Sequence record: NC_020077.1
Direction: 5' to 3' (one strand)
DNA: 64,000 nucleotides
Below, one piece after another: positions 1 to 64,000 of this stretch. Both the position numbers and the translations under genes were made by a program. Each line of letters starts with the position of its first letter. Positions within the stretch are counted from its first letter, which is position 1. The notes under the pieces are model-generated. The model was not told the DNA's origin and searched no databases. It saw nothing but the letters and a program-made list of their open reading frames with translations.

Positions 1-168
1 TACCCTGGCAAAACCCCACGTGACGTACTAGTATTAGTATTCGTGTATAATCCATTTAAGAAAAAGACTGATCACGAGATTGTTTCGAGGGCCTCAGATC
101 ACCTTTACAGGGCAATGGATGAGTTACGAAAAGATAATATCATCTTTGATTCCAACATTTTCCACTGA
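1..168 (+). CDS. 3' end of hypothetical protein (starts upstream of window)
   Basis: Open frame 1 from base 1 (YPGKTPRDVLVLVFV...SNIFH) to TGA at 166-168. Confidence 0.5.
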   Translation, partial: YPGKTPRDVLVLVFVYNPFKKKTDHEIVSRASDHLYRAMDELRKDNIIFDSNIFH

Positions 169-180
169 CAGGCTAGGTCG

Positions 181-228
181 TTCTGTAAATCTACCAAATT
201 GTTATGACAATTCTATAATTTTACCAAA
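181..228. repeat. 48-bp tri-palindromic element, full copy
   Basis: TTCTGTAAATCTACCAAA-TTGTTATGACAA-TTCTATAATTTTACCAAA. Confidence 0.9.
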
Positions 229-327
229 GCCCGTTTTTCCCTTGGGTTTTTATGACTATAATGCTATGTTTATATACGATTTTACGTTTTTGGCTATGTA
301 GCTCATGGTAGAAAGTTTTATAAGCTT
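229..327 (+). promoter_or_regulatory. Repeated ~100-bp early-promoter header ending in BRE/TATA AGAAAGTTTTATAAG (310-324)
   Basis: Aligns with 3821-3922, 8792-8893 and 10579-10680 (CCCTTTTTCCCTT ... ATTTTACGT ... GCTCAT ... AGAAAGTTTTATAAG). Confidence 0.85.
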
Positions 328-360
328 CAATAACAAAGTATAAAATCGGTGGTTTAAAAT

Positions 361-1359
361 TTGTCACAAATAAAGATAAATAATAAGGCTGAACTTATTT
401 CGAAAATACAACAGGATATTGAAGAGCTAACTCAAGTTGAGGGTACTTTTGGAATATATCACAGAATTGACAGTATAGAGGTAGATCTTAAATTTGCACA
501 GAAAGAGATTGAGGAGAAAAGTTTTACATCGAAAAGTGTGCAAAGAGCAATAGAACTGATACTTAGCATTTTAGAAGGCGTCTACTATGATGAAATAAGA
601 GAGTATTCCGTAATACTAAGTAACATTTTTAATAAGGCTTTTGATAAGGAGAAAGGCATAATAGTAACAGAGAAGTTTGATGCTAAAAATACGTTTATGT
701 ATGTTTTAGAAATTTACGCAAATTTATGGGCAATGAGCGCATTATACTGGCTTATAAAAGACAGCAGAGATATAGATCTACTAGATGAACTAAAAATAAA
801 TTTAGATGGATCTATGATGAGAGCAGTTTATATACTTAATAATATTACGAATTACTATATACAGTATGACAAAATTAGCACAGACAAAAGGCAAGTCTTG
901 GTAGAAGTGCTAGGTAAGTATCTCTCGAAGTATTATGACATGGTAGAAAATTATCATGAGCATCTTGAGGGAGACATGGATAAGATTGCCGCGATGCTTA
1001 AGGCAAATGAGGATATTGCTAGAGGAACTTACAGCATACTAAGCGCAGCTATTGATGAAATGTGGGAGTATTATAATGTAGCAATCACAGCTGCTAATCA
1101 GGCTAGATTAATGTTAGAAAAAGAAGCCTTAAACGAAGAGGAGCAAAGGGTAGGTGAAGAAAAAGTTGATTTTAACGTGATTACACAAAACTTGAGAGAG
1201 GCATATATAGGGTTTAAGGCATTACAAGCGTTTTATGACGTACTGTGTAATGATACGTATGAGCTATGCCTCGATGATTTCCAAAAGCATCTTGATGAGG
1301 CCCTAAAGAACGCTAAAGAGGCCTTACACTTAATCGCAGAGCTTTGCATAACATTCTGA
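361..1359 (+). CDS. Hypothetical alpha-helical acidic protein (332 aa)
   Basis: Long ORF, TTG start after GGTGG RBS and early promoter. Confidence 0.8.
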
Positions 1360-1369
1360 AGAGGTAAAA

Positions 1370-2146
1370 GTGATGATAGTCAGACTAGTGTCATATTCAC
1401 CTGATGGTGAAAAGGTAGTAGCTATTGCGGCTAAAATGAGTAGGAGTAGGAAAGGTTGGGATTATCATGAAAAAGAAATGACTGATGAAGAGATTGAGAC
1501 ATGGATTAGGGATGCAATTCTACATGGGTATTGGTCTGTGTTAGAGCATTCAGTTTATACTTTTTCTATTGAGGGAATTTCTAGGGTTGCGTCTCATCAG
1601 CTTGTTAGGCATAGAATAGCCTCTTATACGCAAATGTCTCATAGGTTTGCTAGGCCAATAGATGAATATTATAAACCAATAATACCTACTAACATTAAAA
1701 AGAGGGATGTTCATGAGCTAGTTAACAAAGCTTACAATAATGCTTATGAAATTTATTATGAATTGTTGAAGAGCGGAATACCCGAAGAGGATGCACGTTA
1801 TGTTTTACCAAACGCTGTTAATACAAACATCGTAGTAACTATGAATGCTAGGGAATTATATAATTTCTTTTCCCTAAGGCTCTGTTCAAGAGCTCAATGG
1901 GAAATTAGAGCAATTGCATGGAGAATGCTAGAGGAAGTAAAGAAAGTTCACCCAAGATTATTTAGATATGCTGGGCCAAATTGCATAATACATGAGAATT
2001 TCATAAGAAATGAGTATATAACTTTAGATGATGTGCTTAAAAATCACAATATAGAGTTTATATCTCAAAGATGTATTGAAGGAGTTAATAGGGATGGAAT
2101 TATAAAATGCATCATTAACTCACGTGGAGTTATTGACTCGAGGTGA
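1370..2146 (+). CDS. thyX: FAD-dependent thymidylate synthase ThyX
   Basis: SVLEH and [17 protein letters not shown] signature; AQWEIR C-terminal motif. Confidence 0.97.
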
Positions 2147-2165
2147 AGTGATGAAAACATATTTA

Positions 2166-2205
2166 CGAATTTCGAACTTGTGCTATATACAGGGACTTCG
2201 AACTT
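2166..2205 (+). repeat. TTCGAA-rich 40-bp repeat core, copy 1
   Basis: CGAATTTCGAACTTGTGCTATATACAGGGACTTCGAACTT; 38/40 identical to 27275-27314 and 37/40 to the reverse complement of 48730-48769. Confidence 0.9.
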
Positions 2206-2261
2206 TTATTGCTAAAATTTTCCCTTTCTTAAATCTCATGAGGACGAGAAAAATTCGTGAC

Positions 2262-2309
2262 GGTAGCAAATTTGCAGAAATGTCATGCCAGTTCTACAAT
2301 TTTACCAAA
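2262..2309. repeat. 48-bp tri-palindromic element, full copy
   Basis: GGTAGCAAATTTGCAGAA-ATGTCATGCCAG-TTCTACAATTTTACCAAA. Confidence 0.8.
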
Positions 2310-2377
2310 TCCCCCTTTTCCCCCTTTTTAAGTCTAGATAAGTCTAAAAGGGAAAAGATGAATAGAGGTAAGAAGAG

Positions 2378-3253
2378 ATGGCAGACACAATGAAGATCGT
2401 TTTAGGACTTTCTGATAACAGAGTGAAGTTATGGGAGTTAGGTGTGCCATTAATGATTAATCAGTTGGTGTGGGACAGTGTAGAATGGGAAAATGAAACG
2501 TGGGTAGATTCTGGTGGCTATCAAATAATGGTTAAAAAAATGCAGATTAGTGTAGATGCCGTATTGGATAAATACAAGAGGCTTGATGCAGACTATTACA
2601 TTAGCCTCGATATACCTGCAACACCTTGCGAAAAGCCTTCAGAGCTTAATTTCAAGCATTTTGAGTACCTATACACGAGACTGGATAAGAATATAATACC
2701 AGTCATTCACGCTTATGATGTTGAAAGTATTAAAAAGGCTATTGATTTCTACTCTCAATATACGGATTATATCGCATTTGGTGGGATAGTTCCACCATCT
2801 CTTAATAAGGTAGCTAGCCAAAAGCTAGCAGTTGCAATGTACCGCCTTGTTAGGAAAGAATGGAAGGGTAAAATTCACGTTTTAGGTGCTGGTTCTCCTT
2901 TCATGAGAAAGGTTTTTTATGATGCTGATAGTGTTGATACATCAACTTATAGAGTAAAGGCAATACATGGTATGGTGTTATTGCCTGGAAAAGGAGAAAG
3001 GTATGTTGGAGAGAGAAAAATAAGTTGGGGGGCTAGACGAATTAGTGAAGATGAACTTGAATCGCTAAAGGCTTTTCTAGAGAAAACTCACTATCCATTT
3101 CCTATTAGGTTTGATAATTGGATGGATAGATCACTTGTTAACGCATGGGTTTTGTTACACAGTGAGTATGAGGAAGATAATCCTCTTATCAGATATGCAC
3201 ACAACATAACAGACCCAGAGGCTGAGATAAATGAGTTATGTAGAAAGCTGTGA
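2378..3253 (+). CDS. tRNA-guanine transglycosylase superfamily protein (DpdA-like candidate)
   Basis: WVDSGGYQ, SLDIP, IAFGG, IHVLGAG and DSVDTST motifs of the TGT barrel; no PUA domain or Zn-binding CxCxxC. Confidence 0.85.
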   Translation: MADTMKIVLGLSDNRVKLWELGVPLMINQLVWDSVEWENETWVDSGGYQIMVKKMQISVDAVLDKYKRLDADYYISLDIPATPCEKPSELNFKHFEYLYTRLDKNIIPVIHAYDVESIKKAIDFYSQYTDYIAFGGIVPPSLNKVASQKLAVAMYRLVRKEWKGKIHVLGAGSPFMRKVFYDADSVDTSTYRVKAIHGMVLLPGKGERYVGERKISWGARRISEDELESLKAFLEKTHYPFPIRFDNWMDRSLVNAWVLLHSEYEEDNPLIRYAHNITDPEAEINELCRKL

Positions 3254-3788
3254 ACACTTAGAGAAATATCTTGGCTCAAATAATGAACCAATAATAAAAA
3301 AGCCCGGCTTTGACCCATTCCAACACCCTGTCGTAAGGAAATGGCATGAGTACTTTCTCAATAACTGGCATTCCAAAAAAGAAATAGCGCTTTTACTGCC
3401 CTGCACATCAGTTAAGCCTTATAATAGGTCAGCTACTCATAAATTAGCATACTCGTTATTGAGAAAGTATAAACTTGAGGATAAGGTTCAGGTTTACTCT
3501 GTCTCCGAGCCGATGTTGTTAGTCCCTAGAGAGTTAGAGAACTGTTACCCTTTCAATTCTTATGATTATCCTCCTTCTTTAATGACTGAAGAAGAAAAAC
3601 AAGAGTTCATCAGCCTACTTTCCATTGCACTCTCTCATGTCCACAATATCCATAAGAGAATAATCGCAGTTTTGCCTAAACATCATTACAAGATAGTTTA
3701 TGAGGCTTCTAAAAACATCCCAATCGAACTTTATCCTTATGGCAAATTAGCTTTTAAAACGATAGCAAATGTTATAATGAAGATATGA
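3231..3788 (+). CDS. DUF5591 / archaeosine synthase (ArcS)-like domain protein
   Basis: ALLLPCTSVKPYNRSATH (PCxxxKPY motif), SEPMLLVPRELE, YDYPP; overlaps the TGT-like gene by 23 bp. Confidence 0.8.
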   Translation: MSYVESCEHLEKYLGSNNEPIIKKPGFDPFQHPVVRKWHEYFLNNWHSKKEIALLLPCTSVKPYNRSATHKLAYSLLRKYKLEDKVQVYSVSEPMLLVPRELENCYPFNSYDYPPSLMTEEEKQEFISLLSIALSHVHNIHKRIIAVLPKHHYKIVYEASKNIPIELYPYGKLAFKTIANVIMKI

Positions 3789-3802
3789 ACAACTATAGAC
3801 AA

Positions 3803-3922
3803 TTCACCAATTTTACCAAAGCCCCTTTTTTCCCTTGTGTCTTTTCTTACTACCGTTTATGAAGTTACGTTATTTTACGTGTTTGGTTATGAAGCTCATT
3901 ATAGAAAGTTTTATAAGTTTAA
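3803..3922 (+). promoter_or_regulatory. 18-bp palindrome half element plus early-promoter header
   Basis: TTCACCAATTTTACCAAA (3803-3820), header, AGAAAGTTTTATAAG at 3903-3917. Confidence 0.85.
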
Positions 3923-3949
3923 AGTGTAACAGAGATAATCGGTGGGAAA

Positions 3950-4270
3950 ATGTCAGAGGTGGAGCGCCTAAAACCTGTAACCTTTAAGTGTGAAGATAGT
4001 CTGTTTTTAAAGCTAGAGGAAGAGGCTAAAAAAGCTAACGTCGCTAAAACTAAAATTATAAGAGAGGCATTAGCGAAGCTTTTACAACATGACATTGAGG
4101 AAATAAGGGAGTTAAGTAGAGGAACTCCTCCCTATTCAGGCAAGCGTGTAGTTTCAATAAGGCTTCCCGAAAGCCTTAATACTCAGTTAGAGATTGCTGC
4201 AGAAAAAATAAGGTCTAACAAGAGTGACCTGATAAGGGCTGCTTTAGCAGCCTACTTCAGGTTAGTGTAA
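3950..4270 (+). CDS. Tandem two-RHH DNA-binding protein
   Basis: KPVTFKCEDSLFLKLEEEAKK...IIREAL and VVSIRLPESLNTQL...DLIRAAL ribbon-helix-helix patterns. Confidence 0.85.
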   Translation: MSEVERLKPVTFKCEDSLFLKLEEEAKKANVAKTKIIREALAKLLQHDIEEIRELSRGTPPYSGKRVVSIRLPESLNTQLEIAAEKIRSNKSDLIRAALAAYFRLV

Positions 4271-4272
4271 GG

Positions 4273-5343
4273 GTGATGAAAATGGCGTATTTATACTTGC
4301 AGCTACATAAATCTTTATTAAAGAAAGTAAAGAAAGAAGCGTCACGTTTAAATGTAAAACGAAAACTTTTGATGAGTGCTGCAATTCAAGCGTTTGTCGA
4401 AAACCCGCCAGAAACCATAAATCTACCGCCAGACTTGAATAACGGATTTGAACTGACAATTGGCGTTACCTTAGAACTGCCTAAAGATGTTATAGAAAAG
4501 ATTTATTCTTACACTATATCAAAAGCTCTTTCGGTAAAAAAAGTAGCGGAGATAGCGATAACTACTTTTCTTAGCCTTTCTGATGAACAGAAAATGATCT
4601 ATATAGATAAGGAGATAAAAAGACTTGAAGAGAAGAGAAAGAGAAAACTAAGCGAAGAGCGTATGTTTCAATTTCTGGAAAGTATTGCTTCAAAAGATCC
4701 TTCTCGATCAGTTCGAATAAGTTTTAAATGTGTAGATGACTTACATAAACTACTTGAAAACGAAGCACGTGAAAGGGGAACAACAGCGAGTGAGCTTATA
4801 AGAGGTGCTGTTGAAGAATTTTTACAAAACTACTATAAGGGCAAGATAAAAATAAGAAAGCTGTATGAGGCTGCTAAAGACTCGCATTATAGCAAAGCTG
4901 GGGACAAAGTATATGACCTAAAAGTACCTACATATATTCTATTACATTTAATGGAAATAGCTGATAATGTGAAGTTGTCTGTGGCTATGCTTATTCGTCT
5001 TGCCATAATGAGATACTTGAAGCTGGTTGACATGCAGCCGCGAAAACGAGTCAGATTCGCATGTGCGGCTAGTCTTATTTTAATGATAGAGGAGGAGGTT
5101 AAAAAAACTAACACCGCAAAAGACGCAATTATAAAGGAGGCAGTGAAACAACTTTTACAGCATAGTGTCGATGAGATAAGGGAGTTAAGCAGAAAAACTT
5201 CTCCCTATTCGGGCAGCTATGAAGTTTTCATAAAGCTTCCTGAGAGCCTTGTCGTACAACTAGATGCTATTGTAAGAAAAGTAAGGACTAGTAGAAGCAA
5301 TCTCATACGGACTGCATTGGCAGCTTATTTCAAGTTAGTGTAA
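4273..5343 (+). CDS. Six-RHH DNA-binding protein
   Basis: Six strand-helix-helix units; last two homologous to 3950-4270. Confidence 0.8.
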   Translation: MMKMAYLYLQLHKSLLKKVKKEASRLNVKRKLLMSAAIQAFVENPPETINLPPDLNNGFELTIGVTLELPKDVIEKIYSYTISKALSVKKVAEIAITTFLSLSDEQKMIYIDKEIKRLEEKRKRKLSEERMFQFLESIASKDPSRSVRISFKCVDDLHKLLENEARERGTTASELIRGAVEEFLQNYYKGKIKIRKLYEAAKDSHYSKAGDKVYDLKVPTYILLHLMEIADNVKLSVAMLIRLAIMRYLKLVDMQPRKRVRFACAASLILMIEEEVKKTNTAKDAIIKEAVKQLLQHSVDEIRELSRKTSPYSGSYEVFIKLPESLVVQLDAIVRKVRTSRSNLIRTALAAYFKLV

Positions 5344-5345
5344 GG

Positions 5346-6440
5346 GTGGCAAAGATGGCATATTTACACTTTATAATGCGCAACTCTCTACTTAAAAAGG
5401 TAAACGAAGAAGCTACCCGCTTAAATGTAAAACGAACACTTTTAATGAAAGCTGCAATTCGGGCGTTTATTGAAAACCCTCCAGAAACCATACAACCGTT
5501 ACCAAATGCAATCGGCGGATTTGGACGAAAAGAAACAACACAAATTTTCTTAACACTGCCAGAAGACACTTTAGAAAAGATTTATTCTTACGCCACTGCA
5601 AAAGGACTATCAATAAGAAAGGTAGCGGAGAAGGCAGTAGCTGATTTCCTTAACTTGTCTGATGAACAGAAACTAATTTATATAAATAAGGAGATGGAAA
5701 GACTTATAGAGAAGAGAAAGGGAAAACTAGACAAAGAGTCTACACTACAATTGCTAGAGCCCGAGGCTTCAAAAGATCCTTCTCTGCTGGTTCCAATAAG
5801 TTTTAAATGTATAGATGATTTACGTAAACTACTTGCAAAAGAAGCACATGAAAGAGGAACAACGGCGAGTGAACTTGTAAGAAGAGCTGTTGAAGAATTT
5901 TTACGAAAACATGGTGATAACCTTGAGGAAATCAAAAAGCTGCATGAGGCTACTAAAGACTTGTATTATAGCGAAGTTGAGGACAAAATATGTACTTTAA
6001 AAATGCCAGCGTATATGGCAGTACAATTGGCAAAAATAGCTAATAAGATGAATGTGTCTAAGTCTGCGTTAATTCGCCTTGCGATCGTGAAATATCTGAA
6101 CCTGAGTGACACAAAGCCACAAAAACAAACAGAGCCACAAAAACACATAAGCTTCGGGTGTGCGGCTAGCCTTGTTTCAATGTTAGAAGAAGAGTCTAAA
6201 AAAGCTAACACCGCAAAAGCTGCAATTGTAAGGGAGGCAGTAACGAGGCTTTTACAGCATAGTGTTGATGAGATAAGAGAGTTAAGTAGAAGAAATCCGG
6301 CTTGTTCAGCCGACTATACAGTTTCCGTAATGCTTCCTGAGAGTCTTAATACTCAGCTAGATATTATTGCAGAAAAAGTAAGGACTACTAAGAACGATCT
6401 GATGAGGACTGCATTAGCAGTTTATTTCTGGTTGGTATAA
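5346..6440 (+). CDS. Six-RHH DNA-binding protein (paralog of 4273-5343)
   Basis: Same six-unit architecture; colinear similarity. Confidence 0.8.
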   Translation: MAKMAYLHFIMRNSLLKKVNEEATRLNVKRTLLMKAAIRAFIENPPETIQPLPNAIGGFGRKETTQIFLTLPEDTLEKIYSYATAKGLSIRKVAEKAVADFLNLSDEQKLIYINKEMERLIEKRKGKLDKESTLQLLEPEASKDPSLLVPISFKCIDDLRKLLAKEAHERGTTASELVRRAVEEFLRKHGDNLEEIKKLHEATKDLYYSEVEDKICTLKMPAYMAVQLAKIANKMNVSKSALIRLAIVKYLNLSDTKPQKQTEPQKHISFGCAASLVSMLEEESKKANTAKAAIVREAVTRLLQHSVDEIRELSRRNPACSADYTVSVMLPESLNTQLDIIAEKVRTTKNDLMRTALAVYFWLV

Positions 6441-6451
6441 GGGTGATATAA

Positions 6452-7663
6452 ATGGCATCTATCGAGTTCATTATCCCTGAAACATTATTAGATAAAGTAA
6501 AGGAAGAGGCAAAACGATTTTATGTTAGTGACAAACTTCTGATGAAGGCTGCTATTATTGCATTTATTGAAAATTCTACTGATGCTATAAAACCATTACC
6601 ACTTAATTATAATAAAAAAGAAGAAGAGTTGAAACTTATTCGCTTAGACTTACCAGAAGATATTGCGCAAAAGGTTCATCTTTACAGCAAGATAAAAGGA
6701 TTTCCGATTCGAAGGATCATTAGTAGTATGGTAGATAACTTCCTTAATCTTAATGATGAACGGAAAAAGTTCTATATAGATGAATTAAAAACAATACTAC
6801 CTAGCCTTAAAGTTGGTGCTTGGCGTATAATAAAACTGAAAGAAGCTTTAGCTTCAGGAAATCTTGATTCGCTAATTCAAGTAAGCTTTAAGTGTAATAA
6901 AGAGTTATACGTACTGCTTAAGGACGAGGCATTGAGAAAACATATAATGATAAATGTACTTGTAAGGCAGGTTGTTGATGATTTTGTGCAAAAGTATGGT
7001 GATAATCATGAGGTAATAAAAAAGATGCATAAAGTTGCTAATCACCTCTTTTATGGAAAGATTAACGATAGGGCTCTCGATGTAGAGTTGTCCGCACGTG
7101 TCTTACTGCAATTGGAAAAAATTTCGAGACAGACGCTAGTTTCTAAAAACGATATTATTCGCCTTGCGATTATGAGTCATTTGAATTTACTGAACGAGAG
7201 CGTCCTTGAACGGCCAATTTTTATAAAAAACGATCTACCACAACAAAATAATAAAGACAACCAGGCACAGACAGATAGTTTTATTAATATACTGTTGCCA
7301 AATAAACTTTACAATTTATTAAAGAGATATGTAATGCCTAACTACGAAGCCAATAAGGAAAGAGAGATTAAGTCTGTAGTCAGTAATGTTGTGACAGAAG
7401 TAATAACACAGTGGGCAAAAGAGCGTTTTTCCGAAAGCGGCGATGTTGAAACTTACGTAGTATGGCAAATAATTTTGGGCGATTTAAAAATGAGCTTTTA
7501 CCCTAGCCTAAAAAGAGGCACAATAGTAAAGAAGCAAGATATCCTAGATGCGATGAAGAATATAAAATATGTATTAGATGAAACAAGGTTATTTAAAACC
7601 TTTAAGGAACGCGGTTATCTAGAGGAGATCGATAATGATAATGTTAAGATTCTACTTCTGTGA
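6452..7663 (+). CDS. Multi-RHH protein (about 5 RHH) with C-terminal helical/winged-helix-like domain
   Basis: Four RHH units shared with paralogs, then FINILLPNKLYNLL and a C-terminal tail nearly identical in DNA to 10299-10527. Confidence 0.8.
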   Translation: MASIEFIIPETLLDKVKEEAKRFYVSDKLLMKAAIIAFIENSTDAIKPLPLNYNKKEEELKLIRLDLPEDIAQKVHLYSKIKGFPIRRIISSMVDNFLNLNDERKKFYIDELKTILPSLKVGAWRIIKLKEALASGNLDSLIQVSFKCNKELYVLLKDEALRKHIMINVLVRQVVDDFVQKYGDNHEVIKKMHKVANHLFYGKINDRALDVELSARVLLQLEKISRQTLVSKNDIIRLAIMSHLNLLNESVLERPIFIKNDLPQQNNKDNQAQTDSFINILLPNKLYNLLKRYVMPNYEANKEREIKSVVSNVVTEVITQWAKERFSESGDVETYVVWQIILGDLKMSFYPSLKRGTIVKKQDILDAMKNIKYVLDETRLFKTFKERGYLEEIDNDNVKILLL

Positions 7664-7678
7664 GTTTTTCGCCAACTT

Positions 7679-8758
7679 TTGGTGATGAAGATGGCATATT
7701 TAGACTTTTATATGCATAATTCTTTATTAAATAAAGTAAAGGAAGAAGCAAAACGGCTTAATGTAAGTGACAAACTTCTGATGAAGGCCGCTATTATTGC
7801 ATTTGTTGAAAATCCTACCGATTCTATAAAACCATTACCAGATGGTAATCATAACAACGGAAAGGTAGTAAGAGTTATCATAAAGCTTTCAGAAGACATT
7901 ATCAATAAATTTATACTTTATGCGAAGTCCAAAAATGCTACAATTAAAGAAGTTGCTGAAAATGCGATAGCTAACTTCCTTACTCTAGGCGATGAGCAGA
8001 AAAGGCCCTATATAGAAGAAGAAAAAAGGCAGTTAGCCGAAGCTAGGAAAAAATTAGCTGAACTTAATAAAAAGGAAATGCAAAAGAAGTCTTCAACACA
8101 GCTGCAAGCTGATATAGGGCCAAACAGCCTTATTATAATGTCCTTTAAATGCAATCCTAACTTATACAAACTACTTGAAAATGAGGCAATGAAAAGACGC
8201 GTAGCAGTTGCAGAGCTCATAAGAAATGCTGTTGCGGATTTTCTACAGAAATATGGGAATAATTATGATGAAATTATTAGATTATATTTTGCGGTCGATC
8301 TCTTCTTTTCTAAAAATAATACGAGTAATATTGGTACTAAAATATGTATCGTAAAAATGCCAGCATATATGGCATCAGAATTAGAAAAAATTGCAAGACA
8401 AACATCAGTCACAAAAAGTGGTGTTATTCGCCTTGCGATTATGAACCATTTGAATTTGTTAAATGGAAGTGTCACAGAACAACAGAAGATTACACAAAAT
8501 GAGGCAGCAAATGATCCGCCTAATGATCCGCCACAACAAAATAATAAAGATGAACTCTTACGAGCAAGTCGTTTTATTAGTGTGTCTTTACCAGAACCAC
8601 TTTATAATTTACTAAAGAAATATGTAATGCTTAAGTATAATGTTAATAAGGAAAGAGAGATTAAGTCTATAGTCAGTAACATTATAGCAGAAGTATTGGC
8701 ACAGTGGTCACAAGAGCATTTCTCCAAAAGCGGCGATGTTGAAACTCGTGTTCGGTAA
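7679..8758 (+). CDS. Multi-RHH protein lacking the C-terminal domain of its paralogs
   Basis: Follows paralog 6452 to SGDVET, then ends RVR* just before a palindrome element. Confidence 0.8.
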   Translation: MVMKMAYLDFYMHNSLLNKVKEEAKRLNVSDKLLMKAAIIAFVENPTDSIKPLPDGNHNNGKVVRVIIKLSEDIINKFILYAKSKNATIKEVAENAIANFLTLGDEQKRPYIEEEKRQLAEARKKLAELNKKEMQKKSSTQLQADIGPNSLIIMSFKCNPNLYKLLENEAMKRRVAVAELIRNAVADFLQKYGNNYDEIIRLYFAVDLFFSKNNTSNIGTKICIVKMPAYMASELEKIARQTSVTKSGVIRLAIMNHLNLLNGSVTEQQKITQNEAANDPPNDPPQQNNKDELLRASRFISVSLPEPLYNLLKKYVMLKYNVNKEREIKSIVSNIIAEVLAQWSQEHFSKSGDVETRVR

Positions 8759-8761
8759 ACC

Positions 8762-8893
8762 TTGTCATGTCAGTTCTGCAAATTTACCAAAGTCCCTTTT
8801 TCCCCTTGTGTCTTTTCTTACTACCGTTTATGATTTTGCGTAATTTTACGTATTTGACTATGAAGCTCATGGTAGAAAGTTTTATAAGCTTAA
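8762..8893 (+). promoter_or_regulatory. Partial palindrome element plus early-promoter header
   Basis: TTGTCATGTCAG-TTCTGCAAATTTACCAAA (8762-8791); AGAAAGTTTTATAAG at 8874-8888. Confidence 0.85.
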
Positions 8894-8921
8894 ATGGTCA
8901 CAGTAATAGTCGGTAGGAAAA

Positions 8922-9242
8922 ATGTCAAGTAAAGAGTATTTAAAACAAACAAGCTTTAAGTGTGAGGATAGTCTGTTTTTAAAGACTGAGGAAGAGTCTA
9001 AAAAAACTAATACTACAAAAGCCACAATTGTAAGGGAGGCAGTGAAACAACTTTTACAGCATAGGGTCGATGAAATAAGGGAGTTAAGTAAAAAAACTTC
9101 TCCCTATTCAGGTGGCTATATAGTTTCCATAATACTTCCTGAGAGTCTCAACGCCCAACTAGATGCTATTGCAGGAAAAGTAAGGACTAGTAGAAGCAAT
9201 CTCATACGGACTGCATTAGCAGCCTATTTCAGGCTAGTTTAG
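8922..9242 (+). CDS. Tandem two-RHH protein (paralog of 3950-4270)
   Basis: Same length and architecture; DNA close to 5100-5343. Confidence 0.85.
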   Translation: MSSKEYLKQTSFKCEDSLFLKTEEESKKTNTTKATIVREAVKQLLQHRVDEIRELSKKTSPYSGGYIVSIILPESLNAQLDAIAGKVRTSRSNLIRTALAAYFRLV

Positions 9243-9243
9243 C

Positions 9244-10527
9244 GTGATGAGAATGAAGTCTCTGATCTTCATCATCCCTAACGCCTTGTTAGATAAAGTA
9301 GTAGAAGAGGCAGAACGGCTTGGTGTATCTGGTGCGCTTTTGATGAGGGCGGCTATTATTGCATTTGCCGAAAATCCTATCTACTTTATAGAACCACTGC
9401 CACCCAATTATAATAAAGAGGAGTTAAAAGGAATTTCTTTAAAATTACCCGAAGATATTATAAAGAAGATTCATCTTTATGCCAACTCAAGAGGATTTTC
9501 GATCAGGAGAATAGTTTGGAGCATGATAGATCACTTTCTTACTCTTGATGATGAGCAGAAAATGTTTTATATAAAAAAAGTAAAAGAAATATTATCTAGA
9601 ACTAGGATTGGGCGAAAACGCAAAACAAAACTACAAGAGACTATTGTTTTTGGAGATCTTAACGCGTTAGTTGGGACAAGCTTTGCGTGTAGTAACGAGT
9701 TGCACAACCTCATTGAGAATGAAGCAATAAAAAAACACATAACAATAAGTGAGCTTATAAGAGAGACTATTAATGAGTTTTTGAAAAAATATAGTAATAA
9801 TTTTGAGGAAATCAGAAAGCTGCATGAGACTGCTAGCAATTTATTTTCTGGAGAGGATCCTCAAAGAGTGATCACTGTAAAGTTACCTGCACATGTTTTA
9901 CTGCAATTGGAAAAAATTTCGGGAAAGACACTAGTTCCTAAAGGCATTATTATTCGTCTCGCAATTATGAACCATTTTAATTTACTGAATAGAATCGTCA
10001 CAAAACAACGGAAGGCCACACAAAATGAAGCAGCAAATGATCCGCCTGATGATCCGCCACCACAAAATTATAAACCCAAACCTAGATGGGCAGGAGGTTT
10101 TGTCAGTGTGTTGTTACCAGAACCACTTTATGACTTACTGAAAGAGTATGTAATGCTTAAGTATCATCGCGGTTTTATACTAAGCATTAATGAAGTCATT
10201 AGTGAAGTTACGATTAAGTTTGAAGTTAGCGAAATTGCAACAAAAATATTGAAACAGTGGGCAAAGAGACGATTCTCTGGAAAGTCTGACGTTCAAACTT
10301 ACGTAGTATGGCAAATAATTTTGGGCGATTTAAAAATGAGCTTTTACCCTGGCCTAAAAAGAGGCACAATAGTAAAGAAGCAAGATATTCTAGATGCGAT
10401 GAAGAATATAAAATTAAAATCTGTCATAAACAAAACGGAGTTGTTTGAGGAGTTGTTTGAGATATTTAAGGAACGCGGTTACCTAAAGGAGATCGATAAT
10501 GATAATGTCAAGATTTTACTTCTGTGA
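9244..10527 (+). CDS. Multi-RHH protein with C-terminal domain (paralog of 6452-7663)
   Basis: RHH units; identical TYVVWQIILGDLKMSFYP...EIDNDNVKILLL tail. Confidence 0.8.
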   Translation: MMRMKSLIFIIPNALLDKVVEEAERLGVSGALLMRAAIIAFAENPIYFIEPLPPNYNKEELKGISLKLPEDIIKKIHLYANSRGFSIRRIVWSMIDHFLTLDDEQKMFYIKKVKEILSRTRIGRKRKTKLQETIVFGDLNALVGTSFACSNELHNLIENEAIKKHITISELIRETINEFLKKYSNNFEEIRKLHETASNLFSGEDPQRVITVKLPAHVLLQLEKISGKTLVPKGIIIRLAIMNHFNLLNRIVTKQRKATQNEAANDPPDDPPPQNYKPKPRWAGGFVSVLLPEPLYDLLKEYVMLKYHRGFILSINEVISEVTIKFEVSEIATKILKQWAKRRFSGKSDVQTYVVWQIILGDLKMSFYPGLKRGTIVKKQDILDAMKNIKLKSVINKTELFEELFEIFKERGYLKEIDNDNVKILLL

Positions 10528-10530
10528 GTT

Positions 10531-10680
10531 TTTGGTAAATCTACAAAATTATCATGGCAATTTGGTAATTTTGGTGAAGTCCCTTTTTTCCCTTATGTTT
10601 TTGTGAGTATCGTGTTAAATTAACATGTGATTTTACGTTTTTCACTATTGAGTTCATGATAGAAAGTTTTATAAGCTTAA
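10531..10680 (+). promoter_or_regulatory. Full 48-bp palindrome element (10531-10578) plus early-promoter header
   Basis: TTTGGTAAATCTACAAAA-TTATCATGGCAA-TTTGGTAATTTTGGTGAA; AGAAAGTTTTATAAG at 10661-10675. Confidence 0.85.
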
Positions 10681-10707
10681 ATGAACACAATAATAATTGG
10701 TGGTAAA

Positions 10708-11514
10708 ATGTTTGAGATCCAATCCGAATCCGAAAGAACACAACTCCATTTAAAGGTGAAAGAAAAGACTTTAGAAGACTTAGTATATTACACGTTAAGA
10801 AACAGCGTTACGTTATATAAGAAAGGCCTATTGCCTTTCGCATTTTACAACTACAAAATAGATAGGATAAAGAAAGATATGACAAAGATTTATCAAACAA
10901 CATATGCAATAACTTTAAGCGTTAGACTATATAACACTGCCAGCAAAGAAAAACTAAAAATAATGTTCACTTTCATTTTCGAAATAAATGTCGATCATAG
11001 CAGCGAGTACTTGTTTGACCCAGATGCGTCTGAAGATAGATTATTGATAATAACAATGCCAGGCTTATCTCCACTAATTTATGACTTCGCTGACTTTATC
11101 GAAAGGGCTGACTTTACCTATGATCCTCTAGCTTATGTTGAATCAAATAAAGAAGTTAAGGAGAATATGATAAATATAGCAATGAAGAAGCTAAAAAGAT
11201 ACACTATACCTATAGGCGATGAGGCCTTTATTGAGGCTGATGTGTTTTATGCAGATAGAAAAATAGACTTAGATGCTGCTAGTATGTTAGGGAGTAATAA
11301 TTGGACACTTACAGAGAAAAAAGTTAATTTGGCTGATTACAATGATGATATACAGGCTGTGATAAAGGCTTATGCTGAAGAGTTAAATAAAATGTTTCAT
11401 GACTTGATACGAAACGGAGAAACTAAAATATTTGCTGTAAAGTATAAGGATAAATTGACCATGCATCTTATAGCACCTGTCTCTAAAAAGGAAAATTACC
11501 TATTCGCCACGTAG
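10708..11514 (+). CDS. Hypothetical early protein
   Basis: ORF 10681-11514; ATG 10708 preferred (GGTGG RBS, TATA spacing). Confidence 0.75.
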   Translation: MFEIQSESERTQLHLKVKEKTLEDLVYYTLRNSVTLYKKGLLPFAFYNYKIDRIKKDMTKIYQTTYAITLSVRLYNTASKEKLKIMFTFIFEINVDHSSEYLFDPDASEDRLLIITMPGLSPLIYDFADFIERADFTYDPLAYVESNKEVKENMINIAMKKLKRYTIPIGDEAFIEADVFYADRKIDLDAASMLGSNNWTLTEKKVNLADYNDDIQAVIKAYAEELNKMFHDLIRNGETKIFAVKYKDKLTMHLIAPVSKKENYLFAT

Positions 11515-11524
11515 GTGACCCATC

Positions 11525-12508
11525 ATGCCTTATTTAACGTTTAGAATCCCACGAGGTTTGATAGAGATAATGAAAACACTTCAAGAGGAGCGAAAAGAAA
11601 CTCAAGACCTAATAGTCACTAGGGCCCTGGAGAGATTTTTTGAAAAGTACAAAAATGAAAGCTTCGGAATTGCGCATCGAGAAGTAAAGAAAATAGAGCC
11701 AAAGCTGATTACTGGCCCACTGCGACTTGAGAATCTAGTTACTGTTTCATTACCAGATGATATGGTAAAGAGGCTAAACGAGTACATGAAACAGAATAAA
11801 GTGAGCTCTAGAGATTTAGTTGTTTCTACCGCGCTTACTGATTACCTTTATGATCTTACCATGAGAAAAAGTGAGAAGGTGGAATTTTCTTTTTACATCA
11901 ACAGTGAGCTTTATAGAAAGCTTAAGGATATAGTACGATTTACTACTAAGGGCGTTAAGGATATTATACCAGACATAGTAAAATGGTTTTTAGATAATTA
12001 CGGAGACCGTGACCTTGCTCAGATAATTAAGGATAAGATAGAAAATAAGGATGAAATATACAAGGGTAATACGGCTGTCTACACAGTGATACCACGGGGC
12101 CTTAAGAGACGTTTATATAATTATGCGCATAAGCATGGATTTTCGCTGTTAACTGCTCTTCGTGTTGCGATAATTCTGTACTTAAAAAAGGTTGAAGAGG
12201 GTAAGATAAAGCTTAATGAGACTAAGATTGAAGAAGTAAATCAAGATACGCAAAAGGAAAAACAGATAAACGAGATTGTTGAATCACTTGATAAATTGCA
12301 AAAAGAGCTTAAAGAACTAAAGGAGAAAAAAGAAGGAAATGATTCACATGCTCGTCTCGTTAATACTAAACTAGAGGTCATAAAGTTAGGCATTAAAAGC
12401 GGTGCCGATGCTGATGAGATTATGAATGTAGTAAAGACAATTGATAAAATGAAGGATGAAGCAAAGGAAAAGAAGGAGAAATTGGAAAAGGATAATAATT
12501 TGACATAA
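11525..12508 (+). CDS. Four-RHH protein with C-terminal coiled coil
   Basis: YLTFRIPRGL, LVTVSLPDDM, EFSFYINSEL, AVYTVIPRGL units; K/E-rich tail. Confidence 0.75.
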   Translation: MPYLTFRIPRGLIEIMKTLQEERKETQDLIVTRALERFFEKYKNESFGIAHREVKKIEPKLITGPLRLENLVTVSLPDDMVKRLNEYMKQNKVSSRDLVVSTALTDYLYDLTMRKSEKVEFSFYINSELYRKLKDIVRFTTKGVKDIIPDIVKWFLDNYGDRDLAQIIKDKIENKDEIYKGNTAVYTVIPRGLKRRLYNYAHKHGFSLLTALRVAIILYLKKVEEGKIKLNETKIEEVNQDTQKEKQINEIVESLDKLQKELKELKEKKEGNDSHARLVNTKLEVIKLGIKSGADADEIMNVVKTIDKMKDEAKEKKEKLEKDNNLT

Positions 12509-12520
12509 TAGCTTATTCTG

Positions 12521-13927
12521 ATGAACCCAATCTTAAATTTCCTGAAGAACGCTAACATTCCTATTGTTTCCATTATATCATCATTCATCTTCTTTGTTGT
12601 CGCTGCAAAGCTTTCAACCCCGGCATTTTTTGGACAAGTAGCTATAATTCAGCTGTTTTCCACTGCGGTCTCATTGCTTGAACTAGTCAATACTTCTATT
12701 GTCTCGCGAGAAATCGCATATCAACTTGCCAAGAACGAGCTAGACAAGAAGTTCATAAGTACTGCCATTATCACATCATTTTTAATCTCGCCGCTCTTTC
12801 TCGCCTTATTGGCCTTTTCTAACTATCTCAGATTTTTAATTCCTTATTTAATTCTCTTTTTGCTATATCATTATCTAACTGCCATTCTAATAGGCTTGAA
12901 TAAATTTACTGAAAACATGATTTCATGGAGCATATTTTTCGTAATACGCTGGGGCGTATCAGTAATTGCAGTAATTTTTAACAGTATTTTACTCTTCATC
13001 GCAATCTGGACTCTCGCGGCGTTAATATGTGACATTTATTCGCTTCTAGTAGTGATAAAGAGCATTTCCGGTTTGCCTTTCGCCTTTGACAAGACTCTTT
13101 TCAAAAGATTAGTTAAAGAGAGTTATGCGCTTAACCTAAAGAGCATTGCTAGCTTTTTCAGTACACAAGGCGATAGGCTAATAGTTGTCTCACTCCTAGG
13201 TACTTATTTTTTGGCCATTTACCAATTCGCTGCGTTATTGGCAGATGTGCCGGGAATGATCTTAAGGGCTGTTAACGATTCAGTTCTTGTTTCTTCTTCT
13301 TATTTCAAGGCTAAAGGCGCTGATGAGTTGCGAATGAGTAGGTTAACGTTTAAGGCAGTGGCAATTCTAACATTCGTGACCGCAATAGTGTTTTTAGCAT
13401 TAGTGCGCTTTTTAGTGCCCACATTTTTCCCTGCATACAAGGCCAGCTTAGATGCGCTTTCCATCCTTTCGCTTTCTTTTATTTTTTCAATACCATTTCT
13501 TGTTCTCACACAATTCATCATTTCGTACAAGAGAGATCTTAGGCTATTTACGTTAATTTCTCTGATTGATGCTGTATTAGTTGTATTAACATCCATTGCA
13601 TTAGTTCCAAGGTTAGGAATCTTAGGCGCTGCCATTTCGCAATTGATTGTCGCAGTGGTCAATAACGTTTTGAATCTTCTCTATTCTCTGCATGTAAAGG
13701 TGTTTAAAGTTGGAAAGAAAGAGTTATTGCTGATGATCATGATGCCAGTCATCTTTGTTTATGAGTTGTTTTTTGACAAAGCTTATTTCAGCGTGTTGCT
13801 ATTATTTGTGCTGTTTGTCTTGTTCAAGCTAACCAAAATTTTCAATAAGCATGAGAAGGATGTAATTACCTATTTTATTGAGAAAAAACTTAGTTTTACT
13901 AAAAGATTTTTTGAAGTGATTTTTTGA
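12521..13927 (+). CDS. Wzx/MATE-like oligosaccharide flippase (polysaccharide biosynthesis protein)
   Basis: About 12-14 hydrophobic segments; TQGDRLIV..LG...LAIYQFA and PRLGILGAAIS motifs. Confidence 0.8.
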   Translation: MNPILNFLKNANIPIVSIISSFIFFVVAAKLSTPAFFGQVAIIQLFSTAVSLLELVNTSIVSREIAYQLAKNELDKKFISTAIITSFLISPLFLALLAFSNYLRFLIPYLILFLLYHYLTAILIGLNKFTENMISWSIFFVIRWGVSVIAVIFNSILLFIAIWTLAALICDIYSLLVVIKSISGLPFAFDKTLFKRLVKESYALNLKSIASFFSTQGDRLIVVSLLGTYFLAIYQFAALLADVPGMILRAVNDSVLVSSSYFKAKGADELRMSRLTFKAVAILTFVTAIVFLALVRFLVPTFFPAYKASLDALSILSLSFIFSIPFLVLTQFIISYKRDLRLFTLISLIDAVLVVLTSIALVPRLGILGAAISQLIVAVVNNVLNLLYSLHVKVFKVGKKELLLMIMMPVIFVYELFFDKAYFSVLLLFVLFVLFKLTKIFNKHEKDVITYFIEKKLSFTKRFFEVIF

Positions 13928-14107
13928 TTAAAGTTTATTTCTCCCAAAGGAAGGAAATTTTGTTATCATACGGCCCCAAGATAACAGAAGATCCGGTTAC
14001 GAAGTTATCTTTTGATCGATTTTAGTGAAGAAAGATAACAAAGAACGAATAAGCAAAAATCCCCTTAGTTTAGAATATTTTAAGCACAATAATTTTTTAA
14101 TCGCGTT

Positions 14108-14440
14108 TTGCAATTTTACCATATGAGTGGGCACACATTAGAACTTATACTAAAACCGATTGATTTTCGTAAAGTTACAACAAAAGAAGAAAAAGAAGCT
14201 ATAAAAAAATATGTTAATAGAAATTATGAGATAATAGAAGTTAATAAAAATGAGCAAGAAATAGAAATAAAAATCACATATAATAAGCTACCAGATACTG
14301 TTTTAATCAAAGATAGCTTAATAAATGATTGTGTATTAAATTACAAGATTGGTAGACTCGTAGTCAGACGTAAAGCAATGTATATTAAACTTGTTCCTGG
14401 AAAGCTTGTGGAACGTAAATCAGTCTCTACTTCATTATAG
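14108..14440 (+). CDS. Hypothetical protein
   Basis: 110-aa ORF; ATG at 14123 is the more likely start. Confidence 0.55.
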   Translation: MQFYHMSGHTLELILKPIDFRKVTTKEEKEAIKKYVNRNYEIIEVNKNEQEIEIKITYNKLPDTVLIKDSLINDCVLNYKIGRLVVRRKAMYIKLVPGKLVERKSVSTSL

Positions 14441-14453
14441 AAAGTTTTATAAG
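14439..14453 (+). promoter_or_regulatory. Early promoter BRE/TATA
   Basis: AGAAAGTTTTATAAG identical to other copies. Confidence 0.8.
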
Positions 14454-14485
14454 TTTAAATGTTGATCATATTTATGGTGGGAAAA

Positions 14486-14788
14486 ATGTTGAAGGCAATT
14501 CCTTTTGAAATAAACTACAAAATGCTCTTTCTAGACCTCGATGAAGAGACTAATGACGTGTATGCCTACTTGACAGACCCAAAGCTAAAGCTAGAAAGGC
14601 GTGAAAAATTTAGAGAATTCACTGAGTTCAAAAACTTCATCGATGAGTTAAGTAGAGACTACATCATAAAGCCTGTAGCTGGCTATGTCAATCAAAATGG
14701 TAATGAGCCTCAACTATCATTTTTGATAGTTGTACTATTCAAAAAGCTTGTAGCTGCTGACGTTCAATATACAACAACAGTGAATTAA
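14486..14788 (+). CDS. Hypothetical early protein
   Basis: ORF 14459-14788; ATG 14486 after GGTGGG RBS. Confidence 0.7.
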   Translation: MLKAIPFEINYKMLFLDLDEETNDVYAYLTDPKLKLERREKFREFTEFKNFIDELSRDYIIKPVAGYVNQNGNEPQLSFLIVVLFKKLVAADVQYTTTVN

Positions 14789-14803
14789 CTGGGGGGTTAA
14801 AAG

Positions 14804-15559
14804 ATGGCAGAAGAGGCTGAGAAATTAAAACTCCTAGTTGGTCATTTTAAGGATTTGGCATTAGCAAAAGAGTTCTTAATGCAAGTTACGCCCCAAAAGC
14901 TTGGCACGATTAAGTATTCATATACAGTGGCCATTTCACAAAACACTGGACTAGAGTTCATTCCAACTGAAGCTAAAATAAATCCAATCGTCATAGGGGA
15001 TGCACAACGTAAATATGTGAAAAAACTCGTAACAGAAAAAACAACAGCCCTTTCACAAAACATGCTAACAGCACCAAAAAACTTGAACAATCGTACGATT
15101 TCCAGCCTTTACACACGTGCCGAAACTTATGGCGACCTCTTGTTTGGAATGCGTAAATTGCTTTGGAAAATGCAAGATGATATAAGAGAAGCTGGAAAAG
15201 AGGCAAACCTCTTACCTAGCTTAAAAGTAATGCAAATAAACACGTTAAGATTGCTTTTCAACGTATGTATGGAATTTATGCTCAGAAGAGGGAATATAGT
15301 TACATTTGATTACGATAAAGGATCAGTTCTTCTTTATAGATTAGCAGATCAAAATGGTGTTTTGACTTTCGCCAACTACAGTGAAATAGTGTATGCGAAT
15401 GATCTCGCGTTTGATTTTCCAGCGCAAAAGCTAGTAGAAATAGAGTCACATTTAAGGGCAAGGGAAATGGTCCCACTCGTTAACACAGTAATGAAATTGG
15501 TACATTGGGTGTTTGACTTTACTTATGATTATTTGAATGGTAGAAAACATATTTTATAA
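14804..15559 (+). CDS. Hypothetical protein
   Basis: 251-aa ORF with GGGGG RBS. Confidence 0.75.
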
Positions 15560-15585
15560 GGTTCTTCATTAGAGAGGGTTCCAAA

Positions 15586-16104
15586 ATGATTTTCAGTGAT
15601 AGAGATTTAAAATATTACCTGGAAAAGGGATGGATAAAGATTGAGCCATTAAGAGAAGACACTATTAGGGAAAATGGGGTAGATTTAAGGATTGGTAACG
15701 AGATTGCTAGATTCAAGAAAAATAGGATTTTTGATCCTGACAAAGATTCCATAGATGATTTTATAGAGAAAGAGGTGGGGAATGAGTTTATAATAAATCC
15801 CCATGAGCATGCATTATTAACTACAGAAGAATATGTAAGATTGCCTAATGATGTAATGGCATTCGTAAATCTTAGATCAACATTTGCTAGGTTAGGTCTT
15901 TTCATTCCTCCAACTATCGTAGATGCAGGATTTGAAGGGCAATTAACTATAGAGTTAGTAGGATCAGAATTCCCAATAAAACTAAAATATGGAATGAGAT
16001 TTATCCACCTAATCTTCGCAAAAACACTAACACCAGTTGAAAAGCCATATAATGGAAAATATCAGAAACAAATGGGTGTGACGCCGGCCAAGCTCTCAAG
16101 TTGA
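15586..16104 (+). CDS. dcd: dCTP deaminase / dUTPase family protein
   Basis: [40 protein letters not shown] motifs. Confidence 0.9.
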
Positions 16105-16109
16105 TGTTT

Positions 16110-16157
16110 TTCTACCAATTTACCAAATTGTAATGACAATTCTGTAGATTTGGTGAA
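16110..16157. repeat. 48-bp tri-palindromic element, full copy
   Basis: TTCTACCAATTTACCAAA-TTGTAATGACAA-TTCTGTAGATTTGGTGAA, 5 bp after the dcd stop. Confidence 0.9.
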
Positions 16158-16234
16158 TTCTGATCTTTTGTTCATATTTCAGTAACCAAGGTTATGGAAT
16201 CTTTTTAACTTATATTTTGTGAATAATATTTAGA

Positions 16235-19200
16235 ATGAGTGTCACATCGCCAACTACACAACAGTTATATGCTTATGCTCAATACACATCTCTCCAGCAA
16301 AAATTATCTAGCTTACTAAATGAACTTCAACAAATTCCAAACCCTCCAACACCACCACAGGTATCAACTACAAATACTCCAGACGCACTAGCTAACTATT
16401 ACTCTGGCCTAGCAGAATATTATCAAAACTTACAATCCTATTCTCAGAATTATGGAAATACAATAGCGCAAAATCTACAAATCTTACAACAAGCAATGCA
16501 AATAGTCAACCAAATGGAAGGATTATTGAAGATTTTAGGAGTGACAGATCCTAACTTACAACAAGTTGCAAACCAAATAAGCCAAAACATAAATTATTAC
16601 CAGCAATTACAAAATGCTACTCAAACAAACTATTCGACATACATTGCCTTTTTCAATAACCTAGCAAATGCCTATAATCAAATAAGTCAGTATCAACAAC
16701 TACCAAGCCTTCCACAGGCGCCTAGTGGTTCCGTATCATTGTCTGATGCTGCTCAATACTACTCAAACTTATCGAACTGGTTAACACAAAACTCATCTAC
16801 TGTCCAACAAAACATAAGCGCTTTACAAGGGGCAATACAAGCGTTACAAGCAGCTTTAAACAATGTACCCCCAGGTTATAATGCTTCTCAACTGCAACAA
16901 CAGTTACAGCAATGGCAGCAATCTTTAGCACAATTACAAAGTTTAACAAATCTAAATCCACAGCAATTACAAAATACAGCAACTGCTTATTCATTATGGG
17001 CTCAAGGAATTTCAGCATTTAACCAAGGTGATTACCAAGATGCTGTAAACGATTTTAATCAAGCATTACAAGCTGTTGGTTTAAGTCCACCATCATCACC
17101 GACACAAAAAGCTCCTTCTTCACAATGGGCTTCACTATTCTACCTTTCTGGATTAGCAAATGCATTATTAAATGCACAAAATATACAAAATCAATATCAG
17201 CCACAGTTAAACCAGTTAGGTCAACAAATTTCATCTCAACAAGGAGGAAACATTTCGCCACAGCTTCTACAAACCATCTCACAATTCTACACAGCTTTGC
17301 CTCAAGAATTGGCACAAGTAAAACCATACTTCGAACAAGCCTCACAATATGGAGCAAACGTAGGCATTCAGATTAACGTGGAAGGATATAATAGAGCATC
17401 AAAACTTGCAGCTGATTTAGCAAAACTAGCAAGTGACATGGCAAATGCGTTACAGCAATTGAATAATAGTAATACACAGAATCCTAATCCAGCTAATCAG
17501 GCATCGCAAATACTTATGGGCGATCAAGGCCTAGTTAATGAAATAAATTCCCTTGCCTCCTCCTTACCTTCAACCTTTAGCAGTTTAGTAACAGACGCAC
17601 AATCCCTAGTTAATGGTTACAATGAACTTACTAAGTCTTCTGTAAACGCATATACGTTTTATAGTGGTGTTAATCAAATTCAACAGTATTTAAATCAACA
17701 GGATTATCAAGATGCTTATAACGCTGCAGTAAATCTAGCAAAATCGCTTGGTATATCAGTCTCAATTAATGATCTAACACAACAGTCTTATCAGCCGCCA
17801 TCTAACGATCAAGAAACTGAAACTGTGTATTACCTACTTTTATTATCGAAGTGGGGTGTAACATATCAGAGTATTACAAATCAATACCAACAACAGATTA
17901 ACTCACTCGCATCTAGCATTAGCTCCTCAAGCTCTATGGAACAAACTTTCAGCACTTATGCACAAATCTTTAAGCTAATGTATGAGATGTATAGCAATCT
18001 CCAACAAATCACCCCTGCTGCTAACGCTGCATTTTCATATTTTGGCGAGACAACTTTCCCGCAAAACTACTTTGCTACAGCTGCAGAGTTAATGAAAAAA
18101 GCATCAGATATAGCATCACAGATCGCAAATGACCTAGCAAATGGTAATTATGATGATATAGAGAAGATGCAACTGAACTTTAGTGAATTAACACAACTAC
18201 AAAGCATGAACAACAGTCTAACACAAGGCATGACTTCTAGCATACAACAAAACATAGCTAATTTCGCTATTGCTGTTGCAAACTTACAATACAATATCGC
18301 ATTTACAAATTCAATAAACAAAGCATTACAACAAGTAAATAACCAGCAAAACCAGACTACTACTGTTAACCAAAACAGTATAGCCGCGAATCGTTTCTTC
18401 AGAGGTAGATTCGGTAATGCATACGAAGCTTCTAGCAATTCATCAGCACAAACATACCAACAATTATCACAAACATATGCACAAGTAGCACAACAAATTA
18501 CGACAGTTACACAACAACAAGCTGCTGGGAGCGTACAGATACCTGGAATAGGTACAGTAAATGTCCGCGTACCAAATAATCTAGTCAATTCTGCAAACCA
18601 AACCGCACAGCAGATGAAATTATTAAGCCAAGCTTATAATGCATTAGCACAAGCTTCACAGAATTCTAACGACCCACAAACTGCGTTACAGTACTATCAA
18701 ACAGCTTATAATGATTTTACACAAGCTGGCGTTAGTCAAGATAAATTAAGCAACTTACAGAGTGTAATTTCATTTTATCAATATTTAGTAAATAATCAAA
18801 GCACATTACAAAGCATACAAAGCCAGTTACAAGAAATAGGCAATTTAACACCACAAGTAAATGGTAATTCTGTAAAAATAGGCTCAGCAGCACTTGTTGC
18901 ATCAGCCGCTACAATGCCCTTATCACAAATGAGAAGTACAGTAGAACAAGCAACTGGTTTAGACCAAATAAAGCAACAAATTGATAATTATTATGATAAT
19001 TTCCCATCTTTACCTCAAAACCTACAACAACAAGTTAATAACATGCATACAATTGCAGACACTACAGTTGATTTATATGCAAATAATTTAGTAGCAAGAG
19101 CTTATATAAGTGTAACACAATTACCTAACGTTTCAGCAGACCAACAAATACAAGCATTACAAAATGCGAAACAAGCGCTAGAAAATGCAAAACAAGATAC

Positions 19201-22200
19201 TCAAACATTACAAAGCTTAGGAATAGATATTGATCCATCACAAATCCAGCAGACTATAGATAATATCAACCAAAGCATAAATGAAATACAAGCAATACAA
19301 GGTTCCTCTCAGCAATTACAAAACATATTGAAGCAAATACAAAATCAATTGCAAACGCCTCAAAGTGCAGAAACATTAACATTAAACTTAATGAATCTAT
19401 CGAGTCAAGGTTTACAAATAATCAATAATATAATGGCAACATATCAAAAATATGGACAAAGCCCAGACCAAAGCATTTTATCATTGCAAAAGAAACTACA
19501 GAAGATTTATGATAATGCGCAGAGCGAATACCAGTTATTAACTGCGCAACAAGCTTCTCAATCATTTACACAATCAGCAGGCGATATTGCTACTGGAAAC
19601 ATAGGTGGGGCTATTATAAGTGGTCTCGCTGGTATTGGTGAATCTGTCTTATCCGGTTTAGCAAATATAGGCGCCAATTTCGTAAGCGTTGTTGGCACAG
19701 CAATAAACGATGGTTTAAACGATCTAAGCAACTTCATAACTCATGCCATTCCTGGTATAGCTGGCCAAATAATCGCTGGAATTGTAATAGGCGCATTATT
19801 TACAATCGTACAATTCATACCTGGAGTTGATGTAGCAGTTGATACAGCAATTGGAGCTTCTATAATGGCTGCAACAATAGGTGATGCAATACAACAATAT
19901 TATTTATCCGGAATTTCTAATCCGCTAACAATAGCAACAGATATAGGAAAATCGTTTATAACACCAGAAGGATTAGCTGCGCTGTTTGCCGGTGTAGGTT
20001 TTTCAATAGGATTGCCACGAGTTGTTGATAATGTAGGCGATTTATTCAAATCAACTGATGATGTAAAAGTATCTGAAGTAGTAAAAAGCCTAGATAAGGC
20101 AAAAGTTGACTTAGATAATGTACGAGCAAAGGTAGGAGACCTATTAGACAGACTAAATCTCGATAAGAACAAAATTAATGTCTCAGATGTTGCCAAAAAC
20201 TTAGATTTAAATAATCTACTTAAGATAAAGGGGGTATTAGAAGGTATTAAAGATGAACTTGATAACCTAGAAGAGCGACTGAATGGAATTGTAAAAATAG
20301 ATGCAGAAGTAAAAGTTGGACCAAAAGGTGCAGAAGTTTATACAACAGACATCACATTACTTGGTGAAAAAATTGCTAGCTTAACCGCAGAAATAGAAAA
20401 AATACAACAAGCTGTTGATGTTACAATTGAAAAACTAAACCCAGCAATCAAGATAACTAAAGAAGGAACAGTAAAAATAGAAGGTGGTGGTAATTCTGCA
20501 TCAATAATAGCTAAGATGAGTAATGAAGGAAAAGTAGACTTATATGAAAATTTACCAAACAATACATTCGAAAAACTTGAAGTTCCTCCTGAAAACGAAA
20601 TAGGTTTACCAACATCTAAAAGAGTTGAGATAAATAATGGGGGGTTTCATGGCACTACGCTTTCGCCAGACATATTAAACCTAAAACAAGCTGATCTAAA
20701 CGAAATTAATCCAGAAAAAGCAGTTAATGAATTTTCACAAATCCCAGAAGAGATTAGTAGATTAGAGGCACAATTTGAAAATAAGGAAACAACCGCAATA
20801 TCTATAAGTAAAGATTTCGCAAATTATTTACAAGCAAAATTTGATGCTTTGAGATCACAAATTGAGCAAATCACATCAACAATGAATGAAATACATCAAA
20901 ATAACCCAGATTTTGAAGCAGCAGAGGAAGAAATAGCTCAGCTGGGTTTAGTAAAGCAATTAAAGTCCACTGAAGATCAGCTAAAGACGTTGTATCAAAA
21001 ATTAAGTGCATTGAGACAGATAAGTGGGTTATTAAAAGATGCCACAGAGAAAGCAAAGATAGATATTGAACCACTATTGAAAGATTATGTTGATGGTAAG
21101 ATAGATAATATATATGAGCTAGCAAATATATTAAATGAAAAACTTTATGATTATTATAAACCACAAATCGATTCTTTAGAAAATGATATCTTAAATGATT
21201 TACAGAAGAAGGGCGCAACGCCAGATCAAATTGCAGAGATAAAGGGTAAAATTGATGAAGCATCAAAACAACTTGATGAGATTATTAATCCAACAGAATC
21301 GACCAATATAACACAAATACTTGATAATGTTAGCAAGCTTGTTGATCAGCTAAATGAAATTGAAGAGCTTGCAAAGAATGCATCTAATGCAAATGATATG
21401 ATTAACATAATAGATGAGCGCCTCGGTGGAGGTTCCGGTACACAATACGAAATACAACTGAAGGCTGAAACGGAGAACCAACCGTTAGGTTCAAATAACA
21501 TTAGTCAACCAAAGACCCCTCAAAATACTTCTAGTACCACTAGCCAAACTCCTGGTACTACTGCCTCTGGCGGTATTGAGAGTCAGACTGGTAGCGGACA
21601 GTCTTTAATTGCAGTACAAGTGCCAAAAGAAGCAGTAAACGGCGCAGAAAGTAATGTGATAAACTTATCGCTAAGGTATAGCCTCTCTGATATTATTAAT
21701 ACCGCTAGACAAATACTTGGAGAAGACTTTGATAGAGAATTATACGCATTTTCGCAGTTGTTTGGACAAGATTCTATAAACCAAGCAATTTTAGATGCTG
21801 TGAATAAGTCCCCAACACCAGATCTAGACACCATAGCAAGAACCTTAGGCGATGTTATAGAGAGTAAAGTTGATGAGGTTTTACGGACTTCCCCAGATAA
21901 AGCAGTTGCAACTATTGAAGATATGCTGAAAATCAATAATAATTTAGTAAAAAGCAAGCTCACAACAGATTTACTTGACTTTATAAAGAACAATCCAAAA
22001 GCAACATTTAATGATTTATTGACATTTACAGAGAAAGATCTACCAAAAATTGTTAATGATGTTAAGGATACATTAACAAATACGATTTTAGATCAATTGA
22101 GTAAAGGGTTTGGTGATTTAACCAACATAATTGGGAAAGATTCGCTAAAGACATTCCTTGAAAACGAGATACAGAATGGTGTATTTGATGTAAATAAGTT

Positions 22201-23302
22201 GTTAAGTGATGCTAAAGCATTTGTAGATTCCAGGCTGACAGAATTATTGAAAACCAATCCGGAGCAGGTACTCTCAACGATACTAGATTCTGCAAAGATT
22301 GGGAATAAGCTGATTAGAGACAAACTGTTGACAGATACATTAGACTTTGTAAAACGTTTTGGCGGTAATGTGACATTACAAGATATTGCGGAATTTATAG
22401 CAAAGGACGCTTCTGATCTAAAAACGCAACTTACAAGTGCATTAAAGAGTGGTAACTTACAAGAACTGGCAAATACACTCCCTGCTTTGAAAAACGTTCT
22501 AGAGGAACTAAAGAAGGACCCAGTAATAGGGTTAAGACAGTACTTTAAGTCAATAAATCCAACACTTGCTGATGCCTTAAATAGGATAACACCAGATAAT
22601 GCACTAGATATTCTTGACGCACTAAAGAGTAATAACTTAACTAAGATCGCACAAATACTTGACTTATCAGTAGACGAACTAGAAAGGCCAGAAGTCAAGT
22701 TATCAATAATCAGTGAGCTATTAGACGATTTAATAAAGAAGCTAAAGGTGAAACAAATAACTGAAGAAGACTTCGAAAGCGCTATAGAAAGTTTGAAAGA
22801 AACAATAAATGAAATATTGCCAGAGTACAGAAGTGTGTTAGGTGATTATGCTGAGAGACTGCAAGAACAAGTACAAGAAGTTGAGGATTATGTAAAACAA
22901 AAAAGATTGCCTAAAGTAGTTGAACTTTATGATGTATTGGTTCCATCTACTGCTGAATTACCAGTGATCTTGTCAATAGCAAGCGACAGTGACATTAATT
23001 ATTTATTAGACTACGTAGAACAGTTAGCCGCTGAAGAACAAACACCACAAGTTAGCCAAGAAATTCCACAACAAGGAGCACAAGAAGAACAGAGTACAAC
23101 AGTTTTATCAACACCAGCTGAACCAGAAACACCTATACTTGGAGAACCTTTACCCACACCACCAAACAATGAACCAAACCAACAAGAGCAACCAGAATAC
23201 CCAATGCCAACGGGACCTAATGCACCAGCATTGCCAAGCAGAAATACTAGATCTGTCAGCGGTGAAATACAACAACAAGAACTATACTTCCCAATTTCAT
23301 GA
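16235..23302 (+). CDS. Giant virion-associated protein (2355 aa): Q/N-rich N-terminal half, central hydrophobic Gly-rich segment, charged coiled-coil C-terminal half
   Basis: Composition and size typical of the largest bicaudavirus proteins; late-type promoter at 16198-16208. Confidence 0.75.
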   Translation: MSVTSPTTQQLYAYAQYTSLQQKLSSLLNELQQIPNPPTPPQVSTTNTPDALANYYSGLAEYYQNLQSYSQNYGNTIAQNLQILQQAMQIVNQMEGLLKILGVTDPNLQQVANQISQNINYYQQLQNATQTNYSTYIAFFNNLANAYNQISQYQQLPSLPQAPSGSVSLSDAAQYYSNLSNWLTQNSSTVQQNISALQGAIQALQAALNNVPPGYNASQLQQQLQQWQQSLAQLQSLTNLNPQQLQNTATAYSLWAQGISAFNQGDYQDAVNDFNQALQAVGLSPPSSPTQKAPSSQWASLFYLSGLANALLNAQNIQNQYQPQLNQLGQQISSQQGGNISPQLLQTISQFYTALPQELAQVKPYFEQASQYGANVGIQINVEGYNRASKLAADLAKLASDMANALQQLNNSNTQNPNPANQASQILMGDQGLVNEINSLASSLPSTFSSLVTDAQSLVNGYNELTKSSVNAYTFYSGVNQIQQYLNQQDYQDAYNAAVNLAKSLGISVSINDLTQQSYQPPSNDQETETVYYLLLLSKWGVTYQSITNQYQQQINSLASSISSSSSMEQTFSTYAQIFKLMYEMYSNLQQITPAANAAFSYFGETTFPQNYFATAAELMKKASDIASQIANDLANGNYDDIEKMQLNFSELTQLQSMNNSLTQGMTSSIQQNIANFAIAVANLQYNIAFTNSINKALQQVNNQQNQTTTVNQNSIAANRFFRGRFGNAYEASSNSSAQTYQQLSQTYAQVAQQITTVTQQQAAGSVQIPGIGTVNVRVPNNLVNSANQTAQQMKLLSQAYNALAQASQNSNDPQTALQYYQTAYNDFTQAGVSQDKLSNLQSVISFYQYLVNNQSTLQSIQSQLQEIGNLTPQVNGNSVKIGSAALVASAATMPLSQMRSTVEQATGLDQIKQQIDNYYDNFPSLPQNLQQQVNNMHTIADTTVDLYANNLVARAYISVTQLPNVSADQQIQALQNAKQALENAKQDTQTLQSLGIDIDPSQIQQTIDNINQSINEIQAIQGSSQQLQNILKQIQNQLQTPQSAETLTLNLMNLSSQGLQIINNIMATYQKYGQSPDQSILSLQKKLQKIYDNAQSEYQLLTAQQASQSFTQSAGDIATGNIGGAIISGLAGIGESVLSGLANIGANFVSVVGTAINDGLNDLSNFITHAIPGIAGQIIAGIVIGALFTIVQFIPGVDVAVDTAIGASIMAATIGDAIQQYYLSGISNPLTIATDIGKSFITPEGLAALFAGVGFSIGLPRVVDNVGDLFKSTDDVKVSEVVKSLDKAKVDLDNVRAKVGDLLDRLNLDKNKINVSDVAKNLDLNNLLKIKGVLEGIKDELDNLEERLNGIVKIDAEVKVGPKGAEVYTTDITLLGEKIASLTAEIEKIQQAVDVTIEKLNPAIKITKEGTVKIEGGGNSASIIAKMSNEGKVDLYENLPNNTFEKLEVPPENEIGLPTSKRVEINNGGFHGTTLSPDILNLKQADLNEINPEKAVNEFSQIPEEISRLEAQFENKETTAISISKDFANYLQAKFDALRSQIEQITSTMNEIHQNNPDFEAAEEEIAQLGLVKQLKSTEDQLKTLYQKLSALRQISGLLKDATEKAKIDIEPLLKDYVDGKIDNIYELANILNEKLYDYYKPQIDSLENDILNDLQKKGATPDQIAEIKGKIDEASKQLDEIINPTESTNITQILDNVSKLVDQLNEIEELAKNASNANDMINIIDERLGGGSGTQYEIQLKAETENQPLGSNNISQPKTPQNTSSTTSQTPGTTASGGIESQTGSGQSLIAVQVPKEAVNGAESNVINLSLRYSLSDIINTARQILGEDFDRELYAFSQLFGQDSINQAILDAVNKSPTPDLDTIARTLGDVIESKVDEVLRTSPDKAVATIEDMLKINNNLVKSKLTTDLLDFIKNNPKATFNDLLTFTEKDLPKIVNDVKDTLTNTILDQLSKGFGDLTNIIGKDSLKTFLENEIQNGVFDVNKLLSDAKAFVDSRLTELLKTNPEQVLSTILDSAKIGNKLIRDKLLTDTLDFVKRFGGNVTLQDIAEFIAKDASDLKTQLTSALKSGNLQELANTLPALKNVLEELKKDPVIGLRQYFKSINPTLADALNRITPDNALDILDALKSNNLTKIAQILDLSVDELERPEVKLSIISELLDDLIKKLKVKQITEEDFESAIESLKETINEILPEYRSVLGDYAERLQEQVQEVEDYVKQKRLPKVVELYDVLVPSTAELPVILSIASDSDINYLLDYVEQLAAEEQTPQVSQEIPQQGAQEEQSTTVLSTPAEPETPILGEPLPTPPNNEPNQQEQPEYPMPTGPNAPALPSRNTRSVSGEIQQQELYFPIS

Positions 23303-24295
23303 AGATACAAAAATTTTTTCTAATTCCTTTATTAACTCTTTTTGAACTTCTTCTCTCACTTTCTTTTTTCTTTCCAACTCAGCTCTTATTTCATCTTTTA
23401 CTTTCTTCAACAAACCAGTCTTTACATAATAATCATATACTATCATCCATTTTTCCCTCGCTTTATTACGTAGTTCGAATAGATATGCAATAATATCCCT
23501 CATGTTAATCTGAGGAGGCTGTCTATCTATCTCATCCTTATAGGCTTCTATAGTCTTCTCAAGCCTATCAGAAAAGATCCACATCATATAATAATAGTAC
23601 TTACGAAGAGAAGATTCACTTGTAAATGCTTTTTCATCAATCTTATCACCATTAATTGGCACATAATCTCCTGCTAAGAGTTCTTCAAGCTCGGTCTGAT
23701 TCAGAAAATGAAAGCTTAACTCACCAATTAGCTTACTCCTTCCACCGTTACCACATAAGCCGTTTTCAGTAACTTCATTTAAATAATTATTAATTTTCTC
23801 CCTAAGATTTTTAATTGCTGGCATTATTTCATCTACTGCTTTCTCTAAACGCTCTGCCTTTTCTTTCTCACCTTTCTGTTTAAGAGCTCCAAGATGTATA
23901 TAAAAGGCAAAATCCTTCATAGACAGATGAGAAGGAAGGTTTATAAGATTAATTTTTCTAGGTAGAACTTCATAAAAATATGACCAGAGTTTAAAACAAT
24001 ATCTGGCCGCTCCCTCAAGTGCTTTCTTTATTTCTTCAAGTACCACATGAGGATCATCGTTTTTGTGTGCTTCAAGGTACTCCTTTACGCTTTTATATCC
24101 TTGTGGAATGTATAATAAATCCTTGCTAAACTCTTTTTCATCCATTATTTGAACATTTAGGCTTTTTTCAAACTCTTCTTCTTCTAGTCTTTTCATTATC
24201 CAGGGATCATTTATGCCTTTATAGTACTCGATTATCTTTTTCGCTTCTGTTATAATCTCATTTAACCTTTCAACATAGTCCGAATAACTTCTCAT
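23297..24295 (-). CDS. Hypothetical K/E-rich helical protein
   Basis: 332-aa ORF convergent with and overlapping the giant gene by 6 bp. Confidence 0.75.
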   Translation of the reverse strand: MRSYSDYVERLNEIITEAKKIIEYYKGINDPWIMKRLEEEEFEKSLNVQIMDEKEFSKDLLYIPQGYKSVKEYLEAHKNDDPHVVLEEIKKALEGAARYCFKLWSYFYEVLPRKINLINLPSHLSMKDFAFYIHLGALKQKGEKEKAERLEKAVDEIMPAIKNLREKINNYLNEVTENGLCGNGGRSKLIGELSFHFLNQTELEELLAGDYVPINGDKIDEKAFTSESSLRKYYYYMMWIFSDRLEKTIEAYKDEIDRQPPQINMRDIIAYLFELRNKAREKWMIVYDYYVKTGLLKKVKDEIRAELERKKKVREEVQKELIKELEKIFVSS

Positions 24296-24338
24296 CTAAA
24301 AAATATATAGAGAGAAAGGTAAAAAATATTTTTATCTT

Positions 24339-24782
24339 TTATACGCCTTGTGGGAGATAACCTAATGCCATCAGTATGTATAAAACTTCTGATATTGAAA
24401 ATGCGCTTGTTACAACATCGTCAAATACCAGAACAACTGGCGCTACTAATGAACCTTGAACCATTAGTGGAATCCAATGGACAAAGAAGAAAATCGCATT
24501 AGTGTAGATATACGTAACATATGCTACTATAAACACAGTTTGCGCGTAAGTTTGTGTTGAAGAGGAAAGGTTTGATAGTACTGATATTCCAGATATTGCT
24601 CCTAGTGCTGCTACACCGTTTGCTATAGCTCCAAAAAATGGATTATTTGTCAATCCAGCTAGGAATGAGATAATGCTTATCCCAGAAATGTAAGATAGTA
24701 ACTGAGATGCTTGCCCAAAAACGGAGTTTGGTGCCGCTGCCATAATTGCATCAAACAAGATGTTTAATACTGCTGCGCCCAT
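24339..24782 (-). CDS. Small multi-pass membrane protein
   Basis: Four or more hydrophobic segments. Confidence 0.7.
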   Translation of the reverse strand: MGAAVLNILFDAIMAAAPNSVFGQASQLLSYISGISIISFLAGLTNNPFFGAIANGVAALGAISGISVLSNLSSSTQTYAQTVFIVAYVTYIYTNAIFFFVHWIPLMVQGSLVAPVVLVFDDVVTSAFSISEVLYILMALGYLPQGV

Positions 24783-24881
24783 TACTATTCCAAATGCTGC
24801 GTTAAATGTTGCTTGTAAGAAATTTGTTAGGAATCCCGTATTCTCTCACCTTTTGTATATAATTATTCTATTTCATTCACC

Positions 24882-27131
24882 TTATAAGAGTTGTGTCTGT
24901 GCTCTTTGTGTTGTTGTGCTAGAAGAAAGTACTGATGGTGCTACTGCTACTGCCGCATCGCCTACTACGTTTATTACTGCGTTTAAAGCATTAACTGCAT
25001 TAGTATACATTGGTTCTTGCGTGAAGTTTTGACCAGTTATCGTGTTTAGCGCGTTGAGGAGATTTAGATAATATTTTGCTTGTTCTTTATACTGTATTGC
25101 AGAATTAGTATCTCCATTTTTTAAAGCGTTATATGCCTTTGCAGCATAATCATATAAAGAGGCGAGTAATCCATTCATCTTCATTGTAAATGTGCTTCCT
25201 GGCTCTTGTGCTAAAGCTATGATGTAAGGTGCGTATTGTGGTGCTGCAGCTATTGCATCTGCATAATCATTATTCAGTAAGTAATTTGCAACTGTTTGAT
25301 TATATTCTATTTGTACTGCTTGTGATGAATTGCTTGGTGAGAATGCGGATACAATGTTATTAATGTAAGTGCTCAATCCATTGAGATATGGATTATTAGT
25401 ATTCGCTAAGGCTGAAAGTTGGTTAACAATGAACTGTGGATTTTGTCCTTGTGCAAATGCCGTGTCAAAATCTTGTAACAAATTCTGGAGTTGATTAATT
25501 GTATTTATTGCCTGATTGACCTCAGCTGTATTATTAGTATCTGATTTTAACTGATTCAATATCTGAAGGGCCTCATTTAGATTACCGCTTTGTAGTGCGT
25601 TTTGGAGATTTGTAGTTAGATTCTGCGCGTTTGTACCTACTTGCTGTTGTGCGGTTTGTAATAATTGTGCTACAGTATTTGCCTCATTATTTAGATAATT
25701 AGCCAAATACGAAGTGATTGGATTACTGCCCACTTGATTTGCGATTTGTTGCAATTGATTTGCGATTTGTTGCAATGTGTTAACATCTGATGAAGTGTAT
25801 TGCCCTTTATTTTGTTCTTGCTGTATTGTACTAACGGCATTATTGAACTGCTGCTGTATACTGCTCAATATCTGAATTGCTTGTGAGATTGTGTTTGCAG
25901 CCTGCGTATAACCAATTTGATTTGCGAGTTGGTCACCACTCTGCAAGGCAGAAAGAGCGTTACTTATGTTACCACTCTGTAGGTTATTCTCAGCCTGAGA
26001 AACATAGTTTTGTACTTCTTGCTGTAAGTAGTTTTGTATGTTAGTTTGTACTTGTTGCGCAGTACTCGCTAAATTGCTTATATAGCTAGATAAGTAAGAG
26101 GTAATAGAATTGTTGCCTATACTATTATTTATACTGTTTAGTGCACTAATGGCATTTTGAATAGCTTGCAAATCACTAGGTGTATAACTACTCTTATTCT
26201 GTTCTTGCTGTATTGTACTGATAGCATTATTGAGCTGTTGTTGAATGTTATCTAGTATTTGCGTTGCCTGTGAGATTGTGTTTGCATCTTGACTATCGCC
26301 TATTTGGTTAGCAATTTGCTCACCACTCTGTAAGGCAGAAAGAGCACCACTTATGTTACCGCTTTGTAAATCATTTTCAGCTTGAGAAATGTAGTTCTGT
26401 ACTTGCTGTGTATTTGGTCCAGAACTGCCTCCACCACCACCTGAACCACCAGAACCACCGCTTGAACCACCACCGCTTCCAGAGCCACCACCACCAGAGC
26501 CTGGCGGACTGGAACTACCCCCGCCACCGCCAGAGCCACCGCCGCCGGAGTTTGGATTAGAACTTCCACCGCCGCCTCCAGAACCAGGGCCCGAGCTGTT
26601 TGGTGAGCTATTAGGACTGCTTGATTGGTTATTAAGGTATTTTTGTATTTGTTGTTGAACTGACTGTGCTTGTTGATATAGACTGTTTAAATAATTTGCA
26701 AGAGGACCAGCATATGGATTATTATTGTTTGCTTCTGCGTCTAAGCCATTAACAACATTCTCCAAATTATTTACAATTGTGTTAATTGTATTCAAATCGT
26801 TTTGTGTATATGAACTTTGTTGTTGTAATTGAAGTATTGTGTTTCTGTATTGATTATAGTTATATGCAGTAAGAGCATTTAGGACTGACTGCGCATTATA
26901 AGCATCGCCTTGATTACCAGTTTGCTTATCATATTGTATTATTCCATTTAGAATATCTTGCGCATCAGCAGGAGAAGCACCAGCACTAACAACTTGCCCA
27001 TTTTGAACTGTTTGTGTGCATTCAGCAGGACCATATCCATTACTGTATAGCGGAGGGGGATTAATAGAAAATACACTTTGGTAAGCCATTAACCACCCTT
27101 GATTTGTGCATGGTTGCGAATTTGACGACAT
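24882..27131 (-). CDS. Q/N-rich helical repeat virion protein with Gly/Ser linker
   Basis: 129-aa period repeats (QxVQNYxSQAENxLQSGNISxALSALQSG); Gly/Ser tract at about 26419-26623. Confidence 0.75.
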   Translation of the reverse strand: MSSNSQPCTNQGWLMAYQSVFSINPPPLYSNGYGPAECTQTVQNGQVVSAGASPADAQDILNGIIQYDKQTGNQGDAYNAQSVLNALTAYNYNQYRNTILQLQQQSSYTQNDLNTINTIVNNLENVVNGLDAEANNNNPYAGPLANYLNSLYQQAQSVQQQIQKYLNNQSSSPNSSPNSSGPGSGGGGGSSNPNSGGGGSGGGGGSSSPPGSGGGGSGSGGGSSGGSGGSGGGGGSSGPNTQQVQNYISQAENDLQSGNISGALSALQSGEQIANQIGDSQDANTISQATQILDNIQQQLNNAISTIQQEQNKSSYTPSDLQAIQNAISALNSINNSIGNNSITSYLSSYISNLASTAQQVQTNIQNYLQQEVQNYVSQAENNLQSGNISNALSALQSGDQLANQIGYTQAANTISQAIQILSSIQQQFNNAVSTIQQEQNKGQYTSSDVNTLQQIANQLQQIANQVGSNPITSYLANYLNNEANTVAQLLQTAQQQVGTNAQNLTTNLQNALQSGNLNEALQILNQLKSDTNNTAEVNQAINTINQLQNLLQDFDTAFAQGQNPQFIVNQLSALANTNNPYLNGLSTYINNIVSAFSPSNSSQAVQIEYNQTVANYLLNNDYADAIAAAPQYAPYIIALAQEPGSTFTMKMNGLLASLYDYAAKAYNALKNGDTNSAIQYKEQAKYYLNLLNALNTITGQNFTQEPMYTNAVNALNAVINVVGDAAVAVAPSVLSSSTTTQRAQTQLL

Positions 27132-27228
27132 TTCACTCTCCTCTCTCTAAAAATAATAAAACAAAGTTAAAAAGAGTCACTCAGAAGGCTTTTTGGCAAA
27201 TTTACCAAAAACTGTCTGAGTGTTCATA

Positions 27229-27362
27229 ATTCTCCAGATTTGTAGAAGGGTTTTTCCTCATGTAGTCTTACTTTCGAATTTCGAACTTTTGCTATATACT
27301 GGGACTTCGAACTTGTAACGTTAAAAATTGGGCGTCAAATGGTTTCACAAGTTTGAAAAAAA
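27229..27362 (+). repeat. ~135-bp intergenic repeat (18-mer palindrome plus TTCGAA core), copy 2
   Basis: Colinear with the reverse complement of 48681-48814. Confidence 0.9.
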
Positions 27363-27413
27363 TACAGAACATTTTTTCGTTAAATTTACCAAATTCTTAC
27401 TAGTAAAACATAT

Positions 27414-27461
27414 TTTGGTAAATCTAGCGAATTATCATGACAATTCTGTAGATTTGGAGAA
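27414..27461. repeat. 48-bp tri-palindromic element, full copy
   Basis: TTTGGTAAATCTAGCGAA-TTATCATGACAA-TTCTGTAGATTTGGAGAA; extra 18-mers at 27192, 27230, 27376. Confidence 0.9.
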
Positions 27462-27500
27462 AAAGCTAGTCTTTTTAATTCATTATGTTTACTTAAGATT

Positions 27501-28001
27501 ATGAGTGAAATAACTCCATCAGACCCACTACAACGTATCTCATCTAATTTTATAATAATATTGAATAGTTTACCGCCTACATATCAGTCTGAGACAGTAC
27601 AATACATTAAGACAACTCTACTCAACAACGGCCTACAGCAAATTGTACCACAATCTTTTAGCCAATTAGTTCCCTCTACTACTCCAGCAGCTATTCTTTC
27701 ATCTATCCAAAAAGAAATAACTACTGGACAAGGTGAGAAAATACAAATACAGCAGTTGCCAGCATTAGTAGAGCAAACACAAAACCTAATTGAGCAACTG
27801 CCTTCAGTAATTGCAAGAACTCAACTGAGTGTTGAAGAAGCGCCTACAGTGCTTGCAGCGATTATTGCTGTACCATATATTAAACAAAATATTTTACCAA
27901 AAGTGATTCAAACATCATCTAGTTCAATAAAGCAACTGCCTAGTGTGCTTGGTAATACTGAATCTGAAGTTTTAATATCACCATTAGTAGTAAACCAATA
28001 A
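27501..28001 (+). CDS. Hypothetical Q/S/T-rich protein (structural module)
   Basis: 166-aa ORF after late promoter AGTCTTTTTAA (27468-27478). Confidence 0.7.
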   Translation: MSEITPSDPLQRISSNFIIILNSLPPTYQSETVQYIKTTLLNNGLQQIVPQSFSQLVPSTTPAAILSSIQKEITTGQGEKIQIQQLPALVEQTQNLIEQLPSVIARTQLSVEEAPTVLAAIIAVPYIKQNILPKVIQTSSSSIKQLPSVLGNTESEVLISPLVVNQ

Positions 28002-28057
28002 AAGAAGAAGTAGAAGAAAAGAATTTTAAAAAAATCAAAAATATCTTATTTTATTGT

Positions 28058-28417
28058 TTATGATTTGAAGTAGCCTAGTAGATACTTTATTGCTACACCG
28101 ATTGATGCTATTATTAATACTATCATTACAATCTCAAAGACTGTAGATGATAAGCCAAGTGTGTAGTTAATACCGCCTGTAACTTTCGTAGTTATGTTAT
28201 TATTTTGTGGTAATGATGGGATTAATGTTCCTCCAAGTATACCTACTATGAAATATGCTACTATAATTAGAACTATAACAAATACTGCAGCCTTTGCAAG
28301 ATTTATGAAAACATCTGTACTAAAGTCTCCGCCACCTGCTGATTTATAGAACCTTCCTAGCTTCTTTGCTACCTTTGCTCTTGCGTTATTATTGGCAGTT
28401 ATGAGCCATCCCGCCAT
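28058..28417 (-). CDS. Hydrophobic two-helix hairpin protein, probable capsid shell protein
   Basis: Basic N-terminal leader, two long hydrophobic helices, Asn-rich loop with NIT and NYT sequons; shares a symmetric promoter with the major virion protein. Confidence 0.55.
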   Translation of the reverse strand: MAGWLITANNNARAKVAKKLGRFYKSAGGGDFSTDVFINLAKAAVFVIVLIIVAYFIVGILGGTLIPSLPQNNNITTKVTGGINYTLGLSSTVFEIVMIVLIIASIGVAIKYLLGYFKS

Positions 28418-28448
28418 CTTTTCTCGTTACTTTTTATATGGATTGGAG

Positions 28449-28500
28449 TATAAAAAGACTCCTTAAACATATTAACAATGGCTTAACGAGTCTTTTTATA
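28449..28500. promoter_or_regulatory. Symmetric bidirectional late promoter
   Basis: Perfect 13-bp inverted repeat TATAAAAAGACTC / GAGTCTTTTTATA, each 32 bp from its start codon. Confidence 0.8.
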
Positions 28501-28531
28501 TCTCATTTTGAAAAAAGGTTATTGAGCAAAA

Positions 28532-28969
28532 ATGGCAAGAGACGAACCATACAAAGGCGACTACGTAGGAGGAGTAGGGAAGATATTACAAGGCTATTTT
28601 GAAAACTACTATGGATATCCAGAAGTTTCATTGAAGCTAGCTGGTGAGGAAGCAAATCTTAGCAGAACTGGGCATGTAAATGCGAAAGCAATAGTTCATG
28701 AAATGATAAAAACAATTAGAGAAGCTTCAGATCCAGTAAGAAGAGGAAAAGGCTTCAAAGATGCATGGGTATATTTCAGTAGAGTACCAGACAATGCCCC
28801 ACCTAACAGTACAGCATTACCACCAAATATTGCTCAAGCTGTACAACAAAGAATACAAGCGTTATATCAACAGTTAATGTCTACAGGAGCTGCTGCCAGT
28901 GCTGCAGCAAAAGCCCCATCTACTTTCACTAATCCCACTTCAAATCTGACTATGCAAACTACTGCATAA
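28532..28969 (+). CDS. Bicaudavirus major virion protein (ATV p131 / STSV coat protein family)
   Basis: N-terminus [15 protein letters not shown]...[15 protein letters not shown] matches the recalled p131 family pattern. Confidence 0.9.
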
Positions 28970-28986
28970 AAGTAAAGCTAAACTAA

Positions 28987-28993
28987 TTTTTTT
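28987..28993 (+). terminator. Oligo-T terminator after major virion protein gene
   Basis: T7 tract 18 bp after the stop. Confidence 0.5.
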
Positions 28994-29047
28994 ATATCTT
29001 CTCCTCCTTAAGGAGACTTTTTTACCTTTGTTATATTAAATTAACAT

Positions 29048-31270
29048 ATGAGATTCAGAATAAGATACTTATTCATGTTAGCCTTTCTAATCTTTACGTT
29101 CACAATGATTGTATCTGCAGCTATTCAACAGATAAATGTCCTAGTCAACATTCCACCATCTCTAACTGGAAACAATTTGTTCTTCGTTATTCCATTGAAA
29201 ACTAATAATAACATAATAACCAATAATAACTTTTACGTTATCAATAATTATGGCTATTATGAATACGCTTATCTTTTCTCATCAACCCCACCATTATTAA
29301 CAGTATATCAGGCGCAGGCTACAAACACAACGTATTATGTTACGTTTGGAAATGGAATAACACCACAGTACGTTTCAACTAATATATACTCGAACCTTTT
29401 CACATTTTATCTGATAAATACTACAATTTTTAATGTAAGTGGCGTTACAGCAAGCGCTGGAATTGCGACCTTTGCAAACAATAGTCACCTTTGGTTCCAA
29501 CCATCTACGGTACGTTATGTTCCATCATCCGTCCTATTCCTTTACAACATTTTACCATCAGCAACCTTATCCGTTAGCCCATTAATATACTCTGGCCAAC
29601 CATTACAAGCTGGTGCTGCAGTATTCTTTAATCTATTTCAATCATCAACAACATACACATTCTCAGCACAATACTTGAACGTACCTTACCTTTTCCTAAA
29701 TTATCTACAATATCCTACCCTACAAATAACTAACAATCATGTATCAATCAATAATTTCCCACCAGTTCCAGTAAAGCCAGTTTCCGAAGTGATAGTAACT
29801 CAAAATCAAACCATCGTGTCAAACGTTACCTTCCACACTACTCCAATTATCACTCCTTCATCGTCATTCTCAACGACTTATATAGCAACCTTCACATCAA
29901 TCTATTCTCAAACTGGTTCATTCGTATATGGTTTAGCCCCACTCATCTTCACTCAATCAATGATAAATGGTTCTAATCTCTATGCATTAGAAAATGGAAA
30001 GTTTGTAACTGTGGGTACGGCACCTTCATCCTTATCCTTAGTCAACAATCCGCAAATGTTTGTAGTAAACTTAGGCAATAATCCAAAGAACGTAACATTA
30101 TATGGAGTTCCCATAAGTTCTACAATTGCTGTAACATATTCGAACGGTACAACTAAAACGTTTATTGCACAAGGACAAGTAGTTAACAATGTTGGACCAT
30201 TGAAGTTAACTAACTATGGCATTCCAGCTGGTAGTGGAATTACTACGATGGTAATTACTCTGCCAGGCTCTCAAGAAATCTACACTGCACAAATAGGCTT
30301 TACCGATTTCGTTCATACCTTTTATGTGAATCTAACAAATGGTTTTGCAAGTATAGATATTAATGGTACACAATTAGTTACACTTGGGCAAGTAGTTTTA
30401 CCAGCAAATATTGTCATCGGAACACAGCAAGTTGGTTCAAACACTTACCTTCTTGGTCTTGTGCAATCATACACTGGGCAAGTTTATAACTTCTTAGTAC
30501 CGCTAAACTATCCAGTCTATGACGTTGTACCTTATGTAAAATATGTTACATATACTGGCCAACCATTATTATTAACGGAAATAGGCGTTTATCCAGCAAA
30601 TGGCCTATTCTATACTCTAAGTGGACAAATTAAGCTTAGTATTTCTACACCTTATCCAATTACTGCTACGGTGGAAACAATAGTCACATCGCCTGGCTTA
30701 ACGCTTTCGATTAATAATGGTAAAGTAAACGTTTATACTAATTCTTCTGCATCTTCTTCAAACTTGGTAATAGAAGGGGCAAATGGTTACCAGTTACAGT
30801 TGATTTATCAAAACGTACAAACTACTACACCAATAACATCAAACTATTACTCTGTTCAGATACCTTCAAATATGCCGGCCTTAGTTTCAATTGATCCATC
30901 GTCAAGAGTAATAGTAGTTAATGCTAATGCTATTCAGCAGCAACAAGCACAATATATTAGCCAAAAAGTAACTCTAAACCAACCATTAAATGTTACAATA
31001 ACTCAATTACAAATTACGCCAATGAAAATACAACTACCAAAAACTAATACTAACGACGTAATTCAAGTTGGTGCGTATTATCTATTTGCGGCATTTGGAA
31101 TTTACTTGATAAGTAGAAATCTTGAAATCACTAACACAATATGGTATGGATCATTGCTGTTAAGTTTATTTGGTATTGTTATAGCTGCAATCACTTTTAA
31201 TGTAGCATATGTGATTTCCTCGGTTTTCATGTTTGTAGCTAGCTTTGGTTTAAGGCAACTTGGAAAATGA
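29048..31270 (+). CDS. Secreted, membrane-anchored beta-rich virion glycoprotein
   Basis: Signal peptide, T/N/Y-rich body with many N-x-S/T sequons, C-terminal TM helices. Confidence 0.7.
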   Translation: MRFRIRYLFMLAFLIFTFTMIVSAAIQQINVLVNIPPSLTGNNLFFVIPLKTNNNIITNNNFYVINNYGYYEYAYLFSSTPPLLTVYQAQATNTTYYVTFGNGITPQYVSTNIYSNLFTFYLINTTIFNVSGVTASAGIATFANNSHLWFQPSTVRYVPSSVLFLYNILPSATLSVSPLIYSGQPLQAGAAVFFNLFQSSTTYTFSAQYLNVPYLFLNYLQYPTLQITNNHVSINNFPPVPVKPVSEVIVTQNQTIVSNVTFHTTPIITPSSSFSTTYIATFTSIYSQTGSFVYGLAPLIFTQSMINGSNLYALENGKFVTVGTAPSSLSLVNNPQMFVVNLGNNPKNVTLYGVPISSTIAVTYSNGTTKTFIAQGQVVNNVGPLKLTNYGIPAGSGITTMVITLPGSQEIYTAQIGFTDFVHTFYVNLTNGFASIDINGTQLVTLGQVVLPANIVIGTQQVGSNTYLLGLVQSYTGQVYNFLVPLNYPVYDVVPYVKYVTYTGQPLLLTEIGVYPANGLFYTLSGQIKLSISTPYPITATVETIVTSPGLTLSINNGKVNVYTNSSASSSNLVIEGANGYQLQLIYQNVQTTTPITSNYYSVQIPSNMPALVSIDPSSRVIVVNANAIQQQQAQYISQKVTLNQPLNVTITQLQITPMKIQLPKTNTNDVIQVGAYYLFAAFGIYLISRNLEITNTIWYGSLLLSLFGIVIAAITFNVAYVISSVFMFVASFGLRQLGK

Positions 31271-31918
31271 TCAGAAAAATACTGGCCTTGCGCCAAATAA
31301 TGGTGCCCTATATAAGAAGAATGCTTTTGGTGCTAACAATATTAATTCAGCATCTCTTGTTGTTGGATCCATATACGCATAACCAAAAACTTCATACTTT
31401 AACTTCCATTTTTCATTATTATCTGGAGTGAAATAGTTTTCCATTGAAAATTGTGATGCTGGTGAGGCTGCTTCAGTTAGCACACAATGCTGGCTTTGTA
31501 CTTCATCGCAAAGCGTAAAGAGTTTGCGTAGTATTCTTGGTCTTTTATCTTTCCGTCTAAGTTTTTCTAATTTTCCTAGTGCAATATCTGAGAGATTGGC
31601 ATGTATATAAACCAAAACCTTTGCTGGTTCATAGTTTGCCAGAGTGTTAATAAATACTGAAAGATTCATTGGTGTTTGCATACGCATTTTATACACACGT
31701 TTTAGTTCTCCAGTCAAGATAAAGCCAAAAGGTCTGGCCTCTTTTACTAATGGCTTTAGTAAATATAGCTTAGGCTTCTTGTAGGACTTTAAAATATCAA
31801 CTGTGTAAGGCAAGTATGAGAGTTTAGGCGTTAAGGCTGGTTTTGGTTTTTTTGAAAAAATCATGTTACCCATGCTCCAAAATTGTATATTTTGGAGGAG
31901 ATTTAGGTATTTTTTCAC
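31271..31918 (-). CDS. Hypothetical basic protein
   Basis: ORF; start probably near 31864 (MIFSKK). Confidence 0.6.
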   Translation of the reverse strand: MKKYLNLLQNIQFWSMGNMIFSKKPKPALTPKLSYLPYTVDILKSYKKPKLYLLKPLVKEARPFGFILTGELKRVYKMRMQTPMNLSVFINTLANYEPAKVLVYIHANLSDIALGKLEKLRRKDKRPRILRKLFTLCDEVQSQHCVLTEAASPASQFSMENYFTPDNNEKWKLKYEVFGYAYMDPTTRDAELILLAPKAFFLYRAPLFGARPVFF

Positions 31919-32351
31919 ATGGAATCACGTAAATATGTAAGAGATCTTCTAGTCTTGCATCGCTAGTGGTTACTTTTGCGGTTTGCTCAACTTCAATGCA
32001 CGTTTCCCCTTCTTTTTTATCACTATTAGTAACATATGTAATTTCGATTATAGTATGATATGTATCATTATAAGGATATGATTTTACAGAATTAACTATA
32101 GCATCTTTTGGGACAGGGTAAAGTGAACTAAGCCTACTAACAAGGCCACTGACTATCGTGAACTTGATAAGTTCACGGCTTTTTGGATCATCAAAAGCTT
32201 GTAAAAACAAGTTTAAATCTTCTGGAAACGCCCTCTCAGGGTTTTTGTCTAGTAGCAGCACGTTTTTAAAAATTTTAACAATAAGAGTAATATCGTATGG
32301 AGGCTCTTTATTTTGACTACTAGATTTCCGTTCACTTGCGGTAGCTGACAT
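31866..32351 (-). CDS. Hypothetical protein
   Basis: 161-aa ORF. Confidence 0.65.
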   Translation of the reverse strand: MSATASERKSSSQNKEPPYDITLIVKIFKNVLLLDKNPERAFPEDLNLFLQAFDDPKSRELIKFTIVSGLVSRLSSLYPVPKDAIVNSVKSYPYNDTYHTIIEITYVTNSDKKEGETCIEVEQTAKVTTSDARLEDLLHIYVIPCEKIPKSPPKYTILEHG

Positions 32352-32383
32352 ATTTATTGATTATACCGTTGAGTTTATATTTG

Positions 32384-32707
32384 TTATGATTCTTGCCTTC
32401 TTATTGCAGTGACTAAAGCCAGTACGAATAAGACAACGAAGAAAAGGGCAAGTACAAATATTACTATATTTAATGTTGTACTTCCTTGTGCTGCTATTGC
32501 TTGCTGTTGTTGTATTGCTTTGCTGTAGTATTGTTCCCCTTCTGCCGAAACATTGCTAGTAATTTGGTATCCAAACACATCAAGCTTTGTCACTTGCGAA
32601 AGTATGATATCAGCCGCAAAATATAGCGTGGGGATGATAATAATCAGAATTATCAGTACTCTTATGTAAATAGCTGGTACCTTTAGCGGAGAATCATCTC
32701 TTGCCAT
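32384..32707 (-). CDS. Small two-TM hairpin membrane protein
   Basis: Two hydrophobic helices with an NVS sequon in the loop. Confidence 0.65.
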   Translation of the reverse strand: MARDDSPLKVPAIYIRVLIILIIIIPTLYFAADIILSQVTKLDVFGYQITSNVSAEGEQYYSKAIQQQQAIAAQGSTTLNIVIFVLALFFVVLFVLALVTAIRRQES

Positions 32708-32738
32708 AGTTTAAAAATATGCATTCATATTATTAAAT

Positions 32739-33104
32739 ATGCGACTAAAAGCTAACGGATCAACTCCGCCATTTTCAATAACAACATATCTACTCATCCT
32801 TCTCTTAGGCCCAATAGTCACACTGCTGCTTTACTTCTTCTTCTCTACTATGGTTCCACAACTCCTTAAAGCCAATAACCAAATAGCGGTATTATTATCA
32901 AACGTGACAAATATGAAGGTAGAGAATTATAGTGTTGAAAACGTGACTGTTCAATATTTGAATGGAAGTTATAACAATGCAGTAGGTCCAGTAGCAGCAA
33001 CAGTAGCATATTTTTCATACTTACTAACTAATCCATATTCAATAGCAATAATGTTTGGTATTGCGCTAATTTTCTACGCACTATTCTCAATCAAGAAAAG
33101 ATGA
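32739..33104 (+). CDS. Small two-TM hairpin membrane glycoprotein
   Basis: Two hydrophobic helices; loop with NVT, NYS, NVT and NGS sequons. Confidence 0.65.
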   Translation: MRLKANGSTPPFSITTYLLILLLGPIVTLLLYFFFSTMVPQLLKANNQIAVLLSNVTNMKVENYSVENVTVQYLNGSYNNAVGPVAATVAYFSYLLTNPYSIAIMFGIALIFYALFSIKKR

Positions 33105-33140
33105 TAAAGCTTAATTATTTTTTCTTTCCTACTTTTAAAT

Positions 33141-33254
33141 ATGGCGAAAAAGGATAACAAAAAACAACAAGCCACAAGAAGAACTGAGAATGTGGTTATC
33201 GCAAGAGTAGATCCTCTAATGGTTACTAAAAGTCTAGAACAAGCAAAAGACTAA
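33141..33254 (+). pseudogene. Truncated tandem duplicate of the 5' end of 33287-33835
   Basis: MAKKDNKKQQ...VVIARVDPLMVTKSLEQAKD* versus MAKKDKEEEQ...IVARLDPPLVIRNLEQAT; same T-rich upstream sequence. Confidence 0.65.
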
Positions 33255-33286
33255 AGATTTATTATTTTTCTTTCCTATTTTTAATT

Positions 33287-33835
33287 ATGGCCAAAAAGGA
33301 TAAGGAAGAAGAGCAAACCGCAAAAGCGTCTGATAGACCTATTGTTGCAAGACTAGATCCGCCACTGGTTATTAGGAATCTTGAACAGGCAACTGCAACA
33401 ACAAGGGTACCTATAGACAACATGACAGAAAAGGATTTACAAACTGCTAACCAGCTTGTGGCAACAGTTGCAAAGGATATCGAAGAATTGGTAAGGTCTG
33501 TTTATCTTGAAGGTTGGCAGAGATTCTCAATATCTGCATCAACACTAGAAGCAGACTTTAGCAGAATACTTACATCGATTCTCGAGGTATTAGAATCATA
33601 CCTCATCGAAATAAGGAAGTACATTCAAGCTAGACTAAAAGAGGCACTAGAGGCAAGAGATGTTGAAAAACTAAGGCAATATGGCTATATGCTAACTATT
33701 TTACAAAGGGCTATCGTCATCGCAATTTATAACATATTACAATCTATCGTGGGTAAAATAAAGGTCAACTTGCCTCTAACATATAACTCGCAAGAATATA
33801 ACCATACTGTGCTTGGAATTGCACACCTAGATTAA
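33287..33835 (+). CDS. Hypothetical helical protein
   Basis: 182-aa ORF. Confidence 0.75.
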   Translation: MAKKDKEEEQTAKASDRPIVARLDPPLVIRNLEQATATTRVPIDNMTEKDLQTANQLVATVAKDIEELVRSVYLEGWQRFSISASTLEADFSRILTSILEVLESYLIEIRKYIQARLKEALEARDVEKLRQYGYMLTILQRAIVIAIYNILQSIVGKIKVNLPLTYNSQEYNHTVLGIAHLD

Positions 33836-34068
33836 CGGTTTTTCTCATACAGTACAAACACTATATAGATTATGATGAATCCCAAAATGATAAATATAAT
33901 AGCCCAATAGAAATAAGTACTTATCGATGCATTGAATGCTGAGGTAGAACTGCCAGTCAATGTTAAAACTGTTGAATACAAATTTTGTATTATAACAGAA
34001 ATATCTAAGACGATAAGTACAACTATTCCAAGCAAAAACATAGCTAAAACAACATAAATAATGTTCAT
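33832..34068 (-). CDS. Small two-TM membrane protein
   Basis: 78 aa, two hydrophobic helices. Confidence 0.6.
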   Translation of the reverse strand: MNIIYVVLAMFLLGIVVLIVLDISVIIQNLYSTVLTLTGSSTSAFNASISTYFYWAIIFIILGFIIIYIVFVLYEKNR

Positions 34069-34691
34069 ATTTTTTTATTATTCATCTGCAGTTTTATTGC
34101 TTTCGCTCCAAACCTATACTTTGCAAGTATTATGGATAGCATGAAAAGGTTTTCTGGAATCCCATCAGGATACATAAATGGGAAGAATGGTATGTGTTGG
34201 ATATCATATCTTGGTTTATGTATAGGTCCTTCATCTACTGGGCAAATAGTACGATATTGTTTATGTTTAATGAGAAAGTGAGTGATGAGATCGCTCAATT
34301 TTCTGACTGAATAATTACAAGCTGGACAGAAATAAGCTTCTGGGTTTATGTTAAGCAGCTCATCAAGGTTCAGGCTTGACACTGTTCCAGCATAGTTCCT
34401 TTTCACCCAAACTACTAAACTTTTGTATGAAAATGCTGGGATGTAGGCCTCATCAAACAAATACGTTAGGATGGCTTCCATGATAAAACGTTTATATTTT
34501 TTGTATTCGCCAAAATCTGTTGTAAGCTCTTTTTCTATCCTTGTAAAATCTGGCGCTGAGTTATTTGAAATGTAGTATTTCAGTTTGTCTTCAAGATTCT
34601 TATCTGCCTTGCGGTGCGTCTCAATCAATATGTAATTATACTTTTTGCTGTACCTAACAATTGCTGGTATGTGCAGCTTCTTTAAGAACAT
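34065..34691 (-). CDS. C2H2 zinc-finger protein
   Basis: YFCPACNYSVRKLSDLITHFLIKH. Confidence 0.7.
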   Translation of the reverse strand: MFLKKLHIPAIVRYSKKYNYILIETHRKADKNLEDKLKYYISNNSAPDFTRIEKELTTDFGEYKKYKRFIMEAILTYLFDEAYIPAFSYKSLVVWVKRNYAGTVSSLNLDELLNINPEAYFCPACNYSVRKLSDLITHFLIKHKQYRTICPVDEGPIHKPRYDIQHIPFFPFMYPDGIPENLFMLSIILAKYRFGAKAIKLQMNNKKI

Positions 34692-34732
34692 GTATGCTAG
34701 TAGCTCACTTTCCTCTTTATCAGTTTTAAGTG

Positions 34733-35356
34733 TTATTTGAAATGTGCCTTGATGAATTCCAACACACCCCCTACAACTTTAAGCATCTTAAGCGAATAAT
34801 CAAAAAAGTACTCTGCATGTAGAGCTTCTTCAAGGTTTTTCTCGTTCACATTAAATAGTGTCATTATCTCTTGATAAAGCATCGTGCCCCTAATACGTAG
34901 TAAAAGGGCCTTAGTCTTCTCGATTATTACCTGGTATGCCTTCAGTTTTGTCAAGTATTCAGACTTCTCCTTGTAAACTGTTTCCAGGTGTGATAAGATG
35001 TTCGAGGCTTCATTAACAACTGCCTCAATGTTATAATCACTCGTATCTACAGTATCAATCACTAAATTTGTAATTGCTGGATTATTAGAAAATAAGGCAA
35101 CACATAATTTTATAACATGAGCGCGCTGTACAGCTTTGTCATTAGTGCTCTCAAGAACCTTCTTAGTTTTTTCAAATAATGGCCTTAAATGTGGGTATGT
35201 TGATAAGAATAGTAATAGGCTGTTGTAAACTGATATTGGGTGAGAAGATATTGTTAAGCTATTACACATGTTTAGTGCGAGAGAGATAGCGTCTTTTCGT
35301 TTATCAAGATCTTGTGGTGCTGCTTCAGGCAAAAGATAATCTAGTTCGTCACTCAT
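34733..35356 (-). CDS. Hypothetical helical protein
   Basis: 207-aa ORF, translationally coupled to the ParB-like gene. Confidence 0.7.
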   Translation of the reverse strand: MSDELDYLLPEAAPQDLDKRKDAISLALNMCNSLTISSHPISVYNSLLLFLSTYPHLRPLFEKTKKVLESTNDKAVQRAHVIKLCVALFSNNPAITNLVIDTVDTSDYNIEAVVNEASNILSHLETVYKEKSEYLTKLKAYQVIIEKTKALLLRIRGTMLYQEIMTLFNVNEKNLEEALHAEYFFDYSLKMLKVVGGVLEFIKAHFK

Positions 35357-36336
35357 CTTTGATCATCATCATGACTTCTAATATTCTTCAAAACTTTCTT
35401 AGGTAATTCAGCTTCAAACACAGGCAGAAGTGCATCATAAAGTTGTTTTGGCAATACTACAATAGCGCCGTTCTTTGCCCTTTCTTCAATGCTACTAATG
35501 TAATCATCAAGCTTTGTGATATTAATCAATCTTGTTCTTTTCTTAAACTTCTTTACCTTTTCACGCAACTTATTTTCCATTAGTTCCTTCACAGTTTTCA
35601 TATATTCGTCTTTATCCTTGATCTGTGAGAGAAGTAGTTTATATTTAGAAAAGAAAGATGGGCCATTCTGCAGAAGTAAGTCTACATCTTCTTTTGTTAA
35701 CCTCTCGCGTACGGGTATAGGGATTGCTTTGGCCATCGCTGAAACGTTAGTAGGGTAGAGGTTGTGGTATTTCAGATACTCGCTTAGCTTTCTGAAGAGA
35801 ACTGGATATTTTTTGAAGTGTTTTATTATTAAATCAAAAGTTCTTACGCTTAAGTCAACATTAGTCTCTTCAAGTAGCTCTAGAGTGTTATGATATGAGA
35901 GATTCACCCTTTCTCTCAACTCTTGTAATTTAGAATAGTATTCAAGCAATTGGCCCCTATCTATTGCCTTCCTAACGAAATTGACTGCGTAAGCTATTAG
36001 TTCTAGCTGATCTTCTGAACCATACACTATTCTGACTGGAATCATTACTTTATCCCATTTTCCATCATAAAGCTCACGTAATGCATAATATCTAACGTAA
36101 CCATCAATCAATAGAAAACGATCTTTGCTTGTCTTATCTTCTGTTACGATGAGGGGTTGAAGAAGTGATTCGTTCTGTATGCTTTCTTTCATTTTTTGGA
36201 TTTCATCTTCTCTTCTCGGGAAAAGCGTTGCAAACTTAGGATGCTCAAAAATGTACGATAAGGGAACGTTTGTTGAAACTGTGTTAGAAAGTATGTTAAG
36301 CTCTCTGAGTTTATCTAGCAATTCTACTGTTGCCAC
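35353..36336 (-). CDS. ParB/Srx N-terminal domain protein
   Basis: SIQNESLLQPLIV...FLLIDGYVRYYAL...IPV pattern, then a helical domain. Confidence 0.8.
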   Translation of the reverse strand: MATVELLDKLRELNILSNTVSTNVPLSYIFEHPKFATLFPRREDEIQKMKESIQNESLLQPLIVTEDKTSKDRFLLIDGYVRYYALRELYDGKWDKVMIPVRIVYGSEDQLELIAYAVNFVRKAIDRGQLLEYYSKLQELRERVNLSYHNTLELLEETNVDLSVRTFDLIIKHFKKYPVLFRKLSEYLKYHNLYPTNVSAMAKAIPIPVRERLTKEDVDLLLQNGPSFFSKYKLLLSQIKDKDEYMKTVKELMENKLREKVKKFKKRTRLINITKLDDYISSIEERAKNGAIVVLPKQLYDALLPVFEAELPKKVLKNIRSHDDDQR

Positions 36337-36424
36337 GTGATGTTATTATGCTTTAAATGCTTAAATATTTGCCTCTGAAAAAAATGCGAAATATAAAGAA
36401 AAATTGTGAATTGAATTCACAAAA

Positions 36425-38014
36425 TTATGAAATAAGCTTTGAATTAATTGTATCTATAAAATCTCTAAAACCTTGCTCGTCACTAATTATTGTTGGTGGG
36501 GGTTTTAAATCTTTCGCCAACTTCGTGTATTGTATCATATCTTGTTTACAATTTGTTTCCGCTGGGAAGCATATCTTTCCAGCATCAAAAGGTAAATCAA
36601 GCGTATTTGCCAAAATCGCTAAGAATGTTCTATAAACACTGTAAGGATCATAAGGATTTTCTGCAATAAGGCTTGCAATTGTTGATTGCAGTTTTGCTCT
36701 TAGCAAATCGTCGTAAAACGTGGTTGTTGAGATTTGCGCTATTTTCATCAATTCAACAGCCATATCACCAATTATCAACACAAACTTACTACTCTCTGTT
36801 TGCAATAAATGATCTAATACTTCAAGGTAGTATTGAGTGAATTTAGGCAGTGTGATTACACTAAGTGCATCTCTGAATAGCTCTACGGTGTTGAAATAGT
36901 CCAGCGGAGTAGCGCCAATTGTTGGAGTGAAAAGCGGCTTATTACAAACTTCGCTGAAGTATGCAACTACAAGTGTTTTATATAATGGGACATACCTTGT
37001 TACAAAGGAAATACGTAAGGGTGTAGAATCACACTTTATTCCTAAATTTTCTTGGAAGAAGCGAGTTAATAGTCTCTTTCCTTCATCTGGTATAGGCTTT
37101 TGTGTAATTAGCCTTGATACTCCCCTCGTGTTTTCCATACTTCCAGTGTATGCTCCAAGTATAAGGATTTGCTCAATCATCCTAAAGGAAAGGCCTCGAT
37201 TTACTGCTAATCTAGCAAACTCGTCAATTCCTAATTCCATGCCTTTGAATTTCACAGTCTTAATGCCTTTGAGATTAAGATAAGCTTGTATCGCTTCGTA
37301 GTCTGGCAATGGAAATGGCACTTGAATGTTGAAACGTGAAACAATTGCTTGATCTAGGGTATCAAGCTTCACGTTTGTTGTTGCAATTATTGAAATATGC
37401 TGTTTAGTTCTTTTCCATAAATTAAGCCTCTCTAAAACTTGGTTTATCAAATTTAAAGTAAGTGTTCCATATCCTTCTTCAGCACTCGTTGGCCTAGTAC
37501 GTAAAAGCCATTCGCCATCATCAAAAACGACGATTGAAGGTTGTTCGCTCTCAGCTTTAATAAAAAGTTCTTCTAAGTTCTTTTCCGATTCGCCTACAAA
37601 TTTACTCAAGAATGAATAAGGCCTTATCCAGACTGTTGTGAAACCATAGTACTTTGAAAGAATTTCGGCAATACTTGTTTTTCCAGTTCCTGGCGCGCCA
37701 TACAAAAGAACTGATTGGAAAGGCTTCTTTAGGAGAATATCGATTACATCTCCTATTTCCTTTGGGAAAATATAGTAATCAACATTTTCTGGGCTGACTA
37801 CTCTATAAATATGATTAAAGCGCAAGTTCTCTCTATCAATCTTAACATCAGAAATTAACTTTATGTTGCCTGGATTAGCAGCAAACCACGTTTGGTTGAA
37901 AACGCAAGGGTCTGGCTCAACAAAACGTACACCTTCAGTTTCAGAAGAAATTACTTGCCCATCTTTAATACTCCTAGTGGTGATAAGCTTTTCGCAAATC
38001 TCCATCCTTACCAC
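36425..38014 (-). CDS. AAA+ ATPase (ATV p529-like)
   Basis: Walker A GAPGTGKT, SKFVGESEK, Walker B IVVFDDGE, ATTN sensor, IVSRF arginine finger. Confidence 0.92.
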   Translation of the reverse strand: MVRMEICEKLITTRSIKDGQVISSETEGVRFVEPDPCVFNQTWFAANPGNIKLISDVKIDRENLRFNHIYRVVSPENVDYYIFPKEIGDVIDILLKKPFQSVLLYGAPGTGKTSIAEILSKYYGFTTVWIRPYSFLSKFVGESEKNLEELFIKAESEQPSIVVFDDGEWLLRTRPTSAEEGYGTLTLNLINQVLERLNLWKRTKQHISIIATTNVKLDTLDQAIVSRFNIQVPFPLPDYEAIQAYLNLKGIKTVKFKGMELGIDEFARLAVNRGLSFRMIEQILILGAYTGSMENTRGVSRLITQKPIPDEGKRLLTRFFQENLGIKCDSTPLRISFVTRYVPLYKTLVVAYFSEVCNKPLFTPTIGATPLDYFNTVELFRDALSVITLPKFTQYYLEVLDHLLQTESSKFVLIIGDMAVELMKIAQISTTTFYDDLLRAKLQSTIASLIAENPYDPYSVYRTFLAILANTLDLPFDAGKICFPAETNCKQDMIQYTKLAKDLKPPPTIISDEQGFRDFIDTINSKLIS

Positions 38015-38017
38015 TCT

Positions 38018-38860
38018 CTACAAGTGGACTGGTATGAGATGCTGTCCGGCTAGCAGTAAAATTATAATCAATATACCAGCGCCTAACATTACAAATGTAA
38101 GTATACTCTGCCATCTTTGTGAAGATTGCATTAATCTTAATTTCTCAATTCTTTGCGCTATTTTCGACCATTCTCTAATATCATTTCCAATAGCGACTAA
38201 TGTCCTCGTCATTGCTGTTGTGGCATCTATAGGGAAGGCTAACATTTCATCCGTTATAACAGTTTTAGGATCAACAGTGAATGCGAAAGCGTAATTATTA
38301 GCAATTGGAATATAACCAGCTATTTCCTTATTTGTTGTAATTATATCAACTATAACATCAAGGATAGTCTTTTTCCCAGTAGCAGCCTTGAGGAGATCTA
38401 GCTTTGCAATAGTGCCAAAATCGAATGCAGAAAACATAGGTATATCACCAACAGCAAAATAAACTGGCTTATTGTAGTTCTTTACACCAAACCTATAAGG
38501 CCTAGCGTATGGACTAACGAGAATTAAGTATAACGCGCCATTTTCAGTAGCATGAAGAAGACCTTGCCTAACATATCTCGCCGGCAAAATCTTTAATTCA
38601 TCAAGTTTAGAGTTGATTAAAACAACAATAGCATCAGCGTTTTTATGGTTAACTGAAAGGTAAGGTATTCTATTTGTAGAACGAGAGATAATAATAGCAA
38701 TAAAAGCAATTGCAAGAGTTGCGACAAGAATTATTGGCAGCAAGTTCGCTAAGTTAGCAAATAGTGGAGGTGCTTGAATAGAAATATGAGAACTTGTTGC
38801 TGCTGGCGGTGGGGCTACAGTACTAGATGTAGAAGGTGGTGGAGTAGGAGATGCTGTCAT
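38018..38860 (-). CDS. Membrane protein with N- and C-terminal TM segments
   Basis: ORF 38018-38911; ATG 38860 preferred (TTTAAATA about 25-30 bp upstream). Confidence 0.7.
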   Translation of the reverse strand: MTASPTPPPSTSSTVAPPPAATSSHISIQAPPLFANLANLLPIILVATLAIAFIAIIISRSTNRIPYLSVNHKNADAIVVLINSKLDELKILPARYVRQGLLHATENGALYLILVSPYARPYRFGVKNYNKPVYFAVGDIPMFSAFDFGTIAKLDLLKAATGKKTILDVIVDIITTNKEIAGYIPIANNYAFAFTVDPKTVITDEMLAFPIDATTAMTRTLVAIGNDIREWSKIAQRIEKLRLMQSSQRWQSILTFVMLGAGILIIILLLAGQHLIPVHL

Positions 38861-38884
38861 TCTATATATATTTAAACTACTTAT

Positions 38885-39060
38885 ATTTAAAAATACATTA
38901 TACCTTGTCACCCCACAGTTAGGAGGGGGTGTTGAGCCTCAACCTTACGATTCACTGTGGTTACCAACCACTCCACGTGAGGGTCATGGGCCCCCTTCGA
39001 GCCCCAAGGCATGAGGCTCACATCTAATTTTTTAGCTATATTCCACGCTGCTATAACGTC
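38885..39060 (-). ncRNA. Putative omega-RNA overlapping tnpB 3' end, guide in flank
   Basis: GC-rich block nearly identical in DNA between both tnpB copies, while gene bodies differ at synonymous sites; boundaries approximate. Confidence 0.6.
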
Positions 39061-40252
39061 CCTATCATGCGTAAAGCCACACTTCTTGCATTTTAGAACC
39101 CTAGGTTGCCAGCCTCTCCTCTGGGCATTGTTTGTCATAATATTTAGGCTAGAACCACACTTAGGGCATGTCCTAGAGGTATTTTTAGGGTTTACAAATT
39201 CCACTTTTATACCGTATTCTAATGCCTTTTCTGTAATACGTTTCTGTATTCCTCTTATTGCTGATTGTTTAAGTCTATGTGCATCAAATGATTTAAGTCC
39301 ATCTTTCTTAAGCGCCTTATCCTGGAAATTTTTAGGAAGCTTTTCCAATACAAGAGCAGCATTCTCCTTCTTAACTATCTTTGCTACGAAAGAAGCAACC
39401 TTATCTCTCAGTGCTTTTTTAACACTCTTCTCTCTTAACTTTCTTAAAGCAATACGAAGTGATCTCTTATCATGCGCATGTCTTTCCTGGATAGATTTTC
39501 TTCTGTATGCATAGCCTAACACTACCTTACTGTGATTAGTTACGAGTGTGATTGCTTTATGGTCTGGTAGTGTGAAGAGTGTCACATTATTCTCATTCAC
39601 ATCAATGCCAATTACTCTGTTGTAGTTTGTGTTTGGTTCGACGGTTTTACGAAAAAATACATATAACGTCAGCTTTCTGTCTTCGATTTTCCATCTACAA
39701 GAGTCTCTAAGAGTCCAGCCGCCATTGTAGTGTATGTAAAACTGTTTGTGGAAAAGTAATGGTATTCTTATCCATCCCTTGTGGGTAGAGATTTCAACGC
39801 CTTGGAAAGACAGTTTCCAAGACATATTGCCACAGCTGACAGTCCATTGTTTAACTTCTGGTTTTTCAGTGTAAGCAAGGCCTTTCTTTTTCAGCTTTCT
39901 GAAGGATTCCAGTCTAGATGCTGCATCGCGTATTGCCTGTTGAACATATTGTGATGGTAAGTCTGGGTACTTCTCTCTAAAGTACTTGTATAATTCTTTA
40001 ATCCCTCTTAGCCAAGATGTTGTGCCTTTTTGATACATTACATTTACTGCTTCTTTTACCATTTCACCATATACCTTATAAACATAAGAAAGAGCTTCGG
40101 CCTTTTTTGCCGTTAGCCTTAGTGAGACAAGTTCAACCGTTTTTGTAACCTTTTCGCTCATTACGTACCACCAACCCCTCCCTGGAATCACCAGGCATTG
40201 GGGGCTATCATAAGCAGCGAAGTGAAAATTAATAAACTTTACTTTTTATCTC
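38902..40252 (-). mobile_element. IS200/IS605-family solo-tnpB (IS1341-like) element 1
   Basis: tnpB without tnpA; upstream ~55 bp and downstream end GGGTGACAAGGT shared with element 2. Confidence 0.8.
38908..40161 (-). CDS. tnpB: RNA-guided endonuclease TnpB
   Basis: RuvC-I GIDVNE, RuvC-II VLEKL, Zn finger CPKC/CKKC, RuvC-III DRDVIAAWN; MSEKV start at 40161 (ORF extends to 40191). Confidence 0.93.
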   Translation of the reverse strand: MSEKVTKTVELVSLRLTAKKAEALSYVYKVYGEMVKEAVNVMYQKGTTSWLRGIKELYKYFREKYPDLPSQYVQQAIRDAASRLESFRKLKKKGLAYTEKPEVKQWTVSCGNMSWKLSFQGVEISTHKGWIRIPLLFHKQFYIHYNGGWTLRDSCRWKIEDRKLTLYVFFRKTVEPNTNYNRVIGIDVNENNVTLFTLPDHKAITLVTNHSKVVLGYAYRRKSIQERHAHDKRSLRIALRKLREKSVKKALRDKVASFVAKIVKKENAALVLEKLPKNFQDKALKKDGLKSFDAHRLKQSAIRGIQKRITEKALEYGIKVEFVNPKNTSRTCPKCGSSLNIMTNNAQRRGWQPRVLKCKKCGFTHDRDVIAAWNIAKKLDVSLMPWGSKGAHDPHVEWLVTTVNRKVEAQHPLLTVG

Positions 40253-40277
40253 GTAAGCCAGGTATGAATAAAAACCC

Positions 40278-40325
40278 TTCTCCAAAACTGGAGAATTGTA
40301 ATGACAGTTCTGCAAATTTGGTAAA
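40278..40325. repeat. 48-bp tri-palindromic element, full copy
   Basis: TTCTCCAAAACTGGAGAA-TTGTAATGACAG-TTCTGCAAATTTGGTAAA. Confidence 0.9.
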
Positions 40326-40346
40326 AAAACAGTTAAAATAAATCTT

Positions 40347-40595
40347 CTAGAACTCTGCATAATTCTTTTCTCTAATCTGCCTCATAACCTCATTATACAT
40401 TCTGCGGAATAATTGTTTCATCTCCTCAGCCTTCATCTGGAATAGCTCAGCTGCGCTCAGTTGATCTGCGATATATGTCTTTATGATATTATGTATCATA
40501 GGTTCAAGGTCCTTCCTTTCTATGACTAAGAGCGTATTACAACAAACTATCTCACAAAGCACATCGTCACATTCGACCTTAAACATTGTTCTCAT
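40347..40595 (-). CDS. Hypothetical protein
   Basis: 82-aa ORF with late-type promoter at 40620-40630. Confidence 0.6.
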   Translation of the reverse strand: MRTMFKVECDDVLCEIVCCNTLLVIERKDLEPMIHNIIKTYIADQLSAAELFQMKAEEMKQLFRRMYNEVMRQIREKNYAEF

Positions 40596-40675
40596 GTGGT
40601 AAGAAAAGAAAAATAAAAAATAAAAAGACTCGCTAAGTATAAGTCTTTAAAATTCCAACAACGTATTTATAAATT

Positions 40676-43600
40676 ATGAAGAGTGGTGAGTTAATAATCC
40701 GTCTTCTCCTCCTTAATTTACTCCTAACTAGCATCATATTAGTTGCGACAGGAATAAAAGCAGATTCAAGTGTCTCAGCACAGCCAATTGGGCAAGCAAC
40801 AGTGTACACAGCACCTTACACATCAACAAGCTTCGTACTTAACACCACAGTAAATCCAATAAACCCAATAGCAAGTAATATAAGACTATTCAAGTACCCA
40901 AACCTAACTGGGCCAATACAGGCTTTCGTATCACAAGGCTGGTCATCGATATCATCTGGATCATACCCAACGTCAAGAGTAATAAAAGTAGTGCCGGGCA
41001 GTGGAGTTAGTGGCGTGTACCCAGATTACTTGTTTAATGGATCGATGTTCAGAGTAGGAAGTGTAGTAGAATCAACTGCGTGGAGTCCAGCACCTAAACC
41101 TTATTATCAAGGGAATTTACTAGTGATAAATTCGACTGGTTCAACAGCTGGGCAATACATAGGATGGGCTTTTTCACCTTCAACAACAACACTTAATGTT
41201 ACGATACACGTAGTATCATTCCCAGAGCGTTATGCTAATCCAGGCATTGATCTTCTTAGTCCGAATGTAGGAAACCAGACAAATGATGGACAGGCTGGAT
41301 ATTATTTACTTCTTGTTGATCTTTATGGTAGTTCAATATACTACCATGGACCATCTGTTAACTGGCAACAGTTATATACTTCACTGCCACAACCTAATCC
41401 AAGCTATCCATTTACTTTTAGTATTATATACACGGAGAATAGTGCTGGTAATGTAACAGTTGCTGAAATAGGAATAAACGGTACGTATACAACAATCAAT
41501 GTAAATACGCCATTTCCTTGGACACAGATTGGTTATGTAGCAATAAGAGAAGATCCAAATAATTTAATCTACGTCTCCTATTTGGCAGCATCTAGCGGTT
41601 CAGTATTTGTGCAATTCCTCCCAACATCTTCGATAGGTGAAGCAGTGAAATATCCATCTTTAATAGAGTCAACTACTTGGAGTCCATCACCTACACCTTA
41701 TTATCAAGGGAATTTGTTAGTGGTAAATACAAGTAATGATGCAAATCTGCAATATATAGGATGGGCTTTTTCACCTTCAACAACAACACTTAATGTTACG
41801 ATACACGTAGTATCATTCCCAGAGCGTAATAATAACCCAGGCATTACAATTTATAGCCCAAATATAGGAAACCAAACAACCGATAGTAATAATGGATTTT
41901 ATGTACTTCTTGTTGATTTTTATGGTGATACAGTATGGTATCATGGGCTATCTACTGGCTGGCAACCGTTATATGGATCATTCCCGCAACCTAATCCAAA
42001 CTATCCGTTTACTTTCTCTGTCATATATACAGAAAATAGTGCTGGGAATGTAACAGTGGCAGAAATAGGGATAAACGGTACGTACACGACAGTGAACTAT
42101 AACACACCATTCCCATGGTCACAAATAGGTTATGTAGCAATACATGGGGATCATACTGATTTATTCTACGTCTCTTATTTCGCAGCATCCAGCGGCCCAA
42201 TATTTGCGCAATTCGTCCCACCACGAGAATTACAATATCCACCTTTCGTAGAGTCAACTGCCTGGAGTCCAGCACCTAAACCTTATTATCAAGGGAATTT
42301 GTTAGTGATAAATTCGACCGGTTCAGTAGCCGGGCAATATATAGGATGGGCTTTTTCACCTTCAACAACAACACTTAATGTTACGATACACGTAGTATCA
42401 TTCCCAGAGCGTTATGCTAATCCAGGCATTGATCTTCTTAGTCCGAATGTAGGAAACCAGACAAATGATGGACAGGCTGGATATTATTTACTTCTTGTTG
42501 ATCTTTATGGTAGTTCAATATACTACCATGGACCATCTGTTAACTGGCAACAGTTATATACTTCACTGCCACAACCTAATCCAAGCTATCCATTTACTTT
42601 TAGTATTATATACACGGAGAATAGTGCTGGTAATGTAACAGTTGCTGAAATAGGAATAAACGGTACGTATACAACAATCAATGTAAATACGCCATTTCCT
42701 TGGACACAGATTGGTTATGTAGCAATAAGAGAAGATCCAAATAATTTAATCTACGTCTCCTATTTGGCAGCCTCAAGTGGCCAACCAGGTACTTATCCAG
42801 TTGTCTTTGTTCCATCATACACTGTTAACGCTAATCCTTTCCCAATCTTTCGTTTCCCATCAACTATTACTCAAGCTTACCTAGTGTATAATAATAACAC
42901 CGTGTTCTTGTCATCGATAGATGCTGGTGGCCAATTCTTCTTGAATATTCCATTAAAAATGCAATGGGAGCCATTCACCTACTTTGGCCTAAGTGCATAT
43001 CAGCTTCTAACTGTTGTTAATGCACCAACTACTGGTTACCTTGCCGCTTTCCCATATCCTTTAACGTATAATTACTTTACTTCGCCTGGGCCTTTCACTT
43101 CTGTTCCATCGACTGTAATAACTCCAACGTTTAGTAAAACTACGTATCAATTAACTAACGTTTCAATACAACAGCTGACATTATTCACCTCTGCTGGTAG
43201 TGTCACAACTTCAACGCAAGCTTACGTTTTGCCCAACATAGGGGCGTGGACTTATGCTTCAGTGCAATACCCAACTTCAGTGAGTGTAATAGTGAATAAT
43301 ACTGTGCAAAAGCTTAGTGTGAGTGGCGCATCTGTAACTGTCACAGCATCATACCCAACGACAGTAATAGCCCCAGACAATTTAATACCCCCACCAAATG
43401 CACAAGTAAGTGTATACAATGCTACTTTTAACAAAATAGTTATATCTTCAACGTCAACCTTCACATTTAGTACACAGATAGTACAGTCTGGATTGCCAAC
43501 GTTTGGGCTGGTGCTGCCAGTGTGGTATTATGTTTCGCTAGGGACTGGAACGATTGGCGTACCATTAGAACAAGTGCCTATGATATTGGGTAATAAACTA

Positions 43601-45319
43601 TTTGCATTCTTGCCAGAAGTTGTGTCAACTACCTGGAGTCCATCACCTACACCTTATTATCAAGGGAATTTGTTAGTTATAAATACAAGTAATGTTGCAC
43701 ATCTGGAATATATAGGATGGGCTTTTATGCCTTCAACAACAACACTAAATGTCACAATACACGTAGTATCATTCCCAGAGCGTAATAATAACCCAGGCAT
43801 TACAATTTATAGCCCAAATATAGGAAACCAAAGTGATGATAGTAATGGCGGATTTTATGTACTTCTTGTTGATTTTTATGGTGATACAGTATGGTACCAT
43901 GGACCATCTACTGGCTGGCAACCGTTATACGGTTCATTCCCGCAACCTAATCCAAACTATCCGTTTACTTTCACTGTCATCTTTACGGAAAATAGTGCTG
44001 GGAATGTAACAGTGGCAGAAATAGGGATAAACGGTACGTACACGACAGTGAACTATAACACACCATTCCCATGGTCACAAATAGGTTATGTAGCAATACA
44101 TGGGGATCATTCTAATTTATTCTACGTCTCCTATTTCTCAGCATCTAGCGGCCCAACTTCCATCACTTTCGTTTCTCCCTCCTACATCTTCTTAAACAGT
44201 TGGGTATCTTCTTATGTTGTACCTAGCTATCTAAACACGCCCTATGCTTTACCTTACTCTGTATCACAAACTAGCGCTCAAGTTGGCCAATACACCCTTT
44301 CGCAAGGTTTGAACTACGTTTCCTATTCATTTACGCCGGGTTACGTTGCTACTGCTATATTATACTATAACTCTACTCCAGTCCTAGCAAATCTACTATC
44401 ACCCTACATTTCTTACAAGTTCTCTTCACTAACTTTATCATTCTCTACTGCAACAGCTGCAATGTTTTCTAACTTCCCTATTCCAGCTCCTCAGCTACTA
44501 AGTAGTTATATTCCAGCTGGTTCTGTTCTTTATCAAGACCCTATCATATACTACATTTCTCCAACTACAGTTACAATGTATAATACTACGACACTAGCTA
44601 GTTTGCAAAGTTCTAACGCTAGTTCTAGCAGTGCGACTACTACTACTCCACCGCCTTCATCATCTACAAATACTACTACACAATCTATTTCCCCTGGCCA
44701 AATGCAGATAGTGTATAATGGTACAACTGTAATAAGGATAAACCTTGTTACTTTTCCATCAATTACAGTGTCTGAGATTGGCCAAATTATAGCTATGCCT
44801 ATTGTTAACTCATCTGGCGCTTATCTATACCTCTACAACTATAATCAGTCTGCCAATTTCAATGTAACTGTCGCTTATGAATTTAGTAATGGTAGTGTGG
44901 AAACAGTGAATGTTCGTGTTAATTCGATAATTCCAATTCCAGTGCCATATCTGGATTTGCCAGTTAAGGTTAATATAACTGTGTTAAACAAATCTATTAC
45001 TTTTAACATAACGCCAATTCAATTGGGTAGTTCACGATTAGCTCAAAATCTGTACAATGAGATTGCAAATGGCTTGCCTTATCCTTTCAGTCTCTTTGGT
45101 ACTCTTCTTGCTAATCTATTCTTCTCTGTATTTGGCATATCAGCGATATTAAGGAATAATTTGAGATTACTTGGAATAGGCGGAATTGCGTATGGTGCAT
45201 TTATAGCCCCAGGCTTGCTAGACTTAGGCTTCCCGTTGTTTCCTACTGTTATGAGTGCGTTAGTAGCGATTGGTGTAGGTCTTGTTGCAATATGGGCAAG
45301 TACGAGAAGTACTAGTTAA
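40676..45319 (+). CDS. Large membrane-anchored adhesin / receptor-binding candidate with four beta-sandwich-like repeats
   Basis: Signal peptide, four 178-aa repeats, S/T-rich stalk, C-terminal TM helices, many N-glycosylation sequons. Confidence 0.75.
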   Translation: MKSGELIIRLLLLNLLLTSIILVATGIKADSSVSAQPIGQATVYTAPYTSTSFVLNTTVNPINPIASNIRLFKYPNLTGPIQAFVSQGWSSISSGSYPTSRVIKVVPGSGVSGVYPDYLFNGSMFRVGSVVESTAWSPAPKPYYQGNLLVINSTGSTAGQYIGWAFSPSTTTLNVTIHVVSFPERYANPGIDLLSPNVGNQTNDGQAGYYLLLVDLYGSSIYYHGPSVNWQQLYTSLPQPNPSYPFTFSIIYTENSAGNVTVAEIGINGTYTTINVNTPFPWTQIGYVAIREDPNNLIYVSYLAASSGSVFVQFLPTSSIGEAVKYPSLIESTTWSPSPTPYYQGNLLVVNTSNDANLQYIGWAFSPSTTTLNVTIHVVSFPERNNNPGITIYSPNIGNQTTDSNNGFYVLLVDFYGDTVWYHGLSTGWQPLYGSFPQPNPNYPFTFSVIYTENSAGNVTVAEIGINGTYTTVNYNTPFPWSQIGYVAIHGDHTDLFYVSYFAASSGPIFAQFVPPRELQYPPFVESTAWSPAPKPYYQGNLLVINSTGSVAGQYIGWAFSPSTTTLNVTIHVVSFPERYANPGIDLLSPNVGNQTNDGQAGYYLLLVDLYGSSIYYHGPSVNWQQLYTSLPQPNPSYPFTFSIIYTENSAGNVTVAEIGINGTYTTINVNTPFPWTQIGYVAIREDPNNLIYVSYLAASSGQPGTYPVVFVPSYTVNANPFPIFRFPSTITQAYLVYNNNTVFLSSIDAGGQFFLNIPLKMQWEPFTYFGLSAYQLLTVVNAPTTGYLAAFPYPLTYNYFTSPGPFTSVPSTVITPTFSKTTYQLTNVSIQQLTLFTSAGSVTTSTQAYVLPNIGAWTYASVQYPTSVSVIVNNTVQKLSVSGASVTVTASYPTTVIAPDNLIPPPNAQVSVYNATFNKIVISSTSTFTFSTQIVQSGLPTFGLVLPVWYYVSLGTGTIGVPLEQVPMILGNKLFAFLPEVVSTTWSPSPTPYYQGNLLVINTSNVAHLEYIGWAFMPSTTTLNVTIHVVSFPERNNNPGITIYSPNIGNQSDDSNGGFYVLLVDFYGDTVWYHGPSTGWQPLYGSFPQPNPNYPFTFTVIFTENSAGNVTVAEIGINGTYTTVNYNTPFPWSQIGYVAIHGDHSNLFYVSYFSASSGPTSITFVSPSYIFLNSWVSSYVVPSYLNTPYALPYSVSQTSAQVGQYTLSQGLNYVSYSFTPGYVATAILYYNSTPVLANLLSPYISYKFSSLTLSFSTATAAMFSNFPIPAPQLLSSYIPAGSVLYQDPIIYYISPTTVTMYNTTTLASLQSSNASSSSATTTTPPPSSSTNTTTQSISPGQMQIVYNGTTVIRINLVTFPSITVSEIGQIIAMPIVNSSGAYLYLYNYNQSANFNVTVAYEFSNGSVETVNVRVNSIIPIPVPYLDLPVKVNITVLNKSITFNITPIQLGSSRLAQNLYNEIANGLPYPFSLFGTLLANLFFSVFGISAILRNNLRLLGIGGIAYGAFIAPGLLDLGFPLFPTVMSALVAIGVGLVAIWASTRSTS
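41066..44151 (+). repeat. Four 533-bp intragenic repeats in A-B-A-B order
   Basis: A1 41066-41598, B1 41663-42195, A2 42248-42780, B2 43619-44151. Confidence 0.92.
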
Positions 45320-45328
45320 TTTTTTTAT

Positions 45329-45679
45329 TTATTGTGAAGAAGTTTGAGAAGGTTTTTCTATTACCTCCTTGTAAAAAACATTTAACCACTTGTCTACATA
45401 AAGTGCTATAGCTGTTTTTATGATGATGGCTGGCGTAACGTTTCTCCTCTTTGCTAGCTCTTCTATTGCTTCGACCAGATTGCGATCTAATTTCATAACC
45501 TTTATATGCCTTTTTCCTGGCTTAATGTAATACTTGTCGATTGGGTTTTGCAGGTACTCTATCAATGCCTCATTTATTAGCTGTGCCTGATCCTTCTTAA
45601 GAAAGTTTGACACTTTTTGGAGGCTGTCAAATAGGTGATTATCTAAGGGAAATCTAACTTGAACTCTCTGCCCTGCCAT
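45329..45679 (-). CDS. Tandem two-RHH DNA-binding protein
   Basis: RVQVRFPLDNHLFDSL...LINEAL and IKVMKLDRNLVEAI...IIKTAI. Confidence 0.8.
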   Translation of the reverse strand: MAGQRVQVRFPLDNHLFDSLQKVSNFLKKDQAQLINEALIEYLQNPIDKYYIKPGKRHIKVMKLDRNLVEAIEELAKRRNVTPAIIIKTAIALYVDKWLNVFYKEVIEKPSQTSSQ

Positions 45680-45731
45680 ACGTTTTTGCTCTTCATTCTA
45701 GTATTTAAATCTTTCTGACCTAATGAAGATA

Positions 45732-46283
45732 CTACGAATTTACGATACGCGCTAAGTAATCTTCCGCCTCCTTCGTTTGAACATAAGTCAGAATGTGGCG
45801 CAAGCTCTTATGCCCAGTTATTTTTGCAACCACTTCAGCCGGTAATCCATCTTTTATTGCTTTTGTTATAAAAGCATAACGGAAAGAATGCGTATTTACA
45901 CCATAACGCCTTTTACAAAACATCTTAACTGCTGCAATCATTTTCCTTTCACTTTTTGTAAGGATGATGGAATAATACTTTTTGTAAGTGATTATTTTGG
46001 GGATGATGATTTTTCTTTCATTCCCGCCTTTTTCAGCCTTTAAGATGATTGTTCTTTCTTTGCCACCAACCTCTACAAATTGGTAGAAAGCCTTAACTGC
46101 TTCGCCTATTCGTGTACCATTTGTAAGTTGTGTAAGTAAAATTGCAACGTAAATCTCTTTGTCAAAATCTTCAGCGGAGTTTTGCGAGAATTGCTTATAG
46201 TCTTTTTCTAAGGTTTTTCTCATCTTGTCAAAGTCAACTCCCTTGTCCCACTTGAATATTGTCTTCCCTTCTTCTATTGCCAC
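45732..46283 (-). CDS. Minimal tyrosine recombinase (catalytic domain only)
   Basis: GTRIGEA (R), KAEKGG (K), THSFRY (HxxR), TGHKS (H), LTYV (Y); 183 aa. Confidence 0.88.
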   Translation of the reverse strand: MAIEEGKTIFKWDKGVDFDKMRKTLEKDYKQFSQNSAEDFDKEIYVAILLTQLTNGTRIGEAVKAFYQFVEVGGKERTIILKAEKGGNERKIIIPKIITYKKYYSIILTKSERKMIAAVKMFCKRRYGVNTHSFRYAFITKAIKDGLPAEVVAKITGHKSLRHILTYVQTKEAEDYLARIVNS

Positions 46284-46427
46284 ACTTTCATTTTAGATTA
46301 AGCAGTTAAAAATATTCTTTCTGTAAAATTGGAGAAGTAAAGGGAACTAAAAGAGGTCAAAAGTAACGTGTTTATGACGTTGCTGATTATAGAAAGTTTT
46401 AAATATTAGAAAAACAGAACCTAAAAT

Positions 46428-46580
46428 ATGCCATTCAAATGTCCGGTCTGCGGTGAATTCGGAACGCTATATGTTAAAAAAGTAGAAAAAAGAAGATGCC
46501 ATTATTATATAAATCATTATAATAAAAAGCACTGCTACATAGGGCCAGTAAATGATTGTAGTGGTTTTGTAGAGATTTAG
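46428..46580 (+). pseudogene. Truncated duplicate of the zinc-finger gene at 46763
   Basis: MPFKCPVCGEFGTLYVKK...HCYIGPVND then diverges to a stop; own copy of 18-mer (46319) and promoter (46391). Confidence 0.75.
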
Positions 46581-46762
46581 AGAAGCATTCATAACTTATG
46601 TATACATAAGTAAGGTAAATCTTTTTTTTCCAAAATTACCGCTCTTATCTTCTTTCTATAAAATTGTAGAAACAAAGGGCAGTGAAAGACGTAAAAAATG
46701 ACGAGTTCATAACGTTAGTGATTATAGAAAGTTTTAAATACAAGAAAAACAGATCCTAACAT

Positions 46763-47203
46763 ATGTCAACCAAATGCCCAATTTGTGGTGAAAATGGAAC
46801 CCTATACATCAAAAAGTCAGGAAAAAGAAAATATTATTATATAAACCATAATAATAAAAAGCACTGCTACCTAGGGCCGGTAGATGAGTATGTACATGTC
46901 GTAATGAATTATTTAAAAGTTTTTGGCAAACTCCATTTAACAAATGTGAGAGATGCTGATCTAATTGCTGTAATGATGGAGATACTCGATGTACTTGAAG
47001 AGAGATATAAGGGATCAAAAGACTTGAAACTGAAGGCAGATCTAAGGATGATAAGGGACAGGATAGGCAAGATACTAGAGGAAAGCGATACTCAAGCTGG
47101 CCAAGATGAGAAGCAAGAACAAAAAGTAGTGGAAATAATAGAAGGAGATGGCAAAGATGGGAAAGTAGAAAAACCAGTGGAAATAGAGGTACAACATCTT
47201 TAA
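46763..47203 (+). CDS. Zinc-binding (CxxC...H...C) small protein
   Basis: CPICGENG...YYYINH...HCYLGP; early-type promoter AGAAAGTTTTAAATA at 46726-46740. Confidence 0.75.
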   Translation: MSTKCPICGENGTLYIKKSGKRKYYYINHNNKKHCYLGPVDEYVHVVMNYLKVFGKLHLTNVRDADLIAVMMEILDVLEERYKGSKDLKLKADLRMIRDRIGKILEESDTQAGQDEKQEQKVVEIIEGDGKDGKVEKPVEIEVQHL

Positions 47204-47230
47204 ATTATCTTTCTTTTTCTTTTATTTAAT

Positions 47231-47659
47231 ATGTATAATGAAGTTTTGCTTAGATTTGTTGAAGATCTCGGCGATGCGCTTGACATGTACGATATAAGCG
47301 CGCGCAAAATAGCCCCTCACATTGGGCCTTTCGTCTTAAATGAACTGAAAAGAACGATAAGAGAGTACTTGAACACAACTGATATCATAAATTATGTTGA
47401 TTTAAGGCAACTCAACGAGGCAAAAAATGCTAAAGCGCTGCTAATGGCCTTTATACAGGTTTTGGATGTTGGTTTGGCGAAAAGCTATCAATTTGCTGGA
47501 TTTGGCTATCAAACTACACTGGCTAGAACGCAAGCAATAATGACAATAATAAAAAACATCGTGCTTGAAGTTTCAAAAGATTTGGGACTTCCGGAAATTG
47601 AAGAAAAATTGAATGCACTAGAAAAGATACAATTGCAAAGCGGTAATGCTACTTCTTAG
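47231..47659 (+). CDS. Hypothetical helical protein
   Basis: 142-aa ORF. Confidence 0.7.
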   Translation: MYNEVLLRFVEDLGDALDMYDISARKIAPHIGPFVLNELKRTIREYLNTTDIINYVDLRQLNEAKNAKALLMAFIQVLDVGLAKSYQFAGFGYQTTLARTQAIMTIIKNIVLEVSKDLGLPEIEEKLNALEKIQLQSGNATS

Positions 47660-47994
47660 CTTATCCTCTGTATCAATCTCGCGAGCAATACGATAGTGCT
47701 TATGCCCATGAAGACGATATATATTGCGTTAAGCGTATCTGCATAACCTACTGTTACGTAAACTGTTGTATTCGTTGCGGAAGTTGTCATATTAATGCCA
47801 GGCGTTGAAAGGATATATTGATCTGAAGAAAGATACAAAATTGTGGCGTAAATCATACCTAATACTATCAAAACGTCATAGCGAAAACTACCGCTAAAAC
47901 GATAAAGCATAAAGCCAGTGATTGCTATAAAAATGCTGACTATAACAATAAATATTATGTATTGCGTAAGTGTTGGAAGGACTACATAACCCAT
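47656..47994 (-). CDS. Small membrane protein
   Basis: Three hydrophobic segments. Confidence 0.6.
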   Translation of the reverse strand: MGYVVLPTLTQYIIFIVIVSIFIAITGFMLYRFSGSFRYDVLIVLGMIYATILYLSSDQYILSTPGINMTTSATNTTVYVTVGYADTLNAIYIVFMGISTIVLLARLIQRIS

Positions 47995-48033
47995 TTTGGG
48001 TCACTATCAAAGAAAGGAAAAAAATAGATCAGC

Positions 48034-48174
48034 TTAAGCGTGATTTAATAACTTCTGCAGAGCTTTGTCTTCTTCCTCTTCTTCCCTTTTCTCTTTCTCT
48101 GTCTCTTCTTGGTTATCAAGTACTCTCTTATGCTCCTTCTTCATTTTTTCGAGGACTTCCTTATAACTGCTCAT
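48034..48174 (-). CDS. Small highly charged protein (46 aa, not in ORF track)
   Basis: MSSYKEVLEKMKKEHKRVLDNQEETEKEKREEEEEDKALQKLLNHA; TTTAAA about 30 bp upstream. Confidence 0.5.
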   Translation of the reverse strand: MSSYKEVLEKMKKEHKRVLDNQEETEKEKREEEEEDKALQKLLNHA

Positions 48175-48256
48175 CTCATTAGTAATCTCTTTATACACAT
48201 TTTTAAACTTTTGCTTGGTGCGAAAGGTTTAAAATAAAAAGATAGAAAAAATAAAA

Positions 48257-48682
48257 ATGATGACAACGATCAATGTATTTCAACTACATGGATTAAAGAC
48301 AAGGCTATACTACGAGGCCTTTGCCGCTGGAATGCAATCAATAATAAATGAGTTTTACAAAAAAGGTATCTCACCTATTCAAATTAGCGATGAATACGTT
48401 CTTGATAACAACTACTTCGATCAACAAGTTACATTTGGTGATGATGGTACATTTAAGATAATAAGTACAATAAGGCATTACGGCCTAAATAGTAAAAAAG
48501 AAATCTTGATTGATTTTGTCTATACGCAGAGTGTGGATAAAAAGACAATGCAAATAAAGGCAAGGATTGATGATGACATACTTGCTGGCCCAGAGATTGA
48601 TTATCAAAAATACCTAGAGATCTATTACGATGTGGTAGATAAGCTGGCCTCTGAGCTTGACTCTAAACTTGAAAAGGAATAA
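48257..48682 (+). CDS. Hypothetical acidic protein
   Basis: 141-aa ORF. Confidence 0.7.
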   Translation: MMTTINVFQLHGLKTRLYYEAFAAGMQSIINEFYKKGISPIQISDEYVLDNNYFDQQVTFGDDGTFKIISTIRHYGLNSKKEILIDFVYTQSVDKKTMQIKARIDDDILAGPEIDYQKYLEIYYDVVDKLASELDSKLEKE

Positions 48683-48814
48683 TTTTTTCGAACTTGTGAA
48701 ACTGCTTAACGCTTTATTTTTTACGTCATAAGTTCGAAGTTCCTGTATATAGCAGAAGTTCGAAGTTCGAAAGTGAAAGTAGATGAGGAAAAACCTTTGG
48801 TAAATTTACAGAAG
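48681..48814 (-). repeat. ~135-bp intergenic repeat, copy 3 (inverted)
   Basis: Reverse complement aligns with 27229-27362; includes 18-mer at 48796-48813. Confidence 0.9.
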
Positions 48815-48825
48815 TCATGACAAAT

Positions 48826-50064
48826 CTATCTAACCTTTTTCAACACCACCAGATGCTCGGTTTTGATTCTACTATCTTCTAGCCCAGTGGCCGGATTTAC
48901 ATCTGCTTCGAACATTACGCGAGAAACTATTTTATCAACATAGGTAACTTCATGTTTCCAACCAAACTCTCTTAGGTGCTCAGCAATTATATCATCTATT
49001 TGAATAGGTACATTTCGTATCTTAGCTGGGCCAACAAAGATGAACATGTAATCTGCCACTCTTTCACCTAACGTAGCGAATACCTGCAAAATTGCATTAA
49101 AGTAATTGTCATAAAGTGCCCTAAGATGGTTTTCCTCTATTTTTTCTCTGAGGGTGTAATACGTTTCTGAAAAAATGTTTGTGCTTCTTACTTGTCTATA
49201 AGGAATCTCTCTTTTGCTCAGTGATTGTATGTACTGCTCATCATAGCCCAACCAAAATAGCTCAAGTTTAGTAGACCTAATATACTCTTGTGCTTGCAAG
49301 TAAGGTGGAGACGTGATAAGGACATTAACTTCTTTATCTAGCTTGGTTTCCAACGTGTCAATACCGGCTTTTAACTCATACTCCACTGCTTTTGGATTAA
49401 GATGATTGTACTCTTCTATTTTTGTAATAAGCGTAAGTATCTCATTCTTTAACATGTTATAAAATTTGGCTTTCCAATTTGTTTTAAGAAGTTCTTCTAC
49501 CTTTTGTTTAGAGTACTTTGACTTAAATAGTTTGTGTACTTTTTCATCGCTGTACGAAAAATATCGCGTAACCTTGAGTAACGGTATTAATAGTAAGTAT
49601 TTTGTATCATCTGTCAGTGAGTGTACAAAACCCCATGCATTTGAAAGAAAAGTTAGAAACTCCTCCGGGAACCAATAGTTTAAGTTAGACCACTTGGGGA
49701 GGAATTCCTCTCGTGAGTTCATCAAATCTTTCATTATCTTTTCAACATCTATCTCTGCTCTTGACATGATAGCTGTATTATGAGTCACGTTTATTATTGG
49801 ATTTAATTCCCACAATATATAACTATAGCCATACACTCTTGCCACTACACCAACTGTGCCGTAGCCAGCAAAAGGGTCAAAGACCGTCATGTCTGGCTTA
49901 CAATAAGCCTTTAGCGCGTAGGCAACAACTTGCGGAATGAATTTAGCAGGGTAACGATAGATAGCAAATGTGGCATATGTAGTTGTTGGAATTTCCGGGA
50001 TCATGTTCCTAAAAACTACGGGAACCCTTTGAGACCCTTCAGACGATACCGTCATAATTATCAT
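48826..50064 (-). CDS. DNA amino-methyltransferase, alpha order (probable N4-cytosine)
   Basis: FDPFAGYGT (motif I) before LITSPPY (motif IV); YRYPAKF N-terminus. Confidence 0.85.
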   Translation of the reverse strand: MIIMTVSSEGSQRVPVVFRNMIPEIPTTTYATFAIYRYPAKFIPQVVAYALKAYCKPDMTVFDPFAGYGTVGVVARVYGYSYILWELNPIINVTHNTAIMSRAEIDVEKIMKDLMNSREEFLPKWSNLNYWFPEEFLTFLSNAWGFVHSLTDDTKYLLLIPLLKVTRYFSYSDEKVHKLFKSKYSKQKVEELLKTNWKAKFYNMLKNEILTLITKIEEYNHLNPKAVEYELKAGIDTLETKLDKEVNVLITSPPYLQAQEYIRSTKLELFWLGYDEQYIQSLSKREIPYRQVRSTNIFSETYYTLREKIEENHLRALYDNYFNAILQVFATLGERVADYMFIFVGPAKIRNVPIQIDDIIAEHLREFGWKHEVTYVDKIVSRVMFEADVNPATGLEDSRIKTEHLVVLKKVR

Positions 50065-50076
50065 TTAATGAAATCT

Positions 50077-50460
50077 TTATTGGGATCTTATTACCTTTAT
50101 TACTTTTTCATTTTCATCATAGATAAATTTAGTAATATCTCCAGGCCTTACTCGAAAATGTATTAATAATTTTGCGGGTATCTTCAACCTATAATTTATG
50201 GAAACTATGGCAAAATCTTCAAACTCGAGTTGTAGTGGATTTTCTGCATTCTGTGAATCAACAGGCAACATCCTAGTTGGTGAGACTCTAGTATATGCTT
50301 TAACTAACCTTAGCATTGGTTCATTGCCATTTTTGACAACGCTCACTCTCATAATGTCGCCTAAAGCTATCGGGTAAACCTTCCTTATTGCTATTGGTAT
50401 CGTTACTACGTAATTCGTAGTAACTTTTGAATACGATTCGACTACCATTTTTTCCACCAT
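50077..50460 (-). CDS. Tandem AbrB/SpoVT-domain DNA-binding protein
   Basis: SKVTTNYVVTIPIAIRK...LGDIM and VSINYRLKIPAKLL...RPGDI; early-type promoter at 50493-50507. Confidence 0.75.
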   Translation of the reverse strand: MVEKMVVESYSKVTTNYVVTIPIAIRKVYPIALGDIMRVSVVKNGNEPMLRLVKAYTRVSPTRMLPVDSQNAENPLQLEFEDFAIVSINYRLKIPAKLLIHFRVRPGDITKFIYDENEKVIKVIRSQ

Positions 50461-50546
50461 TCCTTCACATTACGTTTTTTGTAATTTACCAATATATAAA
50501 TCTTTCTATAATAGTGATGAAAACAAACTTCGGAAAAATGAACTAC

Positions 50547-51539
50547 TTAACCAAAAACCTTCCTAAAAACTTCTTCGTGTTCTCTTATCACTCTTTCTAT
50601 CCTGAAATAGTCCGGCAATGTAACTCTAATCTCTTGAGCCTCCTTTATTTTCTCTACTGCTTCTTCATCGCTGCTGTAGAAGAACATCTTCAAATGTTTG
50701 CCAAGTTCTTTATGCACTGGAATATCTGTCACAACCGCTGGGAGGCCATGTGCTGCTGCTTCAGCTAGTGGTAATTCAAACCCCTCTTCTTGTGATGTAC
50801 TAAGATAAACGTCACTCCCAGCATAAAGGAGTGAAAGTTCGGCGTCTGAAATAGTTCCTATGCTTTTATCGCCGTAAATATTTCCTTTCCCTACTGTAAT
50901 GAGATAATAATCATCACCTAGTTTTTCCCTTATTCGCTTCAATCGTGGTAAGTCTTTCCGCGGATGATAGTTTGTAACGTTGAGTATTATCTTTTTATTG
51001 GGCGGGATGCCATACATTTCTCTTACTTTGCGTACTGCCTCTTCACGTGTATAAGCAATGTTAAGGTAATTCCCGTGGTGAATAACCCTAATAGGAGGTA
51101 AATCGAGGCCTTTCTTATCCGCATATTGTTCTAACTCTGATAATGTATGATAAGTTGGAACAATAACGTATGCAGCCTCTGTGAGATGTTTAAGCATGAA
51201 GTACATGTATGGCGTGTAGGTGTAGTGTTTCCATTTTAAGAAAACTAAATCTTGTAGTCCCGTAACTATTGTCTTATGTTTAGCGTGATTCAAGAAATCG
51301 ATGTTTGGAAAAAACACGTTTTGTTCTGGAACAAATTTACAGAAGATGTCGTAGAAAAACGCGTCGATTATAATATTTAGCCTATTTCTGAAAACGTTTA
51401 TTACCTTATCATAACCAGAGGGTGCTTCAGTGTTAACTCGGATAAAATAGAACTTAGAATTAAGGCCAAAGGCAATAACTGCTGCGTATCGACCTAGGCC
51501 AGTGTATGGCGGAGATCGCGTAACAGTAGCGAAATTCAC
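50547..51539 (-). CDS. GT4 (GT-B) glycosyltransferase
   Basis: PRKD, LYAGSDVYLSTSQEEGFELPLAEAAAHGLPAVVTDIP (Ex7E motif). Confidence 0.9.
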   Translation of the reverse strand: MNFATVTRSPPYTGLGRYAAVIAFGLNSKFYFIRVNTEAPSGYDKVINVFRNRLNIIIDAFFYDIFCKFVPEQNVFFPNIDFLNHAKHKTIVTGLQDLVFLKWKHYTYTPYMYFMLKHLTEAAYVIVPTYHTLSELEQYADKKGLDLPPIRVIHHGNYLNIAYTREEAVRKVREMYGIPPNKKIILNVTNYHPRKDLPRLKRIREKLGDDYYLITVGKGNIYGDKSIGTISDAELSLLYAGSDVYLSTSQEEGFELPLAEAAAHGLPAVVTDIPVHKELGKHLKMFFYSSDEEAVEKIKEAQEIRVTLPDYFRIERVIREHEEVFRKVFG

Positions 51540-51578
51540 AAAAAAACTTTTACCTTTACGGAATTATAAAGATTATTG

Positions 51579-53318
51579 TTAAAGTAAACTCTTTAGAGTG
51601 AGAACGCCATTATTCCCTACAACGTTGTAATAGCCAAACGCTTCAACAGTATTATTAGTAACACCAAGAATCTTAGCGTTTATTGCCGTATATATACCAG
51701 GTATTAAGAATAGTTTAGTTGTACCATTTACGCTAAATGATGGTGGCTTAAACAGAACTGGAGGGCCAGTATAGTTGTACTTCATCACAACAAACCAGTA
51801 GTAAACTGCATAAATTCCATACCCATTCTTGTAAAATAGGTTAAGCACCGCAATTGATTGATTATTGAAGTTACTCGTTATGTCAATGACAATGTAATCA
51901 ACACTGACGTTAACTGTAGTGTTAGTAGCAGAATCATAAACCAAATACTGATTTTTAGCAAAATTGAATGATGTGAAGTTTGTGTATTGTAAAACAAGTG
52001 GATATAAATGTTCTGGGACCCTTGGATAGAGCTCGGGCATGTATGGTGTAGTTAAGACAGAAGCGTTTTGAGGTATTAGACTTGCAACCTGGTAGAAGTC
52101 TTGAACACGGTCTGGATACTCTGCCAGCGTGTAATATGGCCCGCCTAATGCTATGCGCGAAGTGATTGAGACTGGGGAAATAAGTGATAGTACAGCAAAT
52201 GTAAGTAGGATAAATACTAATGCGTTTGGCATTATCCTCTTTAAGTTGAAACTATCAATTTTTGCAAGTGTCCTAGCTACAGTAATGAAGAGCTGGGCTA
52301 AGTAAAGTGATGCGTATTGGAATAAGTAAATATATGGGAACGTCATTGATGTATACGTTGTTATTGAAAATATGATAGCCACTGGTAGTATAGTTAGGAT
52401 AAACCAATCCCAAACAAAAAAGGCTGAGCCAAGGATTGTCAAAGGCGTTAAAAGATTCAAAGGCCTAAACCCAATGTTACTATGTCCACTTGAGCTAGCT
52501 AGATGCGATTGTATAAATATGTCAAACGCATTAGGCCCAAAAGCTGCAATTCCTAATGAAGTAAAAGTTATTGCAAAAATAGCAGCGTACATAATGTACT
52601 CAGATGCTTTGTTAAATTCATCTTTTGTTTTAGACTCTTCATGTCTTTTTCCGAAAAGAAGCATTGCGAAATTGCGACTTTTTATGGCTTCTTTAATTTC
52701 GTGTCTTTCTTCAAAAAGTTCTCTAAAAATATCTACAAGACCTTCAACAATAATGTACCATAATACAAGGAATACATAAGGATATCGAACAGTAGAAGCA
52801 AGAATTGCAAAGATCCCTGCTGGTATTGGCTTATTCTTTATCTTAAAGTAATACATTAATAAAAAGTATAGTACAAACAGATTTTGCATGTGGAAAGGCA
52901 TAAAAAGTTCGCCATAAACGCCAGGATTCAAGAGATAAAGCCACACCGTAAAGTATGCCTTATTATAACTTTTTGTTAATTCTTTGGTAATATAGAAGAT
53001 TGGAATTACTGGTGCTGCTGTTACTGCAGCTTGCCAAATCACTGCCTCGTAAGCGTTGTTTATGAAGAAGAAGTAGAGGAGCGGAGATTTATAGGAAAAC
53101 GTACCTAGGATATAGAGCCATGCAAGAGGGTTGTTTAGATGAGCAAGTTGCTGAGCAGTTAAATAAAGAAACATTAGGTTGACTCCAACATCGTAAATTG
53201 GAAAGGCCTCCATTGTTACGTATTGCTGATAGACAAAGGTATAGAATGCGGCAAAAGCTCCAGCGAAAATAAGAAAAACCCCGTATCTCTCTAAGAGATT
53301 TCTATATTTCTTGCCCAT
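51579..53318 (-). CDS. Polytopic membrane protein, DUF2079-like GT-C glycosyltransferase candidate
   Basis: YDVGV after TM1, PFH motif, about 10 TM helices, C-terminal glycosylated domain; MGKKY start at 53318 preferred over 53414. Confidence 0.6.
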   Translation of the reverse strand: MGKKYRNLLERYGVFLIFAGAFAAFYTFVYQQYVTMEAFPIYDVGVNLMFLYLTAQQLAHLNNPLAWLYILGTFSYKSPLLYFFFINNAYEAVIWQAAVTAAPVIPIFYITKELTKSYNKAYFTVWLYLLNPGVYGELFMPFHMQNLFVLYFLLMYYFKIKNKPIPAGIFAILASTVRYPYVFLVLWYIIVEGLVDIFRELFEERHEIKEAIKSRNFAMLLFGKRHEESKTKDEFNKASEYIMYAAIFAITFTSLGIAAFGPNAFDIFIQSHLASSSGHSNIGFRPLNLLTPLTILGSAFFVWDWFILTILPVAIIFSITTYTSMTFPYIYLFQYASLYLAQLFITVARTLAKIDSFNLKRIMPNALVFILLTFAVLSLISPVSITSRIALGGPYYTLAEYPDRVQDFYQVASLIPQNASVLTTPYMPELYPRVPEHLYPLVLQYTNFTSFNFAKNQYLVYDSATNTTVNVSVDYIVIDITSNFNNQSIAVLNLFYKNGYGIYAVYYWFVVMKYNYTGPPVLFKPPSFSVNGTTKLFLIPGIYTAINAKILGVTNNTVEAFGYYNVVGNNGVLTLKSLL

Positions 53319-53360
53319 CAAGTGATAATATATGTCGAGATATTTTAAATTTTTGGACTT

Positions 53361-53408
53361 TTCTCCAAATTGGTAGAATTGTAATGACAATTCTGTAAAT
53401 CTGGTGAA
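53361..53408. repeat. 48-bp tri-palindromic element, full copy
   Basis: TTCTCCAAATTGGTAGAA-TTGTAATGACAA-TTCTGTAAATCTGGTGAA, between divergent TATA boxes. Confidence 0.92.
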
Positions 53409-53448
53409 TTGCATAAATTCTTAAATATTTCTTAGTTGTTGTAATGAT

Positions 53449-53766
53449 ATGGAAGCTGAGATAGTTAAAGGATATAAGGATTTGGTGTTAGAGGCCCTGT
53501 TCTGGGCTTTGAAAAATATGTCTCGTGTAATCAACTATCAGGATGGGTGCCACGAATATTATGATAGAAATAAGGAGTGGTCACTTCAGATTTGTAAAAG
53601 CAGAAAAGAGGAAGTTAATGTCTTCATACACGATGGAAAAGTAATCGTACGTGTTGATGTCTATACATTAACTTACAAGGTTACAGAGATAGCGTTCGAT
53701 TTAATTGAAGATGCGATAGATGCTGTGTGGAGCGGAAAATATGTAACCACGAAAGATTTATCATGA
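53449..53766 (+). CDS. Hypothetical small protein
   Basis: 105-aa ORF with TATA at 53421. Confidence 0.7.
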   Translation: MEAEIVKGYKDLVLEALFWALKNMSRVINYQDGCHEYYDRNKEWSLQICKSRKEEVNVFIHDGKVIVRVDVYTLTYKVTEIAFDLIEDAIDAVWSGKYVTTKDLS

Positions 53767-53799
53767 TACTTATACAATTTTGTAGAAAAACCAGGAGGA

Positions 53800-54795
53800 T
53801 TACTTAATAGCTTTTTCGAGAGCTTGAATTTCTTTTTTACTAAATTTCTCAAACTCTTCCTTTAAGTACTTTATAGCCTTGTGAATTGCCATTATTGGGT
53901 TTTCTACGTTAAATCCAGTTTTGTATATCTTGGTTGAATCAAGCAGTAAGTAGTTTGGCTCAATTGGCCTTGGATTTTCCATCCAGCTTATCTTTCCTTC
54001 CCAGCCTAATTCCTTAGCAACGATAGAAACAGTTTCTGATAACGTCAGAATGTGATTATATACACTATAATGGATTGATACGTTATACACTCCTTCCATC
54101 TTATCTAGATTTTTAATAGCGTGTAGGTAAGCGTTCACGTGGTCCTCCCAGTACATCCATTGCCTGCTTGAGAGAGGATGGCCATCGTAATGTATTTCCC
54201 TAGCACCACTCAACATTGTTAAAACAGTTTTTTCAAAGAAGTATCCTCTTGCCTCTTCCGGCAAACGTGAAATTGGCCTACCAATAGTATTTATAGGCCT
54301 TAAGATAATTGTCTTTTCCTTTCTACCAGCAAGTAGCATCTCTGACGCTATTTTTGAAACTGCATAAGGACTAGTTGGTGTCCTATAAACATCCTCTTCC
54401 TTATAATAGTGAGGATAAGGTGTATAAGGGTAGACTTCGGCGGTTGAAGCGTGAATTAATGGGGCTTCTGCAATTGCTATGTTATATGCTATAATTGCGT
54501 TATTCATGAAAGAAGTGTCCTCATAACTAAGCCTAACAGGCGTTTTTGAGGCCAAGTTAATAACCAAATCAGGCTTTACCTTTCTTAACAAATCCCTTAC
54601 CTTTTCTCTGTCTGTGAGGTCAACGAAAACGTACTCCGCAGCGGAATTAACTGTGTTATGAGAAAAATGATCTTTATTTGAGACACATACTACCTTATCA
54701 TTGTTTAGCTTCTTAAGTAACTGGGAACCGATAAAGCCCGTACAGCCAGTGATTAAAATCATGAGATAGTTAATGTAGTCATTATTTTTAAACAT
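53800..54795 (-). CDS. NAD-dependent nucleotide-sugar epimerase/dehydratase (SDR)
   Basis: ILITGCTGFIG, INLAS, HASTAEVY, SPYAVSK (YxxxK); likely start 54762. Confidence 0.9.
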   Translation of the reverse strand: MFKNNDYINYLMILITGCTGFIGSQLLKKLNNDKVVCVSNKDHFSHNTVNSAAEYVFVDLTDREKVRDLLRKVKPDLVINLASKTPVRLSYEDTSFMNNAIIAYNIAIAEAPLIHASTAEVYPYTPYPHYYKEEDVYRTPTSPYAVSKIASEMLLAGRKEKTIILRPINTIGRPISRLPEEARGYFFEKTVLTMLSGAREIHYDGHPLSSRQWMYWEDHVNAYLHAIKNLDKMEGVYNVSIHYSVYNHILTLSETVSIVAKELGWEGKISWMENPRPIEPNYLLLDSTKIYKTGFNVENPIMAIHKAIKYLKEEFEKFSKKEIQALEKAIK

Positions 54796-54852
54796 TTCTT
54801 TTTGCTTAAATATGAATGGCTAAACAGAATTCTACAAATTTATAGAAGAAAA

Positions 54853-55746
54853 TTATTTTTGCGTGACTGACCTTTGTCCTCTAACTTTTTCCTGAAGCCA
54901 TGTCCTTAGCCATTTTGCGTCTTCTCTTATAATTATCTCGAAATTCGATGAATCCGAATTAAACAGTTTAGCGTGATCTATGCCTAGTTTCTTTTTGACC
55001 ACGTCAAGAAGTTCTAAATCAATTTCATAACCAACTGCTTTTCTTTGTAATTCAATAGCTACCTTTAATGTTGTAGCAGAACCCATAAATGGGTCCAAAA
55101 CAGTTTCGCCAACATAAGAAAATAACTTTATCAGCCTATAGGGAATCTCTTCTGGAAATGCAGCTATTCCTTCTTCAATTCTACCTTTCGCTGGTAAAAC
55201 GTTTGTAATCTCCCATACAGAAAGATACCACTTTTCTCGGTTAAACTCTTGTATATCAATTTTTGATAATTCTAACTCAAGTTTGTTTTTTGGGTATCTG
55301 TATTCACCTTTTTGCATAATCAAAATCTCCTCGTAGATGTTGTCTGGATAGAAATACATCGGATATGGATGCTGTATCTGTACTCCACTTCGTCTACTTA
55401 TCCTAATGTAACCCTCTGGCTTTTTCCAAATAATTCTATCCCGATAATTGAAACCTTCCTCCATCATTATTCTAAGAATGTCCGCAGACACAGGATATAA
55501 TTTCCCATTAATTCTAACATCTTGAGTAATAAAACAAGCTATCCTGCCCGGGGCCAAAACCCTATATAGTTCCCTAGCCACATCCCTTATCAACCCAAGA
55601 AATTCATCATAATCCCTAAATAAACCTGGATAATCAAAGGGAGCATTAAAATAAGGAGGTGAAGTAACCACTAGATGAATTGAACCATCTGGAAGTTCTT
55701 TCATGTTCCTGCTATCGCCGAAAACTATCAGATTTCCTTGAGGCAT
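54853..55746 (-). CDS. DNA amino-methyltransferase, beta order (probable N4-cytosine)
   Basis: VVTSPPY (motif IV) before AAFPEE and VLDPFMGSATT (motif I); MPQGN start. Confidence 0.9.
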   Translation of the reverse strand: MPQGNLIVFGDSRNMKELPDGSIHLVVTSPPYFNAPFDYPGLFRDYDEFLGLIRDVARELYRVLAPGRIACFITQDVRINGKLYPVSADILRIMMEEGFNYRDRIIWKKPEGYIRISRRSGVQIQHPYPMYFYPDNIYEEILIMQKGEYRYPKNKLELELSKIDIQEFNREKWYLSVWEITNVLPAKGRIEEGIAAFPEEIPYRLIKLFSYVGETVLDPFMGSATTLKVAIELQRKAVGYEIDLELLDVVKKKLGIDHAKLFNSDSSNFEIIIREDAKWLRTWLQEKVRGQRSVTQK

Positions 55747-55889
55747 TTTGTAACTATTGTTAATCTTGTGCTTTATATTTATTTTTCGTATACAGTAGAA
55801 GGTCACATCCGTTCTGTAAATTTACAGAAGCTAGAAATAAGCAAGTTAAGACCAAAAAATTTTTAAGTTATAATTATAACCATTATTCA

Positions 55890-56027
55890 ATGATTAATAT
55901 AAATGCCAGCGATCTAGTAGGTCTATATGATGCCATGTATGAAATAGAAAAGCTTAAGGATGACATTATGGAAATATCTGCTAGATTGAAGCAAATGCAG
56001 AATGACCTTGTCACCCGCCTAGGCTAG
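55890..56027 (+). CDS. Small coiled-coil ORF (45 aa), probably interrupted by tnpB element 2
   Basis: MININASDLVGLYDAMYEIEKLKDDIMEISARLKQMQNDLVTRLG; TTTTAAG at 55861. Confidence 0.55.
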   Translation: MININASDLVGLYDAMYEIEKLKDDIMEISARLKQMQNDLVTRLG

Positions 56028-56160
56028 GGTGTTGGGCCTCAACCTTACGGTTCATTGTAGCAACTTGCCACTCCACGTGAGGGTCATGGGCCCCCTTCGA
56101 GCCCCAAGGCACGAGGCTCACATCTAATTTTTTAGCTATATTCCACGCTGCTATAACGTC
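55988..56160 (-). ncRNA. Putative omega-RNA of tnpB element 2
   Basis: Same conserved GC-rich 3' block; boundaries approximate. Confidence 0.6.
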
Positions 56161-57352
56161 CCTATCGTGTGAGAATCCACATTTCTTACATTTTAGAATT
56201 CTAGGTTGCCAGCCTTTCCTCTGGGCCTTGCCAGTCATAAGAGTTAGACTAGCTCCACATTTAGGACAAGTCCTCGATGTATTCTTTGGATTTACAAACT
56301 CTACTTTTACACCATGTTCTAATGCTTTCTCCACAATTCGTTTCTGTATTCCTCTTATTGCTGACTGCATAAGCCTATGTGAATCAAACGATTTAAGGCC
56401 GTTTTTCTTAAGCGCCTTATCCTGGAACCTCTTAGGTAGGTTTTCCAATACAAGAGCAGCATTCTCTTTCTTTACAATCTTTGCTATAATAGATGCAACC
56501 TTATCTCTCAATGCTTTTTTGACATTCTTCTCTCTTAACTTTCTCAAAGCAACTCTGAGAGACCTCTTATCATGCGCATGTCTTTCTTGAATAGCTTTCC
56601 TTCTATACGCATAACCTAACACTACCTTACTGTGATTAGTTACTATCGTTATGGCCTTGTGATCTGGTAATGTGAAAAGTGTTACGTTATTCTCATTTAC
56701 ATCAACGCCAATTACTCTGCTGTAGTTTGTGTTTGGTTCGACGATTTTACGAAAAAACACGTATAACGTCAGCTTTCTGTCTTCGATTTTCCATCTAGCA
56801 GTACTTCTGAGAGTCCAGCCGCCATTATAGTGTATGTAAAACTGTTTATGGAAAAGTAATGGTATTCTTATCCATCCCTTGTGGGTAGAGATCTCAATAC
56901 CTAGAAAAGATAGTTTCCATAACTTCTGATGACAACTGACAGTCCATTGCTTAACTTCTGGTTTTTCAGTATAAGCAAGGCCTTTCTCCTTCAGCTTTTG
57001 AAAAGACTTCAGTCTAGTTGCCGCGTCACGTATTGCTTCATCAACATACTTTGCTGGTAAATCTGGATACTTCTCTCTAAAGTACTTGTATAATTCTTTA
57101 ATTCCTTTTACCCAGGATGTTATACCTTTTTGATGCAATATGTTTACTGCTTCTTTCAATATCTCTCCGTATGTCTTATAGACATAGGAAAGAGCTTCAG
57201 CCTTCTTTGCAGTAAGTCTTAGTGAGACCAGTTCAACCGTTTTTATGACCTCTTCACCCATTATGCATCACCAGCCCCTCTCAGCAGCGCCAGTCATTTG
57301 GGGCTATCATAAGTAACGATGTGAAAATTAATAAACTTTACTTTTTTACCTC
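56005..57352 (-). mobile_element. IS200/IS605-family solo-tnpB element 2
   Basis: Ends shared with element 1; no tnpA. Confidence 0.8.
56011..57261 (-). CDS. tnpB: RNA-guided endonuclease TnpB
   Basis: GVDVNE, VLENL, CPKC/CKKC, DRDVIAAWN; close paralog of 38908-40161. Confidence 0.93.
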   Translation of the reverse strand: MGEEVIKTVELVSLRLTAKKAEALSYVYKTYGEILKEAVNILHQKGITSWVKGIKELYKYFREKYPDLPAKYVDEAIRDAATRLKSFQKLKEKGLAYTEKPEVKQWTVSCHQKLWKLSFLGIEISTHKGWIRIPLLFHKQFYIHYNGGWTLRSTARWKIEDRKLTLYVFFRKIVEPNTNYSRVIGVDVNENNVTLFTLPDHKAITIVTNHSKVVLGYAYRRKAIQERHAHDKRSLRVALRKLREKNVKKALRDKVASIIAKIVKKENAALVLENLPKRFQDKALKKNGLKSFDSHRLMQSAIRGIQKRIVEKALEHGVKVEFVNPKNTSRTCPKCGASLTLMTGKAQRKGWQPRILKCKKCGFSHDRDVIAAWNIAKKLDVSLVPWGSKGAHDPHVEWQVATMNRKVEAQHPSLGG

Positions 57353-57449
57353 ACAAGGCTAAGTTGTTCTACCAATTTATAGAAGCTAGAAATTATGCGG
57401 TAAAACAAAAAAGTTTTTAAACTATGTTTATAACAAATCATCATTAGAA

Positions 57450-57932
57450 ATGAATAGTAACGATAGAATAATAAAAACTAAGCAAGGTAACAAATTCCTA
57501 CTTATCATGTTAAATAAAATACTCAAAACTATCAAGGAGAATGGGGAGTACTACAAGGCCAGAGATGTAGGCAAAAACTACGTTTGTTATATGTGGGAAA
57601 CTGCAAGAATATGCGTAGGCCTTGCAAAAAAGTTTGGAAAAGATGAGTATGTTGTTTTCCTAAACTTTAATTCTAATGATATAGGAACTGATGTAATGTT
57701 GTACATTGATACGGAAGAGAGAACAGTGAAGAGACACTCGGTAATTCTAAGCTTTCTACTTAAGAAGATAACTAACGCACCACTCGTGTTGAAGAGCCTA
57801 GATGGCTTGAGAGCGTTTATTGAGGAGTTGATCAGAGCATTGCCAGCTGAGGATGAAAGTGAAGAAGATGAGAAAATGGCTAACTATGAAACACGCCCAA
57901 AGGCAGCAGTAGCAGTTGTTAACTTATCTTGA
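57450..57932 (+). CDS. Hypothetical protein
   Basis: 160-aa ORF flanked by 18-mer palindromes (57367, 57934). Confidence 0.7.
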   Translation: MNSNDRIIKTKQGNKFLLIMLNKILKTIKENGEYYKARDVGKNYVCYMWETARICVGLAKKFGKDEYVVFLNFNSNDIGTDVMLYIDTEERTVKRHSVILSFLLKKITNAPLVLKSLDGLRAFIEELIRALPAEDESEEDEKMANYETRPKAAVAVVNLS

Positions 57933-58017
57933 CTTCTGTAAATTTGTAGAAGTCTGGTTTTTGTTTATATTTGTGTTGAGATAATAAAAGTAAACTGCGT
58001 TTGGTAAATTTGTAGAA
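57931..58017. repeat. Two 18-bp palindrome units
   Basis: GAC-TTCTGTAAATTTGTAGAA-GTC (57931-57954) and TTTGGTAAATTTGTAGAA (58000-58017). Confidence 0.85.
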
Positions 58018-58788
58018 AAGCTTGTTAGTTAGGTAGCTTACTGTAAGAGGTATGACGGTTTACTGTCTGAAAGTAAGCTGTTTAACTTTCGCCCGCACCC
58101 CCAAAAAGAGGGAGGGTGGTGTAAGAGGGGAGGTTCATTAGCAGCAACAATAAGTGTTTTTTTTTTTTTGTAGGCTTACAGCCTACAGCCTATATTATAT
58201 ATATAATAATTAGCTTTTATATAATACACTTATTATAATTAGCTAAGAACGCCCTTAACTCCCTCAGATTATTTCATATGCCTATTTAGCGCATTTAATT
58301 AAACGTCTGATCATTTCATATCTCCTTCTATTTTTGATCTCCTTAGTATTAACACTTCAAAGATCGTTTTCTGTCTCTCTTAATTCAATACTTCTTACTA
58401 CACATTTTTATACACCACAGAATTATCAATTGAGTACTCCTTTTTTCTTCTGCTTAATTCAGTATCTTTCACTTTCACAATATTTAGATGGCATATAAAG
58501 GAGGTGGTAAGAAGTCTCATTCAGCATGAGAAAAATTGCGATTTCATATCCCCCCTACGCCTTCTTAACTTATTTCATATCCCTTTTGTGTATAGTTGTA
58601 ATATTAATATAAGCTACTCTCTTTTTACTGTCACTTAAGGGATATGAATATATTATTACTTAACAAAAATTTTTCTTACTTCTCTTACCTTTTACATTTT
58701 TCCCTTAAGCTTTTAGGTTGGTAGAATATTTATTACAGTCATGAGAAAAATTATCGATAAAATTAAATGTTTTTTTATTTCACGTTAA
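58018..58788. other. ORF-free AT-rich region, candidate replication origin
   Basis: Longest non-coding stretch; ATTTCATAT x4 plus one inverted near-copy, CATGAGAAAAATT x2, T13 tract, AT-only run. Confidence 0.5.
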
Positions 58789-59553
58789 TTATGTAACTAC
58801 TTCTCCCATATCTACTTCTATAGTGCCTAAATTAGTAAAGTCTTCAATTAGCGTTTCTAGTTCATTCTCTAGTCCATACTTTTCCGCAAGCGTTTTATAA
58901 ATAGAATACATTCTAGCTATTAATACTTGAGTCCTTGGTGCAACTTTTGCAAAAGTTTTCACATTATCATCTTCTAGTTTGTATATTAGTTTTTCAGTTC
59001 TTTCCCTAATGAAGTTATTGATTGTTTTAGCAACTCTTTCCAATAACTTTTCTAACCTTTCTTTTAACTCCTCAACATTCTGAATTGGATTCTCATTCCT
59101 TCTTAATCTTAATACTATAATCTGGTCCCTAAACAATTTCTTTAAGAATTTTTCAGCGTTTGAAGTAACCCTATCACCAAAGTAAACATATGTTACACTC
59201 GTATTCTCCATAATGGGCACTTTCATCACTTTATTTAACCACTTAGAAGCAGTTCTAATCTCTCTCTCCACATCAGATGGCGTTATAGGTTTTGATGTTT
59301 GCCCAGAATATATAAATACCACAAAGTGATTTTCTCTCTTACTGAGTTTAATTTTAATGTAAGCAACTCCTAATTTTACGTTTTGGTCAAATTCTACAAT
59401 CCTTTCATCTTCAGTAAGAGGAAGAAAATCATCTTTAATACCTAAAGCATCCTTAAAAATTTTCATAAAGTCCACAATAGAGCGTATAGTAACTTCATTA
59501 ACCTTTTTTGTTGCCTCACGTCTCGCTAACTTCTTCTGTTGCAGCATCATCAT
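58789..59553 (-). CDS. Hypothetical protein, possible restriction-endonuclease (Mrr-like) fold
   Basis: KPITPSDVERE...VYFGDRVTSNAEKFL resembles the second half of Mrr-cat; catalytic motif not evident. Confidence 0.45.
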   Translation of the reverse strand: MMMLQQKKLARREATKKVNEVTIRSIVDFMKIFKDALGIKDDFLPLTEDERIVEFDQNVKLGVAYIKIKLSKRENHFVVFIYSGQTSKPITPSDVEREIRTASKWLNKVMKVPIMENTSVTYVYFGDRVTSNAEKFLKKLFRDQIIVLRLRRNENPIQNVEELKERLEKLLERVAKTINNFIRERTEKLIYKLEDDNVKTFAKVAPRTQVLIARMYSIYKTLAEKYGLENELETLIEDFTNLGTIEVDMGEVVT

Positions 59554-60547
59554 TTTCTTCTAATATATTGTCTTCTTCTCCTTTATATTTCTTTTTCTCT
59601 TCTTCAAGCAATAACTCAATGTAACTATTCCTTACCAATGTATATTGGTCATACGCTGCTTTAGGCAGTTTTACGTTAACTAGGCCTGTGTGGGCCCTCA
59701 CTCTCCCCGCATCTACTACTTTATCACCCTCAACCTTTATCTCATTATAAATTATGTAGTCTTTCTTAAGCCAGTTCTTTATTGCAGTTCTCGTGTATAG
59801 TTTCCATTGCGCGTAGTTATCTGGATCTAGGTTATTCTGAACTAAAAGCTTCACAAAATTATAATCCTTCCTTCTATTATCACGCGTTAAATACAGATAA
59901 TAGATCCCTTTAATTGTCCTCAGCATTTTGTGCAAGTTTTGTTCTGTTGTTGGCATCGTTATTATTATACTACTCACTCGAGGCCTTAGAAGTGTTAATA
60001 AATCATTCGCAACCTGATATCTGTTTCGCCTTGACCAATAAGTGTGAGAGCCAAAGAACACTTGCGCATCATCTAACAAAATGACCGGAACCCTCAGTCC
60101 GTTTCTTTCTAAAAACAAAACGAAATCACGTAATTGTAATGGATCGATTATGTTAAAATAGAGCGCAAATTGGAAATTAAGCAGAGGATCATCAGGCCAA
60201 TATCCATAAATTCCTGCCAAGATTTGTAATGCCATGCTGCTTTTTCCAGCGCCTTGCTCACCTTCTATCACGAAGATTGAAAAGCTTGTCAAATCTTTTG
60301 TAAAATCTCTCGTTATTTTCATAATGAAGGGGTTAATGGTAGGAATCAAAACTTCTTGTCCACTCTCGTCTTTAAGCCAAAGCGGCATATCGAGGAACGG
60401 GTTTTTGTCTCTTTTTAGCTTCTCCTCTATCACTTCTTTTAATATTACCTTGAATTGTTTTCTAAACGCATTTTCATAATCAACTGTTAATAACGGTTTA
60501 CTAGGATCCTCATTTTGAATAATAAAATCGCCAATTCTTTTTATCAT
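59516..60547 (-). CDS. P-loop NTPase (Zot/FtsK-like or AAA)
   Basis: Walker A VIEGEQGAGKSS, Walker B VILLDDAQ; start 60547 preferred over 60721. Confidence 0.8.
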   Translation of the reverse strand: MIKRIGDFIIQNEDPSKPLLTVDYENAFRKQFKVILKEVIEEKLKRDKNPFLDMPLWLKDESGQEVLIPTINPFIMKITRDFTKDLTSFSIFVIEGEQGAGKSSMALQILAGIYGYWPDDPLLNFQFALYFNIIDPLQLRDFVLFLERNGLRVPVILLDDAQVFFGSHTYWSRRNRYQVANDLLTLLRPRVSSIIITMPTTEQNLHKMLRTIKGIYYLYLTRDNRRKDYNFVKLLVQNNLDPDNYAQWKLYTRTAIKNWLKKDYIIYNEIKVEGDKVVDAGRVRAHTGLVNVKLPKAAYDQYTLVRNSYIELLLEEEKKKYKGEEDNILEENDDAATEEVSET

Positions 60548-60601
60548 GCTATTCTTTATTTTAGCTACAGAATTTATAAAAGTAATATCGAATAGTAATA
60601 T

Positions 60602-60916
60602 ATGTCTCTTCCAAGGATTCCTAAAGCAAGCATTGTCACAGACAGAATTAAGAATGAAGACAAAGATGAACAAAAAACTACAGAAAACAAAAAAGATGAG
60701 CAAAAGGTAGATTGCACACAAGTAGTTGCACAGTATGTTACGCTTTTAAATAATTTATTAAGCGATATGCAAGAACTTCTAAACCTTTTAGCAGATCGTT
60801 CTCTTAAAGCAAAGCCAAACTTCAAATGCCTCGATTACGATTTCTACCCTATTAACCCCGTGTTGACCCGTTACATTGTTAAGGGAATAAAAGAAGAGTG
60901 TAAGAATTTAAAATGA
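60602..60916 (+). CDS. Hypothetical protein
   Basis: 104-aa ORF. Confidence 0.65.
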   Translation: MSLPRIPKASIVTDRIKNEDKDEQKTTENKKDEQKVDCTQVVAQYVTLLNNLLSDMQELLNLLADRSLKAKPNFKCLDYDFYPINPVLTRYIVKGIKEECKNLK

Positions 60917-61117
60917 AGTTTTGAAGAGTTCAGAAATCCTCTGTTTTCTACCATCATAATAGTAAATAATTCCATCATCGCCAAGTTCCTCAATTCTCTT
61001 GACCTCAAAACTGTAAAGCCTGATAGTGTTCAGATCAAGTTCGTCCTCACTTTCTGAGTTAGTTATCTTTATGTAATCACCTTCCTTCTCTATCAAATAT
61101 TTACCTATTTTGATCAT
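60908..61117 (-). CDS. Small acidic protein
   Basis: 69-aa ORF downstream of the coiled-coil gene. Confidence 0.6.
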   Translation of the reverse strand: MIKIGKYLIEKEGDYIKITNSESEDELDLNTIRLYSFEVKRIEELGDDGIIYYYDGRKQRISELFKTSF

Positions 61118-61128
61118 CTTCTCGCCCT

Positions 61129-61749
61129 TCAGCCTGACATTTCTGCTGAAAGTATTTCCATTTCAACAGACATCTCACTTCTTTTACGAAATACTTCTAT
61201 TGCCTGTTCTAGCAATTCTAATCTTTGTGAGGCATTCTGTTTTGCTTCTTCCATTATATTAATTAATTCTTTTGTATTATCATTAATCCTTATAAGCAGT
61301 TCATTTAGCTTCTCCATTTCATTTTTTTGATCTTCTATATCATCCATTGCTTCTTTGATTTTATTTTTGTTAATACGTTTAGAATTAGCGGCATTTTGTA
61401 CTATTCTCATTTCCGCATCTAAAGTTACTTTTGCTAGTTTTGTTGATGTTTCTATAAATTCCAGTTCCATCTTATCCATTTGTTTTAGCATTTCTATTAT
61501 CCCATTTATTTTATTGGTTATCTCAGCTTCTGGTACCTCTTCTTCATTCAATCTTTTATGGAGGTCTGTTACACTATCAAAAATTTTTACGGTTATGTCA
61601 TCTATTTCAGCGCTAAGTCTATCGACTTTTTTTGATAACCTATTAAGCTCTTTAAGTTCTCTATCACTGAAAGTACCCTTTAAGTTTGCGAAATTTGTGT
61701 TATCTTCTTCATCATATACTTTATTTTCTTCAAGATCTTTTTCTTTCAT
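61129..61749 (-). CDS. Acidic coiled-coil protein
   Basis: Heptad-rich 206-aa ORF. Confidence 0.75.
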   Translation of the reverse strand: MKEKDLEENKVYDEEDNTNFANLKGTFSDRELKELNRLSKKVDRLSAEIDDITVKIFDSVTDLHKRLNEEEVPEAEITNKINGIIEMLKQMDKMELEFIETSTKLAKVTLDAEMRIVQNAANSKRINKNKIKEAMDDIEDQKNEMEKLNELLIRINDNTKELINIMEEAKQNASQRLELLEQAIEVFRKRSEMSVEMEILSAEMSG

Positions 61750-61790
61750 ATTAATCTATTTCTTTATTTGTCATTTTATAAATTTTTAGC

Positions 61791-61838
61791 TTCTTCAAAT
61801 TTACCAAATTATCATTGCAATTCTACCAATTGGTAGAA
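61791..61838. repeat. 48-bp tri-palindromic element, full copy
   Basis: TTCTTCAAATTTACCAAA-TTATCATTGCAA-TTCTACCAATTGGTAGAA (last 18-mer is a perfect palindrome). Confidence 0.92.
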
Positions 61839-61899
61839 AAGCCTACAAAACTTCACTACTTAAGGGGAGGTAATATTACTATATACACGTTTTCTTCAA

Positions 61900-62319
61900 T
61901 TGTCTTTTACGTTACTCATGGAAGAAAACTTTAAATATGAAAAAAGTCAACATATAACATGGTGGGAAATGTTAGCCCAAATAGATAAGATTTCTCATGA
62001 AAGGATTACAAACCTACTAGAAAACTCAATTCAACTACTTACTGCTTCAGCAGAAACCAAAAAATTGCGCACAGTAAGGGCAAACCTTAGTAATGTTATA
62101 AACAACATATCGAGGGTAATGCTTTTACTAGAAAAAAGAGAAACCACAGAGGATGAAAAAGCATACGTTCTTCTTCAATTCGCCAGGAAATTGGCAGTTT
62201 CAGAAAAGGCAAAAATAGATGAATTAATAAAAGGAAAGAGAAAAGGAGGACTAGCAAAGGACAACTTTAATAGCATTAAGATATTGTTATGTGAAGTTGA
62301 AAGGCTAGTAAAGGGGTGA
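61900..62319 (+). CDS. Hypothetical helical protein
   Basis: 139-aa ORF. Confidence 0.65.
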   Translation: MSFTLLMEENFKYEKSQHITWWEMLAQIDKISHERITNLLENSIQLLTASAETKKLRTVRANLSNVINNISRVMLLLEKRETTEDEKAYVLLQFARKLAVSEKAKIDELIKGKRKGGLAKDNFNSIKILLCEVERLVKG

Positions 62320-62325
62320 AGTTTT

Positions 62326-63198
62326 GTGTCCCCCGTGATTTACGGAGTCCATATAAAAGAGACAGAATACACTGTACCAGATGATATCGCAGAATTACTC
62401 GTTCAGAAGGATGAGTATGCATTAGAAAAACTTCCAGTCTCCTACCTTCAAAAGGCAGTACGTGATCCTAATGCGATGCAAAACTTAATCAACTTTGCGT
62501 TAAATATTCACACATTTAGAAAGGGAATTACAAGATGCAAAGTTTTACTTCCACTTCCGCTTTATGAAAAAGTAATTCACGCTCTGCAAAATGTTCCACC
62601 AGAAAAAAAGTTAACACTAAGCAAGCTATTACTCGCAGCGCTTCTTTTAGGCGCAAAAGAGGCAAGTCTTTTATCTGATACAGAAATTGAGCAATACACA
62701 CAAGATTCAGTAATTTATTCTATGAGACGCACATTTTATGTTCCGCAAGGTTTTAGGAAAGAACTATTCGCAAAAATTCGCGCAAACGGCTATATGCCAT
62801 CGGAGTACGCGAGAGATGCTATTTACCGATTCATGTCAGACACTTCATTTAAACAAAACGTAATTAGCATACTAAGTTCACTCAACATAGAAAAAATACC
62901 AACTGATTGCGGTGAAAAATATCCAATATACATGACCCCACAAGAATACAAAAAATACAGAGAAATGCTTGAGCAAGAAGCACTTTTCGAAAAATACGGC
63001 ATTTCAAGGCCAACAATTGTAATATTACTTTCGCATATGCATGACAATGGCCTTATAACTAGCCAAGAATTTTTCAACTACTTAGCAAGGCTCACTAATG
63101 CCGTTCATATGAATTGCCAACAACAGCAGGAAAATACACAAGCACTATCAGATTCAGCATCTCATCAACAGTCACAATCCAATAACCATCATACTTAA
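62326..63198 (+). CDS. Probable multi-RHH DNA-binding protein
   Basis: RCKVLLPLPLYEKV, RRTFYVPQGFRKEL...YARDAIYRF, KYPIYMTPQEYKKY units. Confidence 0.6.
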   Translation: MSPVIYGVHIKETEYTVPDDIAELLVQKDEYALEKLPVSYLQKAVRDPNAMQNLINFALNIHTFRKGITRCKVLLPLPLYEKVIHALQNVPPEKKLTLSKLLLAALLLGAKEASLLSDTEIEQYTQDSVIYSMRRTFYVPQGFRKELFAKIRANGYMPSEYARDAIYRFMSDTSFKQNVISILSSLNIEKIPTDCGEKYPIYMTPQEYKKYREMLEQEALFEKYGISRPTIVILLSHMHDNGLITSQEFFNYLARLTNAVHMNCQQQQENTQALSDSASHQQSQSNNHHT

Positions 63199-63913
63199 CC
63201 TTAAGCTCATATTTTTTGCATTCCTCTCTAGTATCATAAAGCAAAATTATTTCATCACCGTGATCTTCTACAGAAACGATTTTGCCTAGCTTTACGCCAT
63301 AGAAGCGTTCAAGCTTTTTCAAGTTTAACTCGAGTACACCATTTCGTGAAAATTCATGCGCAACTCTTTTTAGTATAGTCTTGTTTTTATCAAGTATCTT
63401 TATATAGTAGTATATCCTATCGCCCATGTTATATTCTAACACTTCCATAGTTTTGTTGATAAACCGCTTTTTCTCTTTGCTTTTTTTCTTATCTGCTATT
63501 ATTAGTAAATCATACCCCGGAATGAGTGGTTTCAATTCTTCAACAAAATGATCAATCACTAGCGCCGACTTTCTTATGTACTTCCGCTTCTTTACCACAA
63601 CCTTTTTCGATAGGATTATAGAATCAGGCGTGTAAGCCTTATAGTACCTACCATCATATTCACGCGGAAAGCGTATTATTAACGTTTGCTTTTTCGTGTC
63701 TTTGCGATACATCAAATGGTAACCAAGTTTTGGGTAGTTCAACTCTTGATCAGTGAATTTTATCTCAATGAGACCATTACCTTGATCGATCAAGTAAGCG
63801 TATTTGGGATTTTCGATGTCCTTCAAGTAGCGTAAGAGTCCGGGCGGGGGCACAGTTCTCGTAAACCCTTCTATTATCGCTAAAGTAGAGCCTAGTTTTT
63901 GGACCTTTTGCAT
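63095..63913 (-). CDS. Basic protein with AbrB-like swapped-hairpin motifs
   Basis: VQKLGSTLAII resembles the AbrB/MazE N-terminus; repeated beta-rich units. Confidence 0.5.
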   Translation of the reverse strand: MQKVQKLGSTLAIIEGFTRTVPPPGLLRYLKDIENPKYAYLIDQGNGLIEIKFTDQELNYPKLGYHLMYRKDTKKQTLIIRFPREYDGRYYKAYTPDSIILSKKVVVKKRKYIRKSALVIDHFVEELKPLIPGYDLLIIADKKKSKEKKRFINKTMEVLEYNMGDRIYYYIKILDKNKTILKRVAHEFSRNGVLELNLKKLERFYGVKLGKIVSVEDHGDEIILLYDTREECKKYELKVKYDGYWIVTVDEMLNLIVLVYFPAVVGNSYERH

Positions 63914-64000
63914 TGCAGTAAATTTATGCGCTTCCTAGCTTATAATTTTGTATTGTACTACTTAGTAGAATAAAGCATTACTACCTTCTTCTTAGCATTA

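Follow-up and report, generated by a model that had tools for sequence, protein, structure and literature searches.

What do the short palindromes scattered through the gene gaps of Sulfolobus virus STSV2, an archaeal virus, do, and why do they mark cassette borders? We analyzed a 64,000-nucleotide window of this genome (positions 12108-76107 of record JQ287645); sites are given below in window coordinates and carry no strand. A sequence-only reading had described the palindromes as borders of gene cassettes and had proposed either an operator or a tyrosine-recombinase site. The cassette borders held up, the recombinase core site did not, and the operator alternative accounted better for the data. 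The sites are most likely docking sites for a virus-encoded DNA-binding protein. With slightly less than even confidence, we favor dispersed binding sites resembling KorB operators or phage stoperators, with recombination as a by-product.

The motif and its distribution in the genome

The motif unit is an 18-bp dyad (TTYKVYAAATTTRBMRAA), present in about 30 copies in STSV2, with eight pairs of units forming a 48-bp element. On re-reading, the eight full copies (181, 2262, 10531, 16110, 27414, 40278, 53361, and 61791) all consisted of 18+12+18 bp, and the reported invariance of the 12-bp spacing was confirmed in 8/8 copies within the window. A symmetrized PWM was trained on the 16 units of these copies only. 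It gave 28 matches of at least 15 bits in the window against 0.43 expected from Markov-2 shuffles, and 13 single units outside the training set scored 16.8-23.2 bits. Scanning with TTYNNYAAATTTRNNRAA and allowing at most one mismatch yielded 30 matches against 1.96 expected, a number that none of 100 shuffles reached.

At a threshold of 9 bits or more, non-coding DNA held 33 matches against approximately 0.8 expected, an enrichment of at least 40-fold, whereas coding DNA held 10 against approximately 7.6, which is background. The statement that nearly all copies are intergenic was borne out. All 28 strong matches (at least 15 bits) were non-coding once two doubtful ORFs and one mis-called start were discounted: the four 'coding' copies lie in STSV2_14, in STSV2_63, or in the first 54 nt of the annotated STSV2_62. 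STSV2_14 and STSV2_63 are doubtful ORFs with no STSV1 homologue, and the STSV1 orthologue of STSV2_62 has its start codon further downstream. The perfect palindromes at 55812 and 61821 and the quoted distances to stop codons were also correct. Two of the listed partial or single units need correction: the unit at 46567 is weak (9.8 bits), and the one at 8762 is a spacer plus the second unit (U2).

The description 'genome-wide' was overstated: beyond the window, the 12-kb arm that carries the predicted early genes (record positions 1-12107) has one copy only. This arm contains nine large intergenic gaps; its lone unit, at record position 224, precedes gene 01 and falls in the putative origin region. 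An early or anti-defence role has been predicted for the genes of the arm, along with a regulatory sequence of their own (PMC11065993 supplement). The near-absence of units there agrees with a regulon of a temporal class.

Units at gene and cassette borders

Many copies began 1-21 bp past a stop codon. The STSV1 units near an annotated TATA box were all 7-91 bp upstream of it and never overlapped it; with this variation, no single promoter geometry applies. Some copies lay in convergent gaps without an expected promoter and others in divergent gaps, the coat-protein promoter and several others had no units, and no clear functional class divided genes with units from genes without. The variable TATA distance, the convergent-gap copies, and the promoters without units count against a binding-site reading.

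The full element at 181..228 (20.3 + 16.4 bits) lies between genes 11 and 12, 12 bp past the gene 11 stop, and is missing from STSV1, which has ORF14 there instead. The element at 2262..2309 (14.6 + 17.4 bits) falls within the doubtful STSV2_14, in the interval from gene 13 to gene 15. It is directly followed by a variable cassette slot, occupied by ORF17 in STSV1 and by two ORFs in STSV4; the STSV2 alignment blocks against each of these two genomes stop 10-14 bp past the element. A single unit at 3803..3820 (17.0 bits) stands between genes 16 and 17, 14 bp past the stop and upstream of a conserved promoter module. At 8751..8791, a truncated element comprises a half unit with the gene 21 stop codon, the 12-bp spacer, and U2 (22.2 bits). 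PWM matches placed full elements at 10531..10578 (genes 23/24, 3 bp past the stop codon) and 16110..16157 (genes 30/31, 5 bp past the dUTPase stop codon), the latter with a three-unit version in STSV3.

Genes 34 and 35 diverge from a gap in which the PWM and comparison with STSV1 identified a unit-20 bp-unit pair (27192..27247), the left border of a 184-bp segment missing in STSV1. A three-unit array at 27376..27461 (unit, 20 bp, unit, 12 bp, unit) includes the full element 27414-27461 and ends 39 bp before the gene 35 ATG; its STSV1 counterpart has a TATA box 13 bp downstream of the last unit. The element at 40278..40325, identical in STSV1, starts 21 bp past the gene 51 stop and adjoins the left end of IS605-orfB copy A. 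Around the integrase gene, single units at 46319..46336 (35 bp ahead of the integrase start codon) and 46654..46671 (91 bp upstream of gene 55) open the first and second copies of a 335-bp tandem duplication, with the weak unit at 46567 between them. A unit-like 18-mer within the integrase ORF (46071..46088, 13.8 bits) encodes FYQFVE; it scores 19.0 bits in STSV1, one synonymous change apart, and may be a chance match.

The gap on which genes 58 and 59 converge, not expected to contain a promoter, has a unit with a 10-bp spacer remnant (48796..48823); in STSV1 the whole gap is present a second time, between ORF46 and ORF47. The gene-63 cassette, missing in STSV1, is bordered on the left by the full element at 53361..53408, upstream of gene 62, and on the right by a degenerate spacer plus U2 at 53758..53787 (11.9 bits), which aligns to STSV1 66612-66641. 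The unit at 54830..54847, 5 bp past the gene 65 stop, borders an N4-methylase cassette missing in STSV3. A 1.5-kb insert with IS605-orfB copy B runs from the perfect palindromic unit at 55812..55829, a U1/U2 hybrid of the full element that STSV1 has at that locus, to the unit at 57367..57384, 65 bp upstream of gene 67. At 57934..58017 come two units separated by 66 bp, with the same spacing in STSV1 and STSV3; the first stands 1 bp past the gene 67 stop, where an 856-bp non-coding region has its edge. The full element at 61791..61838, found with the PWM where genes 72 and 73 diverge, carries a 613-bp insert in STSV3 and STSV4.

Comparison of STSV1-4 supported the description of copies as cassette borders: 6/10 indels had a junction within 2 bp of a unit (P ~0.006), and one STSV3 locus had been converted to the arrangement of another. 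The alignments indicate that gene cassettes were gained and lost at units during STSV history. A dedicated recombination site would also give this coincidence. Such a site would be cut and rejoined by gp54 in the central AATTGTCATGACAATT, so that circular cassettes are integrated and excised, with gp54 perhaps targeted by the adjacent ribbon-helix-helix protein gp53 bound to the 18-bp units. If true, this would be an integron-like system in an archaeal virus. As had been noted, this bicaudavirus does encode a small tyrosine recombinase and ribbon-helix-helix proteins. gp54 (45732..46283, minus strand) is a 183-aa protein with the catalytic domain only; its Pfam Phage_integrase match (E 3e-9) spans profile positions 5-170 of 172, and all catalytic residues are kept (R58, H131xxR134, H157, Y166). 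gp53 (45329..45679, minus strand; RHH_1 E 3.4e-6) is co-oriented with and downstream of the integrase and adjoins it also in L204 and L205. The integrase-gp53 pair with a unit just upstream is kept in STSV1-4 and L204. Inserts are flanked by directly repeated units, as after circle integration; the N4-methylase gene, gene 63, and the slot after element 2262 behave as cassettes; and the center, the best-conserved part of the full element, allows a reading as a 6-bp core with short arms on either side.

The junctions themselves speak against this mechanism. Depending on the event, the duplicated segment was a single unit, the spacer with U2, or half a unit with 9 bp of unique flanking sequence, leaving no fixed crossover point, and despite the palindromic nature of the sites no inversions distinguish the four genomes. 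Together these observations suggest homology-driven exchange. In addition, single units are more numerous than full elements, the thirteen single units lack the core, a 7-4-7 unit is abnormal for a tyrosine recombinase, the most variable genome arm is nearly empty of the motif, SMV1 has a 42%-identical integrase yet no such motif, and thirty active sites would keep deleting essential genes. We therefore find the core-site reading unsupported and consider dedicated recombination, although the main rival reading, unlikely.

Candidate binding proteins

As binder of the unit, the best candidate is gp47 (35353..36336, minus strand), a ParB/Noc/KorB-like protein by Pfam, profile, and Foldseek comparison. 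Its ParB_N match (E 1.4e-4) was below the cut-off, and 7/9 family members match ParB_N. A profile search against the PDB returned Noc (E 1.2e-12), with Spo0J and KorB also matched by profile and predicted fold; Foldseek matches were Noc, ParB, pNOB8 ParB, and KorB, including KorB structures 8qa8 and 8qa9. Noc, ParB, Spo0J, and KorB bind palindromes of 13-16 bp at many dispersed sites. gp47 is restricted to the lineage with the motif, and no homologue was found in SMV1 or ATV. Box II reads GYVRYYA instead of GERRxRA, a degenerate CTP-binding box; the structure model reaches only a moderate pLDDT of 73 and contains a linker of low confidence; and no partner of the ParA type turned up, the neighboring ATPase being AAA-type. 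These three features count against gp47 as the binder. gp53 and gp60 (50077..50460, minus strand; AbrB/MazE fold, MazE_antitoxin E 1.1e-5) are alternative candidates.

A ParB/Noc-family protein also raises the possibility that the units are parS-like loading sites for gp47 that serve segregation or compaction of the non-integrating episome and have no transcription role. In carrier-state cells, STSV viruses are maintained as episomes, prophage N15 has dispersed centromere sites and Bacillus dispersed Noc sites, and the units are excluded from one arm as Noc sites are from the terminus. However, a centromere would require neither strict confinement to gaps nor placement upstream of TATA boxes, and the lack of a ParA-type partner and the degenerate box II weigh against it as well. 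We regard this function alone as improbable.

Half-site variation and likeness to known systems

The two halves of a unit matched at 1.83 of positions 3-6, against 1.85 for randomly paired halves. Halves are therefore no more alike than random pairs, and the dyad symmetry exists at the consensus level only, which is what two protein subunits would give if each recognized a degenerate half-site. Between orthologous STSV1 and STSV2 units, identity was 93% at consensus positions and 74% at variable positions, showing purifying selection on the consensus. Downstream of many copies there is a C-rich stretch as well as five or six consecutive T; with the position of copies 1-21 bp past a stop, this would suit 3'-end hairpins acting as terminators or stabilizers. 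The halves show no compensatory covariation, however; RNA folding at 75 C predicted 10/16 full-element strands to be completely unfolded and the rest to reach at most -3.6 kcal/mol; and no transcript should cross the copies in divergent gaps. RNA-level signals are thus very improbable, and the independent halves and melted hairpins point to a dimeric protein site. Least probable of all are small MITE- or REP-like elements spread by a transposase such as one of the IS200/IS605 family: in three places the distance from an IS605-orfB left end to a unit is 15-30 bp, and STSV1 has an additional copy, at a new location, of a 200-bp gap with an element, but there are no target-site duplications, no clean presence or absence of the 48-mer alone, and no hairpin covariation, STSV2 has orfB without orfA, and the motif is missing from all host and other genomes searched.

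Independent half-sites, purifying selection, and placement upstream of TATA boxes thus fit an operator better than a tyrosine-recombinase site. We infer that a virus-encoded dimeric DNA-binding protein, for which gp47 is the best candidate, would bind the approximately 30 dyads that lie between transcription units in the non-early portion of the genome. Unit centers in the 48-bp form keep a fixed 30-bp register in 8/8 pairs. The conserved 12-bp palindrome would hold two sites 30 bp apart, about three helical turns, a register at which one complex could be built from several dimers or include a second protein. The 12-mer did not exceed chance frequency without flanking units, and one STSV1 copy has a 10-bp spacer; unit pairs with a 20-bp spacer form a second recurrent arrangement, and registers of 38 bp and 66 bp are found again across viruses. 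A binding site does not account for the conserved 12-mer. The bound protein would most likely be a global repressor, a roadblock, or a boundary separating neighboring transcription units, and may also condense or partition the episome. Since the units are the only sequence common to many intergenic gaps, homologous recombination or template switching between them could lead to cassette gain, loss, and conversion as a by-product.

RK2 KorB at its 12 operators (OB) and the mycobacteriophage L5 repressor at its stoperators act as proposed here. As in RK2, a replicon of approximately 60-76 kb carries a dozen or more intergenic palindromes at variable promoter distances and encodes its own ParB-family protein. 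Unlike the 13-bp OB, the STSV unit has 18 bp with a degenerate middle and occurs in composite 48-bp and three-unit arrays; and unlike KorB, the candidate gp47 has a degenerate box II, no ParA/KorA partner was seen, and the host is an archaeon. L5 stoperators and the CIR sites of the Streptomyces phage phiC31 number twenty to thirty repressor sites, mostly in short intergenic gaps, including promoter-distant ones where the bound protein blocks elongation. The STSV sites are likewise many, dispersed, and mostly in gaps; L5 sites are asymmetric and orientation-dependent, whereas STSV units are dyads with a candidate binder only, and STSV is not known to be a classical temperate virus. Noc sites and parS share the many dispersed palindromes and the excluded region, and Noc/ParB are the best gp47 matches, but those sites are not confined to intergenic DNA and STSV binding and function are putative. 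In a motif-bearing Sulfolobales extrachromosomal element, short conserved dispersed motifs also coincide with variable-region borders; its architecture and lineage differ, no PLSDB plasmid has similarity to the STSV element, and the STSV junctions point to homology-driven exchange. Integron attC sites are imperfect palindromes bordering single-gene cassettes, with a tyrosine recombinase encoded nearby. Unlike STSV halves, which do not covary, attC works as a folded single strand of conserved structure; STSV cassettes are scattered rather than arrayed beside attI, and gp54 lacks the IntI architecture.

STSV1-4 and a Metallosphaera-MAG relative carry the motif, which did not occur outside this STSV lineage: it was absent from SMV1, the first 50 kb of ATV, IMG/VR, metagenomes, and 185,000 genomes and plasmids, hosts included. 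SMV1 and ATV each have a dispersed palindrome of their own, which in SMV1 mostly precedes a start codon by 0-56 bp. Dispersed dyads that differ by lineage thus seem to be a regulatory feature common to viruses of this group.

A palindromic unit between the genes of STSV2

The window matched positions 12108-76107 of the STSV2 record JQ287645.1 at 100% identity (window coordinate = record coordinate - 12107). This virus of the Sulfolobales is spindle-shaped with a single tail and has a genome of 76,107 bp. Its relatives in a phage collection were STSV1, with about 87% DNA identity, and STSV3 and STSV4, both fragmentary. As a laboratory model virus of Sulfolobus islandicus REY15A, STSV2 is employed in work on CRISPR adaptation and virus-induced cell gigantism.

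We analyzed an 18-bp dyad, hereafter the unit, which occurs singly and, in eight full elements of 48 bp, as a pair (U1 and U2) around a 12-bp spacer. All copies were found where the sequence-only reading had placed them. A symmetrised position weight matrix (PWM), trained only on the 16 units of the eight full elements, found 28 window matches scoring 15 bits or more, compared to 0.43 expected from Markov-2 shuffles, and the 13 single units outside the training set scored 16.8-23.2 bits. The consensus TTYNNYAAATTTRNNRAA with at most one mismatch was matched 30 times (1.96 expected), a count that none of 100 shuffles came near. With STSV2_14, STSV2_63, and the first 54 nt of STSV2_62, all of which overlap elements, set aside, all 28 strong units were located in non-coding DNA, which amounts to 9.5% of the sequence. 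Coding DNA yielded 10 weak matches of at least 9 bits, compared to about 7.6 expected. This is background only, and the equally good copies in coding DNA that the sequence-only reading had listed among the findings against its proposal were thus not observed.

STSV2_14 (window 2151-2393) is a doubtful ORF that covers a full element and has no STSV1 homologue. The annotated start of STSV2_62 crosses an element (window 53362-53414), and STSV1 ORF64 is shorter by 31 codons. STSV2_63 (window 53449-53766) is a lineage-specific cassette gene with no STSV1 homologue and no match in a Pfam search. Within the integrase ORF, a unit-like 18-mer (window 46071-46088; 13.8 bits) lies in frame and encodes FYQFVE; it scores 19.0 bits in STSV1 through one synonymous change, is also found in STSV3, STSV4, and the ENA contig L205, and could reflect chance and shared ancestry. 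Within the giant gene 31 (window 17407-17433 and 17725-17742), weak unit-like matches of the form TGCAGYNGATTTAGCAAA (9-14 bits) are repeated at positions shared with STSV1 and STSV3; these probably represent repeated coding sequence and not sites.

The 12-bp spacing, claimed earlier to be invariant, was present in all eight pairs, with the consensus TTGTCATGACAA. The spacer 12-mer did not occur apart from flanking units beyond chance and units frequently stood alone, indicating that the unit is primary and the 12-mer a specialised spacer. Units also recurred at other spacings. Two units with 20 bp between them (27192 and 27230) were kept in STSV3 only, since the segment is missing from STSV1, while a three-unit array with gaps of 20 and 12 bp (27376-27461) and a pair of units 66 bp apart (57934 and 58000) were kept in both STSV1 and STSV3. 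Higher-order complexes are suggested by these recurring spacings and by the 30-bp register, which is fixed in the 48-bp form.

In the symmetrised consensus, TT-Y-K-V-Y-AAA-TTT-R-B-M-R-AA, the outer TT/AA and the central AAATTT were nearly invariant. At the variable positions, the two halves of a unit agreed at 1.83 positions compared to 1.85 for random pairing, and three units were fully symmetric compared to 3.6 for randomly paired halves. The halves therefore agree no better than random, and the symmetry resides in the consensus rather than in single copies. Judged from sequence, this is the signature expected when each subunit of a dimeric protein reads one degenerate half-site, and it disfavours a base-paired structure. 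Orthologous units of STSV1 and STSV2 were 93% identical at consensus positions and 74% identical at variable positions, and entire half-sites were frequently exchanged. The window gave no matches to Rfam or in a tRNA scan. A resemblance of the unit-spacer junctions to a Sulfolobus CRISPR repeat was set aside, since it extends over 11 nt and no significance could be demonstrated for it.

Units were found in tandem, divergent, and convergent gaps alike. In tandem and convergent gaps they began 1-21 bp past the upstream stop codon, and the gene 21 stop codon lies inside a half unit; downstream of several copies there is a C-rich stretch followed by five or six T. The STSV1 units near annotated TATA boxes were all 7-91 bp upstream of them, with no overlap. 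Four gaps (11/12, 16/17, 21/22, and 23/24, named by their flanking genes) had a conserved promoter module in common, about 130 bp long and situated downstream of the element, and the contexts of the remaining copies were unrelated. The promoter core TAGAAAGTTTTATAAG of this module lies upstream of genes 12, 17, 22, 24, and 28 (window 309-324, 3902-3917, 8873-8888, 10660-10675, and 14438-14453), and is also present at 46390 and 46725. The conserved block ACGTNTTTGNNTATGNAGCTCAT immediately upstream of the core may be the site of another regulator.

Units were present in 14 or 15 of the roughly 18 window gaps that measure 130 bp or more; the unit-free gaps were those of the coat-protein region promoters, 42/43, and 57/58. 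Beyond the window, the record has a 12-kb arm with genes 01-10, nine large gaps, and a total of 4.2 kb that is non-coding; it held one unit, in the putative origin region. Seven genes of this arm are predicted to be early or anti-defence genes that possess a conserved regulatory sequence of their own (Bhoobalan-Chitty et al. 2024, PMC11065993 supplement). The description of the element as genome-wide was therefore too strong, and the motif marks the non-early part of the STSV2 genome. An 856-bp non-coding region (window 57933-58788), kept in STSV1 and bordered by two units, is rich in AT and contains both a TATATTATATATATAATAAT stretch and a T11 run. It adjoins genes 68 and 69, the latter called a DnaA-like initiator in RefSeq, and had no Rfam match; it may serve as a replication origin or encode an RNA.

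Distribution among viruses and other genomes

STSV1 contained 27 units, most of them in orthologous places, and units were also present in the STSV3 and STSV4 contigs. A contig from a Metallosphaera metagenome-assembled genome (MAG), whose integrase protein is 82% identical, carried four units: a convergent gap held three of them, and the fourth was 60 bp upstream of the integrase. STSV-like viral contigs were binned in Metallosphaera, Micrarchaeaceae, and Thermoplasmata MAGs (L204, L206, and L207 from the Metallosphaera MAGs GCA_038874975.1 and GCA_038875075.1; P0014 and P0015), with homologues of gp47, a ParB-like protein, 78-96% identical and an integrase 82% identical; the Metallosphaera contig L204 additionally encodes an Hjc resolvase and a STIV B116-like protein. 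A distant gp47 homologue lies on a contig of 2.7 kb (P0017), too short for a palindrome survey.

Outside the STSV lineage, an element was taken as genuine when a match to the central pattern was accompanied by flanking units. Scans for exact matches to the pattern in IMG/VR, JGI metagenomes, and GTDB genomes recovered only STSV1 and STSV2, the other matches being chance singles whose flanks lacked units, and a coat-protein search of IMG/VR likewise recovered these two viruses alone. In 185,579 species-representative genomes, the full-element pattern had nine matches, all bacterial and one in each genome, and no genuine element. The 48-mer matched nothing above chance on PLSDB plasmids, archaeal plasmids included. 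These two results lend no support to an identical or related sequence on the Sulfolobus conjugative plasmids, with whose recombination motif the element had been compared. No units beyond chance were found in SMV1 or in the first 50 kb of ATV, two other large spindle-shaped viruses. On these scans, the element belongs to the STSV lineage.

SMV1 (HG322870) has a dispersed palindrome of its own, AAACA(GC/TA)TGTTT, with 28 exact AAACAKMTGTTT matches compared to 0.06 expected (for example at 2377, 5761, 12073, 19060, 21383, 22403, and 48442); about half of the AAACAKMTGTTT copies are 0-56 bp upstream of start codons. ATV (AJ888457) has eight 16-bp palindromes centred on ACAGCTGT, of the AAGAACAGCTGTTCTT type, at 1040, 5243, 7454, 7532, 16773, 39418, 42743, and 45019, which are related to the SMV1 motif and unlike the STSV unit. 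It thus seems that every lineage of these large spindle-shaped viruses possesses a dispersed dyad of its own, and such lineage-specific dyads in SMV1, ATV, and STSV favour a regulatory or architectural reading of these motifs generally.

Insertions, deletions, and recombination at the units

Alignment of STSV2 with STSV1, STSV3, and STSV4 revealed ten insertions or deletions inside the window. Six of the ten had at least one junction no more than 2 bp from a unit (binomial P about 0.006, with units forming 10% of the non-coding DNA and a per-event chance of about 0.2), which bears out the earlier claim that the element marks cassette borders; three more had a junction 7-14 bp from a unit. In the 34/35 gap, a 184-bp segment lies between two direct copies of the unit, and STSV1 has one unit and lacks the segment. 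The gene 63 cassette is inserted into the full element that precedes gene 62, and the spacer and U2 are repeated on the far side of the cassette. The N4-methylase gene 65 has units on both sides in STSV1 and STSV2, where STSV3 has one full element instead. A 1.5-kb insert with copy B of an IS605-orfB element interrupts an element that is full in STSV1, and the 72/73 element carries a 613-bp insert in STSV3 and STSV4. The slot directly after the element at 2262 is empty in STSV2 and holds ORF17 in STSV1 and two ORFs in STSV4. The 30/31 element of STSV3 is swapped for a three-unit form whose 20-bp spacer is identical to that of the 34/35 gap; to judge from this identity, the swap is an ectopic conversion between copies.

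Other rearrangements were observed in the same genomes. The 54/55 gap contains a 335-bp tandem duplication (window 46312-46646 and 46647-46981; one copy in STSV1), which doubles a unit and the gene 55 promoter. In STSV1 (48391-48590), the convergent ORF60/ORF61 gap has been copied, stop to stop with its unit, between the stops of the likewise convergent ORF46 and ORF47. In the copied gap, the element is more complete and has a 10-bp spacer, and a remnant of an IS left end is present. Two copies of the IS605 element with orfB only (window 38902-40247 and 56005-57346) are 84.8% identical, and STSV1 53622-53860 is a remnant of copy A with an internal deletion. The STSV4 contig with a third IS copy ends 38 bp upstream of orfB, and an OrfB protein search of genome contigs gave no match. 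The left-end or promoter sequence GGTAAAAAAGTAAAGTTTATTAATTTTCAC of the IS lies 15-30 bp from a unit at three places, which suggests that unit ends are targeted or that the sequence spread through recombination at units. Gene 16 (window 3231-3788) encodes a DUF5591 domain (E 8e-20) in the region where RefSeq names a queuine tRNA-ribosyltransferase gene; this region and three DNA methylases hint at extensive viral DNA modification.

The main rival to a binding-site function is a dedicated recombination system, in which gp54, perhaps with the ribbon-helix-helix (RHH) protein gp53, acts at the elements. The gp54 protein (183 aa) is a tyrosine recombinase consisting of the catalytic domain alone (Pfam Phage_integrase, E 3e-9) with all catalytic residues in place (R58, H131xxR134, H157, and Y166). 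The gp54 start has a unit 35 bp upstream, gp53 is encoded directly downstream, and the gp54-gp53 pair is kept in relatives. Such a system is compatible with the junctions, and AATTGTCATGACAATT, at the centre of the full element, lends itself to a reading as short arms around TCATGA. The 13 single units, however, have a 7-4-7 structure that cannot be so read, and single units are in excess. The repeated segment at the junctions also varied: it was the unit in the 34/35 gap and the gene 65 cassette, the spacer and U2 at gene 63, and half a unit with 9 bp of unique flank (GCTAGAAAT) at the IS-B insert, and an exchange at a fixed position duplicating exactly one site was not seen. No inversions were found among the four genomes despite the palindromic sites; the alignment blocks of STSV2 with STSV1, STSV3, and STSV4 in the window were all colinear, and the single short inverted match was in the repeat-rich origin region beyond the window. 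Given these varying segments and absent inversions, only one unit (in the origin region) in the most variable arm of the genome, and an SMV1 integrase of the same family without the motif, the junction anatomy is unlike site-specific recombination, and the suggestion that the centre is a tyrosine-recombinase site was not supported. We regard a dedicated system as unlikely. Short repeats that are the sole homology among many gaps would gather homology-driven exchanges anyway.

A more specific and less probable proposal is an integron-like exchange, in which gp53 on the units would guide the minimal gp54 to recombine at the central 16-bp palindrome, so that single genes would be captured, lost, or moved between co-infecting viruses. 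The N4-methylase gene, gene 63, and the slot after thyX would be among its cassettes.

Candidate binding proteins and proposed function

Profile and fold matches gave gp47 the architecture of the ParB family, an N-terminal ParB/Srx domain with a helical DNA-binding domain. Pfam ParB_N fell just under the cut-off for gp47 itself and matched seven of nine family members, and the family profile matched Noc (E 1.2e-12), ParB (E 2.7e-9), and Spo0J in the PDB. An AlphaFold2 model (pLDDT 73, pTM 0.44; residues 147-180 of low confidence) retrieved Noc, ParB, the N-domain of pNOB8 ParB, and KorB with Foldseek over 200-270 columns (E 5e-7 to 3e-4). The CTP-binding box II, GERRxRA, is not preserved: gp47 has GYVRYYA, and the family alignment is invariant only at G79 and R82. 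A weak LAGLIDADG-like similarity of gp47 (E 0.04) was unsupported by the fold search. No homologues of gp47 or gp53 were detected in SMV1 or ATV by tblastn, and both proteins therefore match the phyletic pattern of the motif. The ParB-like gp47, the RHH protein gp53, and gp60 (AbrB/MazE fold) are candidate binders of the unit, none of them assignable to the site. The aCcr1 box (9 bp, AGTATTA-like) is another sequence than the unit.

Our tentative preference, somewhat short of probable, is that the units are binding sites of a virus-encoded dimeric protein. They share the features of dispersed operators, a dyad with independent half-sites and conserved positions, and copies confined to the gaps between transcription units. 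Such a dimer would act as a global regulator from these gaps. The units lie upstream of TATA boxes or after stops, with some in promoterless gaps, and leave out the predicted early arm. A role in partition or condensation might exist alongside regulation, a ParB-family protein would be the natural candidate binder, and the turnover of cassettes at units would be a by-product of repeated short homology. The closest behaviour is that of KorB, the L5 repressor, and the phiC31 repressor, which act globally from dispersed palindromes. KorB of RK2 has 12 operators at variable distances from promoters, the L5 repressor acts at stoperators, and the phiC31 repressor acts at conserved inverted repeats.

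That the units are purely a centromere seems as improbable as the integron-like exchange. Gene 48, the neighbour of the ParB-like gp47, encodes an AAA-type ATPase, and the scanned subset of STSV2 ORFs gave no match to a ParA ATPase. It is very unlikely that they are RNA hairpins acting as terminators: several copies do have T runs downstream, but copies also occur in divergent gaps, and at 75 °C, roughly the growth temperature of the host, 10 of the 16 full-element strands were predicted to be unfolded, the remainder reaching at most -3.6 kcal/mol. A mobile element of the REP/BIME or MITE kind is the least credible alternative, as the halves do not covary, the indels lack target-site duplications, and the IS605 copies are orfB only.

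Dispersed dyad-symmetric binding sites in viral or plasmid genomes are already known. The accessible literature (on Sulfolobales CRISPR, aCcr1, the ATPase, haloarchaeal viruses, Borgs, and anti-defence) contained no description of the motif. As far as that literature shows, the 18+12+18 composite, the three-unit arrays, the confinement to one lineage, and the hot spots of indels and conversion are new, although Xiang 2005 or Erdmann 2014 may mention the motif.

The element bears on several aspects of STSV2 biology. To our knowledge, next to nothing is known about regulation, episome maintenance, and diversification of the 76-kb genome, and a 30-copy cis element with few candidate binders, namely the ParB/KorB-like, RHH, and AbrB-like proteins and the minimal tyrosine recombinase, offers a directly testable handle on all three. 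Binding by the ParB-like protein would make the units a global system of the KorB or Noc type in an archaeal virus; action of the recombinase would make them a cassette-exchange system new for archaeal viruses. Under either reading, the element accounts for where STSV genomes diverge. The palindromes that SMV1 and ATV possess suggest that large spindle-shaped viruses have a general, as yet unexplored level of genome organisation.

What the first reader, a model, noticed from the sequence alone, without database searches (positions are those of the whole stretch)
2378..3788. TGT/DpdA-like plus DUF5591 gene pair: candidate 7-deazaguanine DNA hypermodification using host preQ0
Seen: a stand-alone TGT barrel (DSGGY, LDIP, DSVD catalytic aspartates) overlaps a stand-alone PCxxxKPY (DUF5591) gene, directly downstream of thyX. 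No folE/queD/queE/queC is visible in the window. Known: DpdA paralogs of TGT insert 7-deazaguanines into phage DNA; DUF5591 is the catalytic part of ArcS, which acts on preQ0 in the archaeosine pathway; crenarchaea make preQ0 for tRNA archaeosine but generally use non-ArcS enzymes for the last step. Inference: the virus inserts host preQ0 into its DNA and converts it to dG+, dADG or a new adduct. The alternative is remodelling of host tRNA.
Basis: partly seen in the sequence, partly recalled or inferred. Interest (0 to 1): 0.75.

Follow-up and report, generated by a model that had tools for sequence, protein, structure and literature searches.

The report
Known STSV2 deazaguanine gene pair
These two overlapping genes are the already published DpdA-like/ArcS2 pair of the archaeal virus STSV2, whose DNA carries only traces of 7-carboxy-7-deazaguanine; what is new here is that the virus copied the pair from a host chromosomal operon that sits next to a helicase-nuclease module.

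Summary
The window is Sulfolobus virus STSV2 (100% identical; record bases 12108-76107). ORF 2378-3253 is a single-domain TGT-fold protein with all three catalytic aspartates. The overlapping ORF 3231-3788 is a stand-alone DUF5591 domain with an exact ArcS motif. The virus has no preQ0-synthesis genes.

The idea is already published. STSV2 DNA holds dCDG at 149 per 10^6 nucleotides, about 23 bases per genome. No dG+, dADG or dPreQ0 was found. So there is a trace 7-deazaguanine mark in the DNA, not hypermodification.

New here:
- Both genes have 62-71% identical, equally overlapping chromosomal homologs across Sulfolobales. These include S. tengchongensis and the laboratory host S. islandicus (SiRe_0019/0018). 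Cui 2023 reported that the host lacks such genes.
- The viral copies nest inside the host clade.
- The host operon repeatedly lies beside a non-canonical HerA-like ATPase, an SMC-like protein and a NurA nuclease.

I infer that the virus stole the modification half of a Dpd-like modification-restriction system. This is untested. The source of the base and the origin of dCDG remain open.

The parts
1370..2146 (+). thyX (FAD-dependent thymidylate synthase, STSV2_13). It is upstream context, not part of the modification pair.
   Evidence: PF02511 at 1.1e-67; TIGR02170 at 2.8e-61; annotation.
2151..2393 (+). STSV2_14, an 80-codon annotated ORF of unknown function between thyX and ORF1. Its end overlaps the ORF1 start. 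STSV1 has a different, longer ORF17 at this position.
   Evidence: Annotation; no Pfam hit; STSV1 layout.
2378..3253 (+). ORF1 = STSV2_15, a DpdA-like single-domain TGT-fold base-exchange enzyme (291 aa; a likely alternative start is M5 at 2390). Key codons: D44 2507-2509 (general acid/base), D78 2609-2611 and H111 2708-2710 (base recognition), G135-V138 2780-2791 (pocket), D187 2936-2938 (nucleophile). It has no zinc motif and no C1/C2/PUA tRNA-binding domains.
   Evidence: phrog_887 at 5.9e-56; profile versus ArcTGT 1iq8 with residue map; invariant residues; AF2 pLDDT 93.5; Foldseek; dN/dS 0.11 versus STSV1.
3231..3253 (+). 23-nt overlap of ORF1 and ORF2 (ORF2 in the +1 frame), with GAGG 9 nt upstream of the ORF2 ATG. 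This suggests translational coupling. The chromosomal homologs overlap in the same way.
   Evidence: Sequence; the cellular pairs overlap by 16-52 nt in the same gene order in L003-L008 and L032.
3231..3788 (+). ORF2 = STSV2_16, ArcS2: a stand-alone ArcS C1/DUF5591 catalytic domain (185 aa). The motif P57..H70 is encoded at 3399-3440.
   Evidence: PF17884 at 8.1e-20; NF040592 at 1.4e-20 over positions 273-403 only; motif invariant in 38 homologs; AF2 pLDDT 94.4; top PDB match AF0587 2q07; dN/dS 0.10.

Best explanation
The two overlapping genes are a virus-borne copy of a chromosomal Sulfolobales operon.

ORF1 is a minimal, zinc-less TGT-superfamily enzyme. Like DpdA, it most likely swaps a small number of guanines in double-stranded viral DNA for a cell-derived 7-deazaguanine base (preQ0 or CDG). 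The mechanism would be the Asp44/Asp187 double displacement.

ORF2 is the isolated catalytic domain of archaeosine synthase. It most likely works on the C7 nitrile of the inserted (or free) base.

The measured outcome in virion DNA is about 10-23 dCDG residues per genome.

The most likely purpose is to give viral DNA the same rare mark the host puts on its own DNA. That would let it escape the HerA-like/SMC-like/NurA module genetically linked to the host copy of the operon.

What is shown:
- the gene identities, catalytic residues and folds;
- the host origin of the pair;
- the linkage to HerA/NurA in host genomes;
- dCDG in STSV2 DNA (published).

What is inferred:
- that ORF1 is the enzyme that inserts the base into DNA;
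- what ORF2 does chemically;
- the restriction role of the host module;
- the anti-restriction role of the viral pair.
For: Identity and chemistry:
- The catalytic Asp triad and a preQ0-type GG(I/V)V pocket are conserved.
- His111 sits where ArcTGT has Gln169 and S. Montevideo DpdA has His181 (PMC10164549).
- ORF2 has an exact ArcS motif.
- Both genes are under purifying selection between STSV1 and STSV2 (dN/dS about 0.1).

DNA as target:
- Published LC-MS/MS found dCDG at 149 per 10^6 nt in STSV2 DNA.
- ORF1 lacks every tRNA-binding domain of ArcTGT (291 aa).
- The nt-1 DpdA2 plus ArcS2 pair makes dPreQ0 and then dG+ in plasmid DNA in E. coli.

Host origin:
- Homologs at 71% and 65% identity, with the same overlap, lie in S. 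tengchongensis CP146016.1. The same pair lies in S. islandicus CP001400.1. In REY15A it corresponds to the SiRe_0019/0018 operon.
- The flanking genes there are housekeeping genes.
- The STSV clade nests inside the Sulfolobaceae chromosomal clade (SH-aLRT 99; consistent).

Linkage to DNA machinery:
- A HerA-like DUF87 ATPase lies within 2.5 kb of the TGT-like gene in 16 of 46 loci. A NurA-domain protein lies within about 6 kb in 9-10 loci.
- These occur in different gene orders across Sulfolobaceae, Desulfurococcales, Thermoproteaceae/Caldivirga and Njordarchaeota.
- The HerA is not the repair HerA: 103 bits against a cutoff of 800.
- SiRe_0014 (NurA) and SiRe_0016 (SMC-like) rise with the CRISPR-adaptation activator Csa3a. 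SiRe_0018/0019 are co-repressed with csa3a and a defence ATPase.
- The virus carries only the two-gene half.
Against: - No biochemical test exists for ORF1 or ORF2 from any Sulfolobales source.
- The DNA modification is tiny and of an unexpected kind (dCDG). ArcS chemistry does not obviously produce it.
- The host's own operon could have made it, because the virus is propagated on S. islandicus, which carries the operon.
- By sequence and fold, ORF1's nearest characterised relative is the tRNA enzyme ArcTGT, not bacterial DpdA. It has no NF041059 hit, and DpdA 7ui4 is hit only by the wider family profile at 1.5e-21 against 5e-47 for ArcTGT.
- PADLOC has no model matching ORF1 or ORF2.
- In Ignisphaera the TGT-like gene sits among housekeeping genes with no HerA or NurA.
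- Some Sulfolobales keep the pair without the HerA/NurA genes (L004, L032).
- Cui et al. report no 7-deazaguanine pathway in the host, which leaves the substrate unexplained.
Confidence: 0.6

Rival explanations
1. The target is tRNA. The pair is a minimal ArcTGT plus ArcS that inserts preQ0 at G15 of tRNA and converts it to archaeosine. It would keep or boost tRNA stability in the enlarged, long-lived infected cell. The trace dCDG in DNA would then be a side reaction or unrelated.
For: - ArcTGT is the closest solved and HMM relative.
- UniRef, JGI and RefSeq name homologs as tRNA-guanine(15) transglycosylase or queuine tRNA-ribosyltransferase.
- ArcS acts on preQ0 in RNA and does not need the L-shape of tRNA (PMC11298593).
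- The PUA domain and the zinc site are dispensable for ArcTGT activity (PMC4770233).
- The DNA modification level is very low.
Against: - The canonical ArcTGT family is reported as conserved in all archaea, including Crenarchaeota (PMC1852104). The short pair is therefore an extra paralog rather than the housekeeping enzyme.
- ORF1 lacks all C-terminal tRNA-binding domains.
- ORF1 has the DpdA-type His instead of the TGT-type Gln.
- The repeated linkage is to DNA translocase and nuclease genes, not to tRNA or translation genes.
- A 7-deazaguanine is present in virion DNA.
Confidence: 0.2
2. The viral pair is redundant or works only on free bases and nucleotides. In this reading the dCDG in virion DNA is made by the host's own SiRe_0019/0018-type operon, or arises chemically. 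The viral copies would act on the free preQ0/CDG pool (salvage or interconversion), or sequester the base to disarm the host system.
For: - The propagation host S. islandicus carries an intact operon.
- T. kodakarensis ArcS accepts preQ0 nucleoside and its 5'-monophosphate.
- The authors themselves concluded that further unknown proteins are needed to explain dCDG.
- Rudiviruses pair their TGT-like gene with a membrane permease, which hints at base traffic.
Against: - ORF1 keeps the full polynucleotide base-exchange catalytic set, including the covalent nucleophile D187. An enzyme acting only on free bases would not need it.
- Both viral genes are under purifying selection and conserved in STSV1, STSV2 and STSV4.
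- No transporter homolog is present in STSV2.
Confidence: 0.15

Closest known systems
Vibrio phage nt-1 DpdA2 + ArcS2 (Hutinet 2019; Cui 2023)
   Same: A viral TGT-fold transglycosylase sits next to a stand-alone DUF5591 (ArcS core) protein. In E. coli, DpdA2 alone gives dPreQ0 in DNA, and adding ArcS2 gives dG+.
   Different: - nt-1 also encodes FolE, QueD, QueE and QueC; STSV2 encodes none.
- The nt-1 ArcS motif is degenerate; STSV2's is exact.
- The STSV2 product is dCDG, not dG+.
- ORF1 is only distantly similar to DpdA2 (Foldseek TMq 0.49, 11% identity).
Bacterial Dpd system (Salmonella Montevideo DpdA/DpdB/DpdC plus DpdD-K)
   Same: - A TGT paralog with the same Asp/Asp/His/Asp active-site set inserts preQ0 into DNA.
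- A second enzyme then works on the nitrile.
- The modification genes are clustered with helicase/nuclease restriction genes.
- Modification is sparse and marks self DNA.
   Different: - ORF1 gets no hit to the DpdA model NF041059.
- There is no ParB-like DpdB and no DUF328 DpdC.
- The nitrile enzyme is ArcS-type.
- The linked genes are HerA-like, SMC-like and NurA rather than DpdD-K.
- The zinc site has been lost.
- The virus carries only the modification half.
Archaeal tRNA archaeosine pathway (ArcTGT, then ArcS with RaSEA)
   Same: The two catalytic domains appear in the same order of action. ArcTGT is the nearest solved structure to ORF1, and ORF2 is the ArcS C1 domain with the full motif.
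   Different: - There are no C1/C2/PUA domains on ORF1 and no Nt/C2/PUA on ORF2.
- Scores fall far below the equivalog cutoffs: 20 against 350, and 73.5 against 440.
- There is no RaSEA-like radical SAM in the virus.
- ORF1 has His instead of Gln169.
- The genomic partners are DNA enzymes.
Rudiviral TGT-like singletons (SIRV1, SIRV2, SIRV3 and others)
   Same: They belong to the same protein family (35-41% identity; TM 0.88 to the Beppu rod-shaped virus homolog). They also derive from inside the Sulfolobales cellular clade.
   Different: - They have no DUF5591 partner.
- They sit on a long branch.
- They are paired instead with a 399-aa permease-like membrane protein.
- No modification data are known to me.
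BREX-related 'BRC' system with TGT + HerA/FtsK + GNAT (NAR 2026, PMC12839542)
   Same: It is a precedent for a TGT-family gene embedded with a HerA/FtsK translocase in a predicted defence system. It is found in archaea and bacteria.
   Different: That system has PglZ, DUF6079, STAND, DUF4007 and GNAT components. I found none of these here by Pfam. The Sulfolobales module has DUF5591, an SMC-like protein and NurA instead.

Membership tests
TGT superfamily | (beta/alpha)8 barrel resembling ArcTGT/TGT catalytic domains | tested here: met
   AF2 model with pLDDT 93.5. Foldseek top hits are 1iq8 (E 2.3e-10) and then bacterial TGTs.
TGT superfamily | Three invariant aspartates: general acid/base, base recognition, covalent nucleophile | tested here: met
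   D44, D78 and D187 are invariant in 67 sequences. They align with ArcTGT D95, D130 and D249.
TGT superfamily | Structural zinc site CxCxxC...H | tested here: not met
   The ORF1 clade has no such motif, whereas the wider family consensus keeps CxCPxC. The site is not catalytic: T. acidophilum ArcTGT lacks it and is still active.
Canonical ArcTGT (TgtA, TIGR00432) | Equivalog score of at least 350 bits, plus C1, C2 and PUA tRNA-binding domains | tested here: not met
   20.1 bits (E 1.8e-4) over positions 76-248 only; the protein is 291 aa. No PF01702 hit.
Bacterial DpdA (NF041059) | Match to the NCBIfam DpdA model | tested here: not met
   No hit at E <= 1. Only 50 of 137 wider-family representatives hit it, and weakly.
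DpdA (DNA-guanine transglycosylases, functional sense) | His in place of the TGT Gln at the base-recognition position (His181 in S. Montevideo DpdA) | tested here: met
   H111 is invariant and aligns with ArcTGT Q169. The role of His181 is described in PMC10164549.
DpdA (functional sense) | Guanine to 7-deazaguanine exchange in DNA | not testable with these tools
   Only indirect evidence exists: published dCDG in STSV2 DNA. No enzyme assay has been done.
DpdA4 (archaeal-virus subfamily, DUF6610 / PF20314) | Match to PF20314 | tested here: not met
   No such Pfam hit at E <= 1.
ArcS2 / DUF5591 | PF17884 above the gathering score | tested here: met
   71.6 bits against a cutoff of 26, E 8.1e-20.
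ArcS2 / DUF5591 | Catalytic motif PC-X3-KPY-X2-S-X2-H | tested here: met
   P57 C58 K62 P63 Y64 S67 H70. PCKPY is invariant and S and H are at least 90% conserved in 38 homologs.
Canonical ArcS (NF040592) | Equivalog score of at least 440 bits; Nt, C2 and PUA domains; a RaSEA radical-SAM partner | tested here: not met
   73.5 bits covering positions 273-403 only. No radical SAM protein in STSV2.
Dpd-like modification-restriction system (host module) | Modification genes co-located with helicase/nuclease effector genes across lineages | tested here: met
   HerA-like gene in 16 of 46 loci and NurA-like gene in 9-10 loci, in varied gene orders and phyla.
Dpd-like modification-restriction system (host module) | Restriction of unmodified DNA and protection by the modification | not testable with these tools
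   Only expression hints are available. PADLOC matches the HerA component only.

The most novel reading that the evidence does not exclude
Sulfolobales and other Thermoproteota, and some Asgard archaea, possess an undescribed Dpd-like system. In it, a zinc-less TGT paralog plus a stand-alone ArcS domain mark chromosomal DNA with a rare 7-deazaguanine. A linked, non-canonical HerA-like / SMC-like / NurA machine destroys unmarked DNA. STSV-type viruses captured the modification half, and rudiviruses independently captured the transglycosylase, as anti-restriction devices. The dCDG seen in STSV2 DNA would be this mark or its breakdown product.
Probability: 0.3. Interest if true: 0.8.

Novelty: already known. 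Interest (0 to 1): 0.4.

Why it matters
The flagged finding is not new. The gene pair, its DpdA/ArcS2 reading and the decisive mass-spectrometry test are all in print.

Two things remain of value:
- STSV2 is a published unsolved case: a 7-deazaguanine in DNA with no known source and an unexpected chemistry.
- The host-genome context found here changes the question. The hosts do carry the same operon, it is cell-cycle regulated, and it is wired to a HerA/NurA module.

This gives a concrete hypothesis that can be tested genetically in S. islandicus REY15A: an archaeal 7-deazaguanine modification-restriction system, with viral mimicry of its mark.

Tried and rejected
- **RaSEA lead.** A radical-SAM gene lies next to the TGT-like gene in Ignisphaera, and I suspected the ArcS partner RaSEA. 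It is the tetraether lipid synthase Tes (685 bits), and the other neighbour is ribonucleotide reductase. So there is no pathway link there. The radical SAM 7 kb upstream in Sulfolobus is a TIGR04084 SPASM protein.
- **ABC transporters.** The ABC-transporter genes near the TGT-like gene in Thermoproteus and others are generic ABC/ABC-2 components grouped by ATPase similarity. I do not treat this as a specific association.
- **STSV2 homologs of the host module.** STSV2 has no homolog of the HerA-like, SMC-like, 229-aa or NurA proteins, and none of the rudiviral permease.
- **PADLOC.** It has no model for ORF1 or ORF2.
- **Unknown proteins.** The 1011-aa and 232-aa proteins of the host module have no Pfam, NCBIfam or PDB relatives.
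- **IMG/VR.** A scan with DUF5591 patterns returned only STSV1 and STSV2.
- **Phylogeny against phage DpdA.** tblastn finds no phage DpdA at E <= 1e-5. Structure-level scores to phage DpdA1-4 representatives (TMq 0.40-0.64) are no better than to ArcTGT. A joint tree would not be reliable at this divergence, so I did not build one.
- **Host preQ0 pathway.** I could not test whether S. tengchongensis or S. islandicus encode tgtA, queC, queD or queE.
- **Papers not reachable.** Phillips 2012 (PMC3289047) is not held. The paper cap stopped one further look-up.
Full report
**What the window is.** Bases 1370-3788 are 100% identical to Sulfolobus virus STSV2 (JQ287645 / NC_020077.1) at record positions 13477-15895. 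The window is therefore record bases 12108-76107. STSV1 and STSV4 carry the same genes at 94-96% nucleotide identity. RefSeq annotates ORF1 as STSV2_15 'queuine tRNA-ribosyltransferase' and ORF2 as STSV2_16 'hypothetical protein'.

**Checking the observation.**

Both ORFs are present as described. They overlap by 23 nt, with ORF2 in the +1 frame and a GAGG 9 nt upstream of its ATG.

ORF1:
- It is too divergent for Pfam's TGT model and scores 20 bits against TgtA, whose cutoff is 350.
- It matches PHROG 887 at 5.9e-56.
- A profile of 18 homologs finds P. horikoshii ArcTGT at 9e-5.
- The AlphaFold model (pLDDT 93.5) is a TIM barrel. Its best PDB matches are ArcTGT (E 2e-10) and then bacterial TGTs.

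The profile alignment gives this residue map onto ArcTGT:

| ORF1 | ArcTGT |
|---|---|
| D44 | D95 |
| Y48 | F99 |
| D78 | D130 |
| H111 | Q169 |
| G135-G136-I137-V138 | G195-G196-V197-V198 |
| D187 | D249 |

D44, D78, H111 and D187 are invariant in 67 homologs.

- The two branched hydrophobic residues after GG are the preQ0-type pocket described for ArcTGT (PMC5699537).
- His at the Gln169 position is what S. Montevideo DpdA has (His181; PMC10164549).
- The ORF1 clade has lost the CxCxxC zinc motif, which the wider family keeps. That site is not catalytic, and T. acidophilum ArcTGT lacks it too (PMC4770233).

ORF2:
- It is a clean DUF5591 domain (8.1e-20) that covers only positions 273-403 of the ArcS model.
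- It carries an exact PC-X3-KPY-X2-S-X2-H motif.
- Its model (pLDDT 94.4) best matches AF0587, an uncharacterised DUF5591-PUA protein.

A Pfam scan of 69 other annotated STSV2 proteins (E <= 1e-4; 25 of the 28 families hit are listed) shows no FolE, QueD, QueE, QueC, QueF or radical-SAM family. Both genes are under purifying selection between STSV1 and STSV2, with dN/dS about 0.1.

**It is already published.**
- Hutinet et al. 2019 listed 12 Ligamenvirales and 2 Bicaudaviridae among the viruses carrying DpdA-type or G+ synthesis genes.
- Cui et al. 2023 devote a section to STSV2. It 'encodes DpdA and ArcS', so dG+ was expected.
- LC-UV-MS/MS found only dCDG, at 149 per 10^6 nucleotides. dADG, dPreQ0, dPreQ1 and dG+ were all zero.
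- The authors state that the host S. tengchongensis encodes no Q/G+ pathway protein (data not shown). They say the source of the base and the route to dCDG are unknown, and they rename the enzyme ArcS2.
- From 149 per 10^6 nt I compute about 23 modified bases per 76,107-bp duplex. That is about 0.085% of G rather than the stated 0.04%, which would be about 11 bases. Either way it is a trace mark, not hypermodification.

**What I found beyond the paper.**

*Host chromosomal homologs.*
- Both proteins have close chromosomal homologs in many Sulfolobales: Saccharolobus, Sulfolobus, Sulfurisphaera, Acidianus, Stygiolobus, Sulfuracidifex and Ca. Aramenus.
- In S. tengchongensis CP146016.1, a 294-aa protein (71% identical to ORF1) overlaps a 195-aa DUF5591 protein (65% identical to ORF2), in the same order as in the virus.
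- The upstream neighbours are housekeeping genes conserved across genera: a DsbH-type thioredoxin, a short-chain dehydrogenase, TenA and NucS. This is not a provirus.
- S. islandicus, on which STSV2 is routinely grown (PMC7480081), has the same arrangement.
- In REY15A these genes are SiRe_0019 and SiRe_0018. They are described as one operon and are among the 17 genes most repressed by the cell-cycle regulator aCcr1. That set also includes csa3a, the DNA-uptake gene sedA and a predicted phage-defence ATPase (PMC9976878).

*Trees.*
- In the ORF1 tree the STSV clade nests inside the Sulfolobaceae chromosomal clade. It is next to Saccharolobus and S. tengchongensis (SH-aLRT 99 for the enclosing clade).
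- The cellular branches broadly follow taxonomy.
- The rudiviral proteins form a separate long branch that also lies inside the Sulfolobales clade.
- The shorter ORF2 gives a consistent but unresolved picture.
- So the virus captured a host operon.

*Linkage to a helicase-nuclease module.*
- In five Sulfolobaceae species representatives, plus S. tengchongensis and S. islandicus, four genes follow the pair on the same strand. They are a DUF87 HerA-like ATPase (about 535 aa), a protein of about 1011 aa annotated SMC-like in REY15A, a protein of about 230 aa, and a NurA-domain protein.
- The ATPase is not the repair HerA: 103 bits against a cutoff of 800. REY15A's canonical herA-mre11-rad50-nurA operon is SiRe_0061-0064.

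The linkage recurs in other arrangements and lineages:

| Locus | Lineage | Arrangement |
|---|---|---|
| L009 | Stygiolobus | DUF5591, TGT-like, NurA |
| L033 | Desulfurococcales | TGT-like, DUF5591, NurA, HerA-like, 1478-aa AAA protein |
| L029 | Njordarchaeota | HerA-like upstream of TGT-like and DUF5591; NurA downstream on the opposite strand |
| L039, L040, L041, L044, L045 | Thermoproteaceae and Caldivirga | TGT-like next to HerA-like, no DUF5591 |
| L010, L038, L049 | Sulfolobaceae, Thermoproteus, Njordarchaeota | a second HerA-like type next to TGT-like |

- Overall, 16 of 46 loci have a HerA-like gene within 2.5 kb, and 9-10 have a NurA-like gene within about 6 kb.
- SiRe_0014 (NurA) and SiRe_0016 (SMC-like) rise when the CRISPR-adaptation activator Csa3a is overexpressed (PMC5587795).
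- STSV2 has no homolog of any of these four proteins.
- A TGT gene embedded with a HerA/FtsK translocase has been proposed in a BREX-related system of different composition (PMC12839542). I found no paper describing this module.

**Mechanism.**

The best-supported reading is that ORF1 is a DNA-guanine transglycosylase of the DpdA kind. It would use the conserved double-displacement chemistry, with D187 as nucleophile and D44 as acid/base, on a small number of sites. ORF2 would act on the nitrile of the deazaguanine. The base must come from the cell.

- That 7-deazaguanine reaches STSV2 DNA is shown (published).
- That ORF1 does it, and what ORF2 does, are inferred.
- Sulfolobales in general make archaeosine: S. 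acidocaldarius and Sulfurisphaera tokodaii tRNAs contain G+15. A preQ0/CDG pool is therefore plausible, but I could not verify the pathway in the STSV2 hosts.
- dCDG could arise in three ways: direct insertion of CDG (the QueE product); hydrolysis of a nitrile or amidine adduct at 78 C and low pH; or chemistry of ArcS2 that differs from the nt-1 enzyme.

The purpose I think most likely is mimicry of the host's self-mark to evade the linked HerA/SMC-like/NurA machine. This rests on gene linkage, on the virus carrying only the modification half, and on expression hints. It has not been tested.

**Rivals.**
- *tRNA target.* This is kept alive by the closeness to ArcTGT and by the dispensability of the PUA and zinc elements. 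It is weakened by four points: the canonical ArcTGT is reported in all archaea; ORF1 has the DpdA-type His; the pair is linked to DNA enzymes; and the DNA adduct exists.
- *Free-base role or redundancy with the host operon.* This cannot be excluded, because the propagation host carries the operon. The intact covalent-catalysis residues and the purifying selection argue that the viral enzymes work on a polynucleotide.

**Verdict.** The finding as flagged is already known, including the outcome of the proposed decisive experiment. The residual interest lies in the unsolved dCDG and substrate problem, and in the host-operon and HerA/NurA context reported here. That context contradicts the published statement that the host lacks such genes and offers a testable model.

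Noticed in passing
L003 10001-18144 (S. tengchongensis CP146016.1); L055 8145-16032 (S. islandicus CP001400.1); also L005-L008, L009, L029, L033, L039-L041, L044, L045: A chromosomal six-gene module: TGT-like, DUF5591, a non-canonical HerA-like ATPase, a protein of about 1011 aa annotated SMC-like, a protein of about 230 aa, and a NurA-domain protein. Partial versions occur in other Thermoproteota and in Njordarchaeota. It looks like an undescribed Dpd-like modification-restriction system.
   Followed up: partly
L059 2294-3493 and 3502-4434 (SIRV3 gp09/gp08); same adjacency annotated in SIRV2, SIRV4, SIRV11: In rudiviruses the TGT-like gene sits 8 nt downstream of a 399-aa protein annotated as an amino-acid permease (sub-threshold AA_permease_2, 1.3e-4). 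It could be a base-salvage transporter. STSV2 and the cellular loci have no homolog.
   Followed up: partly
L027 (Planomonospora alba JCM 9373, 31,951-bp contig), L026 (Streptomyces gamaensis), L046 (Paenochrobactrum glaciei), L048 (Nocardioides koreensis): Four bacterial genome assemblies contain rudivirus-type TGT contigs. The L027 stretch is 99.8% identical to SIRV3, and L026 carries the same SIRV3 permease and TGT-like genes. L046 and L048 were not compared with SIRV3. This is almost certainly contamination of the assemblies.
   Followed up: partly
L011 (contig labelled Thermogutta sp. MAG23, Planctomycetota): This contig carries the archaeal DUF5591 / TGT-like / HerA-like trio and groups with Conexivisphaera-type sequences in the tree. 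It is probably a mis-binned archaeal contig.
   Followed up: no
window 3231-3788 (ORF2 model): After AF0587, the next structural matches of the DUF5591 model are SMUG1 uracil-DNA glycosylases (E about 4e-4, TMq about 0.49). This is a possible distant fold kinship with base-flipping DNA enzymes. I did not evaluate it further.
   Followed up: no
window 3950-10527 (STSV2_17 to STSV2_23): A run of seven paralogous genes encodes proteins with one or more ribbon-helix-helix domains (RHH_1, 2e-10 to 5e-11). They lie immediately downstream of the pair. A published study states that STSV2 lacks an aCcr1 homolog, so their role is open.
   Followed up: no
window 38908-40191 and 56011-57261 (STSV2_50, STSV2_66): Pfam finds two STSV2 proteins with Cas12f1-like TNB and RuvC domains (TnpB-type, IS200/605-like). 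By annotation these are most likely the two 'transposase' genes STSV2_50 and STSV2_66, which have no STSV1 counterpart noted.
   Followed up: no
window 2378 versus 2390: All cellular and rudiviral homologs begin at the MKI that corresponds to Met5 of ORF1. The true start may therefore be the ATG at 2390, although the ATG at 2378 has a GAGGT 7 nt upstream. STSV1's deposited ORF18 is annotated 21 codons shorter than the region of homology.
   Followed up: partly
PMC10516641, Table 1 versus text: 149 dCDG per 10^6 nucleotides works out at about 0.085% of G for a genome with 17.5% G. The paper states 0.04%, a factor-of-two discrepancy.
   Followed up: yes

Follow-up and report, generated by a model that had tools for sequence, protein, structure and literature searches.

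The two intact tnpB genes of this locus, neither of them accompanied by a transposase gene, raise the question of what such genes are doing in a viral genome and how they are kept there. The window (the whole stretch of 64,000 nucleotides that was analysed) corresponds to bases 12108-76107 of JQ287645, the genome of Sulfolobus virus STSV2. A search of the complete 76-kb genome of this archaeal virus found exactly two tnpB copies, A and B, both of which already carry the label "IS605 ORFB" in the GenBank record. As OMEGA elements the two loci are ordinary; what is unusual is where they reside, in an archaeal virus. Their parts are listed in Table 1.

Table 1. Features of the two STSV2 elements (window coordinates).
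Feature	Position	Strand	Remarks
Element A	38903..40252	-	TnpA-less TnpB/omega-RNA element; left end possibly to 40266
tnpB-A CDS	38908..40161	-	417 aa from ATG; GenBank STSV2_50 starts at GTG 40191
Left end A	40162..40252	-	archaeal-type putative promoter box AAAGTTTATTAA at 40229-40240 and structured 5' leader
Scaffold A	38903..39027	-	spans the final 40 codons of tnpB-A and 5 nt beyond
Putative guide A	38883..38902	-	first 20 nt of right flank, TATAATGTATTTTTAAATAT
Element B	56006..57352	-	left end possibly to 57366
tnpB-B CDS	56011..57261	-	416 aa
Left end B	57262..57352	-	putative promoter box and leader
Scaffold B	56006..56127	-	covariation, 46 sequences
Putative guide B	55986..56005	-	first 20 nt of right flank, TCATTCTGCATTTGCTTCAA
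STSV2-specific right flank of B	55823..56005	.	contains 45-aa ORF and promoter-module copy

A previous sequence-only reading of this DNA had described two intact, close tnpB paralogs with all three RuvC acidic residues and no tnpA, and each of these points was borne out. Both ORFs are whole, the proteins are identical at 355 of 414 residues (86%), and both score above the Pfam cut-offs for Cas12f1-like_TNB and RuvC_1. The RuvC triad consists of D187, E273 and D368 and is invariant in 29 homologues; the zinc-finger residues C332, C335, C358 and C361 are likewise invariant in 29 sequences. An AlphaFold model of TnpB (pLDDT 76) gave full-length Foldseek matches to Cas12f (E 1e-16), to the TnpB proteins of ISFba1 (8iaz) and ISDra2 (8h1j and 8exa), and to Fanzor2. 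In this model the overall WED-REC-RuvC-TNB fold is present, and the C-terminal tail encoded within the scaffold overlap is predicted to be disordered. At 416-417 aa the nucleases are compact, their scaffold is short (~125 nt), and activity at 70-80 C is presumed. No match to the Y1 (HUH) tnpA family (PF01797) was detected in the STSV2 genome, with control genomes scoring in the same search, and no serine-recombinase TnpA (MerR-HTH plus resolvase) was found in the 76-kb STSV2 genome or in any of the 11 close copies.

In contrast to the IS605 label in GenBank, the relatives point to IS607. Most relatives at 50-66% identity have a MerR-HTH/serine-recombinase tnpA directly upstream, with a left end that begins AGGG and a right end that finishes ACGG. 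With a serine-recombinase tnpA in its nearest cellular relatives, the STSV tnpB lineage is, judged by this kinship, IS607. Because that TnpA is absent from the STSV copies, we class them as IS607 derivatives after tnpA loss and not as complete members of the family.

The STSV copies form one monophyletic clade (support 97/97), in which A and B fall into separate sub-branches. The tree, together with a dS of 0.63, rules out that A and B arose through a recent duplication within this genome. Homologues at 79-89% identity were confined to STSV3/4 and to short contigs that share synteny with STSV2. No close homologue (>70% identity) was detected in named cellular isolates, 400 Thermoproteota genomes or plasmids. 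Nothing exceeded 37% identity in the 400 Thermoproteota genomes, among which the hosts of these viruses are perhaps not represented, and species-representative genomes held relatives at 25-29% identity only. Searches for element A in the plasmid collection, for relatives in IMG/VR (with the TnpB protein and with the 29-sequence alignment) and for close sequence relatives of the clade in cultured Sulfolobaceae were all negative. On these comparisons the elements are one clade in STSV-like viruses, located at many different sites, and are not recent duplicates of each other.

Homology of element A with copy B and nine other copies extends from GAGATAAAAAG to GACAAGG. In an alignment of 11 close and 35 distant copies, homology is lost sharply after GACAAGG, marking the exact right end, and the flanks beyond it are unrelated, as had been noticed before. 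The conserved 3' block of the sequence-only reading therefore stands, but its terminal T (...CAAGGT) does not: the following base is T, A, G or C across the eleven close copies, so the T is assigned to the flank. With the right ends at 38903 and 56006, the putative guides therefore begin at 38902 and 56005. They differ at each copy, and each equals the local flank sequence. At the other end, the shared stretch covers 91 nt before the ATG, from GAG(A/G)TAAAAAG at 40252 and 57352, rather than the ~55 bp given previously, and the upstream flanks end in CTTAC and CTTGT, two bases earlier than the proposed TTACGA and TTGTGA. The left end of A is conserved in 10 copies and shows relatedness to the promoter-bearing inner portion of the left end in IS607-type relatives, and its box probably serves as a promoter. 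The outermost tip of the STSV copies reads AGAA or GAGA; IS607 relatives have an AGGG core there.

The next gene downstream has guide A within its promoter region. The flank that contains guide B includes a 45-aa ORF (55890-56027, + strand) that runs antisense across the guide. It also holds a duplicate promoter module (~55819-55886) that is 81% like 57374-57440. The small ORF was rejected as a gene; searches of STSV1, STSV2 and related contigs gave no homologue.

The last ~125 nt of the elements fold into an omega-RNA-like structure, for which 46 relatives (the 11 close and 35 distant copies) give strong covariation. Compensatory changes are seen in 17 of the 27 pairs, 95.2% of cells in the scaffold are paired (84.4% in shuffles, at most 50.5% in slid controls), and compensatory cells number 177, compared to 65.5 in shuffles. 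Single-sequence folds had only a small advantage over shuffles (z -2.4, -0.8 and -2.8) and favoured long-range pairing without covariation support, so the structural claim is carried by the covariation analysis. No Rfam family matched the scaffold. Over the scaffold part of tnpB, synonymous codon identity rises from ~0.7 to 0.86, and dS is 0.5-0.9 in codons 1-375 compared to 0.2-0.47 in the last ~50 codons, a fall of at least two-fold in scaffold A. The 3' end of tnpB thus appears to be dual-coding, specifying both protein and RNA scaffold. A remnant in STSV1 retains exactly the stretch equivalent to scaffold A (38903..39027).

The elements might be stranded relics that lost their transposase, neither move nor cut usefully, and are carried as passive passengers in the viral genome. 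The absence of tnpA from the genome, the AGAA/GAGA tip in place of the IS607 AGGG core, the lack of a target for guide B and the decay of the STSV1 copy through internal deletion all fit such a history. However, tnpB is under strong purifying selection (dN/dS 0.11-0.15 in ten pairs, at dS ~0.6 between copies), every one of the 11 close copies is intact with invariant catalytic and zinc residues, compensatory changes maintain the RNA structure, and at least eight different insertion positions are found among close viruses. We consider this reading quite unlikely.

Related viruses offer alleles with and without the elements. Site A is uninterrupted in STSV3, where CTTAT precedes a stretch that agrees with 15 of 16 guide A bases, and the site-A element is also missing in a metagenomic STSV-like virus (L008). 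The expectation that relatives would hold empty sites matching the guides therefore held for site A and failed for guide B, for which no target was found: guide B and ~120 nt of its flank are present in no other virus examined, and site B of STSV1 lacks them. A search of a phage collection with guide B alone gave no match outside STSV2, and the 111 matches of its 16-mer in IMG/VR are at chance level for a word that short. As stated earlier, neither 20-mer has a second match in the window, allowing up to 3 mismatches; 16-mer guides produced just chance-level 3-mismatch matches in the whole STSV2 genome. STSV1 was rejected as an empty site. Its site A holds a tnpB-deleted remnant, a promoter-scaffold fusion left by internal deletion, and a complex 1544-bp replacement sets its site B apart, which lacks the equivalent of 55823-57366 (element B and its right flank). 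The orthologous element B insertion is present in the related contig L013. Copies in the relatives, too, have uninterrupted alleles that match their guides: the guide in STSV4 perfectly matches an intact STSV2 gene (methylase).

It should also be noted that a flank matching the uninterrupted allele holds for any insertion and is therefore a necessary condition of homing, not evidence for it. Similarity of the flanks beside shared insertions is no higher than in the rest of the genome. Three insertions (B, L012 and L009b) have extra DNA and flanking direct repeats of 15-68 bp, a pattern that suggests larger modules shuffled by recombination more than it does clean insertion or homing.

Across 11 junctions, which were placed by hand and are partly dependent, T occurs at -3 in 9, T at -4 in 8, and a pyrimidine at -1 in all 11. 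Our guess from this alignment is a T-rich TAM of about CTTAY. Targets of the TTAC/TTAT type in the IS200/IS605 family resemble this candidate. Uninterrupted alleles have CTTAT, CTAAC, AGTAT, CTTTT and similar sequences before the guide match; no GG core was found there, though the right end finishes in GG. The IS607 TnpB that has been tested, from CboIStron, uses the TAM TGGG with a right end TCGG (bioRxiv 10.1101/2023.11.20.567912). If the STSV clade kept a G-rich TAM, the uninterrupted alleles would not be targets.

The same junctions bear on whether the elements still follow an IS607 cycle in trans, in which a host-encoded serine-recombinase TnpA would move them from site to site and from replicon to replicon, and the only task of TnpB would be to restore them after excision from one and the same genome, with no part in conflict between viruses. 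The sister clade is IS607 with tnpA, transposase-less orfB elements of S. solfataricus P1 do transpose, into GGC (PMC4872121), and the many insertion positions agree with continued movement. However, the GG core on which serine-recombinase transposition depends is missing from the right-end junctions of uninterrupted alleles, no homologue above 70% was found in the named cellular isolates, 400 Thermoproteota genomes and plasmids, and three insertions come with extra DNA and long direct repeats. Such a cycle therefore seems unlikely.

Contigs assembled from RNA-seq of infected cells include tnpB-A, and those of 3 out of 4 runs continue across the right end and guide; as contigs they show presence only, DNA carry-over is possible, and processed omega-RNA ends are not visible in them. 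The host genus offers a precedent in TnpB of S. islandicus, a TAM-dependent nuclease that works at 65-75 C and has its seed at +1 to +10 (bioRxiv 10.1101/2023.03.06.531077).

TnpB and its guide RNA could also have been exapted to serve the virus, for example as an RNA-guided regulator or nuclease acting on a nearby viral promoter, the host or an unrelated competitor, SMV1 among them. The clade is long-lived, restricted to viruses and under purifying selection, the positions of guide A (in a promoter region) and guide B (antisense to a small ORF) are suggestive, and some phage-borne TnpB relatives are known to work as guide-RNA transcription factors. Unlike known regulator derivatives, though, the STSV proteins have an intact nuclease triad, and the guides vary per copy and just equal the local flank. 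Second matches to the guides are absent from STSV2 and STSV1, and for guide B from the phage collection as well, and the small ORF is without homologue. We regard exaptation as quite unlikely.

The explanation we favour, and hold to be somewhat better than even, is that A and B are TnpA-less IS607 derivatives that form complete OMEGA units and spread by RNA-guided homing among viruses. Each unit consists of a short left end, which bears a putative promoter of its own, and of tnpB, which encodes the RNA-guided RuvC nuclease; the ~125-nt scaffold is written over the last 40 codons and ends in GACAAGG, and the next ~16-20 nt of viral flank would act as the guide. TnpB would load the 3' end of its own transcript and cut any viral genome that replicates alongside and carries the uninterrupted allele, with ~CTTAY beside a match to the guide. 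Repair by recombination from an element-bearing genome would copy the element in, or the cut genome would be lost; either way, no transposase would be needed for the element to persist and to pass from one related virus to another. The inferred steps in this scheme are guide-RNA expression and processing, the TAM, cleavage and homing, and spread between co-infecting viruses is plausible from the comparisons above. The homing proposed by the sequence-only reading is partly supported: it gains from the omega-RNA-like structure, purifying selection and uninterrupted site A, and loses from a guide B without a known target and an STSV1 that is not empty at site A.

More tentatively, and with considerable doubt, the clade may act in co-infections as an RNA-guided gene drive, or as a weapon of marker exclusion, among relatives. 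Every virus would then have elements at its own sites, with guides that match the intact alleles of its neighbours, as the STSV4 guide does the STSV2 methylase gene. Remnants that encode only guide RNA, such as the promoter-scaffold fusion of STSV1, would borrow the TnpB of a co-infecting virus, and small deletions beside the right end would give a guide a new aim.

RNA-guided homing of this kind has the same proposed mechanism as in IS200/IS605 elements (ISDra2, Geobacillus), where cutting of the element-free TAM and target is followed by recombination that restores the element. TnpB homing is established for bacterial chromosomal insertion sequences. The STSV elements differ from that family in having no Y1 transposase and an IS607 gene lineage, and subterminal hairpins are not among their demonstrated features. 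They are like IS607 elements such as the C. botulinum IStron (bioRxiv 10.1101/2023.11.20.567912) in TnpB fold and catalytic residues, in a scaffold that overlaps the tnpB 3' end and finishes ...GG directly before the guide, and in end logic (AGGG/ACGG in the relatives; TAM TGGG and right end TCGG in CboIStron). Unlike these, they have no tnpA or group I intron, a left end reduced to the promoter part, a right end AAGG, T-rich junctions without a GG core, and an archaeal virus as home.

Transposase-less orfB elements of Sulfolobus, which are annotated as IS605/IS1341-type, and SisTnpB1 of S. islandicus are, like the STSV copies, a lone tnpB with a 3' RNA in Sulfolobales or their mobile elements, although the STSV clade has no close sequence relatives in cultured Sulfolobaceae. 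The S. solfataricus P1 element produces a 100-nt RNA, Sso-109, and inserts at GGC (PMC4872121). SisTnpB1, which lies beside a Y1 tnpA, is a proven thermophilic RNA-guided nuclease with the TAM TTTAA, relaxed to WNHNN (bioRxiv 10.1101/2023.03.06.531077). Free-standing homing endonucleases of T-even phages (Seg/Mob) also spread, in marker exclusion, by cutting the element-less allele of co-infecting relatives (PMC13565253); in STSV, recognition of the target would fall to a guide RNA derived from the flank and not to protein. We found no report in the literature of TnpB homing between viruses or in archaeal viruses.

The STSV group is a natural system well suited to testing. STSV1-4, all four from the Tengchong springs (PMC10101205), are cultured viruses of one spring system, with known hosts that have genetic tools, polymorphic sites and ready target alleles. 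The clade shows that an IS607-lineage TnpB can last long without a recombinase, which argues that the nuclease and its guide RNA alone may give a transmission advantage.

Megablast aligned the window at 100% identity to bases 12108–76107 of Sulfolobus virus STSV2 (JQ287645.1). The proteins encoded by its two tnpB genes are identical at 355/414 residues; both exceed the Pfam thresholds of Cas12f1-like_TNB and RuvC_1 and match Cas12f and TnpB chains in a PDB sequence search. Across 29 aligned homologues there is no variation at D187, E273, D368 or four cysteines of the zinc finger, and the matches of an AlphaFold model (pLDDT 76) to Cas12f, ISFba1 TnpB, ISDra2 TnpB and Fanzor2 extend along the whole model. 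No other tnpB copy is present in the 76-kb STSV2 genome, where neither a Y1 transposase nor a serine recombinase was found. Since the GenBank product name of both genes is "IS605 ORFB family protein", the occurrence of two orfB/tnpB genes in STSV2 is already on record; no discussion of the function of the pair was found in the literature searched, which did not cover the original STSV2 description. Among copies, dN/dS is 0.11–0.15, which indicates that the TnpB protein has been kept working. The annotated start of STSV2_49 (GTG 38911; window 38858–38911) makes this gene overlap the tnpB-A stop. Because comparison with STSV1 ORF52 and an upstream TATA-like box favour a start at ATG 38860, this overlap is probably an annotation artefact.

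We read the limits of elements A and B from an alignment that added nine close copies, one from STSV4 and the other eight from seven short contigs of hot-spring origin that are syntenic with STSV2. Shared homology begins at GAG(A/G)TAAAAAG, 91 nt 5' of the ATG (40252 and 57352), and stops at ...GACAAGG (38903 and 56006); the position after it is occupied by any of the four bases, depending on the copy. Both guides therefore start at that variable base, one base earlier than the sequence-only reading had placed them. In the left end, a conserved promoter box of archaeal type is accompanied by a structured leader; because a further 14 nt upstream are weakly shared by several copies, the outer left boundary is uncertain by that length. 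The right flank of the copy on contig L011 (5255–5290), not far from the contig end, resembles the family's left-end promoter, which suggests a tandem pair of elements. A small ORF for which no homologue was found in STSV1, STSV2 or related contigs lies antisense to guide B.

Coordinates of the elements, the recurrent palindromic motif and the STSV2 match to the STSV4 right flank (window positions unless stated).
Feature	Position	Strand	Remark
tnpB-A	38908-40161	-	homology with tnpB-B
tnpB-B	56011-57261	-	homology with tnpB-A
Guide A	38902-38883	-	directly past GACAAGG
Guide B	56005-55986	-	directly past GACAAGG
Palindromic motif	195-214, 2276-2295, 16124-16143, 27428-27447, 40292-40311, 53375-53394		plus single half-sites
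Match to STSV4 right flank	record ~10566-10609, outside window		perfect 44-nt match

For the putative guide-RNA scaffold (the last ~125 nt), 35 more distant copies from metagenomes were aligned over the 3' region. RNAalifold predicted five helices with 27 pairs, 17 of which show compensatory changes. Paired cells amounted to 95.2%; shuffles gave 84.4% and slid partners no more than 50.5%. Compensatory cells numbered 177, compared with 65.5 ± 6.3 and at most 35, respectively. Among close copies, the last ~45 codons have a synonymous codon identity of 0.86, up from ~0.7, and dS is 0.2–0.47 over the 3' part of tnpB versus 0.5–0.9 in the remaining gene. The most conserved DNA of tnpB-A (38908–39020) encodes the C-terminal ~37 residues (381–417). 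As this tail is predicted to be disordered, its DNA conservation is best explained by RNA, and the stretch is a clear example of a coding region dominated by RNA constraint. No Rfam family matches the scaffold. In one 2015 study, all four RNA-seq runs yielded contigs over tnpB-A, and those of three runs extend across the right end and guide (38811–38997); RNA ends, strand and level are not readable from data in contig form. All four runs also contain a very abundant ~53-nt fragment (38800–38852) with adaptor sequence abutting both ends. It corresponds to the 5' part of STSV2_49, the gene downstream of element A, and could be a small stable RNA or a processing product.

In relatives with 50–66% identity, a MerR-HTH/serine-recombinase gene almost always lies immediately 5' of tnpB, which assigns the STSV genes to the IS607 lineage. 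The ends of these relatives (left end starting ...AGGG, scaffold finishing ...AACGG) parallel those of the tested CboIStron, in which a TGGG TAM is discriminated from a TCGG right end at position -3 (bioRxiv 10.1101/2023.11.20.567912). The STSV copies have lost tnpA, their left end is reduced to its inner portion with the promoter, and their right end finishes in AAGG. In the tree, the STSV copies make up a single clade (97/97 support), with A grouping with L008, L014 and P0001 (STSV-like copies) and B outside that group. A recent duplication of A and B is ruled out by a dS of 0.63 between them, a value that indicates old lineages. Homologues with 79–89% identity were confined to STSV3 and STSV4, whose contigs break at the repeats, and to short STSV-like contigs that had been binned into various MAGs; none were found in IMG/VR, plasmids or 400 Thermoproteota genomes.

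The sequence-only reading proposed homing against co-infecting viruses that lack the insertions. Relatives without the element were indeed found for site A, namely STSV3 and the L008 virus. Guide B, together with its flank, was found in no other virus examined. In the STSV3 allele, CTTAT precedes a sequence that agrees with guide A at 15/16 bases, 14 of them in an unbroken run counted from the TAM side; because a Sulfolobus TnpB has a seed of +1 to +10 and tolerates distal mismatches (bioRxiv 10.1101/2023.03.06.531077), cleavage of this allele is plausible. In the L008 virus, 1 nt is inserted at guide position 8, a change that would be predicted to give escape. STSV1 (AJ783769) was rejected as an empty site A, as it retains a ~177-bp remnant (~53650–53830) in which tnpB is deleted and the left-end promoter is fused ~23 nt upstream of the scaffold. 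The 12 nt of flank adjoining the right end are missing, so the would-be guide differs; it matches the STSV2 flank at 16/16. The remnant could be a stand-alone guide-RNA gene.

Guides of relatives also have matches in STSV2 or STSV1. The STSV4 (OP999030) element interrupts an adenine-specific DNA methylase gene, and the intact STSV2 gene equals the STSV4 right flank across the 16-nt guide, 44 bases in all. Weaker matches were seen for L014 (14/16 in STSV2 or STSV1) and L013 (13/16 in STSV1; 15/20 at window ~50309). The L008 guide matches ~40637, and the L012 insertion corresponds to ~58134–58160.

At site B, STSV1 lacks 1544 bp relative to STSV2. The STSV2 insert comprises element B with 14 nt on its left and about 180 nt on its right, lies between direct repeats of a promoter module (55819–55886 and 57374–57440; ~68 bp, 81% identical), and takes the place of the centre of a 46-bp palindrome. 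Insertions in L012 and L009b also have extra DNA and flanking 15–30-bp direct repeats. These features are explained by neither peel-and-paste nor serine-recombinase insertion, and all three insertions resemble modules shuffled by recombination. A ~20-bp palindromic motif (AGAATTGTCATGACAATTCT-like) recurs in the window, with 16 half-site matches versus 0.97 expected. One copy lies ~40 bp from element A; another, intact in STSV1, has its centre replaced by insertion B in STSV2. The motif may serve as an operator or terminator, and could also mark surroundings in which insertion is favoured.

At 11 junctions, the pentamer preceding the left end or guide match reads roughly CTTAY, with T at -4 in 8/11 (binomial p 0.007 vs genome composition), T at -3 in 9/11 (p 0.001) and a pyrimidine at -1 in all 11 (p 0.0005). 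The GG expected of IS607 was seen in 0/11. Because the junctions were hand-placed and partly dependent, CTTAY is only a lead as the TAM; that of the STSV clade could be G-rich instead.

In identity and anatomy, A and B are ordinary OMEGA elements. The homing interpretation is borne out in part: guides match the intact alleles of neighbours, and STSV1–4 all come from Tengchong springs (PMC10101205). Against it stand copy B, which has no known target among the viruses examined, the possible G-rich TAM, and the three insertions that resemble module shuffling. Less ordinary is a long-lived, transposase-less, virus-resident clade with polymorphic insertion sites and guides of this kind. Purifying selection on elements devoid of a transposase is an argument that nuclease and guide RNA in themselves favour transmission, for which homing among co-replicating viral genomes would be the simplest mechanism.
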